Shown one piece after another: positions 1-64,000 of a DNA stretch of 64,000 bases. The position numbers and the translations under genes are program-made. A model generated the notes under the pieces. That model had not been told where the DNA came from. It worked only from the letters and a program-made list of their open reading frames with translations, and did no database searches. The stretch is from a virus. Positions within the stretch are counted from its first letter, which is position 1. Every line of letters starts with the position of its first letter. The stretch is taken from IMG/VR virus record IMGVR_UViG_3300024259_000012, one strand, 5' to 3'.

Positions 1-128
1 AAGCATACATACATCAATGTAATAACATCCACAGCCATCGGTTAATACTTCTACGATTTCATCAATCATATAATCAGCATACCCGCTGTTTACTTTATCA
101 AGATACAATTGACGAACTTCCGCTTTTT

Positions 129-719
129 TCAAAATTTATGTCTACCAGTTTGTTTACGAACCTTGAGCATCCAGTTAGAATGTTGGTTGGACACTCGACT
201 CAAATTTAATATTCCAGATTTCTTCTTGGGGACAATTCCCTCAAGCTCGGGGTCTTGCATTGCCATCTCATACACCTTATCAAAATCAGTATCAAATTGT
301 TGGGTGATGGACAGTGGGCCGCTCAGTTTCAATGATTCAATAAACGACCGGCGGTGTTCAAAGGTTTGATTCATTAATAAATTATTTTGCCAGACGTGAG
401 TATCGTACAATACAATCTTGTTCCGGACACCCGTTACTTTGTTGTGACGAAGCTCGCCATCGAATACATTGTAACCCGTCAGCCCTAAAGCGTACAGGCT
501 GTCAAGCACTTCATCGGTAGGGGTGTAAACTAATTTCTTACCATGCCTATCCCAGAATTCAAATTTACCATCGAAGCAATGCAGTTCTAATCGACTGCCA
601 TTATACTTAAACTCGGCAATCCAATTTGGGTCATTGCTGACCACTTGGAATAATGATTGTTGCTGAGTAATCAGCTTGGGTTTCTCGGGATAGAAGTATA
701 GAAATTTATTTAGTTTCAT
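129..719 (-). CDS. ATP-dependent DNA ligase-like protein, adenylation domain only
   Basis: Motif I EFKYNGSR, motif III FDGEL, IIIa LYD, IV EGIVPK, V WMLKVR; no C-terminal OB fold. Ends in TGA overlapping the next TTG start. Confidence 0.75.
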   Translation of the reverse strand: MKLNKFLYFYPEKPKLITQQQSLFQVVSNDPNWIAEFKYNGSRLELHCFDGKFEFWDRHGKKLVYTPTDEVLDSLYALGLTGYNVFDGELRHNKVTGVRNKIVLYDTHVWQNNLLMNQTFEHRRSFIESLKLSGPLSITQQFDTDFDKVYEMAMQDPELEGIVPKKKSGILNLSRVSNQHSNWMLKVRKQTGRHKF

Positions 720-1037
720 TAGACCTTATCACCTTCCATCGTTTCATACACTAAATCATACATCTCAGTCATACCCATAAATTCATCTGTCGCTGTATCA
801 TACCAACCGTTCACCTTTCGGATAAATTCACGACCATTAAATTTCATGAGTTTCATTTGATTTCCTCTACCGCCTTAATCGCATCAATGCTACCATCTAA
901 ATATGCCATCTCAAGTTCAGATTGAATTGCCAAAAGGTGAACCATATTTAACTCGGCTACCTTTGGCAATCTCAAAATCTTATCCATTGCTACCTTCACC
1001 ACTTCATCTTTGCGTTTGTCTAAGTCCATTTTCTTTC

Positions 1038-1616
1038 CTACTTTAATGAAGGTTTGTTTTGCTTAGTCAGCATTCTAACGGCGTCCAACTTTTCTTTTCC
1101 AACTTGGAAGACCTTTTCATCGAAACCCTTTTTAGTAACGAGCTTCGAAGTGACATCCATAAAGCGGTCGAAGTTGTCTCCGAGTAATTCTTCAAGCTCT
1201 TCCTGCAGTTCATCGCTCTTGAGAACTTCAGGTTTGAGAACGACAGTGAAGGTCTCTTCAACCAACTTGTCATAGTCATCGCCCAGTGTCTCTTGAAGCA
1301 TTTCACCGTCATCAGCATTGACAGAAAACTTATCAACCGTGACAAACTTCACAGACTCTTCTGCACCGACCAGTTCATAGGACTTCTTGAAATCTCCAGC
1401 AAGAGCTTCCTTGTCCTGAACCTCACGGCCATATTCAATCAGTTCAGCACCGGCGACTTCCATCTCAGCCTTGGCTTCGGCCATCTTTTTCTTTTCAGCA
1501 TTGAACGTTTCAATGGTCTTACTGAGTTTCTTACTGACCTTGAGGCGTGGCATACTTGAAGCTTTGGCGGGTGATTTTGTTACGGCGTTCTTGGCCAATC
1601 TGTCTTTGAATCCCAT
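1038..1616 (-). CDS. Hypothetical phage protein (early)
   Basis: Long ORF directly behind a promoter element; an in-frame upstream ATG at 1649 lies in the promoter leader. Confidence 0.7.
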   Translation of the reverse strand: MGFKDRLAKNAVTKSPAKASSMPRLKVSKKLSKTIETFNAEKKKMAEAKAEMEVAGAELIEYGREVQDKEALAGDFKKSYELVGAEESVKFVTVDKFSVNADDGEMLQETLGDDYDKLVEETFTVVLKPEVLKSDELQEELEELLGDNFDRFMDVTSKLVTKKGFDEKVFQVGKEKLDAVRMLTKQNKPSLK

Positions 1617-1640
1617 TTTAATTTCCTTTACGTTGGTTAA

Positions 1641-1687
1641 CTCTCTCATTACGCTACTAAGTTAGTAGTATACAAGGTCTCTGTCAA
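1641..1687 (-). promoter_or_regulatory. Early promoter element copy
   Basis: TTGACA-17 nt-TAACTT followed by AGTAGCGTAATGAGAGAG. Confidence 0.8.
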
Positions 1688-1696
1688 GTGTTTATT

Positions 1697-1951
1697 TTAA
1701 TTTTTTGAGTGATAAGAATAACAATCATAATCTTGGGCATCAGGCACACAGCACTCCCAAGCATCATCTTCGTCTGCGTGAGTATTCCCACATTGGCATT
1801 CCCACATCATGCATTGAAAATCTTCATTCTCTTCGTTCCAAGAATCTTCGTCTTCTATCACTTCATCGTTGTAATCTATACCAACTTGTTGGGGAGCATT
1901 GTCTTCATTACTGAAATACCGTTCACGTTCAAGTTCTTCATTGAATGTCAT
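1697..1951 (-). CDS. Acidic Cys-containing hypothetical protein
   Basis: ATGA overlap with upstream gene; very acidic, CxC/CC motifs. Confidence 0.6.
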   Translation of the reverse strand: MTFNEELERERYFSNEDNAPQQVGIDYNDEVIEDEDSWNEENEDFQCMMWECQCGNTHADEDDAWECCVPDAQDYDCYSYHSKN

Positions 1952-2322
1952 TTTGAGTATACTCCATATATGTGAGTTAGTTTTCTGCAGTCTCGTTTTC
2001 TGGGGTCGGTGTCAACAATAGTGTTGCCCTTTGAATCCAATAGCAGTACATGCCGGTGGATTCTCACGATGTAAAATTTAGCATCACCCTTTGATTTAAT
2101 AAGCTTGCGGGAACCGCCAACAGTTGCAGTGGCCAAAGTTGACTTGCGACTGCGAACGGTATAATTCATTCGGGCGGCTCGAACCAAATCTTTAAGGTAG
2201 TGAAAATATCTTACATTCTCATCAACCTTAAGAAACTTGGCACATGCCAACACACAAATATTTTTATTGGGATTAACGCTGTTGTTGCTTTGTCGTCTTA
2301 ATTGCGCTCGGTTGGGTCTCAT
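1948..2322 (-). CDS. Hypothetical phage protein (early)
   Basis: ORF behind promoter element; TGA stop. Confidence 0.65.
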   Translation of the reverse strand: MRPNRAQLRRQSNNSVNPNKNICVLACAKFLKVDENVRYFHYLKDLVRAARMNYTVRSRKSTLATATVGGSRKLIKSKGDAKFYIVRIHRHVLLLDSKGNTIVDTDPRKRDCRKLTHIYGVYSK

Positions 2323-2330
2323 TTGATTTC

Positions 2331-2377
2331 CTCTCTCATTACGCTATTAAGTTAATACTATACAAGGTTCCTGTCAA
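2331..2377 (-). promoter_or_regulatory. Early promoter element copy
   Basis: TTGACA-17 nt-TAACTT-AATAGCGTAATGAGAGAG. Confidence 0.8.
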
Positions 2378-2381
2378 TAGT

Positions 2382-2699
2382 TTATTTGAGAGAATTGAAT
2401 TCCTTTACAAGAGCATCCAATTCTAATTTGGCATTTGATACTTCCAAGGATAACAAACTATGAATCAATTTCTTTCGCTTCCCGAAGTTCGGAGTTTCAC
2501 TATATGATGATAACGTAACTGATTCCTCTATGGCCGCTCCGCCACCATCATATCCAACAAGAGTAATTTCAAGCTCAGCAACATCTATTAACGTGGCATC
2601 AAAATTCTCCAACATATATTCTAACTGTGCTACATGTTCTGATAGACCTTTGATTTGGCTGTTCAGGTCATTTGCTTTATTAAGCGTGTCCATGTCCAT
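2382..2699 (-). CDS. Hypothetical protein
   Basis: ORF with RBS in the minus-strand gene run. Confidence 0.6.
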   Translation of the reverse strand: MDMDTLNKANDLNSQIKGLSEHVAQLEYMLENFDATLIDVAELEITLVGYDGGGAAIEESVTLSSYSETPNFGKRKKLIHSLLSLEVSNAKLELDALVKEFNSLK

Positions 2700-3107
2700 T
2701 ATTCTGAATCCTTCTCTTTTACTTTTCCCGCTTTGCTATGATATCCATGATGGTTGGTTTAACCGGAAATACAATTTCAAGTTGCATATTAATATCCTTG
2801 CGCTTTCGCAAATCCGATTTGAAATTCCCGCCACTCTTCTTTGGTTCCATAAATGCAAAATCGGGTGATGGCCTTTTTACGACATTTTTTATTCTTATTG
2901 TCATACCAATCTTTCATCAATGCAAACCCAAGTTTGACATCTCCAGTTCCCTTCAAATCAAAACATTCTAAATCAAATGTCCCCTCATTGTTATTATGGG
3001 AATTGCGGACTTGTCGTAGCGCACCTTCTTCAATTTGATATTGAAACATGCCACCCGTCCATTGTTCAAGCTTAATCTCACGGAGTCCCTTTGGCGCAGT
3101 GTTGAAA

Positions 3108-3374
3108 TCATTCATCGTTGAAATCTCCATTTGGTAATTGATAGCGAGTGACCCCACCAAGCTCAATAGCTTCAATGGCATCCTTGACGGTTGGAAATGC
3201 TTTTCCACTGTAACCCATATTCTTTCCATCTACCATAACAACCCTGCCAGCCATGGCATCGGATTGAGTTATGGGGTGAACATCCAAAGCAGTTATTGGA
3301 ACACTACCAACCACGGAATATGTCCCAAGTGGATTTTTGATAATAGCCGTACTATACATTTGTAAATCCTTCAT
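3108..3374 (-). CDS. Hypothetical protein
   Basis: ORF in the run; TGA stop. Confidence 0.55.
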   Translation of the reverse strand: MKDLQMYSTAIIKNPLGTYSVVGSVPITALDVHPITQSDAMAGRVVMVDGKNMGYSGKAFPTVKDAIEAIELGGVTRYQLPNGDFNDE

Positions 3375-3642
3375 AGTTACGGATTGGTGAACTGTTGTGG
3401 TGACTGTAACGAATCATGCTGAAAAACTTTTGGAGTGCTTTCTGAAAATCGTCTTCACTCTCGTATTTTGCCAGCAGAAACTTGTATAAGTCACTATCCT
3501 CTTCCAAGTAAACGGTCTTTCCACGTTGATATGAATAGGTTGAAATCTCGGACAGGAGATTAAGTCCAACTAACTCATTACGCTTGACGGCCAACCAACC
3601 ATGTCCATTGTCGGTGTGCATCACATACTGTTTTAATTCCAT
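3352..3642 (-). CDS. Conserved phage hypothetical protein
   Basis: Motifs DxGHGWLAV, SYQ, VYLEEDxD recognised as typical of a common phage early protein; behind promoter element. Confidence 0.65.
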   Translation of the reverse strand: MELKQYVMHTDNGHGWLAVKRNELVGLNLLSEISTYSYQRGKTVYLEEDSDLYKFLLAKYESEDDFQKALQKFFSMIRYSHHNSSPIRNYEGFTNV

Positions 3643-3652
3643 TTGAGTTCCC

Positions 3653-3696
3653 TTTCTCATTACGCTATAATATAGTATATACTGAGTTGCACGCAA
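3653..3696 (-). promoter_or_regulatory. Early promoter element copy
   Basis: TTGCGT-16 nt-TATATT-ATAGCGTAATGAGAAAG. Confidence 0.65.
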
Positions 3697-3817
3697 TAGT
3701 TATTTTAAATTATCTCGCCAAGTTGGCGAGTAAATGGCGAGTAAAAATATTACAAATAGTTCTTGCATACTACCATGTTGCCGAGTATATTGGTTCCAAT
3801 GTATAAGGAAACTATAG

Positions 3818-4075
3818 ATGACTAAATTTGAATTCAATGAAAAAGACCTTCCACCAGAGAATGACTCGGAAAAAGAATGGCAGGATATGCCAGAGTTTGT
3901 CCAAGACAAGACAGAACCGTTCGCAAAAATAATTGTTCGGTTCGACAGTGAAGAGGACTTAAATGAATTTGCCAACTTGATTGGGCAGAAGTTGACACCA
4001 AAAACCCAAAGTATATGGCATCCAGAAAAATCACATTGGGGTAATACGCCATGGAGATGGGACGATGAATCCTAA
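3818..4075 (+). CDS. Small partner protein of the GREB1/TAGT-type glycosyltransferase
   Basis: WxxMPEFVQ...IIVRF...QKLTPKTxSIWHP; overlaps the start of the glycosyltransferase gene. Confidence 0.65.
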   Translation: MTKFEFNEKDLPPENDSEKEWQDMPEFVQDKTEPFAKIIVRFDSEEDLNEFANLIGQKLTPKTQSIWHPEKSHWGNTPWRWDDES

Positions 4076-4940
4076 ATTTCCAGTTTACATTGTGTCAAAA
4101 AATCGTTGGGAAAGTTTATTGACAGCACGAGTATTGGAATATCTCAAGGTGCCGTTTCACATCGTTGTTGAAACGCAAGAGTATTTACAATATGCTAAGG
4201 GCATTTCCCCAGAGAAAATCTTAGTACTGCCTCAAAAATATATTGATGACTATGATACGTTCTGGCCAAAGGAAGATGACAATAGAGTTGGTCCTGGAGC
4301 CGCAAGGAATTTTGTATGGCAACATTCTATTGATAGAGGATTTGATTGGCATTGGGTCATGGATGATAATTTGGATTCGTTCTACCGGCTTAATCGGAAT
4401 ATGAAAGCTCGGGTTGACTCAGGAACAATTTTTAAGTGTATGGAAGATTACGTCCTTCGATACAGCAACGTTGCCATTGCCGGTCCCAACTACGCTGGAT
4501 TTTGTAAGTCCACTGACGCTGTACCGGCTACCGTGTTCAACACCAGAATATATAGTTGCTTGCTTATACGGAATGATATACCATATCGCTGGCGGGGACG
4601 ATACAACGAGGATACGGATTTGAGCTTGCGAGTATTAAAGGATGGTTGGTGTACGGTTCAGTTCAATGCATTTTTGCAGGGGAAGGTTACCACTCAACGA
4701 ATGCGAGGTGGGAATACTAAAGAATTTTATAAGCCAGATGGAACCATTCTGAAATCCAAAATTTTGGAAGACATGCATCCGGATGTATGCTCGGTTGTTT
4801 GGAAATTTAATAGGTGGCACCATCACGTTGACTACAGACCGTTCAGCAATAATATATTGGAACGGGTGGTTGATGTTCCACAGGGAATTAATGAATACGG
4901 GATGACATTACGATATGCGCCCGACGTAGTAATAGTATAA
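4065..4940 (+). CDS. GREB1-like/TAGT glycosyltransferase (putative DNA base hypermodification)
   Basis: PVYIVSKNR, GPGAARNF, HWVMDDN (DxD), NTRIYSCLLI, WRGRYNEDTDLSLR, GGNT motifs. Confidence 0.8.
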   Translation: MNPKFPVYIVSKNRWESLLTARVLEYLKVPFHIVVETQEYLQYAKGISPEKILVLPQKYIDDYDTFWPKEDDNRVGPGAARNFVWQHSIDRGFDWHWVMDDNLDSFYRLNRNMKARVDSGTIFKCMEDYVLRYSNVAIAGPNYAGFCKSTDAVPATVFNTRIYSCLLIRNDIPYRWRGRYNEDTDLSLRVLKDGWCTVQFNAFLQGKVTTQRMRGGNTKEFYKPDGTILKSKILEDMHPDVCSVVWKFNRWHHHVDYRPFSNNILERVVDVPQGINEYGMTLRYAPDVVIV

Positions 4941-4950
4941 GGAGCAACAT

Positions 4951-5340
4951 ATGAATAAAGGATTTTCACTTGTAGAGTTAATGATTGTCATTGTGATTAT
5001 CGGAATGCTCGCCGCAGTTTCCATTCCGATTTATAACAATGCGGTGGCGAGGCGAGATGCTATCCTATCGGAGCGTGTTGAAACTGTAGATGGCCATTCA
5101 TATATCAATGGCGTTGAGATTGAAGTATTGCCGCCCGAACTGTCATTGGTTAATATTGAGAGGTTGCCCGTCCCATCACATTGGGTAGCGGAGACAGTAG
5201 ATTTGTCTGTAATCATGCACGATTGTTATTTTGTAATATATAGAGACCCAGGATACGATAACCTTTATATGGTTCAAGTTGTTTTGAAACACGAATCCAT
5301 GGAAATATTATCGGTCTCGACAACTCGGGTGGGGTTATAA
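4951..5340 (+). CDS. Type IV pilin-like protein
   Basis: Class III signal KG|FSLVELMIVIVIIGMLAAVSIP with E at +5. Confidence 0.8.
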   Translation: MNKGFSLVELMIVIVIIGMLAAVSIPIYNNAVARRDAILSERVETVDGHSYINGVEIEVLPPELSLVNIERLPVPSHWVAETVDLSVIMHDCYFVIYRDPGYDNLYMVQVVLKHESMEILSVSTTRVGL

Positions 5341-5747
5341 TGATAAACCGTGGATGTAAAATATGCGGCGGGGTTCCATACACGCCAACCCAAGCAAAAA
5401 AGAATAAAGCATGGACACGGTGTGCCAGTAACACATGCCCGATAGGTGGAGTATGGATGACCGTTAAACAGTGGGAAGCACCACCTAAAGTTTGGACAAA
5501 CACCGAAGAAGATTTATATGATGTGATTGCAGATATCGTAGCACAGAGTGATGTGGAAACATTCATGTCTCAATCGGGAAATAGAAATTTTAATAGAGAG
5601 GTAAATACTATGGAATGGTTTTGGTATGATTGGTTTTTCTTAGCAGGGGCTGTCACAATGTTGGGAGTCATCGGATTTTTTGTTTGGGGACTGTGGGGAT
5701 ATGGTCACGTCTTGGAAGAAATGGAAAAGAATAGTTGGGATGATTAG

Positions 5748-6104
5748 ATGAATTACACGCTACCAAAGTGTACAACGTGCAGGAAATCATTTGACCCGCA
5801 ATTGCTAACATATGGTATTTGTGACAGTTGCTCTACACCCGTGGAATCCAAAAAATATTACTGCGGGTTAGTAATAATGGATAGGGTCGTTGAAGTGGTT
5901 AATAAAACCGACGAACCTATTGCCACCAAGCTTATCAAATCAGGATGGAACAATTCATTTTTTGAAATAATAGAATATGGTGATATGGATGAGTTCAACT
6001 GTACACTTATTGGTAAGGATGAGATGATGAAGAAGTACTCGGTGTCACCAGAAGATTTTGAAGACCACGATATTCCATGTTGCTGTGGAGCGTGTAACAG
6101 ATAA
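5748..6104 (+). CDS. Hypothetical Zn-ribbon protein
   Basis: CxxC...CxxC N-terminus, Cys-rich C-terminus. Confidence 0.55.
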   Translation: MNYTLPKCTTCRKSFDPQLLTYGICDSCSTPVESKKYYCGLVIMDRVVEVVNKTDEPIATKLIKSGWNNSFFEIIEYGDMDEFNCTLIGKDEMMKKYSVSPEDFEDHDIPCCCGACNR

Positions 6105-6322
6105 TGCTTGCATATTCTATATTCTGGATTAAGTTATGTTCGCTATAAGATTAATCGCAGGCGCATTTGTGGCAACGGGTATGTGGGCACTATTAACAAC
6201 AGTAGCATATTTCATCCCAATTGATGAGATGCGACCACTGTTAGATATATGTAAATGGATGGCAGTTGTAGGAACTTTTGGATTGATAGCAATTGGTCCA
6301 GTAAATAAAGGAAACTCTTAAT

Positions 6323-6757
6323 ATGAATCATGATGACATTCGTAGACAATTGGAAACTACATTAAATAGTATCCAAAAGGACATGAGATATATGCGTGAA
6401 TTGAAGAAAATGTATGATGAAGAATCTACTCGTTTGTCGGAATCGCATCTACAAACATTATTGAAGTCGTGTCAGACCGCATTTCCGGAGTGCAGGTGTA
6501 AGATTATTGACCATGAAATTTTTATTTGTCCAACAGATAGAAAGGTGTGGTTCACTTCAACAAAGGCTACATATGCAGAGCGCATACAATCTGAATTCGG
6601 CCACCCAATCAAATTCACAAGAACCCTTCAATTTAATGACAGTGGTAATTTCCGCAAATTTTATATTGGATTAACCGCAGGGTATCTCAAGAATGTGGTT
6701 AAGATAAAAACCATCGCTCCAATTTTTACCAGATTAAAATCAACCACAAACGTATAA
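6323..6757 (+). CDS. Hypothetical protein
   Basis: ORF with RBS in the plus-strand run. Confidence 0.55.
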   Translation: MNHDDIRRQLETTLNSIQKDMRYMRELKKMYDEESTRLSESHLQTLLKSCQTAFPECRCKIIDHEIFICPTDRKVWFTSTKATYAERIQSEFGHPIKFTRTLQFNDSGNFRKFYIGLTAGYLKNVVKIKTIAPIFTRLKSTTNV

Positions 6758-6768
6758 GGAGAATTGTT

Positions 6769-6867
6769 ATGTTGAAATTTTTAGGCCGTTTGACACTTAT
6801 TGAGTATATGATAATCGCAGTGATTATCGGTATAGTGATATCACTTTTTTCTGAAGGAGTATATTAA
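6769..6867 (+). CDS. 32-aa pilin-N-terminus-like membrane peptide (not in ORF track)
   Basis: AGGAG RBS; MLKFLGRLTLIEYMIIAVIIGIVISLFSEGVY. Confidence 0.55.
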   Translation: MLKFLGRLTLIEYMIIAVIIGIVISLFSEGVY

Positions 6868-6959
6868 AATGATGAGAAAATTAGACAGCAGTGAATGGAT
6901 GATTGTTGCAGTTATTGTAACTGTATTTGTTGTATTGCTCGCAACCAACGGGTGTTCTT

Positions 6960-7258
6960 GTGGGTAAATTTACATCAGACTTCGATTGGGCTGATATAAT
7001 ATTAGGTATAATATTACTGGTGCCGATGGCACTACTCAGAGGGTTTGTTGTATTTACACTTTGGGGTTGGTTTTTAATACCATTAGGATTGCCCGCAATT
7101 GGAATAGCTCACGCCATGGGAATATCAGGTATGGTTTTAGTTTCTTGACAACATCCAAAATGCCAGACTGGGATGGGGTTGGTGAGATATTCTCGGAGTC
7201 GCTGTCAACGTCATTGGTAGCTTTATTATTTGGTTGGATTTATACCTTATTCATGTAG
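6960..7258 (+). CDS. Membrane protein with a frameshift at ~7138 (T run)
   Basis: Two hydrophobic ORF halves join across a homopolymer. Confidence 0.5.
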
Positions 7259-7267
7259 GAGAAAATA

Positions 7268-7663
7268 ATGTGTCTTAAAAAAGTTAAACAAACGGGTCTT
7301 AATATGTCCGGACATGGATTCAAAGTAATGTCCGAGCGGCCAGATGGAGACCTAAATCCATGGGTGTACCACCCAGAGGATGCTACGGCTCACGGGTATG
7401 CTGGTAAGCGGGTTGAATTTGGTGTTCAGTATACTGCCATTGAAGAGCAAATTCGTGGAGAAGATGCAGAACCATACACAACTGGATTCCATATTTTTAT
7501 GGAAGAGCAAGATGCCATCAATTGGACAAACACATATCACGGTGTTGCTGTCCGAGTTGAATTTTATCACGGTCATACAATTGGTGAAGAGCTACGAGGT
7601 GGCAAACCAATCAAGACAATCATTGCAAGACTCATGACTGTGATTGAACGTGTGGAGAAATAA
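7268..7663 (+). CDS. Hypothetical phage protein
   Basis: MCL...YxxGFHIF motif; RBS. Confidence 0.6.
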   Translation: MCLKKVKQTGLNMSGHGFKVMSERPDGDLNPWVYHPEDATAHGYAGKRVEFGVQYTAIEEQIRGEDAEPYTTGFHIFMEEQDAINWTNTYHGVAVRVEFYHGHTIGEELRGGKPIKTIIARLMTVIERVEK

Positions 7664-8135
7664 TGAAAAAAGTATATTGTAAAAATTGTAAATGGTTCAA
7701 GCGGGACGAGTGGAACTCCGATAGATGTAAACGAGAAACTGGAGTCTATCTTGAAAACAACATCACCGGAGATTACAAAGAGATAATTACAATAAAAGTA
7801 GCAAGTCGCAACTATCCAAATAAAAATGGAGACTGTGAATTCTATCTCCGCCACTGGTGGAAGGTTTGGGTTAGAAAAAATGAACAGACAATAGAAAGAG
7901 GTATGTAAATGATTGTATTGATATGGTTGCTTGTCGGACTATTAGCAGTAGCTTGGATAGGTAAGATGGCATATAATGAGGACGGTGAAATTAACGTTAC
8001 GGTGGGTGGATTGTTGCTTGGTATTTTAGCAATGATTGGTGGCCCAGTTTCGTTGGTAATCACGGCGGTTGCATACGCATCTCATTATAAAAATAAAGTA
8101 ATATTTACAATAGGAAAAAAAGAGGAAACAGAATA

Positions 8136-8348
8136 ATGGACAAAAATTACAATCCAAGTGCGTTCGCTCGCACAAAAAATGGCAGTGCAGGTGCCCAAAA
8201 AGGTATGACACTTAGGGACTACTTTGCCGGTCAAGCACTGGCAGGTCTATGCGCTAAATATTCAGCCGATGATGATGAGTGGTTCGGCAGGCGGGCATAT
8301 CAAATCGCTGATGAATTGTTGGAAGAGCGAAGTGAAAAAGAGGATTAG
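8136..8348 (+). CDS. Conserved phage protein (GMTLRDYFA family)
   Basis: GMTLRDYFAGQALAGL...AYQIADELL. Confidence 0.75.
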   Translation: MDKNYNPSAFARTKNGSAGAQKGMTLRDYFAGQALAGLCAKYSADDDEWFGRRAYQIADELLEERSEKED

Positions 8349-8444
8349 GTGTTGGCTCGGATTCCACGAGTGGTTTGAATGTGGAAAAGATGGGTGCGGA
8401 ATGAGACACTGTAAATATTGTGGTGCCAATAAGCGAGGTATATA

Positions 8445-8777
8445 ATGCTAATCATTACCAAAGATGTTAGAAAAGAATTTGATGATTTCATCAGTGCCCA
8501 ATATAATAAATATAAATTTTTAGAGGGCAAGAAGGTTAGAATATCCTTCTCCGATGGTGATAGAAGAAGAAAGAAAAAACTATCAGTAGTCGGTAAAATC
8601 AAATGGCTCGGAACTACAATTGGAAGTGAATATTCCCCGACTATATGTTTTGATTTTTCGATGAGAGGATACCGACAATCCGACCCAAGAGCAAGGAAAC
8701 AGTTTATTGAAACTCATGGGTATGATTCTAATATATGGATGGACAGTTATTATGGCATGGAAATAGAGGTGGTGTAA
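8445..8777 (+). CDS. Hypothetical protein
   Basis: TAATG-coupled ORF. Confidence 0.55.
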   Translation: MLIITKDVRKEFDDFISAQYNKYKFLEGKKVRISFSDGDRRRKKKLSVVGKIKWLGTTIGSEYSPTICFDFSMRGYRQSDPRARKQFIETHGYDSNIWMDSYYGMEIEVV

Positions 8778-9249
8778 TGGAAAAGATTATAGGTGACTGG
8801 AGTACCGAAGTTAGAATGACCGGAGATGAGGTAAAGGAAATTTGCAACATAGGTGGAGAAAATTGTTGTGCATTTATAGCTGTAACTGGCAAAGGATTTG
8901 AATGTATCCGAATGTCATATCCAATGAATACTTCAATATTCACACGATTGGAAGAGGGCACCATGAACGCCACGGGTAAAGGTGGATGGAAAGGTTGTGC
9001 TTGGGAAGAAGAATTGAATGAGACCAATTAAATCTACACCCGGGGATTTTGATGAAGATAGAGATTACTATGTGTATAGTCATTTCACCATCGGTCGTGG
9101 TAAGGCTGAATATCATATAATTCATCTTCCCGATAATAGCTGTGGATTGTACTATGCACTAAAAAGCACACCTACGGGATTGTCCTGCAGGCGTGCGATG
9201 GAACCAACAACTGAAATAACCATATGGCACTATGGAAAGGAAAACTAAA

Positions 9250-9579
9250 ATGATACCAGAAAACATGATTGATTTAACAGGCGTAGATAAGATTAAGCTT
9301 ATCCAAAAGGTTTATGAACTGTCCGTACCATTGGGCATGGGGTTTTTACATTTTCGGGACGAGCCATTATCCGAAGAGGATGCCAAGTCCTGCTTGCGTG
9401 AGTATGACACAACTCGCAATCCAGAATACGGTCAAGTAATTATCGGCATGGATTATGTGCACGGTCGTGCATGTAAATTTAATGCGTGGGTTAATAGTGA
9501 AGGTGAACTGTATTGCCACGACCGATGGTTTGACCATACTCCCGAGCAGTTAGAAACGCTGTTGGAAAGTATTAAGTAA
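9250..9579 (+). CDS. Conserved phage hypothetical protein
   Basis: IDLTG...GMGFLH...MDYVxGRACK. Confidence 0.65.
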   Translation: MIPENMIDLTGVDKIKLIQKVYELSVPLGMGFLHFRDEPLSEEDAKSCLREYDTTRNPEYGQVIIGMDYVHGRACKFNAWVNSEGELYCHDRWFDHTPEQLETLLESIK

Positions 9580-9941
9580 TGGGAGTAATTAATCACGAGG
9601 CATTAATAGCCACAGCAATGAGCAGAGAGTATGCCCGTGAAATTGAGAACTGGGCAATGGAAATCAACATGGAAACTGCATTCCTATTCGGTGAAGAAGA
9701 GACCAACGGGTATGTAACAATTGTACTTGTTCCCAATGGTAGCAAGAAGGGTTGGCCTGAAGCCGAGGCGGGCGACAACCTGCGAGCAGATTTCAAAAAG
9801 AAACTTGAAAGCTATGCATACGAAGATGGCTCAAATCCCTTCTCATGGGTTGAAGTTGGCTATGGTGAATATGGTCAGAAGCTGTTGGATGGCAATAATA
9901 AAAATATGTATAATGATAAAGAATACGCAGATGACCAATAA
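9579..9941 (+). CDS. Conserved phage hypothetical protein
   Basis: NGY...PxGSKxGW motif; TAATG overlap. Confidence 0.6.
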   Translation: MGVINHEALIATAMSREYAREIENWAMEINMETAFLFGEEETNGYVTIVLVPNGSKKGWPEAEAGDNLRADFKKKLESYAYEDGSNPFSWVEVGYGEYGQKLLDGNNKNMYNDKEYADDQ

Positions 9942-10669
9942 ACAAATAGCCAAGGCGTTGAAGGATGCAATCAGTGCAAGCAAACAACCGACGTTGCCTC
10001 CTGGAGAATATGAGCTTGATGGCTTTGCACTTCTGAATCGTATTCGGGGTATCATATCCATATTGGAAATTGAAGATGGGCTGGAAGGAGAGAATTAAAA
10101 TGATGAAGACAACATACTGGTCACTCTGCAGAATTAAAAGAGGTAGTGCGAGAACATTTCAAAAAGGTCACCGGAAAAGACGGTCAAGTTTGGATTGAAA
10201 ATGACAAGGTGAGCAAAGGCGAAGCTTGGTCAAAATATTTCTTGTTGGATGATGAAGATGAGTTGTCATAAACGACCTAAAGAAAAGTTTTTATTTTGGA
10301 TGGTACGGATGCCCCACAACTTGGTAGAGTGTGGGATTGGGGTTCTTATTCATGGCACATGTGGCAGTGGAGCAGTAAGTGCAAATATTGTGGGATAACT
10401 AAACGCCACGCCCCAACTGAAGAAGACAGTTTGCCCAAAGAAGTATATAACAAACTTGTTGAGCAGGGAGATATAACGCATGACTAAACAAACAATTGAC
10501 ACAAGTAAGATTACCCGACTGACCGTTGTAATGGACGGGCTTCCGAATGAACCAAACTCAGGTCGGTTAATTGAGAAGTGGGACATATCATTATATCTTG
10601 ATGTTCAGGATGATGGTAAAACTCTCAAAATATTTATGAAGGACATTGGTAAATCAATGCTACTCGGTA

Positions 10670-10852
10670 ATGAATAAGCCTTGCCCGTTTTGTGGCGGCG
10701 AATTACAAGTGTGGGAACGTAGCGGTTCTTGGGAAGTAATGTGTGTTGGTGAAGTTTGGTGTTTCCTGAGTCATACAATAAATGGATGTATGTCCGGAAC
10801 CTTTAGGACAGAGGAAGAAGCTCTCACAGCATGGAATAGGAGAACAAATTAA
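10670..10852 (+). CDS. Lar-like (restriction alleviation) Zn-ribbon protein
   Basis: KPCPFCGG...EEEALTAWNRR. Confidence 0.65.
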   Translation: MNKPCPFCGGELQVWERSGSWEVMCVGEVWCFLSHTINGCMSGTFRTEEEALTAWNRRTN

Positions 10853-11447
10853 TGCAATACCAAATACTTGAAGAATCAACAAGGGGCGAACTTACAAGAA
10901 CGGTCACGTCGTATATTAAGTCTGGTTGGTTTCCACTGGGCGGCGTATCAGTTGCCGCCATTAATAGTATGATGAGCCTACACTTTTTCCAAGCAATTGT
11001 AAAAGATGAAAGTAGTTAGCGGATATCACGTAGGATATCGAGGAAACTTTTATAGCCTACCAACGTATGAGGACGCCAAGGCAAAGTGGGCATCCCTATG
11101 GTTAAAGGATGATTCTTATATTGGGAGATGTCGGATTGGAAGCGGAACATATAATATTATGTATGGCGTTGCAACGGTGGTTGACCATAAATTGGTAGAC
11201 TTTAAAGAACTCGTTCCAAATAATTTAGATTATAAACTGCACCGGATTGAAAGGAACACATAATGATAGATTTAATTTTTAAAATATTAGTTACATCCGT
11301 TTTTGTATTCGCAGTTATTACAATTATGTCCATAAGTTATGTGGGCGAGAAGTGGTATACGTCACCGGTTACATATGCATATCTTACCGGCGCAAGCTTT
11401 GTTGGTATGTGGATGTATGCACTTTGGTTTTTATCATAAGGAGATAA

Positions 11448-11735
11448 GATGCAAATCAATCCAAAAGAACGAGAGATTAGTAGAAATGTACTTGACCTCA
11501 AAATTGCTATACAAGATGCTATTGACGATTTGTGTAAGGAACATAAATATGAGCTTACATACGCAGAGATATAAGAAATAAAAAATATAAATAATATAAA
11601 AAAAGCCTTGCAATAGGCGATTTTAATGTTATATTGGTAGTACGTTAGAAAAGCAAGATAAACTATGCGTTGATTCAGACCCTGAACAGTAATGTTGGAT
11701 ATGAATTAAAAGACATGTGGAAGGAAAAAGAATAA
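11448..11735 (+). pseudogene. 65-aa gene interrupted by an 89-bp promoter-bearing insertion
   Basis: Removing 11572-11660 (flanked by AGATA direct repeats) restores ...LTYAEI|NYALIQTL...KEKE* with TAATG coupling to the next gene. Confidence 0.55.
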
Positions 11736-11990
11736 TGATAAATAACTTACATGGTAGAGTAATATGGTCACTCGTGTGGCCAACCTTAAAATTTATATTC
11801 GGCATGGCAATTGTCTTAGGATTTATGTTGTTGTGTTTAGCATTTCCGACTATAATAGGTTGGATAGTATTTGTAATATTCCTTCTCTTGGGTGCCTTGG
11901 AATTGTATATCGTATATGATAAGAAATACAAAGAATTTCAGAAGGCTGATGAAAGGCTTAGGGAATCTATAAACTCAGATTGGAAGGAAT

Positions 11991-12269
11991 TTGAATAATA
12001 TGAATCATTTTATAACCAAATGTAAACAGTGTGAAACAGTTATCAATCAATGTAGATGCCCAAGTGAATCAAAGACTGTAGAGTGGGGAATGTGCGCATC
12101 ATGCAAAGCGGAACCAAAGCCCTGTCCATTCTGTGGACACGAAGTTGCGGTGCGTGAAGAAGATGGTAGAGTGTTGTGTGGGAATTCTGCCGGATATGAA
12201 GCTGGAGGAACATACTGTCCGGCTTCAGGAATATGGGCAACCATAGAAACTTGGAATGCGAGGGTATAA
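11991..12269 (+). CDS. Lar-like Zn-ribbon protein
   Basis: KPCPFCG...WNAR plus an additional N-terminal Cys cluster. Confidence 0.6.
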   Translation: MNNMNHFITKCKQCETVINQCRCPSESKTVEWGMCASCKAEPKPCPFCGHEVAVREEDGRVLCGNSAGYEAGGTYCPASGIWATIETWNARV

Positions 12270-13200
12270 TGAAATCAAAAAAAGAATTTACGTTAGCGAA
12301 CATACAACAAACAACAGCAAATAATAGAGAAGAAGCTATACGAAAAGCAATCAACAAAGTAAAGTTTGATATTGAATATCAATCCAGACGTGGTGCCAAT
12401 ATATTGAATACCGATGAACTGCCGAAAATGACATACCAAATTTTTTAAAATGGCCGGTGCATCTTCACCACAGCCACGACACCGGAATGACTTTGGGTGC
12501 CGTACACGCTTACTGCAATGCAGTACTATGGGAGTATCACGGTGAATAAACAACTACGTGGCATTAAATTGTTGATAGACACGGCACCCGATAGAAATGA
12601 AAAATGACCTGTCCAACTGAAATAACAAGCGACTTATTTGATGAGGTACAAAGCTCTGCAGGTGGTGTTTATTTATTCATCGCTTACAGGGCAGAGATAG
12701 CCATTTTCGTAACCGGCCAGATAGCCATTGAATCCCTTGTTGAAACGATTAATCTAAGTGAAGCTCAAGTGGATGAAATATATAGAATCAAAAAAGAGAT
12801 AAGACAATATGAGTAATACAAAGATGTTTAAAAGTAAAGCATGGTATTTCGTAGGATTAGCAGTCACAGCATTCTTATTGTATCTTGGATATATTTGGAA
12901 TGATACATTCCTCATGGCCATCGGTACATTGAATTTAGCCATGGACATAAAACTTGCTGTGGATTGGATACTAAAATGAAAAATGAATTAAAAAAGATAT
13001 ACAAGACCCTCTCGCCTGAAGCTAAAAAACGAGGAGTTATATTTTCAAGTGCATTAAGCAATGAAGAAGTTGAAACAGAAGACGACACCATTCATGAGGT
13101 ATTAGATTCTTCTCCAGATAAGGATAGACGAATTAATCTCCTGAAACGGGATAGCTTCTTTGACGGTCTATATAAATATAATATAATACGGGAGTAAGAA

Positions 13201-13626
13201 ATGTATATATTTATTTGCAAATGTGGTAATACAAAACAGTATAAATATAAAGCATCGTTTTTAAAAGGAACTGTATGTAATACATGTCGTGCGAAAATGA
13301 ACAATGCAAACTATCAGAAGAAATTCAAGCTTGTTTTAAAAGAAAAGAGACAGAAGAAACGAGAGTCAAATCCAAATTATATACCTCGGGTAGTTCTAAC
13401 TCCCGAACAACGACTTCAATATGTTCGGAAATATAACAAGGAATATTATGCTAAAAATCGAGATGCCATAAATGCTACAAACCGATATAAACTGAGAACA
13501 GATGAGGAGTATAGAAAAAAAGCGTATGCCGCACAACGCAAATCTCGGAAAAAGAAAGCGCAGGACATTATAGATTTGAAACGTGAGGTGTCCCGTTTAA
13601 AAAACTTGTTAGCCAACAAACTTTAA
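13201..13626 (+). CDS. CxCG Zn-ribbon protein with basic tail
   Basis: CKCGNTKQYK...CNTC; EYYAKNRDAIN tail. Confidence 0.6.
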   Translation: MYIFICKCGNTKQYKYKASFLKGTVCNTCRAKMNNANYQKKFKLVLKEKRQKKRESNPNYIPRVVLTPEQRLQYVRKYNKEYYAKNRDAINATNRYKLRTDEEYRKKAYAAQRKSRKKKAQDIIDLKREVSRLKNLLANKL

Positions 13627-14145
13627 GAAGGACTGACACTTCCCACAGGAATAAGCAGTAGGCGACCTACGAAGCTTATTATGGCGAGTCGTTGAAAGTT
13701 CCATAGTCCGACATGAACATTTGTAAGTCCATCGTGTCTGACGCTTTGATTGACTTTGGGGCATCTTGGAATAATCAACTTCATACTTGATAGTCACGTC
13801 AGGCATCAAGCCAAACACTGAACGCATGATGCGTTTCCAGTAGTAAGTGTGACTCGACCCCTTTGTGTAACCATTGACATAACCATCAATGTAGTGAGCA
13901 ACTTCGTGCGGCACAGTCACTCTCATAAACGCTTCGGGGTTTCCAGCCAAGTAGCCCATGTTAAATTTTAGTTGGTGATTCTTTACTTCACCGGTCAAGC
14001 GGTTATAAGTGAAAGCGTGCTGACCTGCGCAAGAAGTCCCACGCAATTTAAAAGTGATAGGTGGAACAGGGAAAGTCATCCCGAGTTGGTCACCGGCTTC
14101 AGCGAGTAGGCGATGGACGGTTTCAATTATTTGGGTCTGATTCAT
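13609..14145 (-). CDS. SprT-like zinc metalloprotease
   Basis: HEVAH, downstream H-x3-W, YKCSC...H...YSCGKC. Confidence 0.85.
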   Translation of the reverse strand: MNQTQIIETVHRLLAEAGDQLGMTFPVPPITFKLRGTSCAGQHAFTYNRLTGEVKNHQLKFNMGYLAGNPEAFMRVTVPHEVAHYIDGYVNGYTKGSSHTYYWKRIMRSVFGLMPDVTIKYEVDYSKMPQSQSKRQTRWTYKCSCRTMELSTTRHNKLRRSPTAYSCGKCQSFLKFVG

Positions 14146-14150
14146 AGTAG

Positions 14151-14197
14151 TCTCCTCATTACGCTATTAAGTTAATACTATACATAAGGCAAGACAA
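14151..14197 (-). promoter_or_regulatory. Early promoter element copy (drives SprT)
   Basis: TTGTCT-17 nt-TAACTT-AATAGCGTAATGAGGAG. Confidence 0.75.
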
Positions 14198-14224
14198 GTT
14201 AATAATAAAAAAAGGAAAAGAAAA

Positions 14225-14512
14225 ATGGAACTAACAAAAGAACAAGAACAGCAGTCACAAAGTTTTATGGAAACCGCCATGGAGTCCGAAACTGGAAACC
14301 CGATGGTAGAGGCAACCGCAAGATTTGTCGTGAAATTGGACGAGGTTGACGACGCCCTTGCTATGGAATTGCTTGACATAGTGGCAGACATCACAGCGTC
14401 CGCTATTGCGTATGGTAAGGAATTATCCGAAGGCGATGATATCAATGCATTCGTTCAAGAGCTTATAGATAACGGCGTCCCGCTCGGTGCCATGGTTGAA
14501 GAAATAAATTAA
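14225..14512 (+). CDS. Acidic hypothetical protein
   Basis: ORF with RBS; strongly acidic. Confidence 0.6.
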   Translation: MELTKEQEQQSQSFMETAMESETGNPMVEATARFVVKLDEVDDALAMELLDIVADITASAIAYGKELSEGDDINAFVQELIDNGVPLGAMVEEIN

Positions 14513-14751
14513 GGAGTAAGACAAATGACAATTACAGACTCACCAGACAGACGAAAAGCTTATGCTCACTTTCAAGCCGCCATTGCACTTGCTAAACAAT
14601 TAGATATGCCTAACGGGGATATCAAAAAGTTGGAACATGAACTAACCAATGTATTACGATTCAGCTTCACCGCTGGCATTATACATGCCGGTACTTTACT
14701 TGGATTAGAGATGCCGCCGGATGTAAAAAATATGGATGGCATCATAGGGGA

Positions 14752-15228
14752 ATGTTAACTCAAGAGGATGTCCATATATTATTTAACTATAATCCATATA
14801 CCGGCATACTAACCCGTAGAATAAACGTAATTGGTGGTAAGCCTATTGGCAGTGTTGTTGGAACTCCTGGTGGAAAGGGGCATCTACGGGTAACCATTGA
14901 TGGCGTACTATATTTAGTGCATCGAATCATTTGGTTGTATGAGCATGGTAAGTGGCCAAAAGAATTGATAGACCACAAGAATAGAAATCCCGTAGATAAT
15001 CGGTTAGAGAATTTACGGGAATGCACCTATGCACAGAACAATCAAAATACGCCGCCAAGAAATGGACATAAGGGTGTATCAAAACATGGTAAGCAATGGT
15101 CAGCAAGAATAAAAATAAATGGCAAGGATGAATATATAGGATTTTATAAGACGCCCGAGGAAGCGGCTTTGAAATATAACATTCGGGCAAAGGAAGAATA
15201 CGGAGAGTTTGCATGGTTAAACGAATAG
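14752..15228 (+). CDS. HNH endonuclease with AP2 domain
   Basis: HRIIW, IDHKNRNPVDNRLENLR, GV...WSARI...IGFY..PEEAA..YN. Confidence 0.9.
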   Translation: MLTQEDVHILFNYNPYTGILTRRINVIGGKPIGSVVGTPGGKGHLRVTIDGVLYLVHRIIWLYEHGKWPKELIDHKNRNPVDNRLENLRECTYAQNNQNTPPRNGHKGVSKHGKQWSARIKINGKDEYIGFYKTPEEAALKYNIRAKEEYGEFAWLNE

Positions 15229-15983
15229 AAGAATATTTAGTATTTACATGTTCGTGCGGGAATACTAAAAAGTATAAACGAAAGAAATCATTTGATAAAG
15301 CTACAAAGTGTACACAATGTGCACAAATTGGATATCATAAAAAATATGGAGAACGACGTCGTACTGCCAAACAGGAACAAATACGACACCAAGTATTAAT
15401 ATGTAAATGTGGTAAATCAGTACAGTACATACGTGAGGGGGTTTTTAAAAAACACAAGTCTGGTGAAGTGTTATGTCTTAATTGCAGACAAGTACAATCC
15501 ACACATGCACGATGGGAAAAAAATCCAGACCAACATGTTGCTGATATAGAACGTGCTCGGCAGTGGCGTTTGGACAATCATAAAAAAATATTGGAACTTG
15601 CGAAACTTAAATATGTTCCCGTGATAGATTGCAATAGTCCATATGATAAGGAATGTAATAAGTGTAAACGAATCATACAATTTAAAAAATTGCATAATTT
15701 TAAAAAAGTGGAGTATGATGAATCGTGGAAATGTACCCGCTGTAAAGGGTTGGAAGCACGCAAAGGAAATCCAACGTATATAGAATTGAATAAATTGTAT
15801 TATGAATCACATAAGAATGACCCCGACTATAAAAGGCAAATTCGTGAAAATATAAAACGTTGGAAGGAATCACTATCCGATGAGCAAATCGCCGCTAATA
15901 AAGAAAAAAATCGAGAATATTCCCGAGCATATTATAAAGCAAATAGGGAAAAGATTAATAAGAAACGAAGAGCAAAGGAGTAA
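15213..15983 (+). CDS. Protein with three Zn-ribbon repeats and a basic tail
   Basis: CSCG..CTQC, CKCG..CLNC, CNKC..CTRC; EYSRAYYKANREKIN. Confidence 0.6.
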   Translation: MVKRIEEYLVFTCSCGNTKKYKRKKSFDKATKCTQCAQIGYHKKYGERRRTAKQEQIRHQVLICKCGKSVQYIREGVFKKHKSGEVLCLNCRQVQSTHARWEKNPDQHVADIERARQWRLDNHKKILELAKLKYVPVIDCNSPYDKECNKCKRIIQFKKLHNFKKVEYDESWKCTRCKGLEARKGNPTYIELNKLYYESHKNDPDYKRQIRENIKRWKESLSDEQIAANKEKNREYSRAYYKANREKINKKRRAKE

Positions 15984-15986
15984 GAA

Positions 15987-16217
15987 ATGTATTTCGATGA
16001 TGAACCATACGACAAAAGAAAACACGATTGGAACAAGAAGCAATATTCCAAGAGACCACATAGGGTATGAAAGCGTAATTTTAAGACGCCGGATTTAGTT
16101 ATCCCTAAAACAATTAAATATAAATGTACAGGTTGTCTAACTGTATGAGTAGATGATGAATTAATGAATGGCGGCTGTCCGGCTTGCCATACAGATGATT
16201 GGTTAAAGGAGTTATAA
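15987..16217 (+). CDS. Zn-ribbon protein with 2 in-frame TGA codons (read as Trp)
   Basis: TGA at 16068 and 16146; reads YKCTGCLTV[W]VDDELMNGGCPAC; ends TAATG-coupled to the next gene. Confidence 0.7.
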
Positions 16218-16473
16218 TGAATTTGAAAGATAAGGTAGACCTTGCACTACTCACTTTAAAGTGTCCATGTGGTGAAGTTAGAAGGTATAAAACATTGAAA
16301 GCTTGGGAACCCCTGTTACATCATAGTAGAGTAACGGAGACGCCTATGTTATGTCTCATAACAAGGCTGGGTGGAAGCCTATTGAAGATGCTGGAGAAAG
16401 CCGGACGTTCAGCCATTATGCAGTTGGTTATGGATGGGAAAGTCCTGATTGGAAACATAAATTTTAAAAAGAC

Positions 16474-16502
16474 TTGACATGGCTTGTGTTGCATATTAAG
16501 TT
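16474..16502 (+). promoter_or_regulatory. Sigma70-like promoter of the tRNA-like RNA
   Basis: TTGACA-17 nt-TAAGTT. Confidence 0.65.
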
Positions 16503-16526
16503 ACTCATGCTTTTTGAAGGGGATTA

Positions 16527-16724
16527 CTGTTGAGTGAGGATGTTAGGCAATAGTAAGTCCAACTGAGGAGAAGTTGATATCTGGGCGGCGTAGTGGCTTG
16601 AAGGATAAAGACTGAAACCGAGGGGACTCCCATTAACACTAAATGGGGAAGTCTGCTGAAACCGATTAACGGGATACCTTGTCAGTGTTGGCAAGCGTGT
16701 GAGTTCGAGCCTCACCGGACAGCA
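16527..16724 (+). ncRNA. ~200-nt tRNA-like structured RNA
   Basis: T-arm GTGAG-TTCGAGC-CTCAC (16699-16715) followed by CGGACAGCA; D-arm-like GGAT..GG..GTCC at 5' end; several internal hairpins; own promoter and terminator; no canonical anticodon arm. Confidence 0.6.
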
Positions 16725-16732
16725 AAAGAATT

Positions 16733-16763
16733 AAAGGGAGTCTATCGAAGGCTCCCTTTTTTT
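16733..16763 (+). terminator. Rho-independent terminator
   Basis: AAAGGGAGTCT-ATCGA-AGGCTCCCTTT followed by T run. Confidence 0.8.
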
Positions 16764-16795
16764 ACTATACAATTTAAAGAAAAGGAAACTATCAA

Positions 16796-17149
16796 ATGAG
16801 TTGGCATACAGGTGTAAGCAAATCTACGCAGATTGAGATTAGAAAGAACGCCCTTGAGGTGTTGGATAAATTGGACATTGAACTAACTGAGCAAGAGCTT
16901 ATGATGTTTGAGATTTTTTTAGACCATCAGCAACTCAAGTGGTATAAGATTTATTCCGAAGCAATGAGTGTTGGCACTAAGGCAGTTCGAGAGAATACAG
17001 TGTTTTCATTAATAGATAAAAATTTATTACACGATGACAATGGTAATGGGTATATTGGTTTAAAGCATCATGTACTTGATGTGCATTTTGAATTGATGCG
17101 TCCTGTACTATCAGAAATGATGGAAATGGTGTATGACCTTATGCATTAA
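16796..17149 (+). CDS. Hypothetical protein
   Basis: RBS AAGGA; last gene of the plus-strand run. Confidence 0.6.
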   Translation: MSWHTGVSKSTQIEIRKNALEVLDKLDIELTEQELMMFEIFLDHQQLKWYKIYSEAMSVGTKAVRENTVFSLIDKNLLHDDNGNGYIGLKHHVLDVHFELMRPVLSEMMEMVYDLMH

Positions 17150-17224
17150 TATTTTACCTATATCAGTATAATTTTTTTCCCAGCAAAAATTTCGTCCGAT
17201 GTATGCACACGACTTAAACCCAGG

Positions 17225-17355
17225 ATAAAACTCTTTTTAGTTTTATGAGGCCGACTTATTGTACCGCCCCCTTCGAGTTTTATGTATGGGAGTTTTAAGT
17301 TTTATGTTTGAGAGTTTTATGTTTGGAATTAAAACTCTTTAGAGTTTTATGTTTG
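17225..17355. repeat. Iteron-like cluster of (G)AGTTTTA(TGTTTG) repeats
   Basis: 8 copies of AGTTTTA/TAAAACT in 130 bp of non-coding DNA. Confidence 0.8.
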
Positions 17356-17405
17356 GCGTCCTGCCATGTATAGTTATATGTATGTATAGTTATATGTATG
17401 TATAT

Positions 17406-17434
17406 AAAAAAAGGCCACCCGAATGGATGACCTT
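17406..17434 (-). terminator. Rho-independent terminator
   Basis: AAGGTCATCC-ATTC-GGGTGGCCTT followed by T run on the minus strand. Confidence 0.7.
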
Positions 17435-17769
17435 ATAAGGCGGCGTTGTGGCGTCGTACTATTGAGACGCCATTTCGAATAGCTTATCAATCAGGGGCTT
17501 CTGCATGAAGTACACAAATAGAGCACCCACTGCGAACCCAGTCATAAAGCCTATGGCGATGTCTTCAAGATTTTTCATTATACTAACTCTCCGTCCTTAT
17601 TGATTACACCCTCTGAATACAATACGTGCATAACGAATAGCTCACGGGTGTCTGTTGAGTAGACGCCGCCCATATTGTATATATATACCGTTTGTGTTAA
17701 ATCCTTCATGTGTATTCCTTTTATTTTTATTTGTATCCGATTCTATAATACGCCGTGATGGCGAGCTAT

Positions 17770-17997
17770 TCAATATAGTTCAGATTCATAGACCTTACGA
17801 CCGAGTAGCTTCTCAAGGCGTTTCCATTCAGCCTTCAATTTACGGAGCCTCGCCATGGCTCGGGTCTTACTAATCTCCCCATCCATATAAAGGTTCTCAG
17901 GAGACATCTGATTTAACAGATTCTCAAAGGGCGTCATATCGCTTGGATACTGATGTTCGTTGTGCATGTCAATCATGGCGTCGCTCATTTTACTCAT
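17770..17997 (-). CDS. Conserved phage early protein
   Basis: SPENLxxDGEIS...LE..LGRKV.E motif; TGA stop. Confidence 0.65.
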   Translation of the reverse strand: MSKMSDAMIDMHNEHQYPSDMTPFENLLNQMSPENLYMDGEISKTRAMARLRKLKAEWKRLEKLLGRKVYESELY

Positions 17998-18295
17998 TTG
18001 GTGCTCCTCAATTGTGGGTTAACAGAATTCCATAAAGACGCCCTTACGATAGCGTCCTTCTTATAGTGCTCAAAGTCCACAAGTGCCCCGTGAACGCCGA
18101 TGCGTGTATCTACTATATCCCAGCCCTGTCCGGATTCGGTCTTGCGTACAATGTAATTGGTGGTGCTCATTTATGCACTCCTAAATTTTGTGTTTTCTTT
18201 ATATACCCAAGTGTTTCCGCAAATGAAAACTCCACCCTTAGCATTCCAAATTCCAAAGGTTGCTCCAAGGTCATATTTCTGTCCGTCGATTAACT

Positions 18296-18727
18296 TCATG
18301 CGGTCACCTCATAATTTCTGTCCCAACGTCCAACATTAACATTGACATACCAGCCAACGTGGAAGTAGTCAGTCATCGCATCAGACTCATCAAAGTTCTC
18401 ACGGCTCGTATTTGCGCCGTTCAGGATTGGTAAGACCTCAGCGAAGAACGCCTTGGCCTCTCCATCATACCAACGGTCAGTATGGAAGATGTTCACTTGG
18501 TCTCGTGTGGCGTCCTGATATTGGGCGTCGCTCCCATAACGGCGTTTGGTTAGTATCCTGCCCATGCGGTTGTAAGACTCCATGAAATCTATCTTGCCAC
18601 TGAATAGATTCAGTACTAAGACACTGTGGTGGTTAACACCCAGACGCCCCTTCACTCCATACTTCTTCAGGATGGGCTTCAGGTTGGCGTTGATTTCCTT
18701 CTTATGCTCTTGGGTCATGTAACTCAT
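18296..18727 (-). CDS. Conserved phage early protein
   Basis: LKKYGVKG...FDESDAMTDYFHVGWY...VGRWD; TGA stop. Confidence 0.75.
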   Translation of the reverse strand: MSYMTQEHKKEINANLKPILKKYGVKGRLGVNHHSVLVLNLFSGKIDFMESYNRMGRILTKRRYGSDAQYQDATRDQVNIFHTDRWYDGEAKAFFAEVLPILNGANTSRENFDESDAMTDYFHVGWYVNVNVGRWDRNYEVTA

Positions 18728-18737
18728 TTGTATCTCC

Positions 18738-18956
18738 CTATCTGTATAACGTTACGAAGCTACCGAAGTAGCCTTCAAAAGTTTCAACCAAAGTCTCATA
18801 ATCTCCAGCAGTCATCTCAGCCAATACCACTTCGGCGGGCAAATCCAATTGCTTAGCAAGCTTCTCAGCCATGCCAATCAAATAGAAGGCGTTTCCCTGT
18901 GGACCGGTCAGGTCGATTGACAACTCCTGCTTTAACTCTGTTACTGATTTCATCAT
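18738..18956 (-). CDS. Conserved phage protein
   Basis: IDLTGPxGNAFYLIG...MxxGDYExLV..F..FG. Confidence 0.75.
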   Translation of the reverse strand: MMKSVTELKQELSIDLTGPQGNAFYLIGMAEKLAKQLDLPAEVVLAEMTAGDYETLVETFEGYFGSFVTLYR

Positions 18957-18965
18957 CGTGGGTTC

Positions 18966-19445
18966 CTTTCCCTTACGCTACCAATATAATGATATACAAG
19001 GGCGGTGTCAAGCATTAAAATAAATAAATAAAAAGCTTGCATATGCGCCTCCTGGATGTTAACTTACAAGGCTATACTGCTCGGCAAAAATAAAGTCTGG
19101 TATATCCCAGAAGGTAACCCTGGCGTCGCACAAAGTCAAGCTAATTCTTTTCTTTATTTAGTGCTTGACATTGGCGTTGTAGAATGTTAACTTAGAGGAG
19201 TGAGGGAGCGAAGGGTGCCCAACGGGGAAGGTCGTCTCGTCTAAAAAAACTTATAAGACGACAGGGGGCGTTAGGCGCACTCTCTCCCTCACACTATAAT
19301 ATAACATGCGGGACGCCCATATGCAAGGGAAAAGAAAAAGCTTGACATTGGTGCCGTGGCGTCTTAACTTACTATGCTATGGTGGCTGAAAAAAATCAGG
19401 ACGCCTATAGCCTTTTAAGTTAAGCACCAGGTGGCACAATGTCAA
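18966..19445. promoter_or_regulatory. Cluster of seven alternating sigma70-like promoters
   Basis: -35 boxes at 19006(-), 19037(+), 19134(-), 19165(+), 19321(-), 19342(+), 19440(-), each ~17 nt from TAACTT/TATATT/TACCTT. Confidence 0.75.
19200..19292. ncRNA. Candidate rod-shaped small RNA between convergent promoters
   Basis: Nested pairings GTGAGGGAG/CTCCCTCAC, GTGC/GCAC and GTCGTCT/AGACGAC with internal bubbles. Confidence 0.45.
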
Positions 19446-19702
19446 GCTATTTATTTTCTTTTTTCGTGTGTTTAATAGAAGCTAAGTGTTCAAAGGCTGA
19501 AGGCGTCCCACTATCCAATAGCACATATGGTGGCGGCTGGGAAGAGCATGAGATTGGAGACATTGTAACCGTTGGTCTTCAAACTGTTAGAATAAAGGAC
19601 TTAAACACCGGCGTTGTATATGAAAGTATAAAGGACGCCGCTAAAGACTTGGGGCTAACCAGTGGCATCGTTGGAAGTCGTAAACAGTTTCTACGGATTT
19701 AG
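19439..19702 (+). CDS. NUMOD1-like DNA-binding domain fragment (start uncertain)
   Basis: VRIKDLNTGVVYESIKDAAKDLGL. Confidence 0.4.
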   Translation: MSSYLFSFFVCLIEAKCSKAEGVPLSNSTYGGGWEEHEIGDIVTVGLQTVRIKDLNTGVVYESIKDAAKDLGLTSGIVGSRKQFLRI

Positions 19703-19883
19703 CTTGTATATATGTATATTCGTATGTATATTCTGCCTGCCTAAGAGACGCCTCATGAGCGTTTCGACTCAGGGGCACCCGCATGAGGCGGAGAGTATAA
19801 AGCCCAAGAGAAGAGTGAACTCCGGCGTCGCAAGGCGTCGGACTCACTTAATAGGAATCAAATGAAATATTATGGAGTGGTCA

Positions 19884-20489
19884 TTAGCTACGGTTAAAAA
19901 GGTCAATCAGACGACCGCCAAGCTCTTCCATCATATCATCCCCAGAAGGGGTGTCCTGCTCCAGAACGCCTTCAGTAGATATCTCCTGTTTGGGCGTCTC
20001 AAACCTCTCAAGCCTGTTGTGCTTATGTTTACGCTTGCGGGTTCATTCCATGAAGTAACAATTCAAACAAAGCATTTCCAAATTCTCGGCGGCGTAGTTC
20101 TTTTCGTCGTTGTCCTTGAAGGATAGCATAATAGGCATCTTGCCGTCGTGCTCTCTTGTCTCCTCATATCCACACGAATTACAACACATAGCTAACTTGC
20201 CCTCACGTAGCAATTTGAGGCCGAATTTGACGTGCTCAGGACGACCTGGGATGGCGGCACCGGTTCAGTGCGTCTTCCTTGTACGGGCTATTCCTGCTGA
20301 CGATTTATTCGGCGTTCAAATTTCGTATCTTATAGCGTATTTGCGAAACGTAACGTAGGCGACGCCAAGATACTCAGCCGCCTGTTTCATCGACTCAGTG
20401 TGCATAATGGCCTCTTGGCAGTCCTTAAATGGGATTGGTTTGTGTCGGTATGGGTCGTGACCCTTACTTCATTTAGATGTGTTTTCCAT
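19884..20489 (-). CDS. HTH plus HNH-like (Zn) protein of 201 aa with 4 in-frame TGA (Trp) codons; absent from ORF track
   Basis: AAAGGAG RBS; SMKQAAEYLGVAYVTFRKYA (HTH); CNSCGY...IMLSFKDND.KN...ENLEMLCLNC; TGA at 20469, 20316, 20265, 20043; no TGG in the gene. Confidence 0.8.
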
Positions 20490-20492
20490 AAT

Positions 20493-20600
20493 TAAAACTC
20501 TCCTTTGTTAAAACTCTACATAAAACTGGTGGGACGCCTACATAAAACTCTACCTATAACTCTGTAGTTTTAATTCCGGCGGAAAAGAGTTTTATGTTTG
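20493..20600. repeat. Second cluster of TAAAACT(C)/AGTTTTA repeats
   Basis: 6 copies plus 1 variant directly upstream of the HTH-HNH gene. Confidence 0.75.
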
Positions 20601-20723
20601 GGCAGGTGCCTTTCTTCATATATATAGGTATATATATTGTACCCTTATCTATACAATAAGTATCAGCGTACCAAGAAATGCCACTAAAGGCGTTCTATTG
20701 GCGTTCCATGGCGGCGTAATGAT

Positions 20724-20927
20724 TCACCAAGACTTGGGTTCCATTGGCAAATTGTTGACCTCCCCAATGGATACCGCTCGCTTCATCAATTCAGGACACC
20801 CCTCACACATATTATATAATTCATTCAATACAAGCCACTTATCTCCGGCTACTAAATGCAAGTTGCGGCGTCCATTCAATGTAACACAGTAGTTCTCGCC
20901 TTTTATAATTTTGTATTGTCGGTACAT
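20724..20927 (-). CDS. YKQY-family paralogue 27
   Basis: MYRQYK...CVTLNG. Confidence 0.75.
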   Translation of the reverse strand: MYRQYKIIKGENYCVTLNGRRNLHLVAGDKWLVLNELYNMCEGCPELMKRAVSIGEVNNLPMEPKSW

Positions 20928-21166
20928 TATGTGACTTGAATAAAAGCTCGGGCGTTCAGGCGTTCTTCAAAGTCCTTGACTGTTATCATTTCAAACGTCG
21001 GACCATAAATACAACCATCATTGGGCGCACGAAACCAAGCTACTTCATTGTTCATGTACAGCCGCTTGCCATTCATCCAGATGCATTTTTTATTTTTGCA
21101 CTTGGAGCATAATTGGTATTGTTTGTACCTTATAGTGCTTCGTAACGAAGATTGATTATTAAACAT
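20927..21166 (-). CDS. YKQY-family paralogue 26
   Basis: YKQYQLCSKC..CIWMNG. Confidence 0.75.
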   Translation of the reverse strand: MFNNQSSLRSTIRYKQYQLCSKCKNKKCIWMNGKRLYMNNEVAWFRAPNDGCIYGPTFEMITVKDFEERLNARAFIQVT

Positions 21167-21386
21167 CAAAATACTTTCCATACTCTTCAATAGTATGCTT
21201 TAGTGTCATTGGCTTAAACAGCTTATCAGGACATCGTGAATCATCAATTGACGTGTAAGGAAACTTGATAGTTCTTGCCGCCCAAATGTGTTGCATGACT
21301 ATTATTCCATTCTTGGTTATACAATATGACAGATGGCAGTTCTTGCATATATTGTATTGCTTATATTCTGATATTTTGTATCTCAT
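21159..21386 (-). CDS. YKQY-family paralogue 25
   Basis: YKQYNICKNC..CITKNG. Confidence 0.75.
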   Translation of the reverse strand: MRYKISEYKQYNICKNCHLSYCITKNGIIVMQHIWAARTIKFPYTSIDDSRCPDKLFKPMTLKHTIEEYGKYFDV

Positions 21387-21562
21387 AATACTGCCTTTAT
21401 TCTTACCGTTCTACAATCCGCTTCGGGTCTACAGTTGTCTGGCATATCTTTGTTAGTCGGCACAATATGTGTTAGATTATCAAAATACTCATATACTATG
21501 CCATTCAATGAAGTGCATGTAAACGACTCACACGAGCATACTCTGTATTGTCTATATGCCAT
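21383..21562 (-). CDS. YKQY-family paralogue 24 (59 aa, not in ORF track)
   Basis: MAYRQYRVCSCESFTCTSLNG. Confidence 0.75.
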   Translation of the reverse strand: MAYRQYRVCSCESFTCTSLNGIVYEYFDNLTHIVPTNKDMPDNCRPEADCRTVRIKAVL

Positions 21563-21754
21563 GCTTCACTTCCTTTACATTCACAAATTCAAATTCAGCG
21601 TCCTTGCATTCTGTTTCGGGGTCATCCTCAACTACTGACATTTCATCTCGCTCTTGAGACCACCATGCGTATCTTGTACCATTCAATGAGTAGCAAAAGT
21701 AATTACGACATTTCGTACAACGTCTATACTGTTATATGATGCGGCCAAGTCCAT
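21552..21754 (-). pseudogene. YKQY-family paralogue 23 with a 1-nt deletion in the K codon
   Basis: MDLAASY(K)QYRRCTKCRNYFCYSLNG; sequence reads TATAACAG instead of TATAAACAG. Confidence 0.65.
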
Positions 21755-21941
21755 CTCTCACTTCCGGTACTTCGTTTATTTTTATTAGTATCCTATCCGA
21801 TTTTGTATCACTACAATCTTGAGCCGCTACTGAAACTAACCACGTTTGGTCGGGTCGCATCAATGCTATCCGGACGCCATTCAAAACTATACAGCCTCGT
21901 GACCATTGGCACATACATTTATGATACTGCTTATACTTCAC
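21732..21941 (-). CDS. YKQY-family paralogue 22
   Basis: YKQYHKCMC..CIVLNG. Confidence 0.75.
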   Translation of the reverse strand: MKYKQYHKCMCQWSRGCIVLNGVRIALMRPDQTWLVSVAAQDCSDTKSDRILIKINEVPEVRDGLGRII

Positions 21942-22122
21942 GATAATCTATTTCCTTACGAGTCATCGGGCGTTTCTCACGTTCTGCGAGTGGCGCACTA
22001 CATACGCCCTCATCCTCATAAGTAAACAGTCCCAATTTAGATAACCTTGAATATACGTTGCCATTCAATATCCAACAGATACTGTACTTGCATTCGCAAT
22101 GAGTGTGTTGCTTGTATTGCAT
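21931..22122 (-). CDS. YKQY-family paralogue 21
   Basis: MQYKQHTHCEC..CWILNG. Confidence 0.75.
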   Translation of the reverse strand: MQYKQHTHCECKYSICWILNGNVYSRLSKLGLFTYEDEGVCSAPLAEREKRPMTRKEIDYREV

Positions 22123-22319
22123 TAACATACGCACGGCCATTCGAAGCAAGTCCAACACGGCATTCTATCTTCTGCCTGTTGTATTGATACATGTTGGGGC
22201 ACCCTCACTATACACCTCCGGCAATGCTCTTCATAATTTTCAGTGAAATGCTGTTGTCCATTCTTCATGAGCAGAACAGCCGCCGAGCATTCACACATCT
22301 TGTATTGCTTATAGTTCAT
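22122..22319 (-). CDS. YKQY-family paralogue 20
   Basis: MNYKQYKMCEC...KNG. Confidence 0.75.
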   Translation of the reverse strand: MNYKQYKMCECSAAVLLMKNGQQHFTENYEEHCRRCIVRVPQHVSIQQAEDRMPCWTCFEWPCVC

Positions 22320-22506
22320 ATGGTAATTTACTTATTATCAATTTGGCAAATTTGTGATTGACCGTGCATAGGATATAATCTAAGTCGCATGTTGGCGTAG
22401 CATATAGCCATTGGCCAAGAGCAAACATTGCGTATCTATTATCATTTAAAAATAAACAGCCCTTCTTATCACATTCATTACACAGTTTATATTGTTTGTA
22501 TTGCAT
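22309..22506 (-). CDS. YKQY-family paralogue 19
   Basis: MQYKQYKLCNEC..CLFLND. Confidence 0.75.
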   Translation of the reverse strand: MQYKQYKLCNECDKKGCLFLNDNRYAMFALGQWLYATPTCDLDYILCTVNHKFAKLIISKLPYEL

Positions 22507-22675
22507 TTGCTTCCTTAATCGTTATAGGCTTTCCATTCATATCAGGGCACGCCCGCAATTCATTAAGAATCTTACGCCATCTCCGTTTGTGCCTAAATGC
22601 ATATCGTTCTCCATTAAGCAGAATGCATTCACCCAAGCGACAATCACAATCTTTGAATTGTTTATACTGTCCCAA
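22487..22675 (-). CDS. YKQY-family paralogue 18
   Basis: QYKQFKDCDC..CILLNG..ITIKE. Confidence 0.75.
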   Translation of the reverse strand: MGQYKQFKDCDCRLGECILLNGERYAFRHKRRWRKILNELRACPDMNGKPITIKEANAIQTI

Positions 22676-22850
22676 TTCGAGTTACCTTCCAGTTGGCCTT
22701 CTTACACTTGTTATCATAATTCTTTTCATCCCAATTATTAAAATATGTCATAAATCCAAGTTTGGCGTTCTGTGCTTGTAGGACACCATTCAGTGATAAA
22801 CATAAATACTTCTTGCATTCACAGCGACGCCATTGTTTATACTCATTCAT
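22662..22850 (-). CDS. YKQY-family paralogue 17
   Basis: MNEYKQWRRCEC..CLSLNG. Confidence 0.75.
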   Translation of the reverse strand: MNEYKQWRRCECKKYLCLSLNGVLQAQNAKLGFMTYFNNWDEKNYDNKCKKANWKVTRIGTV

Positions 22851-23058
22851 AATTACTCTTGTGAACATCCGTCACTCTTTGCAATTCCCAATCAGCTTTT
22901 CGACAGTCATCATTGACTTTTACTGTGGATATTGTTGGCATGGGATATTGGTCTTTATCCACCCTTTCATATCGGACGCCATTCAGCGACGAACATATAA
23001 AACGTTTACACGCATCACATTGCCTGAGTTGCTTGTATTCTATATTACATTGTCTCAC
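22843..23058 (-). CDS. YKQY-family paralogue 16
   Basis: EYKQLRQCDAC..CSSLNG. Confidence 0.75.
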   Translation of the reverse strand: MRQCNIEYKQLRQCDACKRFICSSLNGVRYERVDKDQYPMPTISTVKVNDDCRKADWELQRVTDVHKSNYE

Positions 23059-23258
23059 TTTTCGCCCTTCCATTTAAGCAAGTCGTCAGCCGCTGAGATT
23101 GACATAACATCCCCGCTTTTAAAGCAAGTTGGATATGGAAGTGTTACGTTTTCCAATATAACATCCGCTTCCTTTGATTCAAAGTATATTCTCCGACCAT
23201 TTAATGATATGCAGTGACCCCCGATGCAATCACAAGTATTATATTGTTTATACTTCAT
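23055..23258 (-). CDS. YKQY-family paralogue 15
   Basis: MKYKQYNTCDC..CISLNG. Confidence 0.75.
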   Translation of the reverse strand: MKYKQYNTCDCIGGHCISLNGRRIYFESKEADVILENVTLPYPTCFKSGDVMSISAADDLLKWKGEK

Positions 23259-23448
23259 GCTTCAGTTGTCCATTCACATGCTTGATTGATATTTGCTGTT
23301 GATTCATCTTATCACTCCCGCAATTATCTTGAGCATGATACCACGCTTGTATCCGCTTGCGCTGAAAATATTGGCGTTCTCCATTCAGAGTGAGACATTT
23401 ATAGTCCTCGCATTCACTGCATATTTGATATTGCTTATACTGAGTCAT
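23248..23448 (-). CDS. YKQY-family paralogue 14
   Basis: MTQYKQYQICSEC..CLTLNG. Confidence 0.75.
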   Translation of the reverse strand: MTQYKQYQICSECEDYKCLTLNGERQYFQRKRIQAWYHAQDNCGSDKMNQQQISIKHVNGQLKHEV

Positions 23449-23657
23449 ATCCGCTTCGATATGTAAAGTGCCTTGATGACCCAAATGGCAGTTGGCGTGT
23501 GCGTCTTCCCGTTGCACCACTCGTGAGGTTCACTCACTTCTCCTGGGTGCCCCTCTTTTAATTCAGTCCAGTGGTCTTTATATATCATTCGTCGGCGACC
23601 ATTTAAAAAGACGCACCGGCGGTCATCACACATGCAGTATTTATATTGCTTATACAT
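23445..23657 (-). CDS. YKQY-family paralogue 13
   Basis: MYKQYKYCMC..CVFLNG. Confidence 0.75.
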   Translation of the reverse strand: MYKQYKYCMCDDRRCVFLNGRRRMIYKDHWTELKEGHPGEVSEPHEWCNGKTHTPTAIWVIKALYISKRI

Positions 23658-23805
23658 TCTTGCCTTCCTTAATCGTGATGGCTTTGTATATCCCAGACAT
23701 GCAATTTGGCGTTCTATCAGGTGTTGACCGAATAAGCCGCCCGTTTAGCATAAGGCATTCACATCCGCATTTTGTGCATAATCGGTATTGTTTATATTGG
23801 GTCAA
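23650..23805 (-). CDS. YKQY-family paralogue 12 (51 aa, TTG start, not in ORF track)
   Basis: TQYKQYRLCTKCGCECLMLNG..ITIKE. Confidence 0.75.
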   Translation of the reverse strand: MTQYKQYRLCTKCGCECLMLNGRLIRSTPDRTPNCMSGIYKAITIKEGKNV

Positions 23806-23977
23806 AACTGTATATCTCTTTTAATAATTTGTAAGCTTCTCGTATTGTCATTTGTCGGGTCAGTCCGCCGCCTTGGCACTTCCGGAAGGAGTTATCAGTG
23901 CTGACCAATTTTCCATTTTTGCTTATGCATAGGGCACCCGAACATTTACATAATTTGTATTGCTTATAGTCGGTCAT
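23792..23977 (-). CDS. YKQY-family paralogue 11
   Basis: MTDYKQYKLCKC..CISKNG. Confidence 0.75.
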   Translation of the reverse strand: MTDYKQYKLCKCSGALCISKNGKLVSTDNSFRKCQGGGLTRQMTIREAYKLLKEIYSFDPI

Positions 23978-24140
23978 ACGTTTCCTTTATATTCTTTGCC
24001 CGCTTAATCGTTATATGTTTGAAGTCCGCCTTTTGGCATAACGAGCAGGCTATTTTTGATTCTATGACCAATTTTTTGCCATTCCGAATAAGGAATAGGC
24101 TTCTCTCACACGTACATAATCTACATTGTTTATATGCCAC
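23964..24140 (-). CDS. YKQY-family paralogue 10 (58 aa, GTG start, not in ORF track)
   Basis: AYKQCRLCTC...IRNG..ITIKR. Confidence 0.7.
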   Translation of the reverse strand: MAYKQCRLCTCERSLFLIRNGKKLVIESKIACSLCQKADFKHITIKRAKNIKETYDRL

Positions 24141-24321
24141 GGGTCAATTCCTTCACTCGCTTAATTGGCACCGAGGCGTACTTGGTCTCCCCGCTACACT
24201 CATCATCTGTTGGTGCAGTTGTTTGCCACTTATCCCATTTTCTATATACCCGCTGACCATTTAATTGAATGCATTTCCACGTTTTACATTTCGTGCATAA
24301 TGTATATTGTTTATAGTTCAT
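24130..24321 (-). CDS. YKQY-family paralogue 9
   Basis: MNYKQYTLCTKC..CIQLNG. Confidence 0.75.
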   Translation of the reverse strand: MNYKQYTLCTKCKTWKCIQLNGQRVYRKWDKWQTTAPTDDECSGETKYASVPIKRVKELTRGI

Positions 24322-24523
24322 TTTCAGCTTCCCATACTGTGGCGTCCCACAGTTTTGTTACTATTGGCTTATCATTTGGTCGCATTTTACATATTCGCAG
24401 TGCGCCCTCATGACCATCATTCCGCAAATATCTACTTGGTAAATAATTCATCCGTATTTCCCCATTTAGGAATATACACGAATAGCCCAAGCAGGTGCAT
24501 ATTTTATATTGCTTATACTTCAT
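24311..24523 (-). CDS. YKQY-family paralogue 8
   Basis: MKYKQYKICTC..CIFLNG. Confidence 0.75.
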   Translation of the reverse strand: MKYKQYKICTCLGYSCIFLNGEIRMNYLPSRYLRNDGHEGALRICKMRPNDKPIVTKLWDATVWEAENEL

Positions 24524-24738
24524 CCGAATATCTTACCCAGTAAATGGTGGTCTCGCACTTCCTTGATTGCTACGGGTTGTAGATTCTCAGGGTCTACGCA
24601 TTGTTCTGATTCGTCATCATATAGCTTTGGTGAAGTAATATTCGTGACATGGCTTATTCGAATGCCATTCAGATATACGCAATCTACGATGACGACGCCC
24701 AAGGCGCATTTGCATTTGTGGTATTGTCTATAACTCAC
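24520..24738 (-). CDS. YKQY-family paralogue 7
   Basis: SYRQYHKCKC..CVYLNG. Confidence 0.75.
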   Translation of the reverse strand: MSYRQYHKCKCALGVVIVDCVYLNGIRISHVTNITSPKLYDDESEQCVDPENLQPVAIKEVRDHHLLGKIFG

Positions 24739-24934
24739 GGACTTCCCCTATTGATATTGAGACTAAGCTTATGTCCCGTTCGCAATGATAATCTTGTATT
24801 CCATCTTTGGTCGTCCACCATTGATTATCTTCTTTGTAATAGGCTACCTTACCATTTAGGAATACGCACTCTTGCGATGGCCATTGAGGCTTATCGTTGC
24901 ACCCTTTACATATCCGATATTGTCGGTAGGTCAT
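24728..24934 (-). CDS. YKQY-family paralogue 6
   Basis: MTYRQYRICKGC..CVFLNG. Confidence 0.75.
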   Translation of the reverse strand: MTYRQYRICKGCNDKPQWPSQECVFLNGKVAYYKEDNQWWTTKDGIQDYHCERDISLVSISIGEVREL

Positions 24935-25003
24935 GCTGTTATTCTGTCCATTTTTAAATGGACAGACTTTGTGTGCTTATACCTCACTTGGGAAGTTCCG
25001 CCT

Positions 25004-25231
25004 TTAGGCGAGTGTTCCATTTGGTAGGGGTGTAGCGGTGAATTCATACATTTCCTTTATTGTAATGTGTACCCATTTTTTGGGCTTGGTGCAATTCTCT
25101 GCGTAGTGCTTGAATGCTGTTCCGGTTCCCATATATTCGTTGTCGCCATTCTTTATATAACCGGCTGTTCCGTTTTTCGTTAAGCACTCGTTCCCGCATT
25201 CCATGCATAGTTTATATTGCTTGTAATTCAT
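25004..25231 (-). CDS. YKQY-family paralogue 5
   Basis: MNYKQYKLCMEC..CLTKNG..ITIKE. Confidence 0.75.
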   Translation of the reverse strand: MNYKQYKLCMECGNECLTKNGTAGYIKNGDNEYMGTGTAFKHYAENCTKPKKWVHITIKEMYEFTATPLPNGTLA

Positions 25232-25436
25232 GTATCAACCTCCGAATTTCTATTTCGTCTCGGGTTGTTCTGAATTTGAAGTTACTGAAATTGTTTGGAC
25301 ACGCCTCTTCATTATTGGATGGCATCCATGACCGGCATCGCTCAATAACCTGTATTGCCATGTGCCCGTTGAGACTGATGCACTCCACATTTATGCAGTT
25401 TGTGCATATCCTGTATTGTTTATATTTTGCTAACAA
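25212..25436 (-). CDS. YKQY-family paralogue 4 (TTG start)
   Basis: KYKQYRICTNC..CISLNG; GGAG RBS. Confidence 0.75.
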   Translation of the reverse strand: MLAKYKQYRICTNCINVECISLNGHMAIQVIERCRSWMPSNNEEACPNNFSNFKFRTTRDEIEIRRLIHELQAI

Positions 25437-25626
25437 AATTATACTCCACCGTCTCGTGTCCATCATATAACGTTTTGAAGTTCTCTCTTAGCGGGCAGGT
25501 AGATTCTTCTAATTCCCCACGAACTCCCATAATCATATCATTACCATAGCGTGTAGTTATCCGACCGTTCACACTCTTGCATATCCAATCTTTACAATAG
25601 CACTGTCTGCGTTGCTTGTATTGCAT
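25420..25626 (-). CDS. YKQY-family paralogue 3
   Basis: MQYKQRRQCYC..CKSVNG. Confidence 0.75.
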   Translation of the reverse strand: MQYKQRRQCYCKDWICKSVNGRITTRYGNDMIMGVRGELEESTCPLRENFKTLYDGHETVEYNFVSKI

Positions 25627-25847
25627 TAGCTCGTTATTCGTATCCATTTTATCAAATCCTCTGACTCTTGAATGGATAGAGAATTTGGATGGCATGTCCA
25701 TGGTGCGTCGCATTGGGATTCAAGTAGGTGCCAATCAAGGCCGTGGTCACCCATTACCTCTTTTTTCTTTCTGGCTATCCGAATTCCATTAAGAAACATG
25801 CATTCGTACCCGATGCAGATGTGCCCGTTGTATTGTTTATAACTCAT
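25626..25847 (-). CDS. YKQY-family paralogue 2
   Basis: MSYKQYNGHIC..CMFLNG. Confidence 0.75.
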   Translation of the reverse strand: MSYKQYNGHICIGYECMFLNGIRIARKKKEVMGDHGLDWHLLESQCDAPWTCHPNSLSIQESEDLIKWIRITS

Positions 25848-26035
25848 GGGAACCCAAGCTCCTTCACCTCTTTAATAGTTTTGCGGTTGGATTGTTCACA
25901 GCACATGAGTTTGCACCCCAGTGCCGGACTGACCCATGCGACATCATTAACATCCTTGAAATATTTTACCTTACCATTTTCTATAAGGCACATACCCACG
26001 TAGCAACCGCCTAATCTGTATTGTTTATATTTCAT
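25844..26035 (-). CDS. YKQY-family paralogue 1
   Basis: MKYKQYRLGGC..CLIENG..KTIKE; apparent leaderless start just behind TTGCGG...TATATT. Confidence 0.75.
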   Translation of the reverse strand: MKYKQYRLGGCYVGMCLIENGKVKYFKDVNDVAWVSPALGCKLMCCEQSNRKTIKEVKELGFP

Positions 26036-26096
26036 CGTCTATAATATATTATTATTATGCCAGTCCGCAAGGATTATTTTTAATTGAAGAAAAGAC

Positions 26097-26143
26097 TTGA
26101 CTCAAGTGCAGTGTATCACTATATTAAGGCATGAGAAAAGGAG
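26097..26143 (+). promoter_or_regulatory. Early promoter element copy
   Basis: TTGACT-17 nt-TATATT-AAGGCATGAGAAAAGGAG. Confidence 0.7.
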
Positions 26144-26148
26144 AACAC

Positions 26149-26496
26149 ATGAACTTTGAGAGAGAAAACTTCCGTATTGATGGAATGTATGTGAGCTATG
26201 ACAAGTCAGGAAATGCTAAGACTTGGGGAGACTTCACCTTCGTAGCACGCTTCAAGTATCGTGGCCGAGACAAGGGTAGCTTCATCACCTTTCTGATTAA
26301 GAATTTCACAGTAGAAGAATACTTTGGTCGCATTGACTCTGGGGAATCACCTGGAGAGATTTTAAAGTCAAAGGGTTATGTCGCCGCCAGTATCAAACGT
26401 GATTTGAAGCGGGCAGGATATGCTCCAACGCTTGAAGGATACGACGCTTACATTAAAGCTCAAGTTGAAAAATACCAAGCAAGGACAGCATCATGA
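26149..26496 (+). CDS. Conserved phage early protein
   Basis: FVARFKY...FITFLIKNFTVEEYF; TGA stop in ATGA overlap. Confidence 0.7.
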   Translation: MNFERENFRIDGMYVSYDKSGNAKTWGDFTFVARFKYRGRDKGSFITFLIKNFTVEEYFGRIDSGESPGEILKSKGYVAASIKRDLKRAGYAPTLEGYDAYIKAQVEKYQARTAS

Positions 26497-26707
26497 GTGG
26501 AATGACTCCCAAAAAGCTAAGGGAAATTGTTGAAATAACTGATTTACTTCCCGACCCCACCAAAGCTGATACTTGGTTCCTTGCCCGTGATGATGGCACA
26601 ATTCATGAGGACAACTCCACGCTTAAAGATTTAATGTTCAAACAGCATCAGGCTGAAGTCCAACTTGAAGCGGTCAAACAAAAGATTCGAAGGTTGATAG
26701 AAATCGC

Positions 26708-26757
26708 TTGACATAGGATGCGTGTGCTATTAACTTAGTAGCGTATGAGAAAAGGAG
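26708..26757 (+). promoter_or_regulatory. Early promoter element copy
   Basis: TTGACA-17 nt-TAACTT-AGTAGCGTATGAGAAAAGGAG. Confidence 0.8.
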
Positions 26758-26765
26758 ACTCAAAC

Positions 26766-28843
26766 ATGTATAACGATTTTAGTGACTGGCAAGACATCGC
26801 AAGGGGAAACAAGTTTACCGTCGTCGAGATGGAAAATGGCGATTTCAAAGCTTGGGATGGAATCAAATTTCAGGGTTGGTTTGGCATGAATGATGAAATG
26901 GAAATCGGCGGGTACTTTGCTGATATGTTCCTCACTCCTGAAGAGAGAGACAGAATATGATGAAACGCTATCAAGTAATCAGAGGCCATAGGGGCGAAGG
27001 TTGGGATATCATTGACACCCGAATCGCACCGCTTGGGTTTGGTGGAATGTTTGGTGCCGTTGTTGAATGGGAGTATTATAAAGCTGAAGCGAATAAGCTC
27101 GCTCGGGTACTCAACAAAAATGATGCTAAAAATGCCAAGTGATTTGCTATATATTGGAGCATTTGTAGTCCTTGGATTTGGAATGTGCTATTTAATATTT
27201 AGGAGAGCGAACCGATGACCAAACTTACTATGAAAAAAGGAAATAGCCCTGGCATCGTGTTATATGATGAAGATGGTAAGCCCGTTCTGACTGTACATGC
27301 TAAGACCAGATGTGACATTTTCAGTGGCAAGGGTGCGGATATAATTTATGAAAAAGACAAGACAATAGAATTTGCACAACAAATAATAGAGGCTTTAAAT
27401 GGTTGAAACTGAATACATAGGTTGGATAAAAGAAACCAAAAGTGGTAAGTACCGTGGGGTCATTAGTTCGTTGCATGAAACTGGCGAACCCGACGGTGAC
27501 CGACTGCTTTACAAACAAGCAGAGTCTGAAATATATGAAGGGCTTGCTCAAGCACAATCCGATTTACAAATGCAATGTGATATGTCTCGGATAACACGAG
27601 TATATCTTGAACCAACAAAAGCGTATGAACATGCAATTGGATTGTATGAATCTGCGTTTCCAAAGGAGACAACATGAACTGGTGGAGCGGAGACCCAAAC
27701 ATTGAAAACCCGAAATTTCCATTTTTTACTATAATCATAGGTTCAATTTTATTAGTGTTTGGACTTACTACATTATTCACCTTGATTCCTGTGAATGATG
27801 ATATTGAAGTGCGTTATGTGGATTCATACATGGCACCAAGTGACCCGCTTGGACTTAATGGTGACTATACAATCATAGGCAAAACTCCCGCTTTAGTGGG
27901 AACCAAGAACGGGTGGAATTATATGGTAGCAAATGATTGCGATACTTCAGTGGTCTGGTTGCTTTGGGACTTGGACACCAACCTTCAAATCACATTTTTT
28001 AAACCAATGTTTTCAATCTCGGAGGATATGAAAAATGACTGATAATTTTGACAATTTGGCAAGTCACCTAATGACCGACGAAGAGGCGAACAACTCATGA
28101 TGACTGAATTCAAAAAATTAGGACTCACATTTGTGATAGGATTTGTATTGATTATGATACATGTGCTTATCAAAGAATTATTTAGTGACGGGTGGGCACT
28201 CACCTTTGTCATTTTAACATTGCTTGGTGCAATGTATTGGAATTCAATAACACGGGAACTCCCGAAGGACGGTGAAGAATGACAATGAAAGAACTTTCAC
28301 ATAGCCGACACTTACAAAAATTGTATTTGCTTGGTGCCGGATTTGTATTCGGTGCCGGAATGTTTGTACATTGGCTTTTCCCAGTTATTGCAGTCGCTGT
28401 AGCATTAATGTGGTTTCCCAATAATGACCCAATTGATAAGGAGCCGGTAGTATGAAAATTAAAACTACGGTTGAATTCACAAGAAACGATGGTGAAAATT
28501 TAACAGTCAATGTTGAATTGACAGACCATGATATTATGGAAGCGGCGATTGAAAAGGCTCTTGTTGACCATGCAGATGTACTTGAAGCTGACCCCGCCGA
28601 TGATGTAGACTGCACAATAACAGGAGCATTCTAATGAGTTTAATGGATGAAATTTTTGACGTGGAAGAGGCAGTCAAAGGAACTGAGGGCGAAGTACCAT
28701 TTGAACGAGTGATGAAATATTTCAATGAGGTTGAAGCTGATAGGGATGCTTTGCTGAAAATCTACAAAGTGTTGCGCAGAACAATTACGATTGCTGAAAC
28801 CCCTGAACTGGAAGACCTAAAGAAAATTATCCCAAGGTGGTAA
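26766..28843 (+). other. Run of ~11 small hypothetical early genes, mostly ending in TGA
   Basis: ORFs ending at 26960, 27142, 27218, 27406, 27677, 28042 and 28282 all stop at TGA, several in ATGA overlaps. Confidence 0.65.
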
Positions 28844-28849
28844 AATGAC

Positions 28850-28897
28850 TTGCACTTGGCCCCTCAATAGGTTAAATTAATAGCGTAATGAGAGAGG
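28850..28897 (+). promoter_or_regulatory. Early promoter element copy
   Basis: TTGCAC-17 nt-TAAATT-AATAGCGTAATGAGAGAGG. Confidence 0.75.
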
Positions 28898-28905
28898 ACT
28901 CCCAA

Positions 28906-29487
28906 ATGAATTTAACGAAACACTTTTCAAATGGCAACATGAAGATTGGAAAAGACACCCTGATTTTTAACATGGGTTCTGCCACCACTTGTGTTGCTAA
29001 GGAATTAGGCTTGTGTGCGGTCGCCAAAGATTGCTACGCAATGAAAGCTGAAATTCAATATCCCCAAGTAAAGCCCTACCGTGACCGTCAAGAAATTTTA
29101 TGGCGTGAAACTTCAGCGTCTGAATTTGCTGAAGCCGTCGTTGGTATTGCCAGCCGCAAACGTTCCCCAATTAAATATCTCAGAATGAATGAGAGTGGTG
29201 ATTTTGCGAGCCAAGCTGATGTTGATAAGCTGACCATGATTGCCGTGATTCTCCGGTCTCATGGAATTAAGACTTACACCTACTCTGCCCGAAGCGACCT
29301 TGATTTTTCCAAGCTCTCTGAAGTGGCGGGAATCAACTTTTCAGGTTTCACCCAAGAGAACAATGGAAACTCCTTCAATGCGGTTGAAGTTTTCACTGAG
29401 GGTGGCATCCAATGTCGGATGGATTGTCGTGACTGTCACATGTGTAAGACTTCCCAAGGCATCGTAATTGAAGTTAAGAAACACTAA
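28906..29487 (+). CDS. GP88-like phage protein
   Basis: GNxKIG, C-x6-C-x5-CYA, RMNESGDF, YTYSAR, C-terminal CxxDCxxCxxC...H. Confidence 0.7.
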   Translation: MNLTKHFSNGNMKIGKDTLIFNMGSATTCVAKELGLCAVAKDCYAMKAEIQYPQVKPYRDRQEILWRETSASEFAEAVVGIASRKRSPIKYLRMNESGDFASQADVDKLTMIAVILRSHGIKTYTYSARSDLDFSKLSEVAGINFSGFTQENNGNSFNAVEVFTEGGIQCRMDCRDCHMCKTSQGIVIEVKKH

Positions 29488-29501
29488 GAGGAGATTTACT
29501 T

Positions 29502-29846
29502 ATGTCAATCAAAACCGCAAAAACACCTCGGGGCATGGCAAGCGCAGTTCATAAAGTCATATCCAAACTCCAGACGCAGATGGGCGGTTCGCCCCAATAT
29601 GTATATCTTTGGAGTCCAGATGAATCTGAACAACGGGGTTACGGAAAGAATTGGTCTGTGTGTTGGGAAGAAGGCCCGTATGAATGGGCTTACTGTGTAT
29701 CAGCGGGTGAATTTTTCGGTGGTGAGGAATTTGCCATTGAAGCTGGCCGCAAGGGCAACCCAACGTGGGAAGCGCAAATGCTTGAAAACGAGCATGTTTT
29801 CTGTGAACCATATACCAGTTATGTACTTTGCTTTTTTAATCCATAA
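29502..29846 (+). CDS. Hypothetical phage protein
   Basis: WEEGPYEWA...EPY.S..L.F motif. Confidence 0.6.
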   Translation: MSIKTAKTPRGMASAVHKVISKLQTQMGGSPQYVYLWSPDESEQRGYGKNWSVCWEEGPYEWAYCVSAGEFFGGEEFAIEAGRKGNPTWEAQMLENEHVFCEPYTSYVLCFFNP

Positions 29847-30490
29847 AAGAGGTATGACATGAAACAAGAATTTTTAGATGAACTCAAAGCATTGCTTAAA
29901 AAGTACAATGCTGATATGTCGGCTGAACAGGAAATATACGAGGGTCCCATTGAGATTGAAGTGTATTTTCATGACACCAAGGATTCAATGTTCATTGGTA
30001 ATTATGTAGATAAGGAACCGACAAAATGAAAAACGTATACAATATAAGACATACCATTGATGGTCATCTCAGAACTTTTAGTACTGCCAAGAAAGCTTTC
30101 GCTTTTATTACGGACAGTCTTCATTTTACAGATGTCTTGACATTTGAAGGTGCGCAAATGACCTATGATAATGTAGCCGATGATATGAAGGACTATTCAA
30201 GTTCTGAAGTTTACGTGTATAATGTTGAGGGTTATTATGTCATCACTCGGAATCGGGTATGGTAACACGGATTACCATATGGGAACGGTATCACCCTGAA
30301 ATTGATTTGAAAACAAAGGTTGACTTGGGTGGATATTGGTCTCACAATCATATTAGCAATGGTTGGGAATTTGGATATACTCCGGAACCAAAAGCGGCCT
30401 CTCAAAAAAATGCTTGGGCGTCCGGATTATGGCGAAGTAAGTTTGGGTTCCTTCATAACCATAAGGTGATTTTACCTAAAGTTTCTTAGG

Positions 30491-31435
30491 TCAATTCATC
30501 ATTCGTTCTTCTAACGTATCTTCGGGCAGTTCATGCCTACCAACAACTTCTAAATTTGGGATAGCACCACTTGGGCATTCGCTTTTAGCATAAAGTTCAT
30601 CTCCAATATAATGACAAAAAATAGGACATTCTTTGCACATCTGAATTTTTTGATATTTAGTCATTTTATGTGATATTAGCCGGAAGAAGTCCAACGCCCT
30701 GCGATGCTGTTACGACAATTCCTTGATGATAACGAAGTGAGGTGTTGTATTGAGTTGGTCTATTCTTTGGAACTGTGAAAGTTGTGGTGTATCCAACGGG
30801 TGCAACCCAACTTGATTTTGCCTTGGGGAATTTAATCGCTAAATTACTGAACATCTCGTGAAGGTGGTCCATTGTTATTGCATCTGCATTATACGTTTGG
30901 ATGGATATTCCCATCCAATGGTGCTCACACTTTGAAAAATCTTTATTGTAGCCTGTAAGCTTGCCATTAATCATATGTCGCTTGCACTTGAGGCATTCTC
31001 TAATCTGTTTGTACGCCATACTGCTCCCTTACTAAATGTATCAGTCCTGTGAATATTGCACCAATCACCAAGATATCAAAAATTGTGAATGTCAGTAAAA
31101 ATGGCATTGAGCTTGCATAGTCCGCAAATTTAGTGAACATACCGTTCTTAAATGCGCCCTTGTAGGCCACCCATAGCATGAGCAAGGGTAGGCTATCACT
31201 TTGTAGTTTGCTAAGGTTTAAGACCATGTGTTGCCTCTTTAAATTCATCATGTGATACACACTTGAAGTCTTTGGAGCACGCTTGCTCATTTACGGTAAG
31301 TGGGATGAGACTGCCTATACGTTCTTCACCTGGATTATTAAGAATAACCTCATAGTAATCCTCATGAATTTTGACGCACGCCGCCTCGGCGGTGCAAGAC
31401 CTGCAGACCCAAACTTTTTTATATCGGCTAAGCAA
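30491..31435 (-). other. Three distant YKQY-like ORFs (30491-30664, 30666-31019, 31211-31435) plus a membrane ORF
   Basis: MTKYQKIQMCKEC, MAYKQIRECLKC..MING, SRYKKVWVCRSC. Confidence 0.5.
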
Positions 31436-31670
31436 GGATATCCACCGATTCTAATTTCTTAGTCTCAGTAGCGTCGGAAAATTCAGCGTCTTGAATCCTA
31501 TCACAAAAATACAATTGCTGTATCTTGTCATTTTTTATAGTGACTTCATAATTTCCAGTCCGTGTATAGACTGCAATGTTGTGCTCTTCTATGTATGGAT
31601 AAACACGTAGTATTTGATATGCTACGCCATTAATATTCATAACTTTCATTTGTGATGTAACCTTTTTTAT

Positions 31671-32048
31671 TTATTGTCCTGCTACTGCTCCACTACTGCT
31701 GACAATTAAGTATATAATACCCACAATCGTAACAATGCTTCCAACTCCTGGGACTCAGGCATACTTGATAGTAGAATACAATTTGGGCAATATTCCATCC
31801 TTGTCCGATGTGTCTTTTACTATTTTCTCAACGTCCGCTTTAATGAGAGATATGTTACTGCTCATTCCATTGGTGACCTTCGCCGTGATTAGTTTTAACT
31901 CGCCGGTCTGAACCTTCAGTTCATCAAATAGCTGAGTATTGACCTTCGTTTGTTTTTCAATAGATGTTATCAATTTATCATTTGAAGTGGCTGTTGCCAG
32001 TGTAACCACTTCTATTAATGTTTTTTTCTCATTCTCAGTCAAGGCCAT
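31671..32048 (-). CDS. Coiled-coil protein with C-terminal TM helix (possible lysis accessory); 1 in-frame TGA
   Basis: TGA at 31755; read-through adds VPGVGSIVTIVGIIYLIVSS...* ending at TAA. Confidence 0.6.
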
Positions 32049-32971
32049 CGTGGGAGTCTCCGATATTTATATATGGTTGTATGTGTCTGTATTCATATAT
32101 AAATATCAAAGACCGCATTTATATGCTCAATATAACATAATAAAATTTAATATAAATTTTATCGTGTTTACAGTTTGGTCACATAAACGCTAAGAAATAT
32201 CAATGCGATTACCACGATAACTGCCCAGTCCTGAGTTTTGAATTTCTTCTTAGCTACTACAGGTGTAGCTTTTTTCTTTGCTACTGTCTTCTTTTCCATG
32301 TCTTTCTCCTTGTATTTTGTTGTATGAATTTAACTTGATTTCCACTCTATCCATTGCTTTCCAAATCTCACCTATCTCTTCCATCGTTCCGATGTCAAGC
32401 GGTGTGTCGCTGAGTAGCATTGCATTCATCAATGCCACAATGGTGTGAACCTTCTTTAAATCTTTGTCCATTAGTATGCCGATGACCTTTTGCCACAGCT
32501 TTGACATATTTGATAGGTGTCCGAACCGGCACCATAAAAATCTTCGGATATAACGTGGTCGGTTTTTCGTCCACAGTCACTGCAATGTTCTTTGAACTTT
32601 TTGGGTTCGGTGATATCATCCCACGTTTCTTTCATTGCTTGGCCGATTCTCCAACCTAAATATTTAAGTCCCATTTATGCTCCATCTCCTATATTTTTTC
32701 TATCACATGTGTTGCACCATGCCTGTGTGTCGGTCATATTGTAGGAATTCATCGTTTCAATACATCTGTGAGTTGTGTCTTTTTTACATCGTGTGCAGTA
32801 AAATATGCTTTCATACGAACTAACTGAATCTATAAAATCACATACTTTTTCAAAAGCCCAACCGAATATTCCCATTTCTATCTCCTAACTAAATATTATC
32901 CAAATCACCATCATTATACACAATACAAATACAAAATCATCTTCATTGTCAAAGTCCATTTTCTATCTCCG

Positions 32972-33505
32972 TCAGTCTAAAATTACGTTAAAATTAATAC
33001 CATCATTCAATACGTTTACATAGACGCTGACCGTATCACCACGCTGTGTCAAGACCGGTGCAAATATTGTGTTGAACTCACCATCCGCATTTGACAATGA
33101 TACCGGATTGATAATTGGTACAAGGAATACTTCCTCACCAAAATATATGTAACTCGTGTCAATGGCAATATATGTCAAGTCGTCCGTATATGCATAGTCA
33201 ACCACATATCCGGCGGTGTCTGAAATGACCCAATAGAAATCGCTTTCCCATTCTGCTCGTATGTTTTCAACGGGCTTACCCTCTCGGTAAACATGTCCGG
33301 TGAACCGGTTGAAAGTTTGCCATCTATTATTGTCAAGGGTCATGTGAAAGTATCCATTGGAGTCCTGCTCCAATTGAGGGTCAACTTCAATGGTATATTC
33401 CACCATTGGATTTTCACAGCTTTGGAACATCATAACTATGATAATGAAAATAATCACTACCAATCCCCAATTTACGTTCTGCGCTATTCGGTCACGGCGG
33501 GTCAT
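32972..33505 (-). CDS. Putative lipoprotein
   Basis: Hydrophobic signal followed by FQSC; beta-rich body. Confidence 0.6.
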   Translation of the reverse strand: MTRRDRIAQNVNWGLVVIIFIIIVMMFQSCENPMVEYTIEVDPQLEQDSNGYFHMTLDNNRWQTFNRFTGHVYREGKPVENIRAEWESDFYWVISDTAGYVVDYAYTDDLTYIAIDTSYIYFGEEVFLVPIINPVSLSNADGEFNTIFAPVLTQRGDTVSVYVNVLNDGINFNVILD

Positions 33506-34039
33506 TATTTGCCACCCATGAATACCATTGCAAATAATGCTACTACTGAAAGCAGTTCAATGACCATAATGCACTTTGCTTGCAATTGCGTTATCTTAAT
33601 CATCCCAATACCTCGTCATCGTTTGACCTCTTCCAGCACCATCTATAATATATTTCACACCTGTGAGGGTGTCTTGATAGATTACCCATGATGGATATGT
33701 TGCAGAAGACATTTTAATTGGTTTGAACATTTCAGGAGCACGCTGTCGGTTTAGAATGTTTCGCACGCCTCTCTCTCGCTCACTGCCTTGGTTGGAAACA
33801 CAGGCTGTAATTGTGATGCCCGCCATAATAGTAATTATGCCCCACATGAGTCCAACATAAGTTGCTCTACTAAGCTTTTTCACTTTCTTTCCTTTTCTTT
33901 TGAAGGCGTTTTTTTGTTTCTTTTTTCTTCGTCGCCTTATTCATTTCCGACCATGATTTTTTAGGTGGTCTCCGTCCAAGTCGTTTCTTGGGAAGAGTCT
34001 TTTCTTCCTCTTCAAGTCGGTCATAATCTTCGTACTGCA

Positions 34040-34501
34040 TTACATTTCCTCGTTTTGTAGTTCGGTTCGTATCTTCATTAACAAGCGGCAGAAATCAGAT
34101 TTTTTCAACGACGTGTTGTTATTTCTACCAATATTGTGTGTAAGTTTTGAGTCGTTGGTTGCAAGCAACGCTCGCTTGCTTCCGTCGTGCTGTGTGAATT
34201 TAGCACGCAGGGCACCCTCGATTAATCGCAAGTGTTGGTCGCCGTGTGCTTCAAAGCCGACGCCTTTCCAAAACAGTTGCTTATGCTGTGGCCGGTTCCA
34301 CCACTTAGGACCCGAACCCCAACGCTTTGCGCCGATACCAACAAGCATACATCCATAGTGTTGAATGCCCTCATCCTTACGCTTTAACGCTTGAATGAAT
34401 CCTTCCATGCTTGCGCATACAACATTATCAAACACGAACGGAGATACCGCAAAGTTTGATAGTTGGCGTGCTGGCCATTTTGATTTGCTACCGATGTCCA
34501 T
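34040..34501 (-). CDS. T4 gp30.3-like NADAR-family protein
   Basis: LSNF..PF..D.V.C.SMEGFIQALK, QLFWKG, KF.Q...ALLAT..LTH.IG. Confidence 0.8.
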   Translation of the reverse strand: MDIGSKSKWPARQLSNFAVSPFVFDNVVCASMEGFIQALKRKDEGIQHYGCMLVGIGAKRWGSGPKWWNRPQHKQLFWKGVGFEAHGDQHLRLIEGALRAKFTQHDGSKRALLATNDSKLTHNIGRNNNTSLKKSDFCRLLMKIRTELQNEEM

Positions 34502-35153
34502 GATTATTTGGTGGAGATTAACTCCTGCAGTCGGGTCAATTCCTTTTTAGAATTTCCACGGCGGGTTTTGATGAGAGCAATCTGCTTCTCAGTGCTTCGT
34601 TTTGAACGTGCTACTTTACGTTCCTCTGCTTCTTCTCTGCGCAATTCTTTGCGCCATTTAAAATTTTCACGTTTCATTTACACGTCCTTATATTTGTCAT
34701 CCAATGACTTTGGTTTCTTATACTTGTTCAATTCTTTTGTAGCCCAACTGTCAGCAAGAAATTTAAGCAAAAATAAAAATGCAATCCATATTCCAAGTAG
34801 GATTGCGTTTTCAAGCAACCACACAATAGTGGGGTCATCTGATATTCTGCTCGTTATAAAGTCTAACCATTTCATTGCATGTAACTTAACCTATGTGATA
34901 CCCAAATGCAAGTATTATTTATACACTTTCCAATTTTCTACCAAATCTAAAAAATCCATCACTTCATATGATTTACCCTGTTCATCCAAAATTGTAACAT
35001 CTTGAATAACCTCGGGGTGCTTATCAACTATATAATTCAATGCTTTGAACCCGTCGTCGTATATGAATTTTCCAAGTGATTCCTCACCCAATATATTTGA
35101 TGAATTCATGGCGTCGCTCGTGGTATCGCCTGGAAGTAGAATGAAGTATTGCA

Positions 35154-35513
35154 TTATTTCACCACGTCCAATTCCAAAAGTTTCATCTTTGCAACGTGGA
35201 TGTTGCGTTCACAGCTTTCAATTGATTCTTCATGCTCTGAAATTATTCCTAAATTGAGGTCTATTAAGTTTTGCCAATACGATATAGGATATTTGGTCAA
35301 TGACCACCAATCACTTTCGGGTACGCCGGAGCCACCCGCCCACTCTATCGTAACATCCTCAGTAAAATTGCATGAGTGGCATTCGTACCAAGTTCTACCC
35401 ATGTCATATTCCATATTACTGGGTGCCGTGTTTTTACGCTCTACATTTGATGCTCCACATTTAGGACATCTATCAGGCTTGTTGTAATATTCAGGGTGCA
35501 TTATTTTATACAC
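35154..35513 (-). CDS. Zn-ribbon hypothetical protein
   Basis: CPKCG...ECHSC. Confidence 0.55.
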   Translation of the reverse strand: MYKIMHPEYYNKPDRCPKCGASNVERKNTAPSNMEYDMGRTWYECHSCNFTEDVTIEWAGGSGVPESDWWSLTKYPISYWQNLIDLNLGIISEHEESIESCERNIHVAKMKLLELDVVK

Positions 35514-35729
35514 AATTCAACTAAGGCAACCCATGAATCAAGATAGTCTTGGTCAGTCCACCCTTGACAATCGCCTGAAGATTTCATAAATCCAGTTATT
35601 TGCGTTCCATGATTGGGGTGCCATCCCTTTCCGGAATTTTTCGCTTCTCGCAAAAAATCAAGTCCGGATGTTCCCAAATATTGTTGTGCTTTGATAACCA
35701 ACATTGTTGGTATTGGTTTTTCTGCCATT

Positions 35730-35963
35730 TTATTTCTCCTTTAGTAATTCATCTACATCAATCAAATATCCATCTGGGAATTGAATACTTACAATATTTC
35801 ATCCACCAGATTCGTTTGATTCATATGTGTTGACCACACCATATCTGGTGGTGAATGAATATGATATTATTTCATCACCAATCTCTTGAGTGTGTACCAA
35901 CTTACAACCCACCGGAATTGGCAATCCATCATCCGGAAATAGTTTTTCAAAGGGACTGGTCAT
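35730..35963 (-). CDS. Hypothetical protein with 1 in-frame TGA (not in ORF track)
   Basis: Fills the gap exactly between neighbours; TGA at 35799 in GG[W]NIV. Confidence 0.6.
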
Positions 35964-36749
35964 TTAGAATTCCACCACGTCACCCATGCGGGCAATGCCT
36001 TTGAACCCATGAGCTTGAACATCTTCGTCGGTCATGTCAACACGCAAAGCATCTTGATAATGTGACAGATAGATTTTTGATTTGGTATTCTCATGGAGTG
36101 TACGCAAATCTTCATAGTGTGCATGAACCCCTGATTTCAGCGGCTTACCATCCATGTACAAGTACTCGGTGTCATGGAAAATTACATCTGCCATGTTGTA
36201 AAAGTCTTGAATCTGATATGGTGCATGTTGGGTGTCAAGCGTCAAGAAAATAGTCTTGTCGTTCTCGGTAATCAATAATCCATATGATGGAACGAACTGA
36301 AAGCCGTTCATAATATGAATTGTCTGCACAGGTTGCAGTTTAATACCGTTCCAATTAACCGCCTTGTTTACGTTCATTGCCTTGACATTGAAAAAGTCGT
36401 CAAGTTTACAAATCTTCCCTTGAAGTGAACCCATGCCTGCAGATAGTGCATTGTTCCAAAGGGGTGCTACCAAATCTTCTGCCAAATACATCGTTGGTCT
36501 TGGGAGTGTTGGGTTGAAGTATGTTGCAAATCCAAGCCATTCAAGGCCGCCGATATGGTCACCATGTAAATGTGAAATATACACGGCATCAATATCTCCG
36601 AGTCCGAGACCCGCTTCTTTGTATGCCCACTTTGCATCTGAGCCAAAATCAATCGCCAGACGTTTCCCATTCTTCGCTTCAAGCGTGTACATGGTATTGA
36701 AATAATTTTGTGAGAAAGCCGAGCCTTCTCCTAATACTGTAAGTTTCAT
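35964..36749 (-). CDS. MBL-fold metallo-hydrolase, Apyc1-like
   Basis: GxGSAF, IDFG, SHLHGDHIGGLE, VHAHYEDL, IYLSHY. Confidence 0.75.
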   Translation of the reverse strand: MKLTVLGEGSAFSQNYFNTMYTLEAKNGKRLAIDFGSDAKWAYKEAGLGLGDIDAVYISHLHGDHIGGLEWLGFATYFNPTLPRPTMYLAEDLVAPLWNNALSAGMGSLQGKICKLDDFFNVKAMNVNKAVNWNGIKLQPVQTIHIMNGFQFVPSYGLLITENDKTIFLTLDTQHAPYQIQDFYNMADVIFHDTEYLYMDGKPLKSGVHAHYEDLRTLHENTKSKIYLSHYQDALRVDMTDEDVQAHGFKGIARMGDVVEF

Positions 36750-37026
36750 AATTTATCCCTCGTGGTTTTCGCCTTCCATAATCTTTTCAAATATTGGAAA
36801 GGCTTCAACTAATTTGTCTGCACACTTCTCACAGAATATTCCTTCAATCGGCCAGTGAGATGTCATATTGTCATGATACATTCCCCAGCCACCATGGAAT
36901 GTCATGTGCAATGCCCCATCATATTGAAATCCACTCTTGATGGAGCTTTCTGCGTAATGTAACTCCGCATTGCAGTTATCGCAAGTACAATTTATAATTT
37001 CTTCGGTTCGTGTGACCTCGCTCAAA

Positions 37027-37194
37027 CTATGCTTTATCATTGGTGAACCTATCTGGATATAACTCTCAGATTTTACTCCGGATTGGAAATTTTATTGCGT
37101 ATTCAAGTTGGTGTACATATTTGTACACGTCAGACGTGACCTCAACCTTTATCATTTTACCGGTGGAATCTAATACATTTAGCGTTTGGTTCAT
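37027..37194 (-). CDS. Small hypothetical protein with 1 in-frame TGA
   Basis: TGA at 37066 in SKI[W]ELYPDRF; fills the gap between neighbours. Confidence 0.5.
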
Positions 37195-37563
37195 TTACTT
37201 GCTCCCTGTTAATTCGTCAAAATATTGTTTGGTGTTTCTCTGGATTGCCCGTTCTCTAAATATCTCTGAGCGGGCATCCAATTCTGCTTTGGTATATGTG
37301 TCAACCATGCTACCACATTTGAAACACACCTTCATAACTTTCATTTTTGATATGTTTCCGTCGTATTCATATCGTCCCGCCGGTGGTTTCGGCGGTGGTG
37401 GTGGATTTTTCATTGATGGAATATATGACCCCGTGATTGCCCCACTTGGGCTTATCCGATTGTTCCAAGGTGCTTTTTTATTTGAGAAAAACGACGTTCA
37501 TTCTATGTACCCCTCGGATTGCCGTAGAATATGTATTCGTATCCATCTACCTAATTTAGTCAT
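37195..37563 (-). CDS. Pro-rich hypothetical protein with 1 in-frame TGA
   Basis: TAATG-coupled start at 37563; TGA at 37498. Confidence 0.55.
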
Positions 37564-38141
37564 TATATAATAATCTCCTTCAAATGTCCAATTCTCAATT
37601 GTGGAATAACAAGCGGCTTGATACCGGTGGCTTTGTAAGCATCCAAACAGAACGATACGTCCTCACTTGAATTGTCTTGATACTTTCCGACCTTGTGTAC
37701 ATGCTGTCTGAAATATGGGTATTCCATTTCCCTGAATATTGATGAATGAACTTTACAGAATCCAAATCCGACGTAGCTGACTTCAACTGGGTCTTTCTTC
37801 CCAATCAATTCATCTTCATGCAAGAATTGCATACTGCCATTTTTCTCAAAATATTCCTCATTCCAATGTGCCACCATTGCCTGCGGGCTTCGCTGACCCG
37901 CATGGTCTTTAATGTACCAACCACTTGTGAATTTCTCGGGCCTGTCCAATAGCATTTTGACTTGACCGATATTATATACTTGGTCAGCATCAAACCACAC
38001 GAGCCATTCCGCTTGGTCAATCAAATGGTGGGGCTTTTTGAATCCGCCTCCACCGGTTGCTAAGAAATTTCTCGCATCAACATGTGTGCGATTTGCAACC
38101 GTGATAATCTGAGCGTCCACTTGATTTGCGTAGTCGTGCAA
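37563..38141 (-). CDS. GT-A fold glycosyltransferase-like protein (true start upstream, uncertain)
   Basis: WFDADQ, VSYVGFGF, EDVSFC, RIGH.K. Confidence 0.7.
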   Translation of the reverse strand: MHDYANQVDAQIITVANRTHVDARNFLATGGGGFKKPHHLIDQAEWLVWFDADQVYNIGQVKMLLDRPEKFTSGWYIKDHAGQRSPQAMVAHWNEEYFEKNGSMQFLHEDELIGKKDPVEVSYVGFGFCKVHSSIFREMEYPYFRQHVHKVGKYQDNSSEDVSFCLDAYKATGIKPLVIPQLRIGHLKEIII

Positions 38142-38191
38142 ATTGAGTAGCTGTGGAATCAGCTTGGCAGATATGTTATCTCCGATTGGAA

Positions 38192-39169
38192 TTAGGAATG
38201 CGTATTTAATTTTAGCCCTCCCCCTCGCATGAGGTCACTTTGTTGCTTTGTAGTCTCGGCGTTCGGTTCTTGAACCTCTCCCTCTCGGCTTATGGTATCA
38301 ATATCTTTTACATAATGCTCTTTCATTTCACGCTTTGAGTCCAATGTCCAAATGTAAAATTCTTCAGTTTGTCTAACATAGCCAACAACTGCTTTTCTTG
38401 GCAGTTCGGGCTTGCGTTGATATTGTGCGTATGTTTCTTTAGTTGGTGCAACCAGATTGAATCCACACACCCTATTGTATTCTTTTGCGAGCAACTTACC
38501 CATCGCTTCCACTTCTTCGGATACTTGCCAGACAACTTGAATTGGCATAGCCATTGAACCACTTACATTTGCCCACATTCTATATAATGCATTTGTTTCT
38601 GCACCGCATAATAAACAGTGAACATTATTTGTGAGGTATGCTAATTCTACCAAGTTTGGATTTCCTGTGGCGTAGCCGTCAAGCGTTTCCATAACAGATG
38701 GAACGTCCCATGGACGCAGTTTGGTTTGGAATTTAGGGTCTTCCATGGCGAGCGTCAAGATATCCTTGCGCCTAACAAAAGGTGATGGAAATTGTGCTCT
38801 ATCAACTACGGTTCCCCACAGTTCATTGTCTACCAATTTCACAAGATAATCTTTGTCCACGCTTGGCTTGAAGTGTGGATACACATTTTCATTCTGCTGG
38901 AAGTTCCGCATGAGTTGAAAATAGCGTGTAAGCTCGTTTGACTTGTAGTAATATCCTTCAATTGGATATGTCTCAAGTCTCGGACTTCCCGCTCTAACCC
39001 AAATACGTTCTGCCTTTGGAAGCAGTTCATTTGCTTCAAAGGTCATCATTTCACCACGAATCAGATTGTCCATCATGTAAAAATAATCATCGTTATTGAT
39101 GACTATGGTTTCACCATAAAATGTGGTGTTACTGTCAAAGTCAACTATATTATTTAGCACCGTGTCCAT
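38192..39169 (-). CDS. Hypothetical protein
   Basis: Long ORF; no motif recognised with confidence. Confidence 0.6.
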   Translation of the reverse strand: MDTVLNNIVDFDSNTTFYGETIVINNDDYFYMMDNLIRGEMMTFEANELLPKAERIWVRAGSPRLETYPIEGYYYKSNELTRYFQLMRNFQQNENVYPHFKPSVDKDYLVKLVDNELWGTVVDRAQFPSPFVRRKDILTLAMEDPKFQTKLRPWDVPSVMETLDGYATGNPNLVELAYLTNNVHCLLCGAETNALYRMWANVSGSMAMPIQVVWQVSEEVEAMGKLLAKEYNRVCGFNLVAPTKETYAQYQRKPELPRKAVVGYVRQTEEFYIWTLDSKREMKEHYVKDIDTISREGEVQEPNAETTKQQSDLMRGGGLKLNTHS

Positions 39170-40043
39170 TTTCAATCTCCTCAATTTTCTCTTTTATAAA
39201 ATCTTTGACATTTCTATGCGGCTTCCAACCGTATCCATTGAACTCACCATCTGAAAGCGTGTCTGCCATCTCACCCTTGGGGCGGCTAACAAATTTAAAA
39301 GTTGCATCTGGGAACAGACTTGCAAGCTCATTCAATGAATGATTTTCACCTCTACCCAATTCAACCGGCGAATACATGCTACATAATTCATCATTATCAA
39401 CTGCTGTGAATAGCCAATCAACAATATCATCAACATGAGTATAATCCCTACGTTGGGCGCCGTCCCCCGTGATTGTCAATGGCAACCCTTGCTCGTATCT
39501 ATCCAACCAAATTCCAAGCACCGTTCCAAATTCAGTGTCGCCAACCATGTGGTCACCATATACATTGTAAAATCTAACTGACACAGCGTTGACATCATAT
39601 AGCGTATAATACATTCTACACAACTGCTCTCCAATTGCCTTGGATGTGGTGTATGGATTTGCATACATGTTGCCCGTCGTTGACGATGAGCTTGAAAATA
39701 TGACCGTTGCGCCGGTTGATTTAGCATATTCCAATATATTGATAGTTGAATCTATATTATTTTTCAAAAACAGTTTCGGATTCTTCAATGAAGGTTGAAT
39801 TCTTGGAAGTGCCGCCAAGTGAAATATCACATCAGGCTTCTCCATGAAATATGTATAATCCTGCACCGTTGTAAGGTCTGCATTGTAGTATTTAACATTC
39901 TTGTGGTCAATTTCATTTGACCTCGTGCCTGTACTGAGATTATCTATCCCAACTACGGTTCATCCAAATTCAACCAATTGCTTGATTAGATTGTATCCAA
40001 TGAATCCATTTGACCCCGTGACTATACATTTTTTATTTTTCAT
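39150..40043 (-). CDS. NAD-dependent epimerase/dehydratase with 1 in-frame TGA
   Basis: VTGSNGFIG Rossmann motif lies upstream of the TGA at 39960 (G[W]TVVGIDNLSTG); HLAA, YxxSK, RFYNVYG, GDG.Q.RDYTHVDD. Confidence 0.9.
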
Positions 40044-40809
40044 TCAATATTACTCCCATGTTCTCTAAATCTTCCTTAAACAAAATCCGCAGTTTCAAGT
40101 CGGGATTTGATTTTCTAATAGCCTTAAATTTGTCCTCTTGCAAACTCCAATGGTATGCATTCTTTACATCCACATATGTATCCTCATCAATTAAATAGAA
40201 ATCTGGATAATATGAATGCTCTTCACCATCAATCACATATGGGATTCTACCACGATGACATTTGAATTTTACATCATTCTCATCCAAATGCTGTATGTAT
40301 GCACGTTCCCAAGTTCCTTGAGCTTTTACTGTGGTGCCGTCTTTCAATATGCAATCGTATCATTTGCAGCGTCCAACTTGAACTCCATCCATCTTGCCGT
40401 CCGCTCATGCCTTTTTAGTCATATCAATATGTCTTTGCATGAACTCGGGGTCTTTGAATAATTCTTTGCGGGTGGCACTTGCTTTAGCTCTCGCTTCTGG
40501 TGATTTCATGCCGTTCTTGTCACCAATATTCACAACACCCTTTGACGTTTCACTTATCTTTTTACTATGCTCTAACCACATTTCATGGGCTTTCTCAGCC
40601 CCGTGCTCTTCGGCTCATATACTTTCAACATTTTTACCAAACATACCACTTTGTTCTCCCGAGCGACCATACATTTTTGCTCGCTGTTCTTTAGTCATTT
40701 TAGCATTGTTAGCACGTTTGGTTTTGCCCAATTTACGGTTTCGCTCTGCCCACATTTCGTTTGCTTTTTCTTCGCCGTATTTCTCAATCCATATTTTCAA
40801 CACATTCAT
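40033..40809 (-). CDS. Homing endonuclease-like protein (NUMOD3-like repeats plus PD-(D/E)xK domain) with 3 in-frame TGA
   Basis: YYPDFY...YVDVK; QGTWE; TGA at 40615, 40405, 40360; internal repeat KIWIEKYGEEKANEMW versus SI[TGA]AEEHGAEKAHEMW. Confidence 0.8.
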
Positions 40810-40856
40810 AATCTTTCTCCTATTTAAGCTATGGTAGTAACTGTTTCCCATCCATA

Positions 40857-40867
40857 TATAAATAGCA
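40857..40867 (-). promoter_or_regulatory. Candidate phage late-promoter motif TGCTATTTATA
   Basis: Identical copies at 44488 and 46008; variants at 32098 and 20655; all intergenic and upstream of minus-strand genes. Confidence 0.55.
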
Positions 40868-40873
40868 CGAAAG

Positions 40874-41802
40874 TTAATTTTCGTCTTGAGTTATTACACG
40901 ACCTTTTAGTTGTTCCCAGTCTTTTTCGGGCCTAACTTCAAGATTCTTTTCCCATGTAGCGTCAAGCATTGTGGTGGTCACTCCAAGCTCCTTTGCTAAG
41001 AATTTTATTGAGTTCAAATCTTTTGGCAGGCATGAAAGCCCGAAACCCAATTTACCATCAGGCCCAGGGACAGAATAGTGTGACTGCCCAATTCGTTTAT
41101 CATACATAACATACGAAACCATTTCATCATAATCAACCCCTAATTTATCACAAATCTGTTTCATTTCATTAAAAAATGATACCTTCGTAGCAAGAAATGT
41201 ATTGGCTACATATTTGACCATTTCTGCAGTGGTTGAATCGGTTAGTAAATACTGAGTCAACTTACTTTCATCTATATTATGATAACCCGTTAAATTCTCA
41301 GCATCAGTAAATATTTTACTATACATATCCTTGACCATTCTACATGCATCAGCATCTCCACCCAAGACAATTCTATCCTGATTCTTAAATTCCTCAATGA
41401 AATTTGCCTCTGTCAAAAATTCAGGGTTGAACACTACCGATAAATTCGGGCTTGTGATTTTATTGTTAATCCACTCCGTAAAGCCAGGAGTGATGGTGCT
41501 TTTGATGACAATCACCTTTCTGCTTTCCAAGTTTAGCATATCCAAAGCGATGATAACGGATTCAACGATTGATGTATTACAGCTACCGTCCTTATTCATT
41601 GGTGTATTCACCGCTATGAAAATAATGTCCGACTTTTCATACACCGTTTGATTGCTACCACATGAAAAATGCTTACTATCGCCGCTCCACGCATTGGCAA
41701 CGTGATTTAAGTCCGACGTATAAATTTCGTACTGCCCATTAAGCCCTCTCGGAGTGCGGTTCCTACGAACCCCATACCTATAACTCCAATTCTATATGTC
41801 AT
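40874..41802 (-). CDS. ugd: UDP-glucose/GDP-mannose dehydrogenase (1-nt frameshift near 41740)
   Basis: IGVIGMGFVG, FIAVNTP, KSTITPG, NPEFL, AEMVKY..N.FLATKVSFFNE, GFG.SCLPKD. Confidence 0.85.
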
Positions 41803-42346
41803 TTTGCTCTTCAAAAGTTTGTGCGTACACATTTTTAATTGCATCTATGCCTCGCATTGTAATTGCACGGGTTCCCACGCCTGCGAAGTCGGTGGTCAGT
41901 TTTGGTGCGACCCAATGCATCATAAATTTATCATGACTCCACATATACCATAGGCAATGCTCCTGTTCAAATAAAAATACCGGCTTCAACTCATCAATTG
42001 CCATTTGAACTGTCCATCCGGTGCCACCGTCTACCATTGACTCGTTTACTAATTTTCCAACTGCATATACTGCGGTGGCGTTTTTGACTTGAAACCAATT
42101 CCGACTCAGTAGATTTTTCTCGTATGGCATCACAAGACTATCCACCCCACGCTTCAGCGTTTCGTCTGCCTTTTTAACGTGTTCCCACCCTTCAGTCAGT
42201 TCCGACATGGTAAGTAATTTTTGATTTTCTCCCTCTTGAACATGATTGTAAAACGAGTATGAAATTGATTCAACTCCGTGCTTATTTCCTTCGGTTTCCC
42301 AAGTCATATCTGCTCCTGGGCAACCACCTGAGTGATTTGTATACAT
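41792..42346 (-). CDS. SLOG-like hypothetical protein
   Basis: HSGGCPGAD, RNWFQV, GGTGWTVQMA, FAGVGTR. Confidence 0.6.
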   Translation of the reverse strand: MYTNHSGGCPGADMTWETEGNKHGVESISYSFYNHVQEGENQKLLTMSELTEGWEHVKKADETLKRGVDSLVMPYEKNLLSRNWFQVKNATAVYAVGKLVNESMVDGGTGWTVQMAIDELKPVFLFEQEHCLWYMWSHDKFMMHWVAPKLTTDFAGVGTRAITMRGIDAIKNVYAQTFEEQNDI

Positions 42347-42828
42347 TAGAATTCTAACCTAAACATGATATCAACAATCAAACGGGGTAAAGATGGTAAA
42401 GGCCAAATGTTTTGCTGAAGACATTTGAACTCAATATATTTCATATTGGGCGCATCCTTTGGATATCCAAGCATAATTTTACTTGGGTCTTTTGCTAACC
42501 AATATCCGAACTCAATATTGGTAGTGAATGCGGGCATCTTCTCCAACTCTCGTGGAACCCAAAACATGACAACATCAGCCTTCTCCATGGCGTCCCGCTC
42601 CCAATCAATTTGGTCTGAATAATCAACCCCAGCTTTCCATCCTGTGCGTGGCTCTGGAATGAACAAGTCACCTTCAAATTCCATAGTTTCAAACAACTCT
42701 ATTGCTTTAGGTCTCCAACCCTCTGAATTATCTCGGGGTGTTGGACCTGCTAAAAATACGGATGGTCCATGGACATCTTCTATGATTTCCCCTGCATATA
42801 TTACTTCTAAATTACGTGTTACATTCAT
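42346..42828 (-). CDS. Nucleoside 2-deoxyribosyltransferase-like protein
   Basis: SVFLAGPTPR, WR, QIDWE, FWVPR, TTNIEFG. Confidence 0.8.
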   Translation of the reverse strand: MNVTRNLEVIYAGEIIEDVHGPSVFLAGPTPRDNSEGWRPKAIELFETMEFEGDLFIPEPRTGWKAGVDYSDQIDWERDAMEKADVVMFWVPRELEKMPAFTTNIEFGYWLAKDPSKIMLGYPKDAPNMKYIEFKCLQQNIWPLPSLPRLIVDIMFRLEF

Positions 42829-42829
42829 T

Positions 42830-43087
42830 TTATTGTTCCTCCAAAACATGGTATATAAACAGCGGCGTGTGTTCACCAACATACGCCCCAGATACATTGA
42901 ACTCAAAGTATTCAATGGCTTCGTCGTAGCTCATTTTATCTCTCTCCATTAAAACCCCAACACACCATCCTGCGTCGTAAACTACTCGCTCGCTTTGAGG
43001 GTCATACCCAAGTATGGCGTCGTCAAATCCATCGGCTTGTAAAACTGTACAGTCTGGGAATCTCTCGGTGATATTATCTACTTTCAT
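42830..43087 (-). CDS. Conserved phage protein
   Basis: DGFDDAILG...VVYD...EAIEYFEFNV.GAYVGE.TP. Confidence 0.75.
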   Translation of the reverse strand: MKVDNITERFPDCTVLQADGFDDAILGYDPQSERVVYDAGWCVGVLMERDKMSYDEAIEYFEFNVSGAYVGEHTPLFIYHVLEEQ

Positions 43088-43551
43088 TATGACACCGACG
43101 CATATCGTAATATTATTGCACGCCGTGGCTCAAATGTCGTTGGGTTGTATACAAGCGGTGAGCCGTGCGCTTCTAAAAAGAATAGAAATTTGACGTTGTG
43201 CTTTTTCATATGTTGTTTGACCTCGTTTACCAAATCATCTCCATTAAACGAGGGTGTCCAACTCGGACGCACAAGTGTTTTCATTTTCTTGGTTGCTATG
43301 GCGTAGCTCTTCCCACCCAATTTGGGCGTTGTCGTATGTACCCGTTTGTATGCTATCCCATGCTTATCAAATAAAGAAAGTACATTCTCTGTCATGTCAT
43401 ACTCAAGACCAAAATTATATTCCATGGCATCTTCAAGCTTGTTGTCGTCCACGGCTCTCATAATTTGATGGTCAATCATACCTTTTGAAATCAATCCGAC
43501 TGGTGCCAAAGCCACGCCGCCAAATATTTTTAATAAGTCTCTACGTTTCAC
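43087..43551 (-). CDS. Hypothetical protein with twin-arginine-like N-terminus
   Basis: KRRDLLK followed by a hydrophobic stretch. Confidence 0.5.
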   Translation of the reverse strand: MKRRDLLKIFGGVALAPVGLISKGMIDHQIMRAVDDNKLEDAMEYNFGLEYDMTENVLSLFDKHGIAYKRVHTTTPKLGGKSYAIATKKMKTLVRPSWTPSFNGDDLVNEVKQHMKKHNVKFLFFLEAHGSPLVYNPTTFEPRRAIILRYASVS

Positions 43552-43553
43552 AA

Positions 43554-44120
43554 TTATACCTTCTTTAAATCCCAAATTTTGTTGAGAATATTATAGATTA
43601 GTTCCACCTGTTCATCTGTAAATTGCCACCTAACATTGACATTCATATCAGCCCAATCCTGTGGGCGTGAACTCAATTCCTCTGACATTGCCATCCAATC
43701 AGCACACATTTCTGCAATGTATACATCAGGCATAGCTGTTGCGTTTACCATTGTGTCGGGGATAGCATCTCGGTTATCTCGGTTGAACATGGACGGGTTG
43801 TAATCGGGGTCTCACTTCTCGGGGTGGTGACCGTTGTGTAAAATGTGATGCTCTGTAGCACCATTCATTTTGTCCTTCATAATCTGTGGCATATCAAATG
43901 GAACACCGTCTCGCTTACACTTATAGTCTCAGGTTATGAAAATATATGGAATGCGCTCGGGGTCTTCAAATTTAGATTGGTCATGCTTCTTAACAATTTT
44001 CCGTAGCTCTTGGAACTCGGGAAAGAAATCAGTTATTAAATATGCATACTTCTGCACCCGTTTGATGTGTGTATTTGTGCGCTCTTTGTACCACGCATTC
44101 ATGTCATTTGCTAATGTCAT
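43554..44120 (-). CDS. HD-like (DUF5662-type) protein with 2 in-frame TGA
   Basis: HDQSKF...HHPEK[W]D...EMCADWMA; TGA at 43929 and 43812 joins two track ORFs in frame. Confidence 0.8.
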
Positions 44121-44525
44121 TTATTTCTCCTTATAAAAATTTCCGATGAATGAAACCTTATCATGGTCGGTGTTCATACCATAAATCATAACCACAACAT
44201 CCGTTAAATCGTTAACGTCGTACAACCTATCAACCTCTGATAATATATCAAGAGCAACAGATTTATATAGTTTTTTAGGGTCTACGTTTTCAACTTCCCA
44301 CGCAAAATTTAGATGCGCTCGGCCTCTATATATCTCACCGTGCGCCACCTGTTTGCAATAATTAAAACCATAGTCATTCCAACCCAAATGATATAGTAGC
44401 TCACGAGTGTGATATTCATCGGGTGCGTTTGAATAGCCGTCAGCTTGTCCTTGTGGGTATCGCTTCATATTATAACCTTTTCTTTTATATAAATAGCAGG
44501 CAGAAAGCCCAAATGCAATTTTATT

Positions 44526-45773
44526 TTATCGCAGTTCCCCACTCTTATCAACTTCAATCAACCAATCTTCATAGTGACCCATACCTCGTATATCAATGTT
44601 GAATATGTCCAAATCAAATTCACCTACATCGCCGCTGTCCTGTATGATTTCGGCTAACTTGGATATATAATTGATGTTGGATTGAGTGAGCTTGGTTGCA
44701 TCAAATGTAACCACTATTTCATTTGGAACATATTCTGGCAGTGCGCCGGTATGTATCCGCTTGCTCAAATCATACAGCGTATTTGGCTGTTCAATCTTAA
44801 GGTATTCATCAACTATACTTGGGTCAATGTCTGGTAAATATAAGCTCTCACACCATGGCTCAAGTGATACCATAATTTCCTTACTACAATTATTGATGAC
44901 AAATGCAATATCATATTTTGGAGTGATTATTGGGTGACCATATTCATTTTGGTTGACCATAACTCCATATTTTCTGATAAAATTGCGGGTGCTTCGTAGG
45001 TTCTGAGTCAACCATTCGTCAGTTTCACGACCCGCCATAAACACATCGCCATTTGGATTTCGTTTAGCACCGTCCGCCATTCTGCTTCCACGACATGTGA
45101 GGTGGTACACGTACCCCTCCCATGTTTGAATGAAGTTACCACCATTGAGCATAAATCTATTCCAGCAATCATCGTCCTCTTTGCTTTGGGGTGCGAAAAG
45201 TGGGTCATGTCCGCCAATATCTCTAAAATCTGATATATAACATATCCACGGGGCAAACACACTTTCAGTCGTTTTGCCTTTATGTTCTACTTTCAATTGC
45301 TCAACGTATTTATCAAAATCGGATGCCACGAACTCATTCGGCTCAATTCCGTAATCTTTAATGATTTTTTTGAGGGGTTCTTCAAAATGTAGAGGTGGTT
45401 CTATACGTGTAGCGGACACCATAACCTTTGGTGCCAAATGTTTTAGCATTGCAACATCCATACCTTTTGCCGCCCACATATCAGCGTGGAATATACACAT
45501 TATATCATTGGTCGCATATTCAAGTGCAAGGACATCATATAAAATGGTGTGGCCCTGGCGTTCTGGTCCTTCATTTCTATGTAGTTTGACACGGGCATCA
45601 TTTTTCTGGATGTCAAGCATCCATTCCCACGTTCCATCGGTAGATGCGTCGTCCGCCATGCAAATTTCATGGATGGGGTCTAAGTTTTCTCTAATAGATT
45701 TATATGCATTTTTTAAATATTTCAAATTTGTCCTGCTGGGTATGATAAATGATATTGGTTGTATTTTATCCAT
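44526..45773 (-). CDS. GT2 glycosyltransferase
   Basis: ISFIIP, DDASTDGT, HADM, GGHDP.F...EDDD, VYHLTCRG. Confidence 0.85.
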   Translation of the reverse strand: MDKIQPISFIIPSRTNLKYLKNAYKSIRENLDPIHEICMADDASTDGTWEWMLDIQKNDARVKLHRNEGPERQGHTILYDVLALEYATNDIMCIFHADMWAAKGMDVAMLKHLAPKVMVSATRIEPPLHFEEPLKKIIKDYGIEPNEFVASDFDKYVEQLKVEHKGKTTESVFAPWICYISDFRDIGGHDPLFAPQSKEDDDCWNRFMLNGGNFIQTWEGYVYHLTCRGSRMADGAKRNPNGDVFMAGRETDEWLTQNLRSTRNFIRKYGVMVNQNEYGHPIITPKYDIAFVINNCSKEIMVSLEPWCESLYLPDIDPSIVDEYLKIEQPNTLYDLSKRIHTGALPEYVPNEIVVTFDATKLTQSNINYISKLAEIIQDSGDVGEFDLDIFNIDIRGMGHYEDWLIEVDKSGELR

Positions 45774-45850
45774 TACGTTTTCCTTTTTTAATATTTTCAA
45801 TTGCTGGGATAAATTTACAGCGTGGATTATCCGTCGGGTTCGGGCATTCT

Positions 45851-45991
45851 CTACTCCACATTTTTCTTATCCTTGTAATACCGTTCCATGCGTTTGCGAT
45901 TTAACTCATCCTTATTCTTGTCATAAAATCGCTTCTGTCGCTTGCGATTGGTCTCCCGCTTTTCTTCATCTGTTTTCTTTTTTCTACCCAT
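45851..45991 (-). CDS. Small basic protein (not in ORF track)
   Basis: MGRKKK...RMERYY behind the late motif and RBS. Confidence 0.6.
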   Translation of the reverse strand: MGRKKKTDEEKRETNRKRQKRFYDKNKDELNRKRMERYYKDKKNVE

Positions 45992-46543
45992 TTGTCTCTC
46001 CCTTTACTATAAATAGCACGTTAGGGAAAAGGCGTTAGGGATTATAAAAAATCATCACATATTTCAGCAAAATCTTCAGAAATATCATCAAAATTGTGTG
46101 TTTTAAAAAACATATATTCGGTCATCCAATCTTCGTCTGAATCTTTTAGTTTCCATTTATTTTTCTTTAATCTCACCAAGGCAACATCATTAACTACCGC
46201 CATACCTGTACCATATGGGGTCACACCAAATCCCTTATAGACCAAGCGTATCATATCGTTAATTCTGGCTGACTGAGCGGCATACGCATCGTATACGCCC
46301 CAATCCGAGTCAGGCCGTGGGTCAATAACTGGATTTAATCGCTCTTGTTTTTTAATATCATCCAATTCTGCATATAATATAGATACGTTTTTACGAGTAA
46401 TTATTAACTTTGATGACTCTACCGGTTCCTCCGAAAGACCATTTGCAATCATGTCAACCTTCAAGGCACGTTTCACCATATCATACAAATTATCCATTGT
46501 TGTATTCTCCTATTAATTGCTGTACCATTGGATTTGAACTCCT

Positions 46544-47008
46544 TTATATAATATATTCCCATACCATATCAACCGATTCCTCAATTGTATGTTTTCCTGT
46601 ATCTATGTCCAAAAATTCTTCTGTTGGTGGCTCGTATCCATCCACAAAATAATGCTCACGACCTCTAATTTCATCAGTGTGTACATAAATTTCATAAAAG
46701 TCATCAGCCGATTTCTTTATAATCTCTCGGACTTCCTTGTACGGTGCCACAATAGACACCACAGGAACAAATCCCTTGAACTCTAAAAATCTACACAAGT
46801 TGATTGCACCTTCCATATTATTCTTGCGACCTTCCTTTGAATAATCTTTGTTGTTGAATAGCTCCCTCAATTCGTCTCCGTCCACATGAACAAATTTTCC
46901 AAGCTCGATTGTTAATTTTGTCAATTTCAATGACCGGCGACCGTTAACCAATTCTTTTGCTAATGTCGTCTTGCCCGATGCGGGCTGTCCTGTAAACCAT
47001 ACTATCAT
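46544..47008 (-). CDS. cysC: Adenylyl-sulfate (APS) kinase
   Basis: WFTGQPASGKTTLA, DGDELR, YSKEGR..N, YEPP. Confidence 0.85.
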   Translation of the reverse strand: MIVWFTGQPASGKTTLAKELVNGRRSLKLTKLTIELGKFVHVDGDELRELFNNKDYSKEGRKNNMEGAINLCRFLEFKGFVPVVSIVAPYKEVREIIKKSADDFYEIYVHTDEIRGREHYFVDGYEPPTEEFLDIDTGKHTIEESVDMVWEYII

Positions 47009-47322
47009 TATGCTTCCTCCAACATTGGAAATTGTTCAATCGTATCAAGCACTTCAATCTGCCCCTTAGCACGTTCCACTATATCATCCAAAACGCCAAT
47101 ACTATATGAAGTTGCAACACCATATCCAAGCTTGTGACATTGATAACAACTGCCACTGAATCCATTGAAATAATAGTACTCTTCATCTTGGGTGACGCTC
47201 TGTATTCCCGAGTTTAGTTTCCATCTGTCACCATCTAAATAACCACCCGCCCACGAACCGAAGACCTTATACTGATTATCTGGCAATTTAAGTAATACCC
47301 ACCTATCTGGAAATTCATTCAT
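47008..47322 (-). CDS. Conserved phage protein
   Basis: PDRWV..YKVFGSW.GGYLDGD.WKLNSGI...GFSGS.Y.C. Confidence 0.75.
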   Translation of the reverse strand: MNEFPDRWVLLKLPDNQYKVFGSWAGGYLDGDRWKLNSGIQSVTQDEEYYYFNGFSGSCYQCHKLGYGVATSYSIGVLDDIVERAKGQIEVLDTIEQFPMLEEA

Positions 47323-47324
47323 AT

Positions 47325-48254
47325 TTATAACCCTTCTATTGATTTGTCCCACTGCTTCAGAAATGCTTCCTCTGAATAGTGTAGTTCATACAAGTTGCGT
47401 GCCATCTTTGAGCAATCATTGTAGAAATGCTCATCGGTTTTCAATCTACGTGCTATTTCTTTGGCTTTGGCGATATCACCCACCTTAACACTTGTATATG
47501 GGTGCAGTCGCTGTGTATTCACATTGTCGTACCCAATGCATGGAATTCCCTGATACGCACAATTCAAGTTGAAGGTGCCTGCCGATGGCGTTCCCATTTG
47601 AATGCCATACTTGAACCCACCCAACAATTCTATCCATTCCGACCACCGCATCCATGGATGGTGCGTAATGTCCAACATGTCTTCCTCCGGCTTCATCCTG
47701 CCAGTTGTCAAAGCGTGCACCTCTGTGTCCAATTCTAAGGCCACCTGATATGAATCAAACCCACCATAAGCCTGTACCATGTTGCCGCCCATCATGACCC
47801 CTTTACGGACGCCTACGTGCGGTTTTACATAGTCTGTAATCATTAATGAGTGTAGCAGTTCAGTGCGTACACCGGTCAATCCTTCATAGTAAAGTCTATC
47901 AGAATCGTTGTGGGCGAATAAAACGTCCATCTCGGTCAATAGGTTGAAATACCAAATTTGTTCTGCTATCTCATTGTCTTGCCAATATGTACAGGTTCCC
48001 TCTTGCATGGCTCCAACCTTCTTACAAGCTCGCTTCATGTGTTCAAGGATTGGCCATTCCAAAAGGTAATCCTTTTGCTTTGGAATGATTATAATTCCGA
48101 TATCAAACGAATCGTCCGGAATCCCATCTATCACATTGAGTGGAATGTGGACAGCTTTAAGACTTGCAATTCATGCCAATTCCGTTCGCATGTTAACTTG
48201 TTCTCGTGGAATCATCCCCGTGTAACCAGCTTCTGAAAAGAATGCTATTTTCAT
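47325..48254 (-). CDS. GT-B-like glycosyltransferase with 1 in-frame TGA
   Basis: TAATG-coupled start MKIAFFSE; TGA at 48171 (NMRTELA[W]I); AGTF.LNCAY.GIPCIGY. Confidence 0.7.
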
Positions 48255-48880
48255 TATAAATATGCTCCTAATATTCTGAAGGATTCTATTGCGGTCAACC
48301 CTCGTTTTTGACATTGATAATCTATGTGAAATGCCATCAAGCTCATCTCATCAAAATAAAAATTTGGTATTTGAGATTTGAATAATTGTAGCAATTCAAA
48401 TTTGCGTGGCAAGTGTACAGCAACATCAACATACACGTTTGGCGTCCAAGTGCTCAATGTGCTTGGTGTCTTATATTCAATCACTGCTATTTTGGATTTA
48501 CGGGCGAGTGCCACCCCGACATTATAAATTTTCCGGTGTTCAACGTGTGAATCCAAATTTGGTGTAATCATGACACAATCGTATTCAATATCCTTTTTCT
48601 CAATTATGTTGATTAGCTCAGATTCCTTCCGGTGTTCAACCGTACTGTGATATGTGGTCAGCACATTGTGATACCTTGTATTTTTAACACGTACCAATAT
48701 ATCGGACAACTCATTTAATCTGTTGCCACCGCTGGTAGAATCAAAATCTCCGCCTGGACTCATACATATCATGTGGAACATGGTATCGCTGTGCTTGAGT
48801 ATTGTTCCAAGCATTCCATATTCTGCATCATCGGGATGTGCGCTCAGGCACAGTACATTATCGTATCCTAAAAATTTCAT
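48254..48880 (-). CDS. PIG-L/LmbE family deacetylase
   Basis: SAHPDDAE, DSH.EH, F.SQ. Confidence 0.85.
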   Translation of the reverse strand: MKFLGYDNVLCLSAHPDDAEYGMLGTILKHSDTMFHMICMSPGGDFDSTSGGNRLNELSDILVRVKNTRYHNVLTTYHSTVEHRKESELINIIEKKDIEYDCVMITPNLDSHVEHRKIYNVGVALARKSKIAVIEYKTPSTLSTWTPNVYVDVAVHLPRKFELLQLFKSQIPNFYFDEMSLMAFHIDYQCQKRGLTAIESFRILGAYL

Positions 48881-48937
48881 TATTTCAAGTCTCCATCTGA
48901 CATTCCAACAATATTCCAAGATATCCCATCCTTGACA

Positions 48938-49834
48938 TTACATACTCCTAAATGGTTTGTCGGTATAAATCTTTATACCTCTTCTTCTTAAATAGTCTCG
49001 GAAATCCTCAGAAACGTCATTACTTTCACCCGTCATCGTTTTGTTATAAACATTGTACAATGTGGTCAATCCACCATACATCAATTCAACGTTCTCGGAC
49101 GCAATAACTCTAAACTGTCCACCGGTGATTCCCTTGTGCTTTGCAAGCCGAACCCAATCAACTATGATAGTTCTCAACATTGCTTCAGTCTCACCCTCTG
49201 TGACCTGAACTGGATACGCATTTTCCTTGATGACTTTGCAAGGTGACCCTGCGGCAAATGCTCCGCTTGGTATGTTACGATTGATTGTTGAATTAATTCC
49301 AATGACCGTATCATGTCCAATCGTGACATTCGGCAATACAATACATCTTGCGGGCAACCACACATTGTCTTCAATGGTAACGGGTCCGAAGTCTGAAGGA
49401 AATCCTTTGGTGATATCAAGCCATGCTCCATGTGTCCAAATCATAACCTCTGCGCCGATACCAACATTGTCTCCAATTGTTATTGAATCGGATGGATTGA
49501 GAATCGTACCTTCAAATATACCAACGTGCTTTCCAATGTTCACCTTTGAATTTGGTCCGTTGCATCCACCTCTACCAACCTCAACCCTTGAAGTCATGTA
49601 TAACCACTCATCTGCAATGAACTCGGTGCATGTGATTGTCACGTTGTCTCCAATATATGACAAGGCTCCAAGTTCAAAGGTGACATCTACATCAATAGTA
49701 ACATTGTCACCTATAACACAATCCTTACCAATGATTACTTGACCCGCATTGATGGTGGAGTTTTTACCCATTTTCAATGTTGGGTGAATACTCCGTGTGC
49801 CCAACTCATCTGTTTTAATATTACGATAACTCAT
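48938..49834 (-). CDS. Hexapeptide-repeat acyltransferase
   Basis: IGDNV repeats; PVTIEDNVW; AGSPCKVIK. Confidence 0.85.
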   Translation of the reverse strand: MSYRNIKTDELGTRSIHPTLKMGKNSTINAGQVIIGKDCVIGDNVTIDVDVTFELGALSYIGDNVTITCTEFIADEWLYMTSRVEVGRGGCNGPNSKVNIGKHVGIFEGTILNPSDSITIGDNVGIGAEVMIWTHGAWLDITKGFPSDFGPVTIEDNVWLPARCIVLPNVTIGHDTVIGINSTINRNIPSGAFAAGSPCKVIKENAYPVQVTEGETEAMLRTIIVDWVRLAKHKGITGGQFRVIASENVELMYGGLTTLYNVYNKTMTGESNDVSEDFRDYLRRRGIKIYTDKPFRSM

Positions 49835-51110
49835 TGTAAAACCTTTCTATCCAATAATTAGCATCCCGCTTTAAATTTCCATCCTCAATCGCATTGAAGT
49901 GTACAATGTAGCACGCCTTCCGCAGATTGTCCAATGAGTCCGGCCACCACTGCCTGTCATCCGTTTTCAATAGTGTCTTTCTGCAAGGGTCTTGAAGGTT
50001 GAACGCTTCAGGCAATAATTTCACAGGCACTCCATGTTGCTTCAATAAAAAATTGATGGGTGTTTGGTCTGTACTCGCTCGCACCAATTCATTCTGTGCT
50101 TTCAGTAGCATCTCTTGATTGTCCCAATAGAACTTCACCACCGATTCAAAAAATGTCCTGTGATACTTGTGTACTATTTGAAATCCACCGTTGATATATT
50201 CCCATGGATGAACCGTGATATCTGGCCAAAATAATTTGCGGTAACCCTCAATGCTCCGGCTTAACCATTCATAGCATCCGTTCGCTTGAACCCCTACATA
50301 TTTACCTTCAGTCATTTCAAAGAAATTTGGGGTGTGTGGTTGAATCACCATGTCAGCATCTGCCATTAATACTCTGTTGAATCCAACTCCGCTGTTTTCC
50401 AACATTTCAAACAGCATGTAGCGTTGCCATGTAATCTTCATGTCTTCTATTGGATGCACCAAGTCTTCCATTACAAGCACGTCCGCATTATTTGCATCAG
50501 CCCATTGTTTCCAACTATTGATTGCCAACTCGTATGACCCTGACCTACCATTATCAAGCTTGATATTTGGTATGAAAATGATGTCCTTTGGTGGTGGACC
50601 CATTCGCTCAATGAGGTGTTCCATTAAAATTAGCGGCTTCAGTTTGGCGTTGTGGCTCGGCATCTCACCCAACTTCTCAAGTGGATAAATGCTCTCCAAA
50701 TCAATCAAGCTCAGTTCACCACCAATCTTAATGATGTTGGGTGGTACAAAATCATAAAAAACCAAGCCGGTTCGTAGCATCGCCTTTTCTACAATGCGCC
50801 AAAATGAAGTTGGAACCAACTGTTGGTCGTATTCATTGTCGGACAACACCTCACCAATCGGCAATTTGTATCCAACCACCTCACCATCTTCATAAATATA
50901 TTCAATGTCTGGGTGAACCAACCCATCAAAAAAGTTAGCGGCGAGTGCTTGGCGAAAATAGGGTAGCCTTACATACTCAGGGTGGAATACTTTGTAATAG
51001 TGTGTAGCATCCTTGTAGATGGCACGCCCGTGATTTACAAATTTAACATAGTGGTTGTATTTGTCACGAACCACTTCCAATTTACTTAGGTCTAAATCTT
51101 TACGTTGCAT
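49821..51110 (-). CDS. Kinase-like domain fused to a GT-A (GT8-like) domain
   Basis: N-terminal DFVPPNII...LIDLES; C-terminal ADAD, YINGGF, DQT.IN, HFN. Confidence 0.65.
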   Translation of the reverse strand: MQRKDLDLSKLEVVRDKYNHYVKFVNHGRAIYKDATHYYKVFHPEYVRLPYFRQALAANFFDGLVHPDIEYIYEDGEVVGYKLPIGEVLSDNEYDQQLVPTSFWRIVEKAMLRTGLVFYDFVPPNIIKIGGELSLIDLESIYPLEKLGEMPSHNAKLKPLILMEHLIERMGPPPKDIIFIPNIKLDNGRSGSYELAINSWKQWADANNADVLVMEDLVHPIEDMKITWQRYMLFEMLENSGVGFNRVLMADADMVIQPHTPNFFEMTEGKYVGVQANGCYEWLSRSIEGYRKLFWPDITVHPWEYINGGFQIVHKYHRTFFESVVKFYWDNQEMLLKAQNELVRASTDQTPINFLLKQHGVPVKLLPEAFNLQDPCRKTLLKTDDRQWWPDSLDNLRKACYIVHFNAIEDGNLKRDANYWIERFYNELS

Positions 51111-52186
51111 ATATCTCCTACTAATTGTCCCATAATGAATAATTCCTGTATCTCCGGAAGCTCTGACATGTCCGGCCCTATCGTCAATCTAATCCAATTT
51201 TCTCGTGGGTCATGTGGTATTGAAACCCCACCTCTGTACGCAATATTGGGGTGCGCATCCAACACTGTTGTAGCAAATGTATTATCAAATTCATCGTTGA
51301 AGTGTATCCAATTGGAATTTGTATTCATAACTTCATATCCGGATTCCACCAACAACTGACACATTTTCATTTTCTCTTTCAAGACACCGGCCACATACCC
51401 GTCTATCACCCGTGGGTGGTCTAAGACATATGAACCCCACCTTGCAGAAATGCCGGTGACCTCATGCATCAGTCTCCATTTTGAAATATATTCCATCAAA
51501 TTATCATGTGCAATAATGTATCCAATTCGTGCGCCTGCACTTCCTAATCCTTTGGAAAATGTCCTGCAGATTGCGACATTCTCATAACGTAGTGTAAAAG
51601 CATGTTGTGGTCGCATCAAAAATTCATCGTATGCTTCATCAATCAATAGCGGGATGCCCAATCGGTGTGTTTCCTTTACAAGCGGTAACAATCCGCCGGT
51701 TCCCTTGGCATCTCCGATTGGATTATTTGGGTTGGCAACCATCACAAGTGACGTGTTTGAATTCAGCTTGGAAATCATGTCTGCTACCGACCATTCCATT
51801 TCTTCACTGTATTCTACACCCACAAATTTAGCACCATACAATTCCGAATACACTTTGTACATTGGAAAGCACGGGTCGGTTGAAACAACCTCACTACCGT
51901 GAGTGACTGAAACATCAAACATGGTGCGGATGGCAACATCGGAGCCAGGTGTTAAAAATACGTTTTTAACCTCAACCCCATTCAATTCCGCAATCTTCTG
52001 CTTAAGCTCAAGGACATACGGATATGCTATGATATCTGTCTGCTTGATGCTGTCCAAGAAAGTATTAAAAAACTTATCAGAATATAATTCTGTGCGTTCG
52101 CTTTGGTCAAACCGATACTCTATTGAGCTTTTATCAACGTGGTCATCCTTGCGGTATATGCCTTGTAACCATGGCTTTACTCTCAT
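51092..52186 (-). CDS. PLP-dependent aminotransferase class I/II (HisC-like)
   Basis: PGSD, NPNNP.G, IDEAY, RTFSK.LG.AG.RIGY. Confidence 0.85.
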   Translation of the reverse strand: MRVKPWLQGIYRKDDHVDKSSIEYRFDQSERTELYSDKFFNTFLDSIKQTDIIAYPYVLELKQKIAELNGVEVKNVFLTPGSDVAIRTMFDVSVTHGSEVVSTDPCFPMYKVYSELYGAKFVGVEYSEEMEWSVADMISKLNSNTSLVMVANPNNPIGDAKGTGGLLPLVKETHRLGIPLLIDEAYDEFLMRPQHAFTLRYENVAICRTFSKGLGSAGARIGYIIAHDNLMEYISKWRLMHEVTGISARWGSYVLDHPRVIDGYVAGVLKEKMKMCQLLVESGYEVMNTNSNWIHFNDEFDNTFATTVLDAHPNIAYRGGVSIPHDPRENWIRLTIGPDMSELPEIQELFIMGQLVGDICNVKI

Positions 52187-53097
52187 TAGTTATTTACTCC
52201 CAATTCTGTTAATATTGGAACCAACTCTTTGTATGAGCAATTCTTGCAATGGTCGGTTGGTTCGTTGGTCATGCAACCATGCTTGATTTTCATGAATGCA
52301 TCGGTCTCTCGGATTTCATCAATGCTATCCACAAATATGTTTCCAACTGGGGTCGCCCCTGTATTCATGCAACATATTTTCACATCACCACTAACAGTCA
52401 TGTACATTCCATTGTGTACCCAAAAGCAATCTTCAAAATCCCAAACAGATTTTCCCTTGATTGCAGGTAAGTATGTTTTCAAAAATGCAATTTGCTCGGG
52501 TATATAGCCCAGCGAGTCCTCAGCAGAAATCGTTGAATCTTCATCCCACGACTGAACAATATTTAACCGCAACTCACCTAAATCGTATTTTTCAATCAGA
52601 CGTTCAACGTGTGGAATCTCAAACACATTGTCTGGATTCACGGTGTAGTTTACAACAACCTCACATCCCTGTCGGTCAATGTCTTTGAAATCCTCTAAGA
52701 ATTTAATCAGCGTTGTCCATTTTGCAGGTGACCGGTCACGCTCATAGCTCTCTTCAAATCCATCTATTGAAAAATATAATTCATCAATGTATTCCAGCGA
52801 GCGTTTAAATTTGTCGCCCAATTTGTATTGACAATTTGTAGCAACTATGACCTTACACTTTGGGAAGGTTTGTTTGAATCTCTTACAAACCTCATCAAAT
52901 TGAGGGTGCAATAATGGTTCACCCATTCCCATTAATTTGGCTTCTGCAATTGGGTGGTGCTTCAGCTTTTCCAGCACGATGTCCCATTTAACCAATGACA
53001 TGTGGGAAAGCTTGCCAATAACCTCATGCCGATTACAGAATGAGCAATTGAGATTGCAATAATTTGTGGTTTCTAAATATGCGTATGTTATGCTCAT
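52186..53097 (-). CDS. Radical SAM/SPASM protein
   Basis: CNLNCSFC, GEPLLHP, C-terminal CC...GNI...CxxC. Confidence 0.9.
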   Translation of the reverse strand: MSITYAYLETTNYCNLNCSFCNRHEVIGKLSHMSLVKWDIVLEKLKHHPIAEAKLMGMGEPLLHPQFDEVCKRFKQTFPKCKVIVATNCQYKLGDKFKRSLEYIDELYFSIDGFEESYERDRSPAKWTTLIKFLEDFKDIDRQGCEVVVNYTVNPDNVFEIPHVERLIEKYDLGELRLNIVQSWDEDSTISAEDSLGYIPEQIAFLKTYLPAIKGKSVWDFEDCFWVHNGMYMTVSGDVKICCMNTGATPVGNIFVDSIDEIRETDAFMKIKHGCMTNEPTDHCKNCSYKELVPILTELGVNN

Positions 53098-53810
53098 GTT
53101 GTGGTGGCTCCCCATTGGTTACCAAATTCGTAATTAAACATTTCTATATCTTTAGCGAATCGGGTTTCAACAATGTGTCGTCCCTCATTGCTATACATTT
53201 CATGGTATGAATCTATTTTCTGAAAATACCCATCATGCGTTCTAATGTTGCTTCTCATTTGTGGCAACTCCGGCAATTCAAACATAGGCAGTCCCAGCCC
53301 CTCAAATAACTCAGCACAATTGGCTTCCAAATTTTCAAAGTGAACAATATAGTCAACCATTAGCTTGCCATCATCGCCTGTAATCCAATCCGCACATGGA
53401 CTTAAAATTCTGCGATTTGTGTGAGTCAATCCATCAATCGTTCGCTCTTCATAATCCGGTGAAATGTCGTGTGTAAATGCGTCTCTCAACCAATCATCAA
53501 ATGATGCCTTCACATACGATAAGCTTTTTGGATTGCACACGTTCTTTCTGTACTGAGACAGCATTCTGTCCCATGGATTACGGACGATTGCAAATTTAAT
53601 ATAATCTTCCCAAGTTTCTCCGAGTGCCAACTTATACTCGTGAGCATCCCAATGTTGAGAATGTGGGAATTTGATATCAGGATGACCGAATCCTTCGGTT
53701 GCCGCATACTTGAAACCATATGGCTCCAATGCTTGATTTACCGAATTTCCACCGGTCTTATTAATGTGTACAAACACAAATTTGATTGGTGCGTTTTCAT
53801 TAGCTATCAT
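53094..53810 (-). CDS. Sulfotransferase (Sulfotransfer_2-like)
   Basis: FVHINKTGG.SV (5'-PSB), VRNPWDRMLS.Y (3'-PB), D..MF.Y.F. Confidence 0.85.
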   Translation of the reverse strand: MIANENAPIKFVFVHINKTGGNSVNQALEPYGFKYAATEGFGHPDIKFPHSQHWDAHEYKLALGETWEDYIKFAIVRNPWDRMLSQYRKNVCNPKSLSYVKASFDDWLRDAFTHDISPDYEERTIDGLTHTNRRILSPCADWITGDDGKLMVDYIVHFENLEANCAELFEGLGLPMFELPELPQMRSNIRTHDGYFQKIDSYHEMYSNEGRHIVETRFAKDIEMFNYEFGNQWGATTT

Positions 53811-54327
53811 TGAAAATTACTCCATGTAATTTTAGCAGGGAAACGTTGTGGTCTACACACACATCTTCAACCCTACCGTTTAAATATAAATACAAATCTA
53901 CGTCGTTCAACACGTTGGTATACAAGTCTTCCGAATCCAACATGATATGTTTTATTAACCCCGTGGCCAATAGGCTGTCCAAATTTAATACACCCTTCAA
54001 GGTCTCAATCTTGGGCACGAACCCAACACCATCAGGCAGTGCATCACATATCACTTTTACTTCGGTCACGTCCTCAACATTGGATACTGCGAAATATTCA
54101 ATGTTGTCATGCTTGGCCATTTCAGTCAAAGTTTCGTTCAATGGAATTGTGGGAACGGGTGGTTTGGTTCTACCCTTTGGATAGTCCAAAAATACAGGGT
54201 GCCCGCACTTCAAAAATTTACGCAACTCCGCCATATCCTTGACATGCGCCATGTTGATACGAACCACCACATCTTCCAACTTTTGAAATTGTGGTAGTCC
54301 TAACAAGTGATTAGATATTAGTATCAT
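53800..54327 (-). CDS. Pyruvate kinase/HpcH-like TIM-barrel protein
   Basis: RINMAH, FLDYP.GR.K, PKIET..GV.NL. Confidence 0.55.
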   Translation of the reverse strand: MILISNHLLGLPQFQKLEDVVVRINMAHVKDMAELRKFLKCGHPVFLDYPKGRTKPPVPTIPLNETLTEMAKHDNIEYFAVSNVEDVTEVKVICDALPDGVGFVPKIETLKGVLNLDSLLATGLIKHIMLDSEDLYTNVLNDVDLYLYLNGRVEDVCVDHNVSLLKLHGVIFNDS

Positions 54328-54664
54328 TTAATGCCTCCCGTATTTTCGTAGCCGAAATAGCTTCAATTTCTGCAGGCGGCTCATGTTCTATAATACCATA
54401 CCCAACATCTCTACCATAATTAACCGATTCAATCGCCGGAATTACTGTCAACGATACAAGGTCAGCTTCAATTTCAGCTTCATATCGTTTTTGCAAATTC
54501 CCATACACCTCTCATGATGTGTAAATGTTTTTCTCACCATCGGGTTCCAAGTCCATAATAGCAATTGCTACAAACTTACCCTCGTTCAACATCTTTGTAA
54601 CCATTCACGCATGTCCATCATGGAACGGTTGAAATCTACCAATATACAATGACCACTTTTTCAT
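54311..54664 (-). CDS. Cytidylyltransferase-like (HxGH) protein with 2 in-frame TGA
   Basis: IGRFQPFHDGHA[W], YGRDVGY, ISATKIR; TGA at 54605 and 54512; TAATG-coupled start. Confidence 0.85.
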
Positions 54665-55455
54665 TATTCAACGTCTCCTTTGTATTCGCCCTTTAAAAAT
54701 TCTATAAATGTGTCCACTTGAACAAACAACTGATTGTGTATTTCTGCGGACATCTCTTCATTTTCATCTTGGATATCTTCAAGTGACCTACCGGATTCTT
54801 CAGCCAATTTTCTGTCGGGTCGGGTTATCATATCCCGTGACCCTGCCCAATGATGATATATTTTATCCTCATACAATCCAAAATACAATGGATGGTAATT
54901 TACAACATTGCTCCGCTGTACTGGATAGTAATTAAATTTATCATTGTCCTTTAACCATTGCACAACACCACCGAGCCAGTTACCTTGCGCACTTGTCATT
55001 TTTCTGCTCATTGGATAATCAATACCCTCGTTCAAATATTCTGCGGGGAAGCACCAAAAGGCACAGTGTGGAATCTTATGGTTTTGGTCCCACTCGTGGT
55101 TTGGCTCTTCCAGTCCAACAAATGGATACTCTTTCAACTTTCCAAGTGCCCACTCATCTATATCCTCTACCGGAAATGCATCAGAATCAAACACCATAAT
55201 GGTGTCGCCATCTTCCATGGCTTCCTTTACAATCGGAATCAATAATTTGAATGCGTCGCTTTGATGTGAAACTTCACCAACCTTGCCTTGTAAACATACG
55301 TCAAATTTGAAGCTGTTTCGCTCATACTCTCCCTCAGACATATTACCCAACCGAGTGTATGTTCTATAATCTTGTTTGATATGTCGGGCGAAAGCACGGG
55401 TCTGAATATCAATCCAATGTTCAGATGCCCAATGTACTGTTAAAATATGAATCAT
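54664..55455 (-). CDS. GT-A-like protein
   Basis: FDSDAFP; YHH.AGSR. Confidence 0.55.
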   Translation of the reverse strand: MIHILTVHWASEHWIDIQTRAFARHIKQDYRTYTRLGNMSEGEYERNSFKFDVCLQGKVGEVSHQSDAFKLLIPIVKEAMEDGDTIMVFDSDAFPVEDIDEWALGKLKEYPFVGLEEPNHEWDQNHKIPHCAFWCFPAEYLNEGIDYPMSRKMTSAQGNWLGGVVQWLKDNDKFNYYPVQRSNVVNYHPLYFGLYEDKIYHHWAGSRDMITRPDRKLAEESGRSLEDIQDENEEMSAEIHNQLFVQVDTFIEFLKGEYKGDVE

Positions 55456-55463
55456 AATTTTCC

Positions 55464-56381
55464 TTACTGTATTGGCATGTCATTGAAACCGGACTTGCTC
55501 TTATCCAATTTTGATTGGTCTGCATCCACAAGCCTAAATCTTGCTTGAACCTCTGTATTTTGCCGAACATACTCTTCCTCAAATCGCTCAAAATTGGCGA
55601 TGTCAAATTTGGTGTTCGGTATGTATTCGGGATTCTTAAAGTATGCCCGCAATGCTTCCGTTTCAGTCTCCTGAAAAAATTCAAATTTTATTGCTTCTGC
55701 CAAGCCGCTCCTTTGCAACTGTGAATATATTTCATCATGTGGACTATGCAACACATCCGATACTGTCATGTGTTCATACACGCCCGCTATCTTATTCACG
55801 TTAGCAGAACTTGAAAAGAAAAATGCGTCGTATAATCTCAATCGTTCAGCCTGAAATGCCTGTAGCCACTTTTTAGTGTGGCAGTCGCAGGTTGTGTCTG
55901 TCCAATCACGGCTTTGAAATTCAGGTGCTCTAACACCATCAACCCAACCGTGCGGTTTGGTGTGTCTGAAATACACATATTGGTTATCAAATTTTTCAAA
56001 ATTCAGGGGAACAAAAAACACATGGTCAAATCTATATACCATAACCCAATCATACTCAAATCCGTGTTCTTTCTCATACTCAGTTTTCAAATTTACAGAC
56101 ATTGCCGTTGAATACCAACGACTCGCTATTGCGTTGTCTCTAATTGTAGATTGCCCGAAATTTATCTGTGGCTCTACAATATAGTCTTTTGGATTGTATA
56201 AGTCAAGTAGTATTTTCTCATGGTCAACACTCCAACTGTGAATGAATACATCCACATCATTGTGCTCAAATATATTTTTGTTGTGGAAGTAGTGCCCTAA
56301 TCGTGGGTCAATGTCCTTACCCAACCCCATTCCGAAATTGGATGCCCCGACGATTCCTGGCAAGCATAGTGCGATTCTCAT
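55464..56381 (-). CDS. Glycosyltransferase-like protein
   Basis: MRIALCL.G, DVFIHSW, YDWV..RFD. Confidence 0.6.
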   Translation of the reverse strand: MRIALCLPGIVGASNFGMGLGKDIDPRLGHYFHNKNIFEHNDVDVFIHSWSVDHEKILLDLYNPKDYIVEPQINFGQSTIRDNAIASRWYSTAMSVNLKTEYEKEHGFEYDWVMVYRFDHVFFVPLNFEKFDNQYVYFRHTKPHGWVDGVRAPEFQSRDWTDTTCDCHTKKWLQAFQAERLRLYDAFFFSSSANVNKIAGVYEHMTVSDVLHSPHDEIYSQLQRSGLAEAIKFEFFQETETEALRAYFKNPEYIPNTKFDIANFERFEEEYVRQNTEVQARFRLVDADQSKLDKSKSGFNDMPIQ

Positions 56382-57454
56382 TATATCAATTCCTTTAGGT
56401 CATGTGAATTTCTAACCATGTTCACCGCTGTGGCTGTTGGGAATGAATTTGTTGGCGAGTAGTCGTTCACCAATACCCTCTCACAATGCATCAGGTCAAA
56501 TATAATTTGATGATAACGAATGTCCAATCTATCCAATTGCTTCAAGGTCACCTCTTTGAATGAACTCTTCCTGCTTGTGGTAATTATGACCCTCACTGTC
56601 CCACTATCATACATTTCATTGATGATATCCACATTTTCCTGTATAGCTCCGGTGGTGCCCCAAATTGGTTCAAACATCTCACTTGAACTGTTTACAAGCA
56701 CACCATCCAAGTCAATGAATATCGTCTTGTAGCGTTCTTTGTATTTGTTCCAATCTGCAAGGGTGCCCCAATCTTCATAGTTGGTAACCTTAGAAGTTTT
56801 AAACAGTTTCCCATCAAGCACTTGCTCAAAAATAACGTGCGATATAAAAATTTCAGGGTCGGTGGACTGTGCGGGTCTACTGAATGATTGTGTAGCCTTC
56901 AGAGCCTTGAAGGTTTCCACGAACTGTTCTGCGCTACTGAAGCTATATCCACCACAACAAAACTTGTCGCTGATTATACGCTTCTCTACAATATTTGTGA
57001 CGTTCTCCAAGTGGTCAACGGTTACATAGCTTTTGTTCTTGGCTATGACCTCTTCCATGTCATACAATGAATAAACCGATACCATGTTTGGTTCAATGGG
57101 TCCGGTAACAAAGTAGTCATCACAATCCTTGATGTAAATTTCACCTTCAATATTAGCCTTCTGAATTGTTATTGCTACCGTCTCGCTCTGTGAAGATGTT
57201 GGGGTGTCAAGACCAATCAATTCAAATGGTAGACCAAACTTTTCAAATGAGTCATATATTGCGGTTTGTAATCCATATTTTACAACATCATATCGCATGG
57301 CAGTCATCACAATCCTGTCAAAATTAGACAAGTCAATTCCAGACATACCTTCAACAATCATCAGTTCACCATTTGGGTGAGTCAGTGACCATTTAGGTCG
57401 CATATTAGGATATCTTGTGCTTGCACCGGCGGCGGGTAATATTAACGTAAACAT
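56381..57454 (-). CDS. Sugar nucleotidyltransferase-like domain fused to HAD phosphatase
   Basis: LPAAG.STRYP..PKW, EK..IS, DWGT; IFIDLDGVL, TSR, VND. Confidence 0.8.
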   Translation of the reverse strand: MFTLILPAAGASTRYPNMRPKWSLTHPNGELMIVEGMSGIDLSNFDRIVMTAMRYDVVKYGLQTAIYDSFEKFGLPFELIGLDTPTSSQSETVAITIQKANIEGEIYIKDCDDYFVTGPIEPNMVSVYSLYDMEEVIAKNKSYVTVDHLENVTNIVEKRIISDKFCCGGYSFSSAEQFVETFKALKATQSFSRPAQSTDPEIFISHVIFEQVLDGKLFKTSKVTNYEDWGTLADWNKYKERYKTIFIDLDGVLVNSSSEMFEPIWGTTGAIQENVDIINEMYDSGTVRVIITTSRKSSFKEVTLKQLDRLDIRYHQIIFDLMHCERVLVNDYSPTNSFPTATAVNMVRNSHDLKELI

Positions 57455-58257
57455 AGTAAATTTATCTCCTTTAATAACATATCAATTATAACCTTGTCTG
57501 TTGCATACGGCACGATTCTCATCAAATTCAAAATCTGAAATGGAACGTAGTATTTTTTGTAATACTCCTCATCAGAAAACGTGGCCGTGAATTGCCTGTC
57601 TATGTATGTAAAAACCTGTTGCAGTCGTACTCTATGCTCCATGTTCCCCAATAGATACAATGACCAAAAATAATGCGTGTCCTGCCTGACCTTAACAATG
57701 TCTTGCAATGGGCTGTCCAAGAAGGTATCCAAAAAATCTATTAATGCAACCTCATTATTATAAAACAGCATATTTGAGAATGTCAAGTCTCCATGGCAAT
57801 ATCCCATTGGAATATCAATGGTGTCATCAAGCTCATAAAATAGTCAATCCAAATGGCTCATGACAATTCCATGCGCTTTGAAAATATCAGTCTTCACCGA
57901 CTCAAACTTGTCAACCACAACCTTGCGACTAACCGACCCAACCGATTCAATGTTGGAACTAACAAATGCACAAAGTCTTCCAATGAAAGCATCCAACTGG
58001 TCTTTTGTTGCTACTATGAAAAATTGGTCAAATGACTGATATGGTAATAATTCCATTTCAAATGAAAATATACCATCATCGGTAATATCAAAATCATAAA
58101 CTTCAGGACAGCCGAAATACTCACTCTGAAACCGCTCCTGTTTTATTCATTGGTTTTTCAACCGATTTGAATATTTGGGCGAACCCGACCGTTTTACCAA
58201 ATGGTCATTTACTATCTCAAATGTACAGCCGGAATGACTGAGTGCATCAAATTTCAA
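57442..58257 (-). CDS. APH/choline-kinase-like phosphotransferase with 2 in-frame TGA
   Basis: HSGC, CHGDLTFSN, LIDFLD; TGA at 58147 and 57844 join three pieces in frame. Confidence 0.8.
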
Positions 58258-58258
58258 A

Positions 58259-59329
58259 TTAGACCTTTTCCCAAAAATCATCACCCGTTTGGGTGGTTGT
58301 CCAAAAAATAGCGGTCATCTCTCCAATGCCCGTGTTTGTAATATCATGCGTGTAAAATGTTGGCATGTCTATAACCTTAATATTGGTGCCGCTCACATCA
58401 TATTCCAACACCTCGTCAGTACCAATTTTACGCATCCGTATAGTCGCTTCGCCCGAGACAACACAAAACCTCTCAAATTTATGCAAATGGTAATGCCCAC
58501 CTCGTGTAAATCTTGGGTTGGTGGTTGATGTAAAAACCTTGCCCCGTGACCCGAATTCAATAACTTCATTTAGCGTTCCCCTGGTGTCACTATGTGGAAC
58601 CGTAGGGAATGGTCTATTTTTAGGCAAAATAAAACTCCTAAAAGTATTGAACAATTTCAAATCAAAATGTGAAGAAAATTCAGGAACTACGCCGCCTTGA
58701 GAATATGTATCATGCCACCTATTGAATGTCCGCAACACTTCACTTACCATCATTCCTTGACCTCTGAATGGAAGGGATTGACCATGTTCAATATAATATT
58801 TGAATGTCTTAACGACATCACTTACATGGGTCAGCCGAACATAAGCGTCTTCCAAAATCGTAGGCTCTTCACCATTGCAAATCTTGTGTGCAAATGTAGC
58901 AACAAATGAATTGTAATTGGGCTTGCCGAATTCACCAAATACATTTGGAATCCTAAAGGATTTGTGTTCATGTAACACATGCTCAGCCTCTCGCTTACCT
59001 GCTCCGTATGCTTCACCATCTGCCAAGTATTTGCTCAACAACTCTGGCAACTCGTCAACCTTAGTTGAGGATGCAAATATTATTTTACAGTCGGGACTTA
59101 CAGCATCCCTCAATTTATGAGCCAATAAAACATTAGTGCGATATATGCCTTGAGCAGAACCACGATTTTTACCTGCTAAGTGGATGACCCAATCACATTC
59201 TTTAATTTTGGGGTCGTCCCAAAAGTTCCGTTGGTTAAATGGGATGACTTCCCAATCGGTTGTAAGCCTCAGAGTGTGATACATGTGGTAACCAATGAAC
59301 CCACCGGCTCCTGTGATTCCTACTTTCAT
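58259..59329 (-). CDS. FnlB/CapF/WbjC-like reductase-epimerase with C-terminal cupin
   Basis: GAGGFIG, HLAG.NR, PNVFG...PNYNS.VATF, D.RG...RG.HYH..K.ERF.V. Confidence 0.85.
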   Translation of the reverse strand: MKVGITGAGGFIGYHMYHTLRLTTDWEVIPFNQRNFWDDPKIKECDWVIHLAGKNRGSAQGIYRTNVLLAHKLRDAVSPDCKIIFASSTKVDELPELLSKYLADGEAYGAGKREAEHVLHEHKSFRIPNVFGEFGKPNYNSFVATFAHKICNGEEPTILEDAYVRLTHVSDVVKTFKYYIEHGQSLPFRGQGMMVSEVLRTFNRWHDTYSQGGVVPEFSSHFDLKLFNTFRSFILPKNRPFPTVPHSDTRGTLNEVIEFGSRGKVFTSTTNPRFTRGGHYHLHKFERFCVVSGEATIRMRKIGTDEVLEYDVSGTNIKVIDMPTFYTHDITNTGIGEMTAIFWTTTQTGDDFWEKV

Positions 59330-60315
59330 TATCCATTCTCCGCAAAATCTTTGACTTTATTTAACAGGGCTTGCAATTCGTCACCTTCAGCTAAATGTAA
59401 ATCAGACCGGTATGGCACCGCATCATAACTTTCCGTTGTGCGACCTTGACCAATTACATAATAATTCTGACTGAATGGCCCGAATGTATGCATTAAAAGT
59501 CGTTGAAATTCAAACTTGCTAATCATTTCTTCATGAAGTTTTTCACCATCACGTATAGGAATCTTCTTAAATTCAATATCAGGGTTGCCCGAAGCTTCAC
59601 CGATGGCTCGCATCATATCAACTATTTTCACAGCTTTAACCTTCGGGACAACAATATTTCCTTCAGATTTATCTGGATTATCAAGTGACCAATCTATGGT
59701 CGCTATTGCCTCATCCAAAGTTAATAGAAACCGTGTCATCTCCATATCCGTAATTGTAATGTAGTCTTGACCTTCCATAATCAAACGCCTGAACAGTGGT
59801 ATAATTGAACGTGTTGAATTCATGACATTACCATACCTGACAATGTGAACCTTTGTGTCTAATTGTCTTTTTGAAAAGTCAACATAAAGTTGTTCTGAAA
59901 TTGCCTTACACATTCCATATACATTTATTGGATTACATGCCTTGTCTGTGGATACGAACACTAAACGCTGGACTGGATTTGGACTTTCCTCAACCGCATC
60001 AATTACATTTTGATGACCAATAATATTTGTCTTGACCGACTCATATGGGTTTGCTTGGCAAGTCCACACAGTTTTGAGTGCGGCGGCTTGAATAACAATA
60101 TCAGGTTGGAATGATAGCAATGCTCTGTCAATACTTTCACGGTCTTTTACATCACCCAAAATGCATCTGACATCAGGCCATTTCAATTTTAAATCTTCTT
60201 GTTTATGCTCGTCCCTTGAAAAAACGCACACCACATTATCCTCTTTGTATCTTGCAACCAATGCTTGACCCAATGCTCCGGAACCACCAATTATGAGTAT
60301 CCGTTTATCTATCAT
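59329..60315 (-). CDS. FnlA/CapE/PseB-like UDP-GlcNAc 4,6-dehydratase
   Basis: GGSGALG, SRDE.KQ, GDVKD, AAALK, STDKAC.P.N.YG..K, RYGNV, MTRF, GEKLHEE. Confidence 0.9.
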   Translation of the reverse strand: MIDKRILIIGGSGALGQALVARYKEDNVVCVFSRDEHKQEDLKLKWPDVRCILGDVKDRESIDRALLSFQPDIVIQAAALKTVWTCQANPYESVKTNIIGHQNVIDAVEESPNPVQRLVFVSTDKACNPINVYGMCKAISEQLYVDFSKRQLDTKVHIVRYGNVMNSTRSIIPLFRRLIMEGQDYITITDMEMTRFLLTLDEAIATIDWSLDNPDKSEGNIVVPKVKAVKIVDMMRAIGEASGNPDIEFKKIPIRDGEKLHEEMISKFEFQRLLMHTFGPFSQNYYVIGQGRTTESYDAVPYRSDLHLAEGDELQALLNKVKDFAENG

Positions 60316-60326
60316 GTAACCTCCAA

Positions 60327-61235
60327 TTAAATATTTATATAATTTGTTGCTCTCACGTAATTTCCACTTTTCCAAGTGTTCCGCTCAACCTTCTCGGGCG
60401 TCCACAAATGAGCTAACATATACGATGGCGAGTATCTTGCTGTGGCCTCATTCATGCCGGTTTCATTCCCACAATTCATCTTTGCATTTGCCTTCAGATA
60501 CAATTGCTGTCTAAGGTTCAATTTCATATCCTTTACGCTTATGAGATTCTTTAGAAAATCAAACTGCTTCATAACCTGTTCATCTTCACAGTAATATAAC
60601 CAAGTGTCAATGGTGTTGTTCTCTTTCATGAAGTCCAAAAGGGGCTTAGCATGTGATGTCAATTCATAGGTAGATGACAGCATTAAATAACCATATTCCT
60701 TTGCAGGAATCAATTTTGAAAACTCAGCTTCCTCTTCCTCACTAAAATAAATATCAGGTGAAGAGTCCAAACGCTCATCTTTTTTGAAATTCCAGAAAAT
60801 TAACATTTGTTCCAACAATGGAACCTTCCAATCGGTCTCATCATAAATGTGGTAATGGTCGTGAAACACTTCTCCTGCAAATTCATCTACAAATTCATCC
60901 ACATATGGGTTGTTAGCAAATATCAATTCAGGAACTATTGAAGCGTCAAATGTACCATAACCCCAAGTGCCCAAATATTCACCGAACACTTCCTTTAGCA
61001 TTTTACCGGACGGCACAACTACTTTACAATTTGGATACTTTTGTTTAAGCAACCTTGGCATGGCGGATAAAATAACCCAATCACCAATTCCATGTGATGC
61101 TCGCATAACCATAAATTCTTGACGTTCTAAATACTCGGGCGGGATGCCGTAAGCCTCATCTGCAGGCCAACCCAACATTTCAACCTCACCTGCTGAATAA
61201 ACTGTGTTGTCATATATTCTAAAAAATACAGGCAT
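60327..61235 (-). CDS. GT9-like glycosyltransferase
   Basis: HGIGD...PRLLK.KYP...NNPYVDE; G.ETG. Confidence 0.6.
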   Translation of the reverse strand: MPVFFRIYDNTVYSAGEVEMLGWPADEAYGIPPEYLERQEFMVMRASHGIGDWVILSAMPRLLKQKYPNCKVVVPSGKMLKEVFGEYLGTWGYGTFDASIVPELIFANNPYVDEFVDEFAGEVFHDHYHIYDETDWKVPLLEQMLIFWNFKKDERLDSSPDIYFSEEEEAEFSKLIPAKEYGYLMLSSTYELTSHAKPLLDFMKENNTIDTWLYYCEDEQVMKQFDFLKNLISVKDMKLNLRQQLYLKANAKMNCGNETGMNEATARYSPSYMLAHLWTPEKVERNTWKSGNYVRATNYINI

Positions 61236-61417
61236 TTATACCTTCCTTATGAACGTAGCAAGCCTATCATTGCAAGACAATTCAATTGAAGATGTGTTGT
61301 CTTTAATGTAGCGCATGTCTTCGGGTGTTAAAAATGGGGTGTCAATAAACTCCCCACTTATTAGTGATGCAGTTACATAACAGTCTTTACCCTGCAGTAT
61401 TGAATTGTCTCTACCTT

Positions 61418-62992
61418 TTACTGGCATTTGACCAACCATTGCTCATCATTGAACACGTTGAATGGATACCCTTTATGGCTTTCCAACTCAAAGAATTCAT
61501 GGATAGCTTCCCAATCTGAAACATCTCGGGGCGTGTTGTCAATATGCTTGCGTGAAAAATAGAAGCGGGGTTCTAAGAAATTATATCCAAGTGCGTTGCC
61601 GCTGAAATCAGAAATGGCTTCCTCATCGGTCGTGCATCCGAACTGCTTAAATTTATCATAATCCTTTGGAAACACCTCAATACCTCTACCAATTTTAAAT
61701 CCCTCCGGCCCTCGCTTTAATGCTTCTCTCAATTTATCAGTTATGATAATATCCAAGTCATCATTTTTGCGAATACCCATGAGTGCTAAAATACCACTTT
61801 GGCACACGGTGTATTCACTGCGTGGAATTCCAAGTTGGTCAATCTCCTTTAGTCTGTCAACATGAAGTATCGGATTTTCTATTCTGATTTTACCATCCTT
61901 GAATGGCGTGTCATACACATTCTCTCGCTTCATGTAAAATGGAATATATTTCTTACCCTCTGTGAGTCTGCCAATCATTGCACATGCCCTGTGATATCCA
62001 TGCTTGACTATACCATTTTCAAAATCAACCGGATTCTCTTTCAAAAACTGAGCAATCTCTTCGTCTGACATTTCCTCAAGTGATGCGTAATATTCCTCTG
62101 ACATGTTTTCCCAACCATGCTTGTGATGGTCTGCCACATTCTTTCTGAAGCCACCTCGCATAGCATTGTAGTATTGCCAAACCTGCGGGGTCAACATATT
62201 GCCGACTCCCATCTCCCCAGTCCAAAATTTAACCACTTCTTCAACGGTTCCTAAGCGACCTTCGGGGCGTTCATCTTGAGTTATAATCTCTTTCCCACCG
62301 CCACCTTTTGCAAGCTCCATTCCTAAGAAATACTCAAGACTAATTGGCACATATTCATCAGACCCATTGATGGTGTCATAAAATAAATTTTGACTCACTT
62401 GTTTATCAATAGCTTTAATGTGCATCATACACCATTCTTCCTCAGCGGGCAGTCTTCCGATAACCTTCGCTCCGGTAATAAATTCATGCACTTTGTTTTT
62501 CCATTTGATGTGAGGGGCATTGCGATAGATGCGGGCTTGATAGTCGGGGAAATTCACCCAACCACTGTCATTAACTTTCCAACCCCATTTAGTGATGTGT
62601 TCCTGTCTAAGACCATTTACAATATTTATGCGTGGAACCCAAATCATGTCAACTTCCGTATTGCCCGACATAACGCCGTGTAAATTTTCAATCAAATCCG
62701 GTTGGAAATATTCATCAGCGTCCACGTTCACAATATATTCACCGATACACTTAGAATTTGCAAAATTCTTTTGGCTTGCAAAGTCTTTATTTAAGTGACG
62801 TTTGAATATCTGAACCGTGTCCAAGGTTGCATAGTGTTCTAATATATTGAGGGTTTTCTCATCGGTGCTGTAATCATCAACGATAATTATTTCATGTTTA
62901 TACAGCGGGGATGACACAGTTGTAATTTGGTTTAATAATTTTTCAAGTACATTACCTTCGTTATGCACCAATATACTAAATGAAATGTCCAT
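61418..62992 (-). CDS. Multi-domain protein: GT2 plus ParB-like GxHR segment plus nucleotidyltransferase-like domain
   Basis: DDYSTD, DFASQKN, VDADE, PDYQ.RI, VHE; HGYHRA; SGILA..GIR...DLDI. Confidence 0.7.
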   Translation of the reverse strand: MDISFSILVHNEGNVLEKLLNQITTVSSPLYKHEIIIVDDYSTDEKTLNILEHYATLDTVQIFKRHLNKDFASQKNFANSKCIGEYIVNVDADEYFQPDLIENLHGVMSGNTEVDMIWVPRINIVNGLRQEHITKWGWKVNDSGWVNFPDYQARIYRNAPHIKWKNKVHEFITGAKVIGRLPAEEEWCMMHIKAIDKQVSQNLFYDTINGSDEYVPISLEYFLGMELAKGGGGKEIITQDERPEGRLGTVEEVVKFWTGEMGVGNMLTPQVWQYYNAMRGGFRKNVADHHKHGWENMSEEYYASLEEMSDEEIAQFLKENPVDFENGIVKHGYHRACAMIGRLTEGKKYIPFYMKRENVYDTPFKDGKIRIENPILHVDRLKEIDQLGIPRSEYTVCQSGILALMGIRKNDDLDIIITDKLREALKRGPEGFKIGRGIEVFPKDYDKFKQFGCTTDEEAISDFSGNALGYNFLEPRFYFSRKHIDNTPRDVSDWEAIHEFFELESHKGYPFNVFNDEQWLVKCQ

Positions 62993-62995
62993 TTC

Positions 62996-63460
62996 CTAAT
63001 CCTTTATTATTTTTTTACCAACGAAACGTGGTGGATAATCATATGCAACCAAATAGATTGCGTTCATTTTCAATACGTCTGTATCAAATTTTCGGTAGAT
63101 GTCCGTGCCTGCAAGTTTTGGGCTTAACTGTGGGTATGAATTTTTGATATTCCCGATTACGATATGTTGGTATTCTAAATTCTCGTGTTCCGACAGAATC
63201 GTTCCCCTAAAGTGATTCAGCATTCTATTGAGCTTCGGTCCCCGAATCTTCGGCTTACGACTCTCTTCCAACTGCAATGCATGAATTACTTTCATGCGGG
63301 TTCCATCTTTTTTTCGTGTCCATGATAGTGAATCCAATGGATGTGTCAGCACCAATACGGTTCGTATCCTCTTGCGCTTGTCACGACCATACATAAATTG
63401 TATAGTCATTCCTGGCTCAATTTGGTTCATGTTTATTTTAACTCTTTTTTCCCTTGGCAT
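62996..63460 (-). CDS. Hypothetical protein
   Basis: TAATG-coupled ORF. Confidence 0.55.
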   Translation of the reverse strand: MPREKRVKINMNQIEPGMTIQFMYGRDKRKRIRTVLVLTHPLDSLSWTRKKDGTRMKVIHALQLEESRKPKIRGPKLNRMLNHFRGTILSEHENLEYQHIVIGNIKNSYPQLSPKLAGTDIYRKFDTDVLKMNAIYLVAYDYPPRFVGKKIIKD

Positions 63461-63930
63461 TACATATCCTTAGCTATGCCCATATCTCTTAAGGCATCTA
63501 AAAAGTTGAATTGCTCATATACAGCGGCGGATTCCAAGTCCAAAAAGCTGGTGTGGAATTTACCTTCTTCACCCTCTACTGGATATTTCTCTTCATCACC
63601 TTCAGGAACCGGATTTACCTTTGCGTATTTCCAATTCCAACTGTTCATGGCACCCTCGGGAAATATGATTCCCAGTTTTCCCATATTGATAACACTTGGA
63701 TACCAATATATCTCTCGCTCGGAATCAAAAATTTCCAAGTCATTTACTATTTTGGCAGTTGTCTCTTTGTGCTGTGCCAAATGTTTTGAACCGTCAGTGA
63801 AATATGAATTGCTCGTATATCCACAGTTGATACACAAATACGATTTCATGGTATTTCCGTCACCCTCAAGGATGTCCTCAAAACACTTGTCTTGGTTAAA
63901 ACATATCGGGCAGTCTATTACTCTTTCCAT
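63460..63930 (-). CDS. Conserved Zn-binding phage protein
   Basis: CPIC...C...SYLC..CGYTSN...WYPS. Confidence 0.65.
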   Translation of the reverse strand: MERVIDCPICFNQDKCFEDILEGDGNTMKSYLCINCGYTSNSYFTDGSKHLAQHKETTAKIVNDLEIFDSEREIYWYPSVINMGKLGIIFPEGAMNSWNWKYAKVNPVPEGDEEKYPVEGEEGKFHTSFLDLESAAVYEQFNFLDALRDMGIAKDM

Positions 63931-64000
63931 AATTATTCCTTTATTTCTATAAATTGACACCTAAGATGTTCAATTATTTCTTGCTTTCTACGCTTATCCC

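Follow-up and report, generated by a model that had tools for sequence, protein, structure and literature searches.

TGA read as tryptophan in a subset of genes and used as a terminator in other operons of a marine T4-like phage

A marine T4-like phage reads TGA as tryptophan in one set of its genes, and in other operons of its genome the same codon still works as a stop. The window analysed, a stretch of 64,000 nucleotides from IMG/VR record IMGVR_UViG_3300024259_000012, belongs to an uncultured marine T4-like myovirus whose PolB is closest to that of Microcystis phage Mel-JY01 (44% identity). The phage forms a clonal population that turns up in more than 20 assemblies of marine metagenomes. 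Twelve genes in the window, glycan enzymes and nucleases among them, carry 21 in-frame TGAs in frames that are otherwise open (Table 1). An earlier note on this DNA had described this set; all 12 coordinates hold, with the gene at 19884-20489 corrected to the minus strand. Apart from the TGAs, each frame runs from a start preceded by a Shine-Dalgarno (SD) sequence (ATG in 11 genes, TTG at 57442-58257) to a TAA or TAG, and TATAAATA lies 16 nt 5' of the ATG of 31671-32048. The coding score is clearly positive on both sides of most of the 21 sense TGAs, including all three segments of the Zn-ribbon-like gene, for which a homologue search returned no match, and is about zero past the 27 terminal TGAs. 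Pfam domains cross the TGA sites, as in the epimerase, where the Epimerase domain covers residues 7-217 and spans the TGA, and the GxxGxxG and HxGH motifs are located upstream of the TGAs as first described. In agreement with the claim that no comparable in-frame TAG or TAA exists, no gene needs read-through of either codon, the same-frame junctions all falling at or beside called gene boundaries.

Table 1. Coordinates of sense-TGA genes, promoter modules, TGA-stop blocks and other features of the window.
Feature	Position	Strand	Details
Zn-ribbon-like protein, 76 aa	15987..16217	+	sense TGAs 16068-16070, 16146-16148
HTH/HNH-like endonuclease, 201 aa	19884..20489	-	TGAs 20469, 20316, 20265, 20043
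Membrane-like protein, 125 aa	31671..32048	-	sense TGA 31755-31757
77-aa protein	35730..35963	-	sense TGA 35799-35801; segment scores 12.7, 10.0
55-aa protein	37027..37194	-	sense TGA 37066-37068; open frame, coding score
122-aa protein	37195..37563	-	sense TGA 37498-37500; open frame, coding score
NAD-dependent sugar epimerase, 297 aa	39150..40043	-	sense TGA 39960-39962 (codon 28)
Endonuclease I-like protein, 258 aa	40033..40809	-	TGAs 40615, 40405, 40360 (codons 65, 135, 150)
DUF5662 protein, 188 aa	43554..44120	-	TGAs 43929, 43812 (codons 64, 103); Pfam 9-180
Glycosyltransferase-like protein, 309 aa	47325..48254	-	sense TGA 48171-48173 (codon 28)
Cytidylyltransferase-like protein, 117 aa	54311..54664	-	TGAs 54605, 54512 (codons 20, 51); Pfam CTP_transf_like
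APH-like kinase, 271 aa, TTG start	57442..58257	-	TGAs 58147, 57844 (codons 37, 138)
Promoter module TTGACA-N17-TAACTT	1659..1687	-	conserved leader
Promoter module	2349..2377	-	conserved leader
Promoter module TTGACA-17-TATATT	18983..19011	-	
Three promoter modules	19165, 19342, 19417	+, +, -	divergent control region 19165..19445
Near-match TTGACT-17-TATATT	26097..26125	+	head of block D; looser pattern only
Strict module TTGACA-N17-TAACTT	26708..26736	+	within block D, 29 nt 5' of 26766-26960
Candidate stand-alone RNA, ~200-250 nt	16474..16765	+	module-type promoter, strong terminator at end
Block A	129..3642	-	TGA ends in 4/9 genes
Blocks C and D	17578..30489	C -, D +	TGA ends in 18/43 genes, many via ATGA overlap
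TGA-ended gene	32972..33457	-	end coincides with C-termini of homologues

TGG remains the majority tryptophan codon in the window (345 TGG against 21 TGA), TGA making up ~6-8% of Trp codons at a GC content of 40%. The placement of sense TGAs is selective (17 TGAs within 11 genes, P=0.003), and the HNH gene uses TGA for every one of its four Trp codons. A purine follows 19 of the 21 sense TGAs, as the earlier note had counted, compared with 63% after TGG (p=0.01); this bias is modest, weakens outside the window (24/32 sense TGAs) and scarcely distinguishes sense TGAs from terminal ones (p=0.04).

Alignment to homologues places tryptophan opposite TGA at six sites. Codon 28 of the glycosyltransferase is W, encoded by TGG, in 81/81 relatives; W occupies codons 65, 135 and 150 of the endonuclease I-like protein in 4/5, 31/34 and 31/34 homologues, codon 64 of the DUF5662 protein in 3/3 (codon 103 faces W, H and H) and codon 20 of the cytidylyltransferase in 3/4. 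The repeat within the endonuclease I-like protein that had been put forward as an internal control is genuine, KIW... aligning with SI[TGA]... so that W meets TGA. Elsewhere, codon 28 of the epimerase faces H in 18 of 23 homologues and W in one, codons 58 and 75 of the HNH gene (11 relatives) face F in 11/11 and W in 2/9, respectively, and full-length homologues of the APH-like kinase (270-273 aa) align through both TGA sites at variable positions. Conserved positions opposite TGA hold Trp or else an aromatic residue or His, and W accounts for 62% of all residues aligned to TGA, which equals the figure for the window's own TGG codons. In relatives at 43-59% identity, the aligned parts contain 1991 TGG and 3 TGA codons, all three of the latter at protein ends. 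These alignments indicate that TGA is read as Trp in these genes and that the recoding is specific to this phage, its relatives apparently not recoding.

In other operons of this genome, TGA nevertheless works as a stop codon. It ends 27 genes in the window, 12-13 of them through ATGA coupling, and back-up stops are no commoner after these TGAs than after TAA or TAG. The end of one TGA-ended gene (32972-33457) is backed by five relatives that finish in ...I(I/V)LD or ...IVLE, the window sequence reading ...VILD-TGA-R-R-TAG. Terminal TGAs are concentrated in three blocks (A, C and D), where they close 22/52 genes compared with 3/85 elsewhere (p=1.7e-8); by block the counts are 4/9 (1-3.7 kb), 9/28 (17.5-26 kb) and 9/15 (26.1-30.5 kb), against 2/38 between 3.9 and 17.2 kb and 1/47 between 33.5 and 64 kb. 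As had been proposed, ATGA overlaps are typical of the TGA-stop blocks (10-11 versus 2 in the other set), TAATG overlaps show the reverse (1 versus 16), and an array of ~24 paralogues, diversified in situ, includes TGA-ended, ATGA-coupled members.

The regional partition of stops that the earlier note described stands as a strong bias but is not clean. TGA stops occur at 32972 and 53094 within the 'non-early' strand, the stop of the sense-TGA gene 15987-16217 overlaps the start of 16217-16477, which itself ends in TGA, and the HNH gene, the one gene of blocks C and D with sense TGAs, sits inside a TGA-stop block. Sense TGAs make up 0/77 Trp codons in promoter-module blocks and 17/285 in the rest, a weakly significant difference (p=0.03) that vanishes once the block C HNH gene is counted. 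The two uses of UGA are partitioned by operon, though not cleanly.

The TGA-stop blocks are also marked by a promoter module. TTGACA-N17-TANNTT occurs in eight copies in the window compared with 0.32 expected, the near-match at 26097..26125 being excluded from these strict copies, and in nine copies in 141 kb of the genome, all between positions -389 and 26736. The copies lie in or beside the TGA-stop blocks, except for that at 16474, which drives a stand-alone RNA gene. A leader of the type TAGCGTA(A/T)(T)GAGA is shared by five copies, and the other four, including that of the RNA gene, are without it. Sigma70 promoters had been reported ahead of the TGA-ended genes, and this is sustained for the specific sigma70-like module; by contrast, a scan with the generic sigma70 consensus did not separate the blocks and gave perfect matches within block E too.

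From these patterns we consider it probable that the phage drives UGA-to-Trp suppression on a standard-code host while its promoter-module operons keep UGA as a stop. The host would use the standard code, and the promoter-module operons would be translated first, with UGA serving as a stop and often as part of ATGA stop-start coupling. A suppressing activity, phage-made or phage-induced, would then cause ribosomes to insert Trp at UGA, and the TGA-bearing genes would therefore yield full-length protein only after suppression sets in. We infer the standard-code host, the timing, and both the existence and the nature of the suppressor.

The decoding factors suggested in the earlier note, namely tRNA(UCA), Trp-tRNA synthetase (TrpRS), RF1 or an RF2 inhibitor, were not detected either within the window or across ~141 kb of the genome, which is three quarters or more of the whole and is incomplete because the capsid, portal and terminase region is missing from it. 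Over the same sequence ARAGORN and Rfam returned no tRNA, tmRNA or Rfam family, and neither precomputed Pfam lists nor profile scans contained release factor or TrpRS domains. For comparison, tRNA(UCA) is detectable in just ~35% of TGA-recoded gut phage genomes (bioRxiv 10.1101/2021.08.26.457843). The sole tRNA-like element in the 141 kb is the stand-alone RNA at 16474-16765, a candidate whose 3' part resembles a tRNA T-arm and acceptor strand; as a tRNA it was rejected by ARAGORN, Rfam and splice-scan. It is conceivable, though doubtful, that the code changes without a canonical suppressor tRNA, the agent being either this RNA or a phage-encoded protein that acts on host tRNA-Trp, by editing or modification, or that inactivates RF2. 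If true, this would be a new route to reprogrammed decoding, with the codes marked by a recognisable promoter module.

A different account, unlikely but deserving of weight, dispenses with a temporal switch and supposes constant partial read-through of UGA, with host tRNA-Trp(CCA), or else a constitutive suppressor, competing against RF2. In that case sense TGAs would work as attenuators, reducing how much protein is made from chosen genes such as homing-type nucleases, and TGA stops would persist where a few extra residues are harmless. Such an account accommodates the suppressor tRNA or code-change protein not found in ~141 kb, the abutting of sense-TGA and TGA-ended genes at 16217, the second stops one or two codons beyond TGA stops on the 'late' strand, the rarity of TGA among Trp codons with its clustering in few genes (above all the HNH gene), and the modest +4 purine bias. 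It fits poorly with TGA in high-copy structural genes (the sheath, outside the window), where partial read-through would be costly, and with back-up stops being equally frequent after TGA and TAA/TAG. Moreover, TGA stops are nearly purged from two large blocks and common in promoter-module operons, which implies an operon-level rather than a gene-level logic.

It is improbable that the host itself uses code 4 and lacks RF2, with the phage simply following and its TGA 'stops' being relics, read through to the next TAA or TAG, in small accessory genes acquired from standard-code phages. The near-absence of TGA stops from core-like blocks and of any suppressor tRNA match from 141 kb would suit such a host, and of the cultured phages with predicted code 4, 81% infect Mycoplasma or Spiroplasma (PMC11210395). 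Nonetheless, TGA forms only a small fraction of Trp codons at this GC content, relatives use the standard code, and the 27 TGA-ended genes include ATGA-coupled members of the paralogue array and the homologue-backed end at 32972. The phage is also clonal across its many marine assemblies, and code 4 is not known from any abundant, free-living bacterium of marine waters. Uniform code 4 was rejected for the phage, given 27 TGA ends with no coding signal beyond, 12-13 ATGA overlaps and one homologue-backed terminus.

That UGA encodes another residue is very improbable: it means Gly (code 25) in Absconditabacteria, Gracilibacteria and their phages, and selenocysteine is likewise encoded by UGA, but Gly accounts for 1/253 aligned residues, by which code 25 was rejected, and Cys is confined to one variable site. 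Selenoprotein genes were rejected too, the sites aligning with Trp and Rfam showing neither SECIS nor tRNA-Sec. Finally, although a single G-to-A change turns TGG into TGA, the chance that the TGAs arose as errors of sequencing or assembly, or as mutations inactivating genes in a decaying phage, is negligible, since identical TGAs recur in up to nine independent assemblies, TGA and never TAG or TAA appears at the 21 window sites and ~54 genome-wide, and the sites are conserved Trp positions in enzymes with intact motifs. Other data (JGI, ENA and Logan) cover 11 of the sites, and at these TGA is present in 1-9 independent metagenome assemblies that are 99.98-100% identical (epimerase 1, endonuclease I-like 1, DUF5662 2, glycosyltransferase 8, cytidylyltransferase 9, APH-like kinase 7), and the TGAs at these sites are genuine.

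The model of phage-driven suppression on a standard-code host has precedents. Mixed-code TGA-to-W phages and the switch model have been published for gut phages: in those of the Agate/Jade type, assigned to code 4, TGA also stands for Trp in some of the genes, others are standard-compatible, close relatives likewise use the standard code, and the code was proposed to switch from standard to alternative in the course of infection (bioRxiv 10.1101/2021.08.26.457843). Those phages infect Firmicutes or Bacteroidetes, whereas ours is marine and T4-like; its sense TGAs are sparse and fall in glycan-synthesis, nuclease and, outside the window, recombination genes rather than mainly in lysis and structural genes; it retains TGA as a terminator (~40%) in promoter-module operons where theirs is depleted genome-wide; and suppressor tRNA, RF1 and TrpRS were not seen in its 141 kb. 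Beyond the window, sense TGAs occur in the sheath, RecA and SSB-like genes. TAG-recoded crAss-like and Lak phages (code 15) share a block-wise mixed code and suppressor-based logic but read TAG as Gln, belong to other lineages and have Bacteroidota hosts; an alternative code has been proteomically validated in two crAss-like phages (PMC9523058). Mycoplasma and Spiroplasma phages also read TGA as Trp, but on code 4 hosts and never as a stop, unlike the 27 genes ended here. The closest cultured relatives by PolB, Mel-JY01 and the T4-like cyanophages (44% and about 31% identity), have in common with this phage T4-type sheath, gp19, gp13 and baseplate genes, and Mel-JY01 has a single tRNA, Leu(UAA).

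Mixed phage codes, so far known mainly from gut metagenomes, are thereby extended to an abundant marine T4-like lineage in which the operon-level partition is unusually clear and is marked by a conserved promoter-plus-leader module. Because tRNA, TrpRS and release factor go undetected in at least three quarters of its genome, the phage offers a concrete case for asking what recodes. Standard gene callers split all 12 TGA-bearing genes, leaving fragments visible in public assemblies, and the phage and its glycan cluster therefore need code-aware prediction.

We translated the 12 intervals that the earlier note had listed as otherwise intact genes with 21 in-frame TGAs, treating TGA as a sense codon, and each proved to be a single open frame running from an SD-preceded start to a TAA or TAG, with the total of 21 TGAs upheld. 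Eleven of these genes start with ATG and the twelfth, the kinase at 57442-58257, with TTG. If TGA is instead taken as a stop, the products reach 3-36% of full length in eight genes, 70-78% in three and 3% in the HNH gene. Conserved domains run across the codons in question: the Pfam Epimerase match (residues 7-217) spans TGA codon 28 of the epimerase, and the DUF5662 match (residues 9-180) spans TGA codons 64 and 103 of its gene. A codon-usage score trained on the long ORFs of the window separates two classes of TGA, in that the frame 3' of sense TGAs is still coding (mostly 6 to 70 bits) and the frame 3' of 27 gene-ending TGAs scores about zero, with a second stop 0-24 codons on. No gene in the window requires read-through of TAA or TAG, as had been claimed, and a first control scan for such read-through yielded ordinary same-frame gene junctions alone.

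To assign a meaning to TGA, we aligned the products with homologues from four IMG/VR jumbo-phage contigs, from 80 marine metagenome loci carrying the glycosyltransferase and from two database searches. In the pooled alignments, tryptophan makes up 62% of the residues opposite TGA, a fraction equal to that for the window's own TGG codons, and these residues rule out glycine, cysteine and selenocysteine. Individual sites range from invariant tryptophan to other residues (see table); the other four sites with homologues are variable positions, and 7 of the 21 sites have no homologue in the sets searched. The endonuclease also bears out the internal control proposed for it, its repeat aligning a TGG-encoded tryptophan with a TGA.

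The TGAs are not peculiar to one assembly. Exact-protein look-ups located the phage in more than 20 assemblies (JGI, ENA, Logan) that match the window with 99.98-100% identity, and all 11 TGA sites that they cover read TGA in every assembly (1 to 9 per site), the other 10 sites lying outside coverage. Code-11 gene calls of these independent assemblies split the same genes.

TGA also terminates genes, and its use as a stop is confined largely to defined operons, as had been proposed: pooled over blocks A, C and D, 22 of 52 genes end in TGA, compared with 3 of 85 in B and E2 (p=1.7e-8). The contrast drawn earlier between overlap types likewise holds: A, C and D contain 10-11 ATGA stop-start overlaps and 1 TAATG overlap, whereas B and E contain 2 and 16, respectively. 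The end of gene 32972-33457 (...VILD-TGA-R-R-TAG) coincides with those of five homologues (...I(I/V)LD or ...IVLE), which, judged from the aligned termini, is homologue-level evidence for termination. The sense-TGA side of the partition is weak: among Trp codons, sense TGA accounts for 0 of 77 in A, C and D, the HNH gene apart, and 17 of 285 in B and E (p=0.03). Enriched back-up stops were considered and rejected, since 11 of 27 terminal TGAs have one within two codons but this does not differ from TAA/TAG genes (p=0.15). Block C includes about 24 small, diverged paralogues in tandem (scaffold M-x-YKQY...C..C...NG), with the junction TATAAACAAT(A)ATG conserved between them; six end in TGA, and in four of these six the stop overlaps the start of the next paralogue as ATGA.

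The proposed link between promoter class and TGA stops stood for a specific module and fell for sigma70 promoters in general. A generic consensus scan exceeded shuffles only slightly and gave perfect matches within block E too, but the module TTGACA-N17-TA(A/T)NTT was observed 8 times against 0.32 expected. Over 141 kb there are nine copies, at positions -389 to 26736, all in or beside TGA-stop blocks except one that drives the stand-alone RNA at 16474. Five of the nine copies lead into a conserved TAGCGTA(A/T)(T)GAGA-type leader, which the other four, that of the RNA gene among them, lack. By analogy with T4-like phages, we infer that this promoter class would be early. Separately, TATAAATA is overrepresented (14 copies, 5.7 expected), with one copy 16 nt 5' of the TGA-bearing gene 31671-32048.

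Sense TGAs are clustered by gene (P=0.003); in the HNH gene, all four Trp codons are TGA. The previously noted preference for a following purine was confirmed in the window (19 of 21, compared with 63% after TGG; p=0.01), and beyond the window the figure is 24 of 32. A rule that the first Trp codon of a gene is TGA fails in the window (7 of 12 genes, 7.2 expected); outside it, 16 of 19 genes conform with 8.3 expected, a count that rests on predicted gene starts. The 5' skew of sense TGAs in the window is non-significant (p=0.13 to 0.26) and arises in part from how sense TGAs are detected, since those close to the C-terminus resemble stops.

Walking with exact proteins extended the window to a 140.8-kb scaffold (window coordinates -25.5k to +115.2k) that encodes PolB, NrdJ, DnaB, RecA, a clamp loader, PNKP, Rnl1, Rnl2 and NAD ligase, together with T4-type sheath, gp19, gp13 and baseplate genes. 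Its PolB shares 44% identity with that of Microcystis phage Mel-JY01 and about 31% with those of T4-like cyanophages; a cultured-phage database gave no match for the window DNA or for one window protein, and a 40-mer of the window did not occur in the viral_contigs set. Sense TGAs on the scaffold number about 54, spread over about 31 genes that include sheath, RecA and an SSB-like gene, and TGG codons number 659. Relatives at 43-59% identity make no use of sense TGA, having 3 TGA against 1991 TGG, all three at protein ends; of the phages sampled, this one alone is therefore recoded. For P0001, the closest homologue of the kinase (80% identical), the called gene begins only at the counterpart of M68; the region before it may be interrupted as well, in which case recoding may extend to a nearer relative.

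A search for the agent of recoding found no tRNA(UCA), TrpRS or RF1 in the window or scaffold of this incomplete genome: ARAGORN and Rfam detected no tRNA, tmRNA or other family in either, and neither precomputed Pfam lists nor scans of window and scaffold proteins contained an RF or TrpRS domain. We regard the genome as incomplete because capsid, portal and terminase genes were not seen on the scaffold, PHROGs giving no match to any of these three for the large unknown proteins. The missing part may encode a tRNA(UCA). In published surveys, only 15-35% of TGA-recoded phages had a suppressor tRNA that was found (bioRxiv 10.1101/2021.08.26.457843; PMC11210395). The stand-alone RNA is a candidate only. 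Towards the 3' end it has what looks like a long variable arm, a perfect T-arm (GTGAG-TTCGAGC-CTCAC) and a possible acceptor strand; it lacks an anticodon arm and contains CTGAAACC twice. Neither Rfam nor ARAGORN matches it, and relatives have no counterpart. That it is an intron-bearing tRNA was rejected: no tRNA emerged from ARAGORN with introns allowed, from Rfam with E values up to 10 or from a scan of all single deletions, and no UCA anticodon loop is present.

The pattern fits published TGA-to-Trp phages whose early genes are compatible with the standard code, and the infection-stage switch modelled for them (bioRxiv 10.1101/2021.08.26.457843; PMC11210395). This phage differs from that class in lineage and habitat (it is marine and T4-like), in its sparse use of TGA, in still ending many genes of particular operons with TGA and in having no detected code-change gene in window or scaffold. 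A literature search returned no marine TGA-recoded phage, which does not prove that none exists.

Features of the window and residues aligned with sense TGAs (W, tryptophan)
Feature	Position	Strand	Observation
Block A	1-3.7 kb	minus	TGA ends 4/9 genes
Block B	3.9-17.2 kb	plus	TGA ends 2/38 genes
Block C	17.5-26 kb	minus	TGA ends 9/28 genes
Block D	26.1-30.5 kb	plus	TGA ends 9/15 genes
Block E2	33.5-64 kb	minus	TGA ends 1/47 genes
TAGT-family glycosyltransferase (PF20691)	4065-4940		separate match, outside glycan cluster
Stand-alone RNA, ~200-250 nt	16474-16765	plus	own TTGACA-17-TAAGTT promoter, strong terminator
HNH gene, TGA codon 58	19884-20489	minus	F 11/11
HNH gene, TGA codon 75	19884-20489	minus	W 2/9
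Tandem array	20724-26036	minus	small paralogues
Anti-defence candidate	34040-34501	minus	T4 gp30.3/NADAR-like, E=2e-27
Anti-defence candidate	35964-36749	minus	Pfam Anti-Pycsar Apyc1, E=3e-22
Glycosyltransferase-like frame	37563-38210	minus	no canonical start near apparent N-terminus
Glycan/nucleotide-sugar cluster	38192-64000	minus
Epimerase, TGA codon 28	39150-40043		H 18/23, W 1
Endonuclease, TGA codon 65	40033-40809		W 4/5
Endonuclease, TGA codon 135	40033-40809		W 31/34
Endonuclease, TGA codon 150	40033-40809		W 31/34
DUF5662 gene, TGA codon 64	43554-44120		W 3/3
DUF5662 gene, TGA codon 103	43554-44120		W 1/3, H 2/3
Glycosyltransferase, TGA codon 28	47325-48254		W 81/81, every one TGG
Cytidylyltransferase, TGA codon 20	54311-54664		W 3/4

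The large glycan cluster encodes several epimerases, GT2 and GT4 transferases, a radical SAM/SPASM protein, a sulfotransferase, an APS kinase, an aminotransferase, a PIG-L deacetylase, a hexapeptide transferase and a kinase, and is common, at about 50% identity, to many marine metagenome contigs and the IMG/VR contig G001. The well-scoring glycosyltransferase-like frame (...AFLIPIGDN...DADQ...) overlaps the 3' end of 38192-39184 in a different frame, possibly reflecting an unusual start, a frameshift or a fusion. Although no tRNA gene was detected in it, the phage carries a T4-like RNA repair set (Rnl1, Rnl2, PNKP), accompanied by R2K ATP-grasp and NUDIX genes, on metagenome contigs that lie upstream (L144/L146) and downstream (L134) of the window. 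Among assemblies that are clonal elsewhere, gene content varies just past the window end (L123:1-3190 versus L121), as do small ORFs upstream (L143/L144 versus L141), and many contigs share break points, close to gp13 and around window coordinate -25k.

Follow-up and report, generated by a model that had tools for sequence, protein, structure and literature searches.

Twenty-seven small paralogous genes with a predicted four-cysteine metal site form a candidate early operon in a T4-like marine phage

Large phages are repeatedly found to encode very small cysteine-based proteins in tens of copies. In Bacillus phage G, a zinc ribbon is expanded to ~35 copies, the size of the expansion was called unprecedented, and transcription factor or DNA-binding roles were suggested for it (Iyer et al. 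2021). Hyperplastic regions of T4-type phages, with their PeSL cassettes, hold small, non-essential genes of fast turnover behind strong sigma70-like early promoters (PMC2839356), and the PeSL regions consist of ORFans that are unrelated to one another and have a promoter and a stem-loop each (Arbiol et al. 2010, PMC2839356). We analysed a window of 64,000 nucleotides from an uncultivated, marine, T4-like phage with a genome of 146 kb, in which 27 small genes lie head-to-tail on the minus strand over 5.3 kb (26035-20724). Like the phage G expansion, this locus is a case of a large phage in which one small cysteine-based, predicted metal-binding protein has diverged into tens of copies. In contrast to phage G, which is of the jumbo Bacillus type, this phage joins the copies in a single operon of overlapping genes; their ligand pattern is Cx(1-2)Cx4C...C rather than the two CxxC knuckles of the phage G-type zinc ribbon, and they have no Pfam zinc-ribbon match, the sequence comparison having been made through Pfam models. 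The array resembles PeSL regions in that its small genes differ between close relatives and appear to lie behind a sigma70-like early promoter. In contrast with PeSL regions, it holds one paralogue family with a single promoter, overlapping genes and only one internal hairpin, and a promoter and terminator stem-loop cassette was not found at each small gene.

All 27 frames of the tandem array reported in the preliminary description were found, with products of 51-79 aa (Table 1). They are intact in 26 of 27 cases, the count being qualified by gene 23 (21754-21552), in which the loss of 1 nt from the YK codons (TATAAAC to TATAAC) shifts the frame in this genome. An intact allele is present in two population contigs (L099 and L100), so the deletion is polymorphic; judged from these alleles, gene 23 is a polymorphic pseudogene that the population can do without. 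Searched with a DNA pattern of the family motif, the window gave 10 matches, all within the array, where shuffled sequences are expected to give 0.00, and public gene calls on identical contigs omit many members. Apart from an HNH-like gene, the flanks contain just small genes of hypothetical products.

Table 1. Positions of the array genes and associated features in the window. Percentages for orthologues are identities to the named gene of the relative, L001.
Feature	Position	Strand	Remarks
Divergent intergenic control region	26036-26130		Predicted promoters on both strands; 85% identical to L001
Gene 1	25844-26035	-	63 aa; ATG; TGA stop; without Shine-Dalgarno, near-leaderless; Cys ligands shifted; orthologue L001 gene 1, 45%
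Gene 2	25626-25847	-	73 aa; Cys ligands shifted; orthologue L001 gene 3, 68%
Gene 3	25420-25626	-	68 aa; public calls: start 25647, 75 aa (P0029); orthologue L001 gene 4, 70%
Gene 4	25212-25436	-	74 aa; TTG start, alternative ATG 25466; orthologue L001 gene 5, 74%
Gene 5	25004-25231	-	75 aa; without clear orthologue in L001
Hairpin, 10-bp stem	24943-24966	-	In the sole intergenic gap of the array (69 nt, genes 5/6); fold z-score -4.5
Gene 6	24728-24934	-	68 aa
Gene 7	24520-24738	-	72 aa; GTG; TGA stop; orthologue L001 gene 9, 79%
Gene 8	24311-24523	-	70 aa; TAA stop; orthologue L001 gene 14, 74%
Gene 9	24130-24321	-	63 aa; consensus-like, used for structure model
Gene 10	23964-24140	-	58 aa; GTG; Cys ligands shifted, later CxxC in place of third canonical Cys
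Gene 11	23792-23977	-	61 aa
Gene 12	23650-23805	-	51 aa; TTG; shortest member
Gene 13	23445-23657	-	70 aa; TGA stop; orthologue L001 gene 16, 70%
Gene 14	23248-23448	-	66 aa; orthologue L001 gene 18, 61%
Gene 15	23055-23258	-	67 aa
Gene 16	22843-23073	-	76 aa; start uncertain; orthologue L001 gene 20, 53%
Gene 17	22662-22850	-	62 aa
Gene 18	22487-22675	-	62 aa; TTG
Gene 19	22309-22506	-	65 aa; LND in place of LNG
Gene 20	22122-22319	-	65 aa; 8 Cys, ligands shifted; orthologue L001 gene 22, identical Cys positions
Gene 21	21931-22122	-	63 aa; orthologue L001 gene 24, 51%
Gene 22	21732-21941	-	69 aa; GTG; orthologue L001 gene 26, 59%
Gene 23	21552-21754	-	Frameshifted here; intact 67-aa allele is P0002
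Gene 24	21383-21562	-	59 aa; TGA stop
Gene 25	21159-21386	-	75 aa; N-terminal extension of 7 residues
Gene 26	20927-21166	-	79 aa; start uncertain; orthologue L001 gene 8, 46%, at another position in the relative's array
Gene 27	20724-20927	-	67 aa; TGA stop; without first two Cys, late CxxC; second structure model; orthologue L001 gene 31, 54%
Putative distant member outside the array	30666-31019	-	117 aa (P0001); family-like N-terminal 60 residues, then 57-aa extension

On the aligned copies, the motif is MxYKQYxxCx(1-2)Cx4CxxLNG followed by a fourth Cys and often by a C-terminal (T)IKE, in agreement with the preliminary description, as is the synonymous variation in the YKQY codons (TAT/TAC and AAA/AAG/AGA/CGA). 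All 27 copies have Q5, N20 and the fourth Cys, and Y3, C11, C16 and G21 reach at least 90% conservation. Profile searches also upheld the earlier view that the family is unrecognised: no match was found in Pfam, PHROGs, NCBIfam, PDB sequences or cultured phages, and among 1.84 billion proteins the family occurred only in this phage and one relative. Based on these searches, the family is previously undescribed, lineage-restricted and without known relative.

Considering the 27 members here and 34 in the relative, exactly four Cys are present in 42 of 61, and where a canonical Cys is absent, another Cys lies elsewhere (for example at positions 9, 14, 44, 50 or 13, 15, 42, 45). The ligand positions are Y+7, Y+9/10, Y+14/15 and Y+30 to Y+54, with three clustered in the first 9 residues and one distant. 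Four conserved thiols with compensation on loss are what a generic Cys4 structural metal site presents, and we infer that the family has such a site, most likely for zinc. Both members with eight Cys are orthologues of each other (gene 20 and L001 gene 22), and the C-terminus of gene 20 probably holds a second metal site. A classical zinc ribbon, with one CxxC knuckle from each of two beta hairpins, was rejected on the ligand spacing and the lack of a profile match; when Pfam zinc-ribbon models were compared with the 27 members, nothing matched, and the sole zinc-finger-type match at E<=1 was zf-RING_4 (E=0.13, one member).

To see the fold, we used AlphaFold models of two very different members, genes 9 and 27 (pLDDT 82 and 79, pTM 0.66 and 0.65). 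The models confidently predict a five-stranded beta sheet or small barrel with a C-terminal helix. The two divergent members gave the same order of elements, although they were built on one shared alignment and are thus not independent. No significant structural match was found for the models; the top neighbours were Sm/LSm-type RNA-binding barrels (best Z 3.5, rmsd 3-4 Å over 49-59 residues, with the tool's noise level at 7-8). These share with the models five bent antiparallel strands and a similar size, but are weak neighbours not counted as a match, at Z of only 3.0-3.5. The helix of Sm proteins is N-terminal and they lack a metal site, whereas here the helix is C-terminal and a metal site is predicted; sequence similarity between the two is lacking. 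The proposed Zn-stabilised scaffold with variable surfaces was supported in part, in that the four-Cys count with compensation fits a metal site, the predicted fold is common and the middle segment varies.

The relative, L001, carries 34 copies against 27 here, at the same locus and between the same flanking genes, which are 47-90% identical between the two phages. We identified 15 orthologue pairs at 45-81% identity, whereas paralogues within one genome reach at most 37%, and the well-supported sister pairs join the two phages with one exception (R10/R11 inside the relative). When the 15 pairs were pooled, pN was 0.21 and pS 0.69, a pN/pS of about 0.3, with 0.21 in the N-terminal motif, 0.34 in the middle and 0.43 at the C-terminus. 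With pN/pS well below 1 in every region, the copies behave as a real protein family, as had been claimed, and on this comparison the orthologues are under purifying selection over their full length. The middle segment had been called hypervariable; this holds between paralogues only, because orthologues retain 62% identity there. Eight population contigs from different samples were 99.8-100% identical with 0 indels across the array, so that neither hypervariable alleles nor a gene accordion, which would leave near-identical tandem copies and copy-number polymorphism, fits the data. The accordion-like duplication suggested earlier was thus contradicted by the distance between paralogues, by the sister pairs that cross phages and by the absence of copy-number change among population contigs. 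As such, the sequences indicate that the array is an old birth-and-death family with slow turnover. No sign of positive selection was seen between orthologues, for which dS is saturated; an arms-race repertoire might show such selection, and a family in two phage lineages only gives low comparative power.

Upstream of the array, the predicted minus-strand promoter consists of an A-rich upstream block, a -35 TTGCGG and a -10 TATATT/TATTAT whose end lies 5-7 nt upstream of the gene 1 ATG. This conserved -35/-10 pair, together with the missing Shine-Dalgarno before gene 1, is consistent with the single sigma70-like promoter and near-leaderless first gene described before. The control region also contains a predicted plus-strand promoter (TTGACT-17-TATATT, 26097-26125), and in L001 both -35/-10 pairs are retained while the spacers vary. 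The promoter block is 85% conserved compared with 70-78% for neighbouring coding DNA. An internal copy of the phage's TTGACAT...TTAACTT promoter was not found within the array. Genes overlap or abut at 25 of 26 junctions, and at 12 of 26 the preceding gene stops within the YK/YR codons of the following one; at about 11 of 27 starts only, a Shine-Dalgarno-like AAGGA of the following gene falls on the C-terminal KE codons. TGA ends eight array genes and is in frame in none. Gene 13 (TGA) and L001 gene 16 (TAA) end at the same residue, as do gene 8 (TAA) and L001 gene 14 (TGA), whereas the next gene downstream of the array requires four TGA to be read as Trp. From this pattern, TGA is a stop in the array and is read as Trp elsewhere in the phage, which fits the idea of the phage's TGA-stop genes as an early class. 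The conserved sigma70-type promoter, overlapping genes and TGA stops together point to early and translationally coupled expression.

Taken together, the comparisons indicate that the array genes are real, selected, old and lineage-restricted, with conserved Cys count and promoter. We propose, with about an even chance of being right, that the array is a single early operon encoding a repertoire of zinc-stabilised binders, each aimed at a host target of its own. Host sigma70 RNA polymerase would transcribe it early from the one conserved promoter, and translation would be handed from gene to gene through the overlapping stop/start junctions. The output would be about 26 different small proteins, which seem to be cytoplasmic; the member sequences show neither a signal peptide nor a membrane segment. 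The common scaffold would be the five-stranded sheet or small barrel and C-terminal helix, pinned by the tetrahedral Cys4 site, in which Y-K-Q-Y, the three N-terminal Cys, L-N-G, the fourth Cys and the helix stay constant, and the beta3-beta4 hairpin and the loop preceding the fourth Cys vary completely between copies in sequence and length. Each early-made protein may act as a binder of its own host protein, for host takeover or counter-defence, and the repertoire would evolve through slow gene birth and death without rapid amplification. The locus is an unusually clean case, with one family in one operon at one locus in 27 and 34 copies in two relatives, copies that are individually conserved, and a confident fold model without relative; these features make it tractable for studying the role of such repertoires. 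Should each copy disable a host factor of its own, the family would offer new small protein inhibitors in compact form; otherwise it simply adds to the number of lineage-restricted families.

A possible, although unlikely, alternative is that the proteins bind nucleic acids, as sequence-specific regulators of transcription or RNA or as architectural proteins on DNA. Many members are basic (mean net charge about +3, some up to +9), the best, though weak, structural neighbours are RNA-binding barrels, and such roles were suggested for phage G (Iyer et al. 2021). The charges nevertheless extend to -3, several members being neutral or acidic, which argues against a uniform nucleic-acid-binding character; the structural Z scores are well under the noise level, the Pfam search gave no helix-turn-helix or classical zinc-ribbon signature, and the need for 27 different regulators in an immediate-early operon is hard to see.

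A decidedly unlikely variant of the binder repertoire is that the invariant Tyr-Lys-Gln-Tyr / Asn-Gly patch docks one common partner, which may be a host machine or a phage enzyme, and the variable hairpins recruit or block different host proteins. If true, the first act of infection would deploy a phage-encoded combinatorial repertoire on a metal-binding fold without known relative.

We regard it as very unlikely that the paralogues assemble as subunits into a single hetero-oligomer, a ring or fibre of small barrels with the YKQY/NG face as interface. Overlapping junctions imply roughly equimolar synthesis, and tight coupling of 27 genes suits subunits; the conserved non-ligand Y3, Q5 and Asn (N20/N21) suggest a shared interface, and Sm-like proteins, which the models weakly resemble, form rings. 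A fixed assembly would not tolerate the strong difference in copy number and membership between the relatives (15 shared of 27 and 34) or the dispensable gene 23.

A family of RiPP precursors, with the conserved N-terminus as leader and the variable rest as core, is highly improbable. Its 21 conserved N-terminal residues followed by a variable part recall multi-precursor RiPP loci, and the window encodes a SPASM-domain radical SAM protein (52186-53115) that could process them. That gene is 26 kb off in a sugar-nucleotide/aminotransferase/sulfotransferase/glycosyltransferase cluster, its product is below every peptide-maturase cut-off, and no maturase, protease or exporter adjoins the array. 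Furthermore, Cys residues lie within the supposed leader, the fourth Cys and C-terminal helix are conserved across paralogues, the confidently predicted folds span the full length, and purifying selection on the middle and C-terminus leaves no unconstrained core. The reading of the array as repeated DNA that is decaying or selfish and has no function at the protein level, to which the frameshifted member and the omissions of gene callers might point, is effectively refuted by the low pN/pS in all regions, the 26 of 27 open frames, the motif kept despite synonymous change and the identity of the array across independent samples.

When our own family HMM was run on the window, it recovered the 27 array members and one weak outlier at 31019-30666 (E=2.6e-4). 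A profile comparison with hhalign gave a probability of 88.6% (E=2.6e-6), and this protein is a probable distant member of the family outside the array.

The array comprises 27 consecutive small reading frames that encode proteins of 51-79 aa. When aligned, they share the N-terminal motif M-x-Y-[KR]-Q-Y-x2-C-x(1-2)-C-x4-C-x2-L-N-G, which is followed by a variable-length segment without common residues and then by an invariant fourth Cys, and most carry [IV]-x-[IV]-[KR]-[ED] near the C-terminus. The DNA pattern of the motif matched the window 10 times, with all 10 matches inside the array (shuffles, 0.00). The tandem array of 27 Cys-rich paralogues proposed in the preliminary description was thus borne out, and so was the synonymous codon variation it reported in the motif, which is seen between copies. 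The GC content of the array equals that of the remaining window, and 26 of its genes are intact.

Numbering the genes from the promoter end, neighbours overlap or abut, except for one pair. At 12 of the 26 junctions, the Tyr-Lys codons of the next gene contain the upstream stop, which is mostly TAA (TA-TAA-A), and others are ATGA or TAATG. Only about 11 of the 27 starts have a Shine-Dalgarno-like AAGGA in front of them, suggesting that translation of the array probably relies on termination-reinitiation coupling; since this AAGGA is encoded by upstream Lys-Glu codons, the KE motif at the C-terminus is in part a signal at the nucleotide level. Genes 5 and 6 are separated by the sole intergenic gap, of 69 nt, which contains a stable hairpin. 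Lacking a T-tract, this hairpin is not a standard terminator; it may be a processing site or mark the boundary of a cassette. Consistent with the claim of a sigma70-like promoter and a near-leaderless first gene, the promoter predicted for gene 1 has a -35 box TTGCGG and a -10 box TATATT with an A-rich block upstream and ends 5-7 nt before the ATG, and the sequence upstream of gene 1 contains no ribosome-binding site. A relative phage, represented by the JGI contig L001, retains both divergent promoters in this intergenic block, which is 85% identical between the two phages; identity is 70-78% for the array and flanking coding DNA and 82% for the far flank. The phage's own promoter type, TTGACAT-N15-TTAACTT, was absent inside the array when scanned. 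The first ATG of the divergent neighbour gene is only 5 nt past the -10 box; its start is probably the second ATG, because AAGGAG lies 6 nt upstream and the alignment with the relative's orthologue begins there.

Coordinates of the array and associated features (window positions unless a contig is named)
Feature	Coordinates	Strand	Remark
Array, genes 1-27	26035-20724	minus	
Divergent neighbour gene	26131-26496	plus	second ATG at 26149
Hairpin	24943-24966		just before gene 6; perfect 10-bp stem; fold z = -4.5
Gene 23, TATAAAC site	21732-21754		gene start at 21754
Intact gene 23 allele (P0002)	L099:3001-3204; L100:104-307		
Public gene call P0017	~20560-20990		145 aa
Gene directly downstream of array	20489-19884	minus	201 codons
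Gene with orthologue beside stray member	28634-28843		
GP88 gene	28888-29487		
Operon region with three small Cys proteins	30491-31435	minus	
117-aa protein P0001	31019-30666	minus	
Cys protein, rejected	31211-31435	minus	hhalign probability only 3%
Cys protein, rejected	30491-30694	minus	hhalign probability only 1.4%
Sugar-modification cluster	36000-63500	minus	
Radical SAM/SPASM gene	52186-53115		
Stray family member	L002:1380-1616	plus	
Look-alike protein, not counted	L007:1646-2095	plus	150 aa

A profile search against 1.84 billion representative proteins found the family only in the window phage and one relative: of its 27 matches, 10 were the window phage's own, 16 came from the 9.8-kb contig L001, and 1 came from L002, another contig from that sample. 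L001 carries 34 family members, flanked by orthologues of the genes that flank the window array. Pfam, PHROGs and NCBIfam yielded only scattered chance matches (E above 0.007) and a sequence profile search of the PDB yielded 0 matches at E<=10, so that the family corresponds to no characterised family in these databases. No members were detected by tblastn in 50,697 cultured-phage records using two members as queries, a related-locus search of IMG/VR with gene 7 returned nothing, and a word-indexed homologue search with the family alignment returned no members beyond those already known. When IMG/VR, JGI metagenomes and GTDB genomes were scanned with a degenerate DNA form of the motif, the matches listed were single-match loci only, at about the chance rate, with no second copy and no convincing HMM score. 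A look-alike protein (MNKYKQYEYC...CLGLNG) on the 94-kb IMG/VR contig L007 was not counted, as its likeness is limited to 26 pattern-selected residues and may be an ascertainment artefact, since the motif pattern itself retrieved the protein.

On L002, the stray member lies in the opposite operon, between orthologues of the window gene at 28634-28843 and the GP88 gene, and its N-terminus is nearest to that of window gene 24. L002 also encodes a relative of P0001, a 117-aa protein of the window that is a probable distant family member with a C-terminal extension, judging from its sequence; a homologue search with P0001 found none outside its own genome. P0001 belongs to another operon with three small Cys proteins starting YKQ/YKK/YQK-like, among which it alone is statistically linked to the array family; the other two are motif-like but were rejected.

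Identity among the window paralogues averages 26% and does not exceed 37%. In the tree, 15 strongly supported orthologue pairs join the window and its relative, and the window contains no within-genome sister pair. The sole well-supported pair of that kind is R10/R11 in the relative (96/96), whose long branches indicate that the duplication was not recent, and two further pairs within the relative have weaker support. Comparing copy number and order, as had been suggested, L001 has 34 members versus 27 and the orthologues are mostly collinear, with 12 window and 19 L001 members lacking a clear partner. Pooled orthologues gave pN 0.21 versus pS 0.69 for this single relative, with dS saturated. 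Protein identities to the relative were 45-81% for array orthologues and 47-90% for flanking genes. The middle segment, which was described as hypervariable, looks so between paralogues, but orthologues are 62% identical there with a pN/pS of 0.34. Furthermore, eight contigs of the window phage from different samples showed 99.8-100% identity over the array with zero indels; ERZ27250239 and JGI 3300024243, 3300024256 and 3300024260 are among the samples containing the phage. Taken together, the low paralogue identity, the orthologue pairs, the pN/pS and the indel-free population contigs show that the family is old, that its members are individually conserved and that copies are gained and lost slowly. 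It is the product neither of a recent accordion-like duplication nor of allelic hypervariation.

Exactly four Cys are present in 42 of the 61 members; members without a canonical ligand have a replacement Cys elsewhere, and in one orthologue pair the two proteins share the positions of all eight of their Cys. As inspection of the sequences showed no signal peptides, the natural interpretation would be a Cys4 metal site in the cytoplasm. AlphaFold models of gene 9 and the atypical gene 27 (pLDDT 82 and 79) agreed in fold, with five strands and a C-terminal helix, though both models share one alignment. Foldseek against PDB and BFVD found nothing at E<=0.001 (best E=1.2 and E=0.24), and VIA-align against 48,161 chains found no significant neighbour (best Z 4.1 and 3.5), the weak neighbours being Sm-like barrels with non-significant scores. 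The ESM Atlas gave only unnamed clusters (0.85).

We found no described equivalent of the family in the literature. The nearest published parallel is the zinc-ribbon expansion of about 35 copies in Bacillus phage G (Iyer et al., PMC7824862), although the Cys positions of the array family do not fit the zinc-ribbon ligand pattern. Among genomic concepts, the hyperplastic early region described for T4-type phages (PMC2839356) is nearest, but the array is without the PeSL per-gene architecture. The best-supported reading is that the array encodes a putative repertoire of small proteins, stabilised by zinc and produced as infection begins. Each would have a variable surface that is its own and is conserved, and the proteins would most likely bind different targets in the host. 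This reading resembles the early effector repertoire of the preliminary description, with its accordion expansion dropped. Rival explanations are that the proteins bind nucleic acids, that they form a hetero-oligomeric assembly, or that they are RiPP precursors. The radical SAM/SPASM gene of this genome does little to strengthen the RiPP explanation, because it is 26 kb off in a sugar-modification cluster and its product reaches no peptide-maturase cut-off.

Around the array are phage genes for an HNH endonuclease, T4 gp30.3, GP88 and a beta-glucosyl-HMC-alpha-glucosyltransferase-like protein, the last being 55-58% identical to proteins of Vibrio and Aeromonas phages; megablast found no DNA relatives of the window in 50,697 cultured-phage records. 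The long phage-borne sugar-modification cluster encodes nucleotide-sugar epimerases, UDP-glucose dehydrogenase, several glycosyltransferases, an aminotransferase, a hexapeptide acyltransferase, a sulfotransferase and the radical SAM/SPASM (twitch-like) enzyme, a combination that is unusual for a phage. The gene directly downstream of the array is unbroken only when four TGA codons are read through (as Trp), and two of the four are spanned by the alignment with the relative's orthologue; the 201-aa product of the window gene has no Pfam match at E<=0.01. In the array, TGA terminates eight genes and occurs in frame in none, and in two orthologue pairs (W13/L16 and W08/L14, window and L001 genes, respectively) both genes stop at the same protein position, one with TGA and the other with TAA. 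This places the array in the TGA-stop class and would fit early expression.

In gene 23, one A is missing from TATAAAC, so that its start and body are in different frames. Two of the contigs from this phage population have the intact allele, while the window and most population contigs carry the deleted allele, which is also present in the sample of one intact-allele contig. As such, gene 23 is a polymorphic pseudogene. Automatic annotation of the array in this dual-code phage is unreliable: the public call P0017 joins gene 27 to the sequence on either side of it, because the contig was read with TGA as Trp, and many array genes are left uncalled in identical public contigs.
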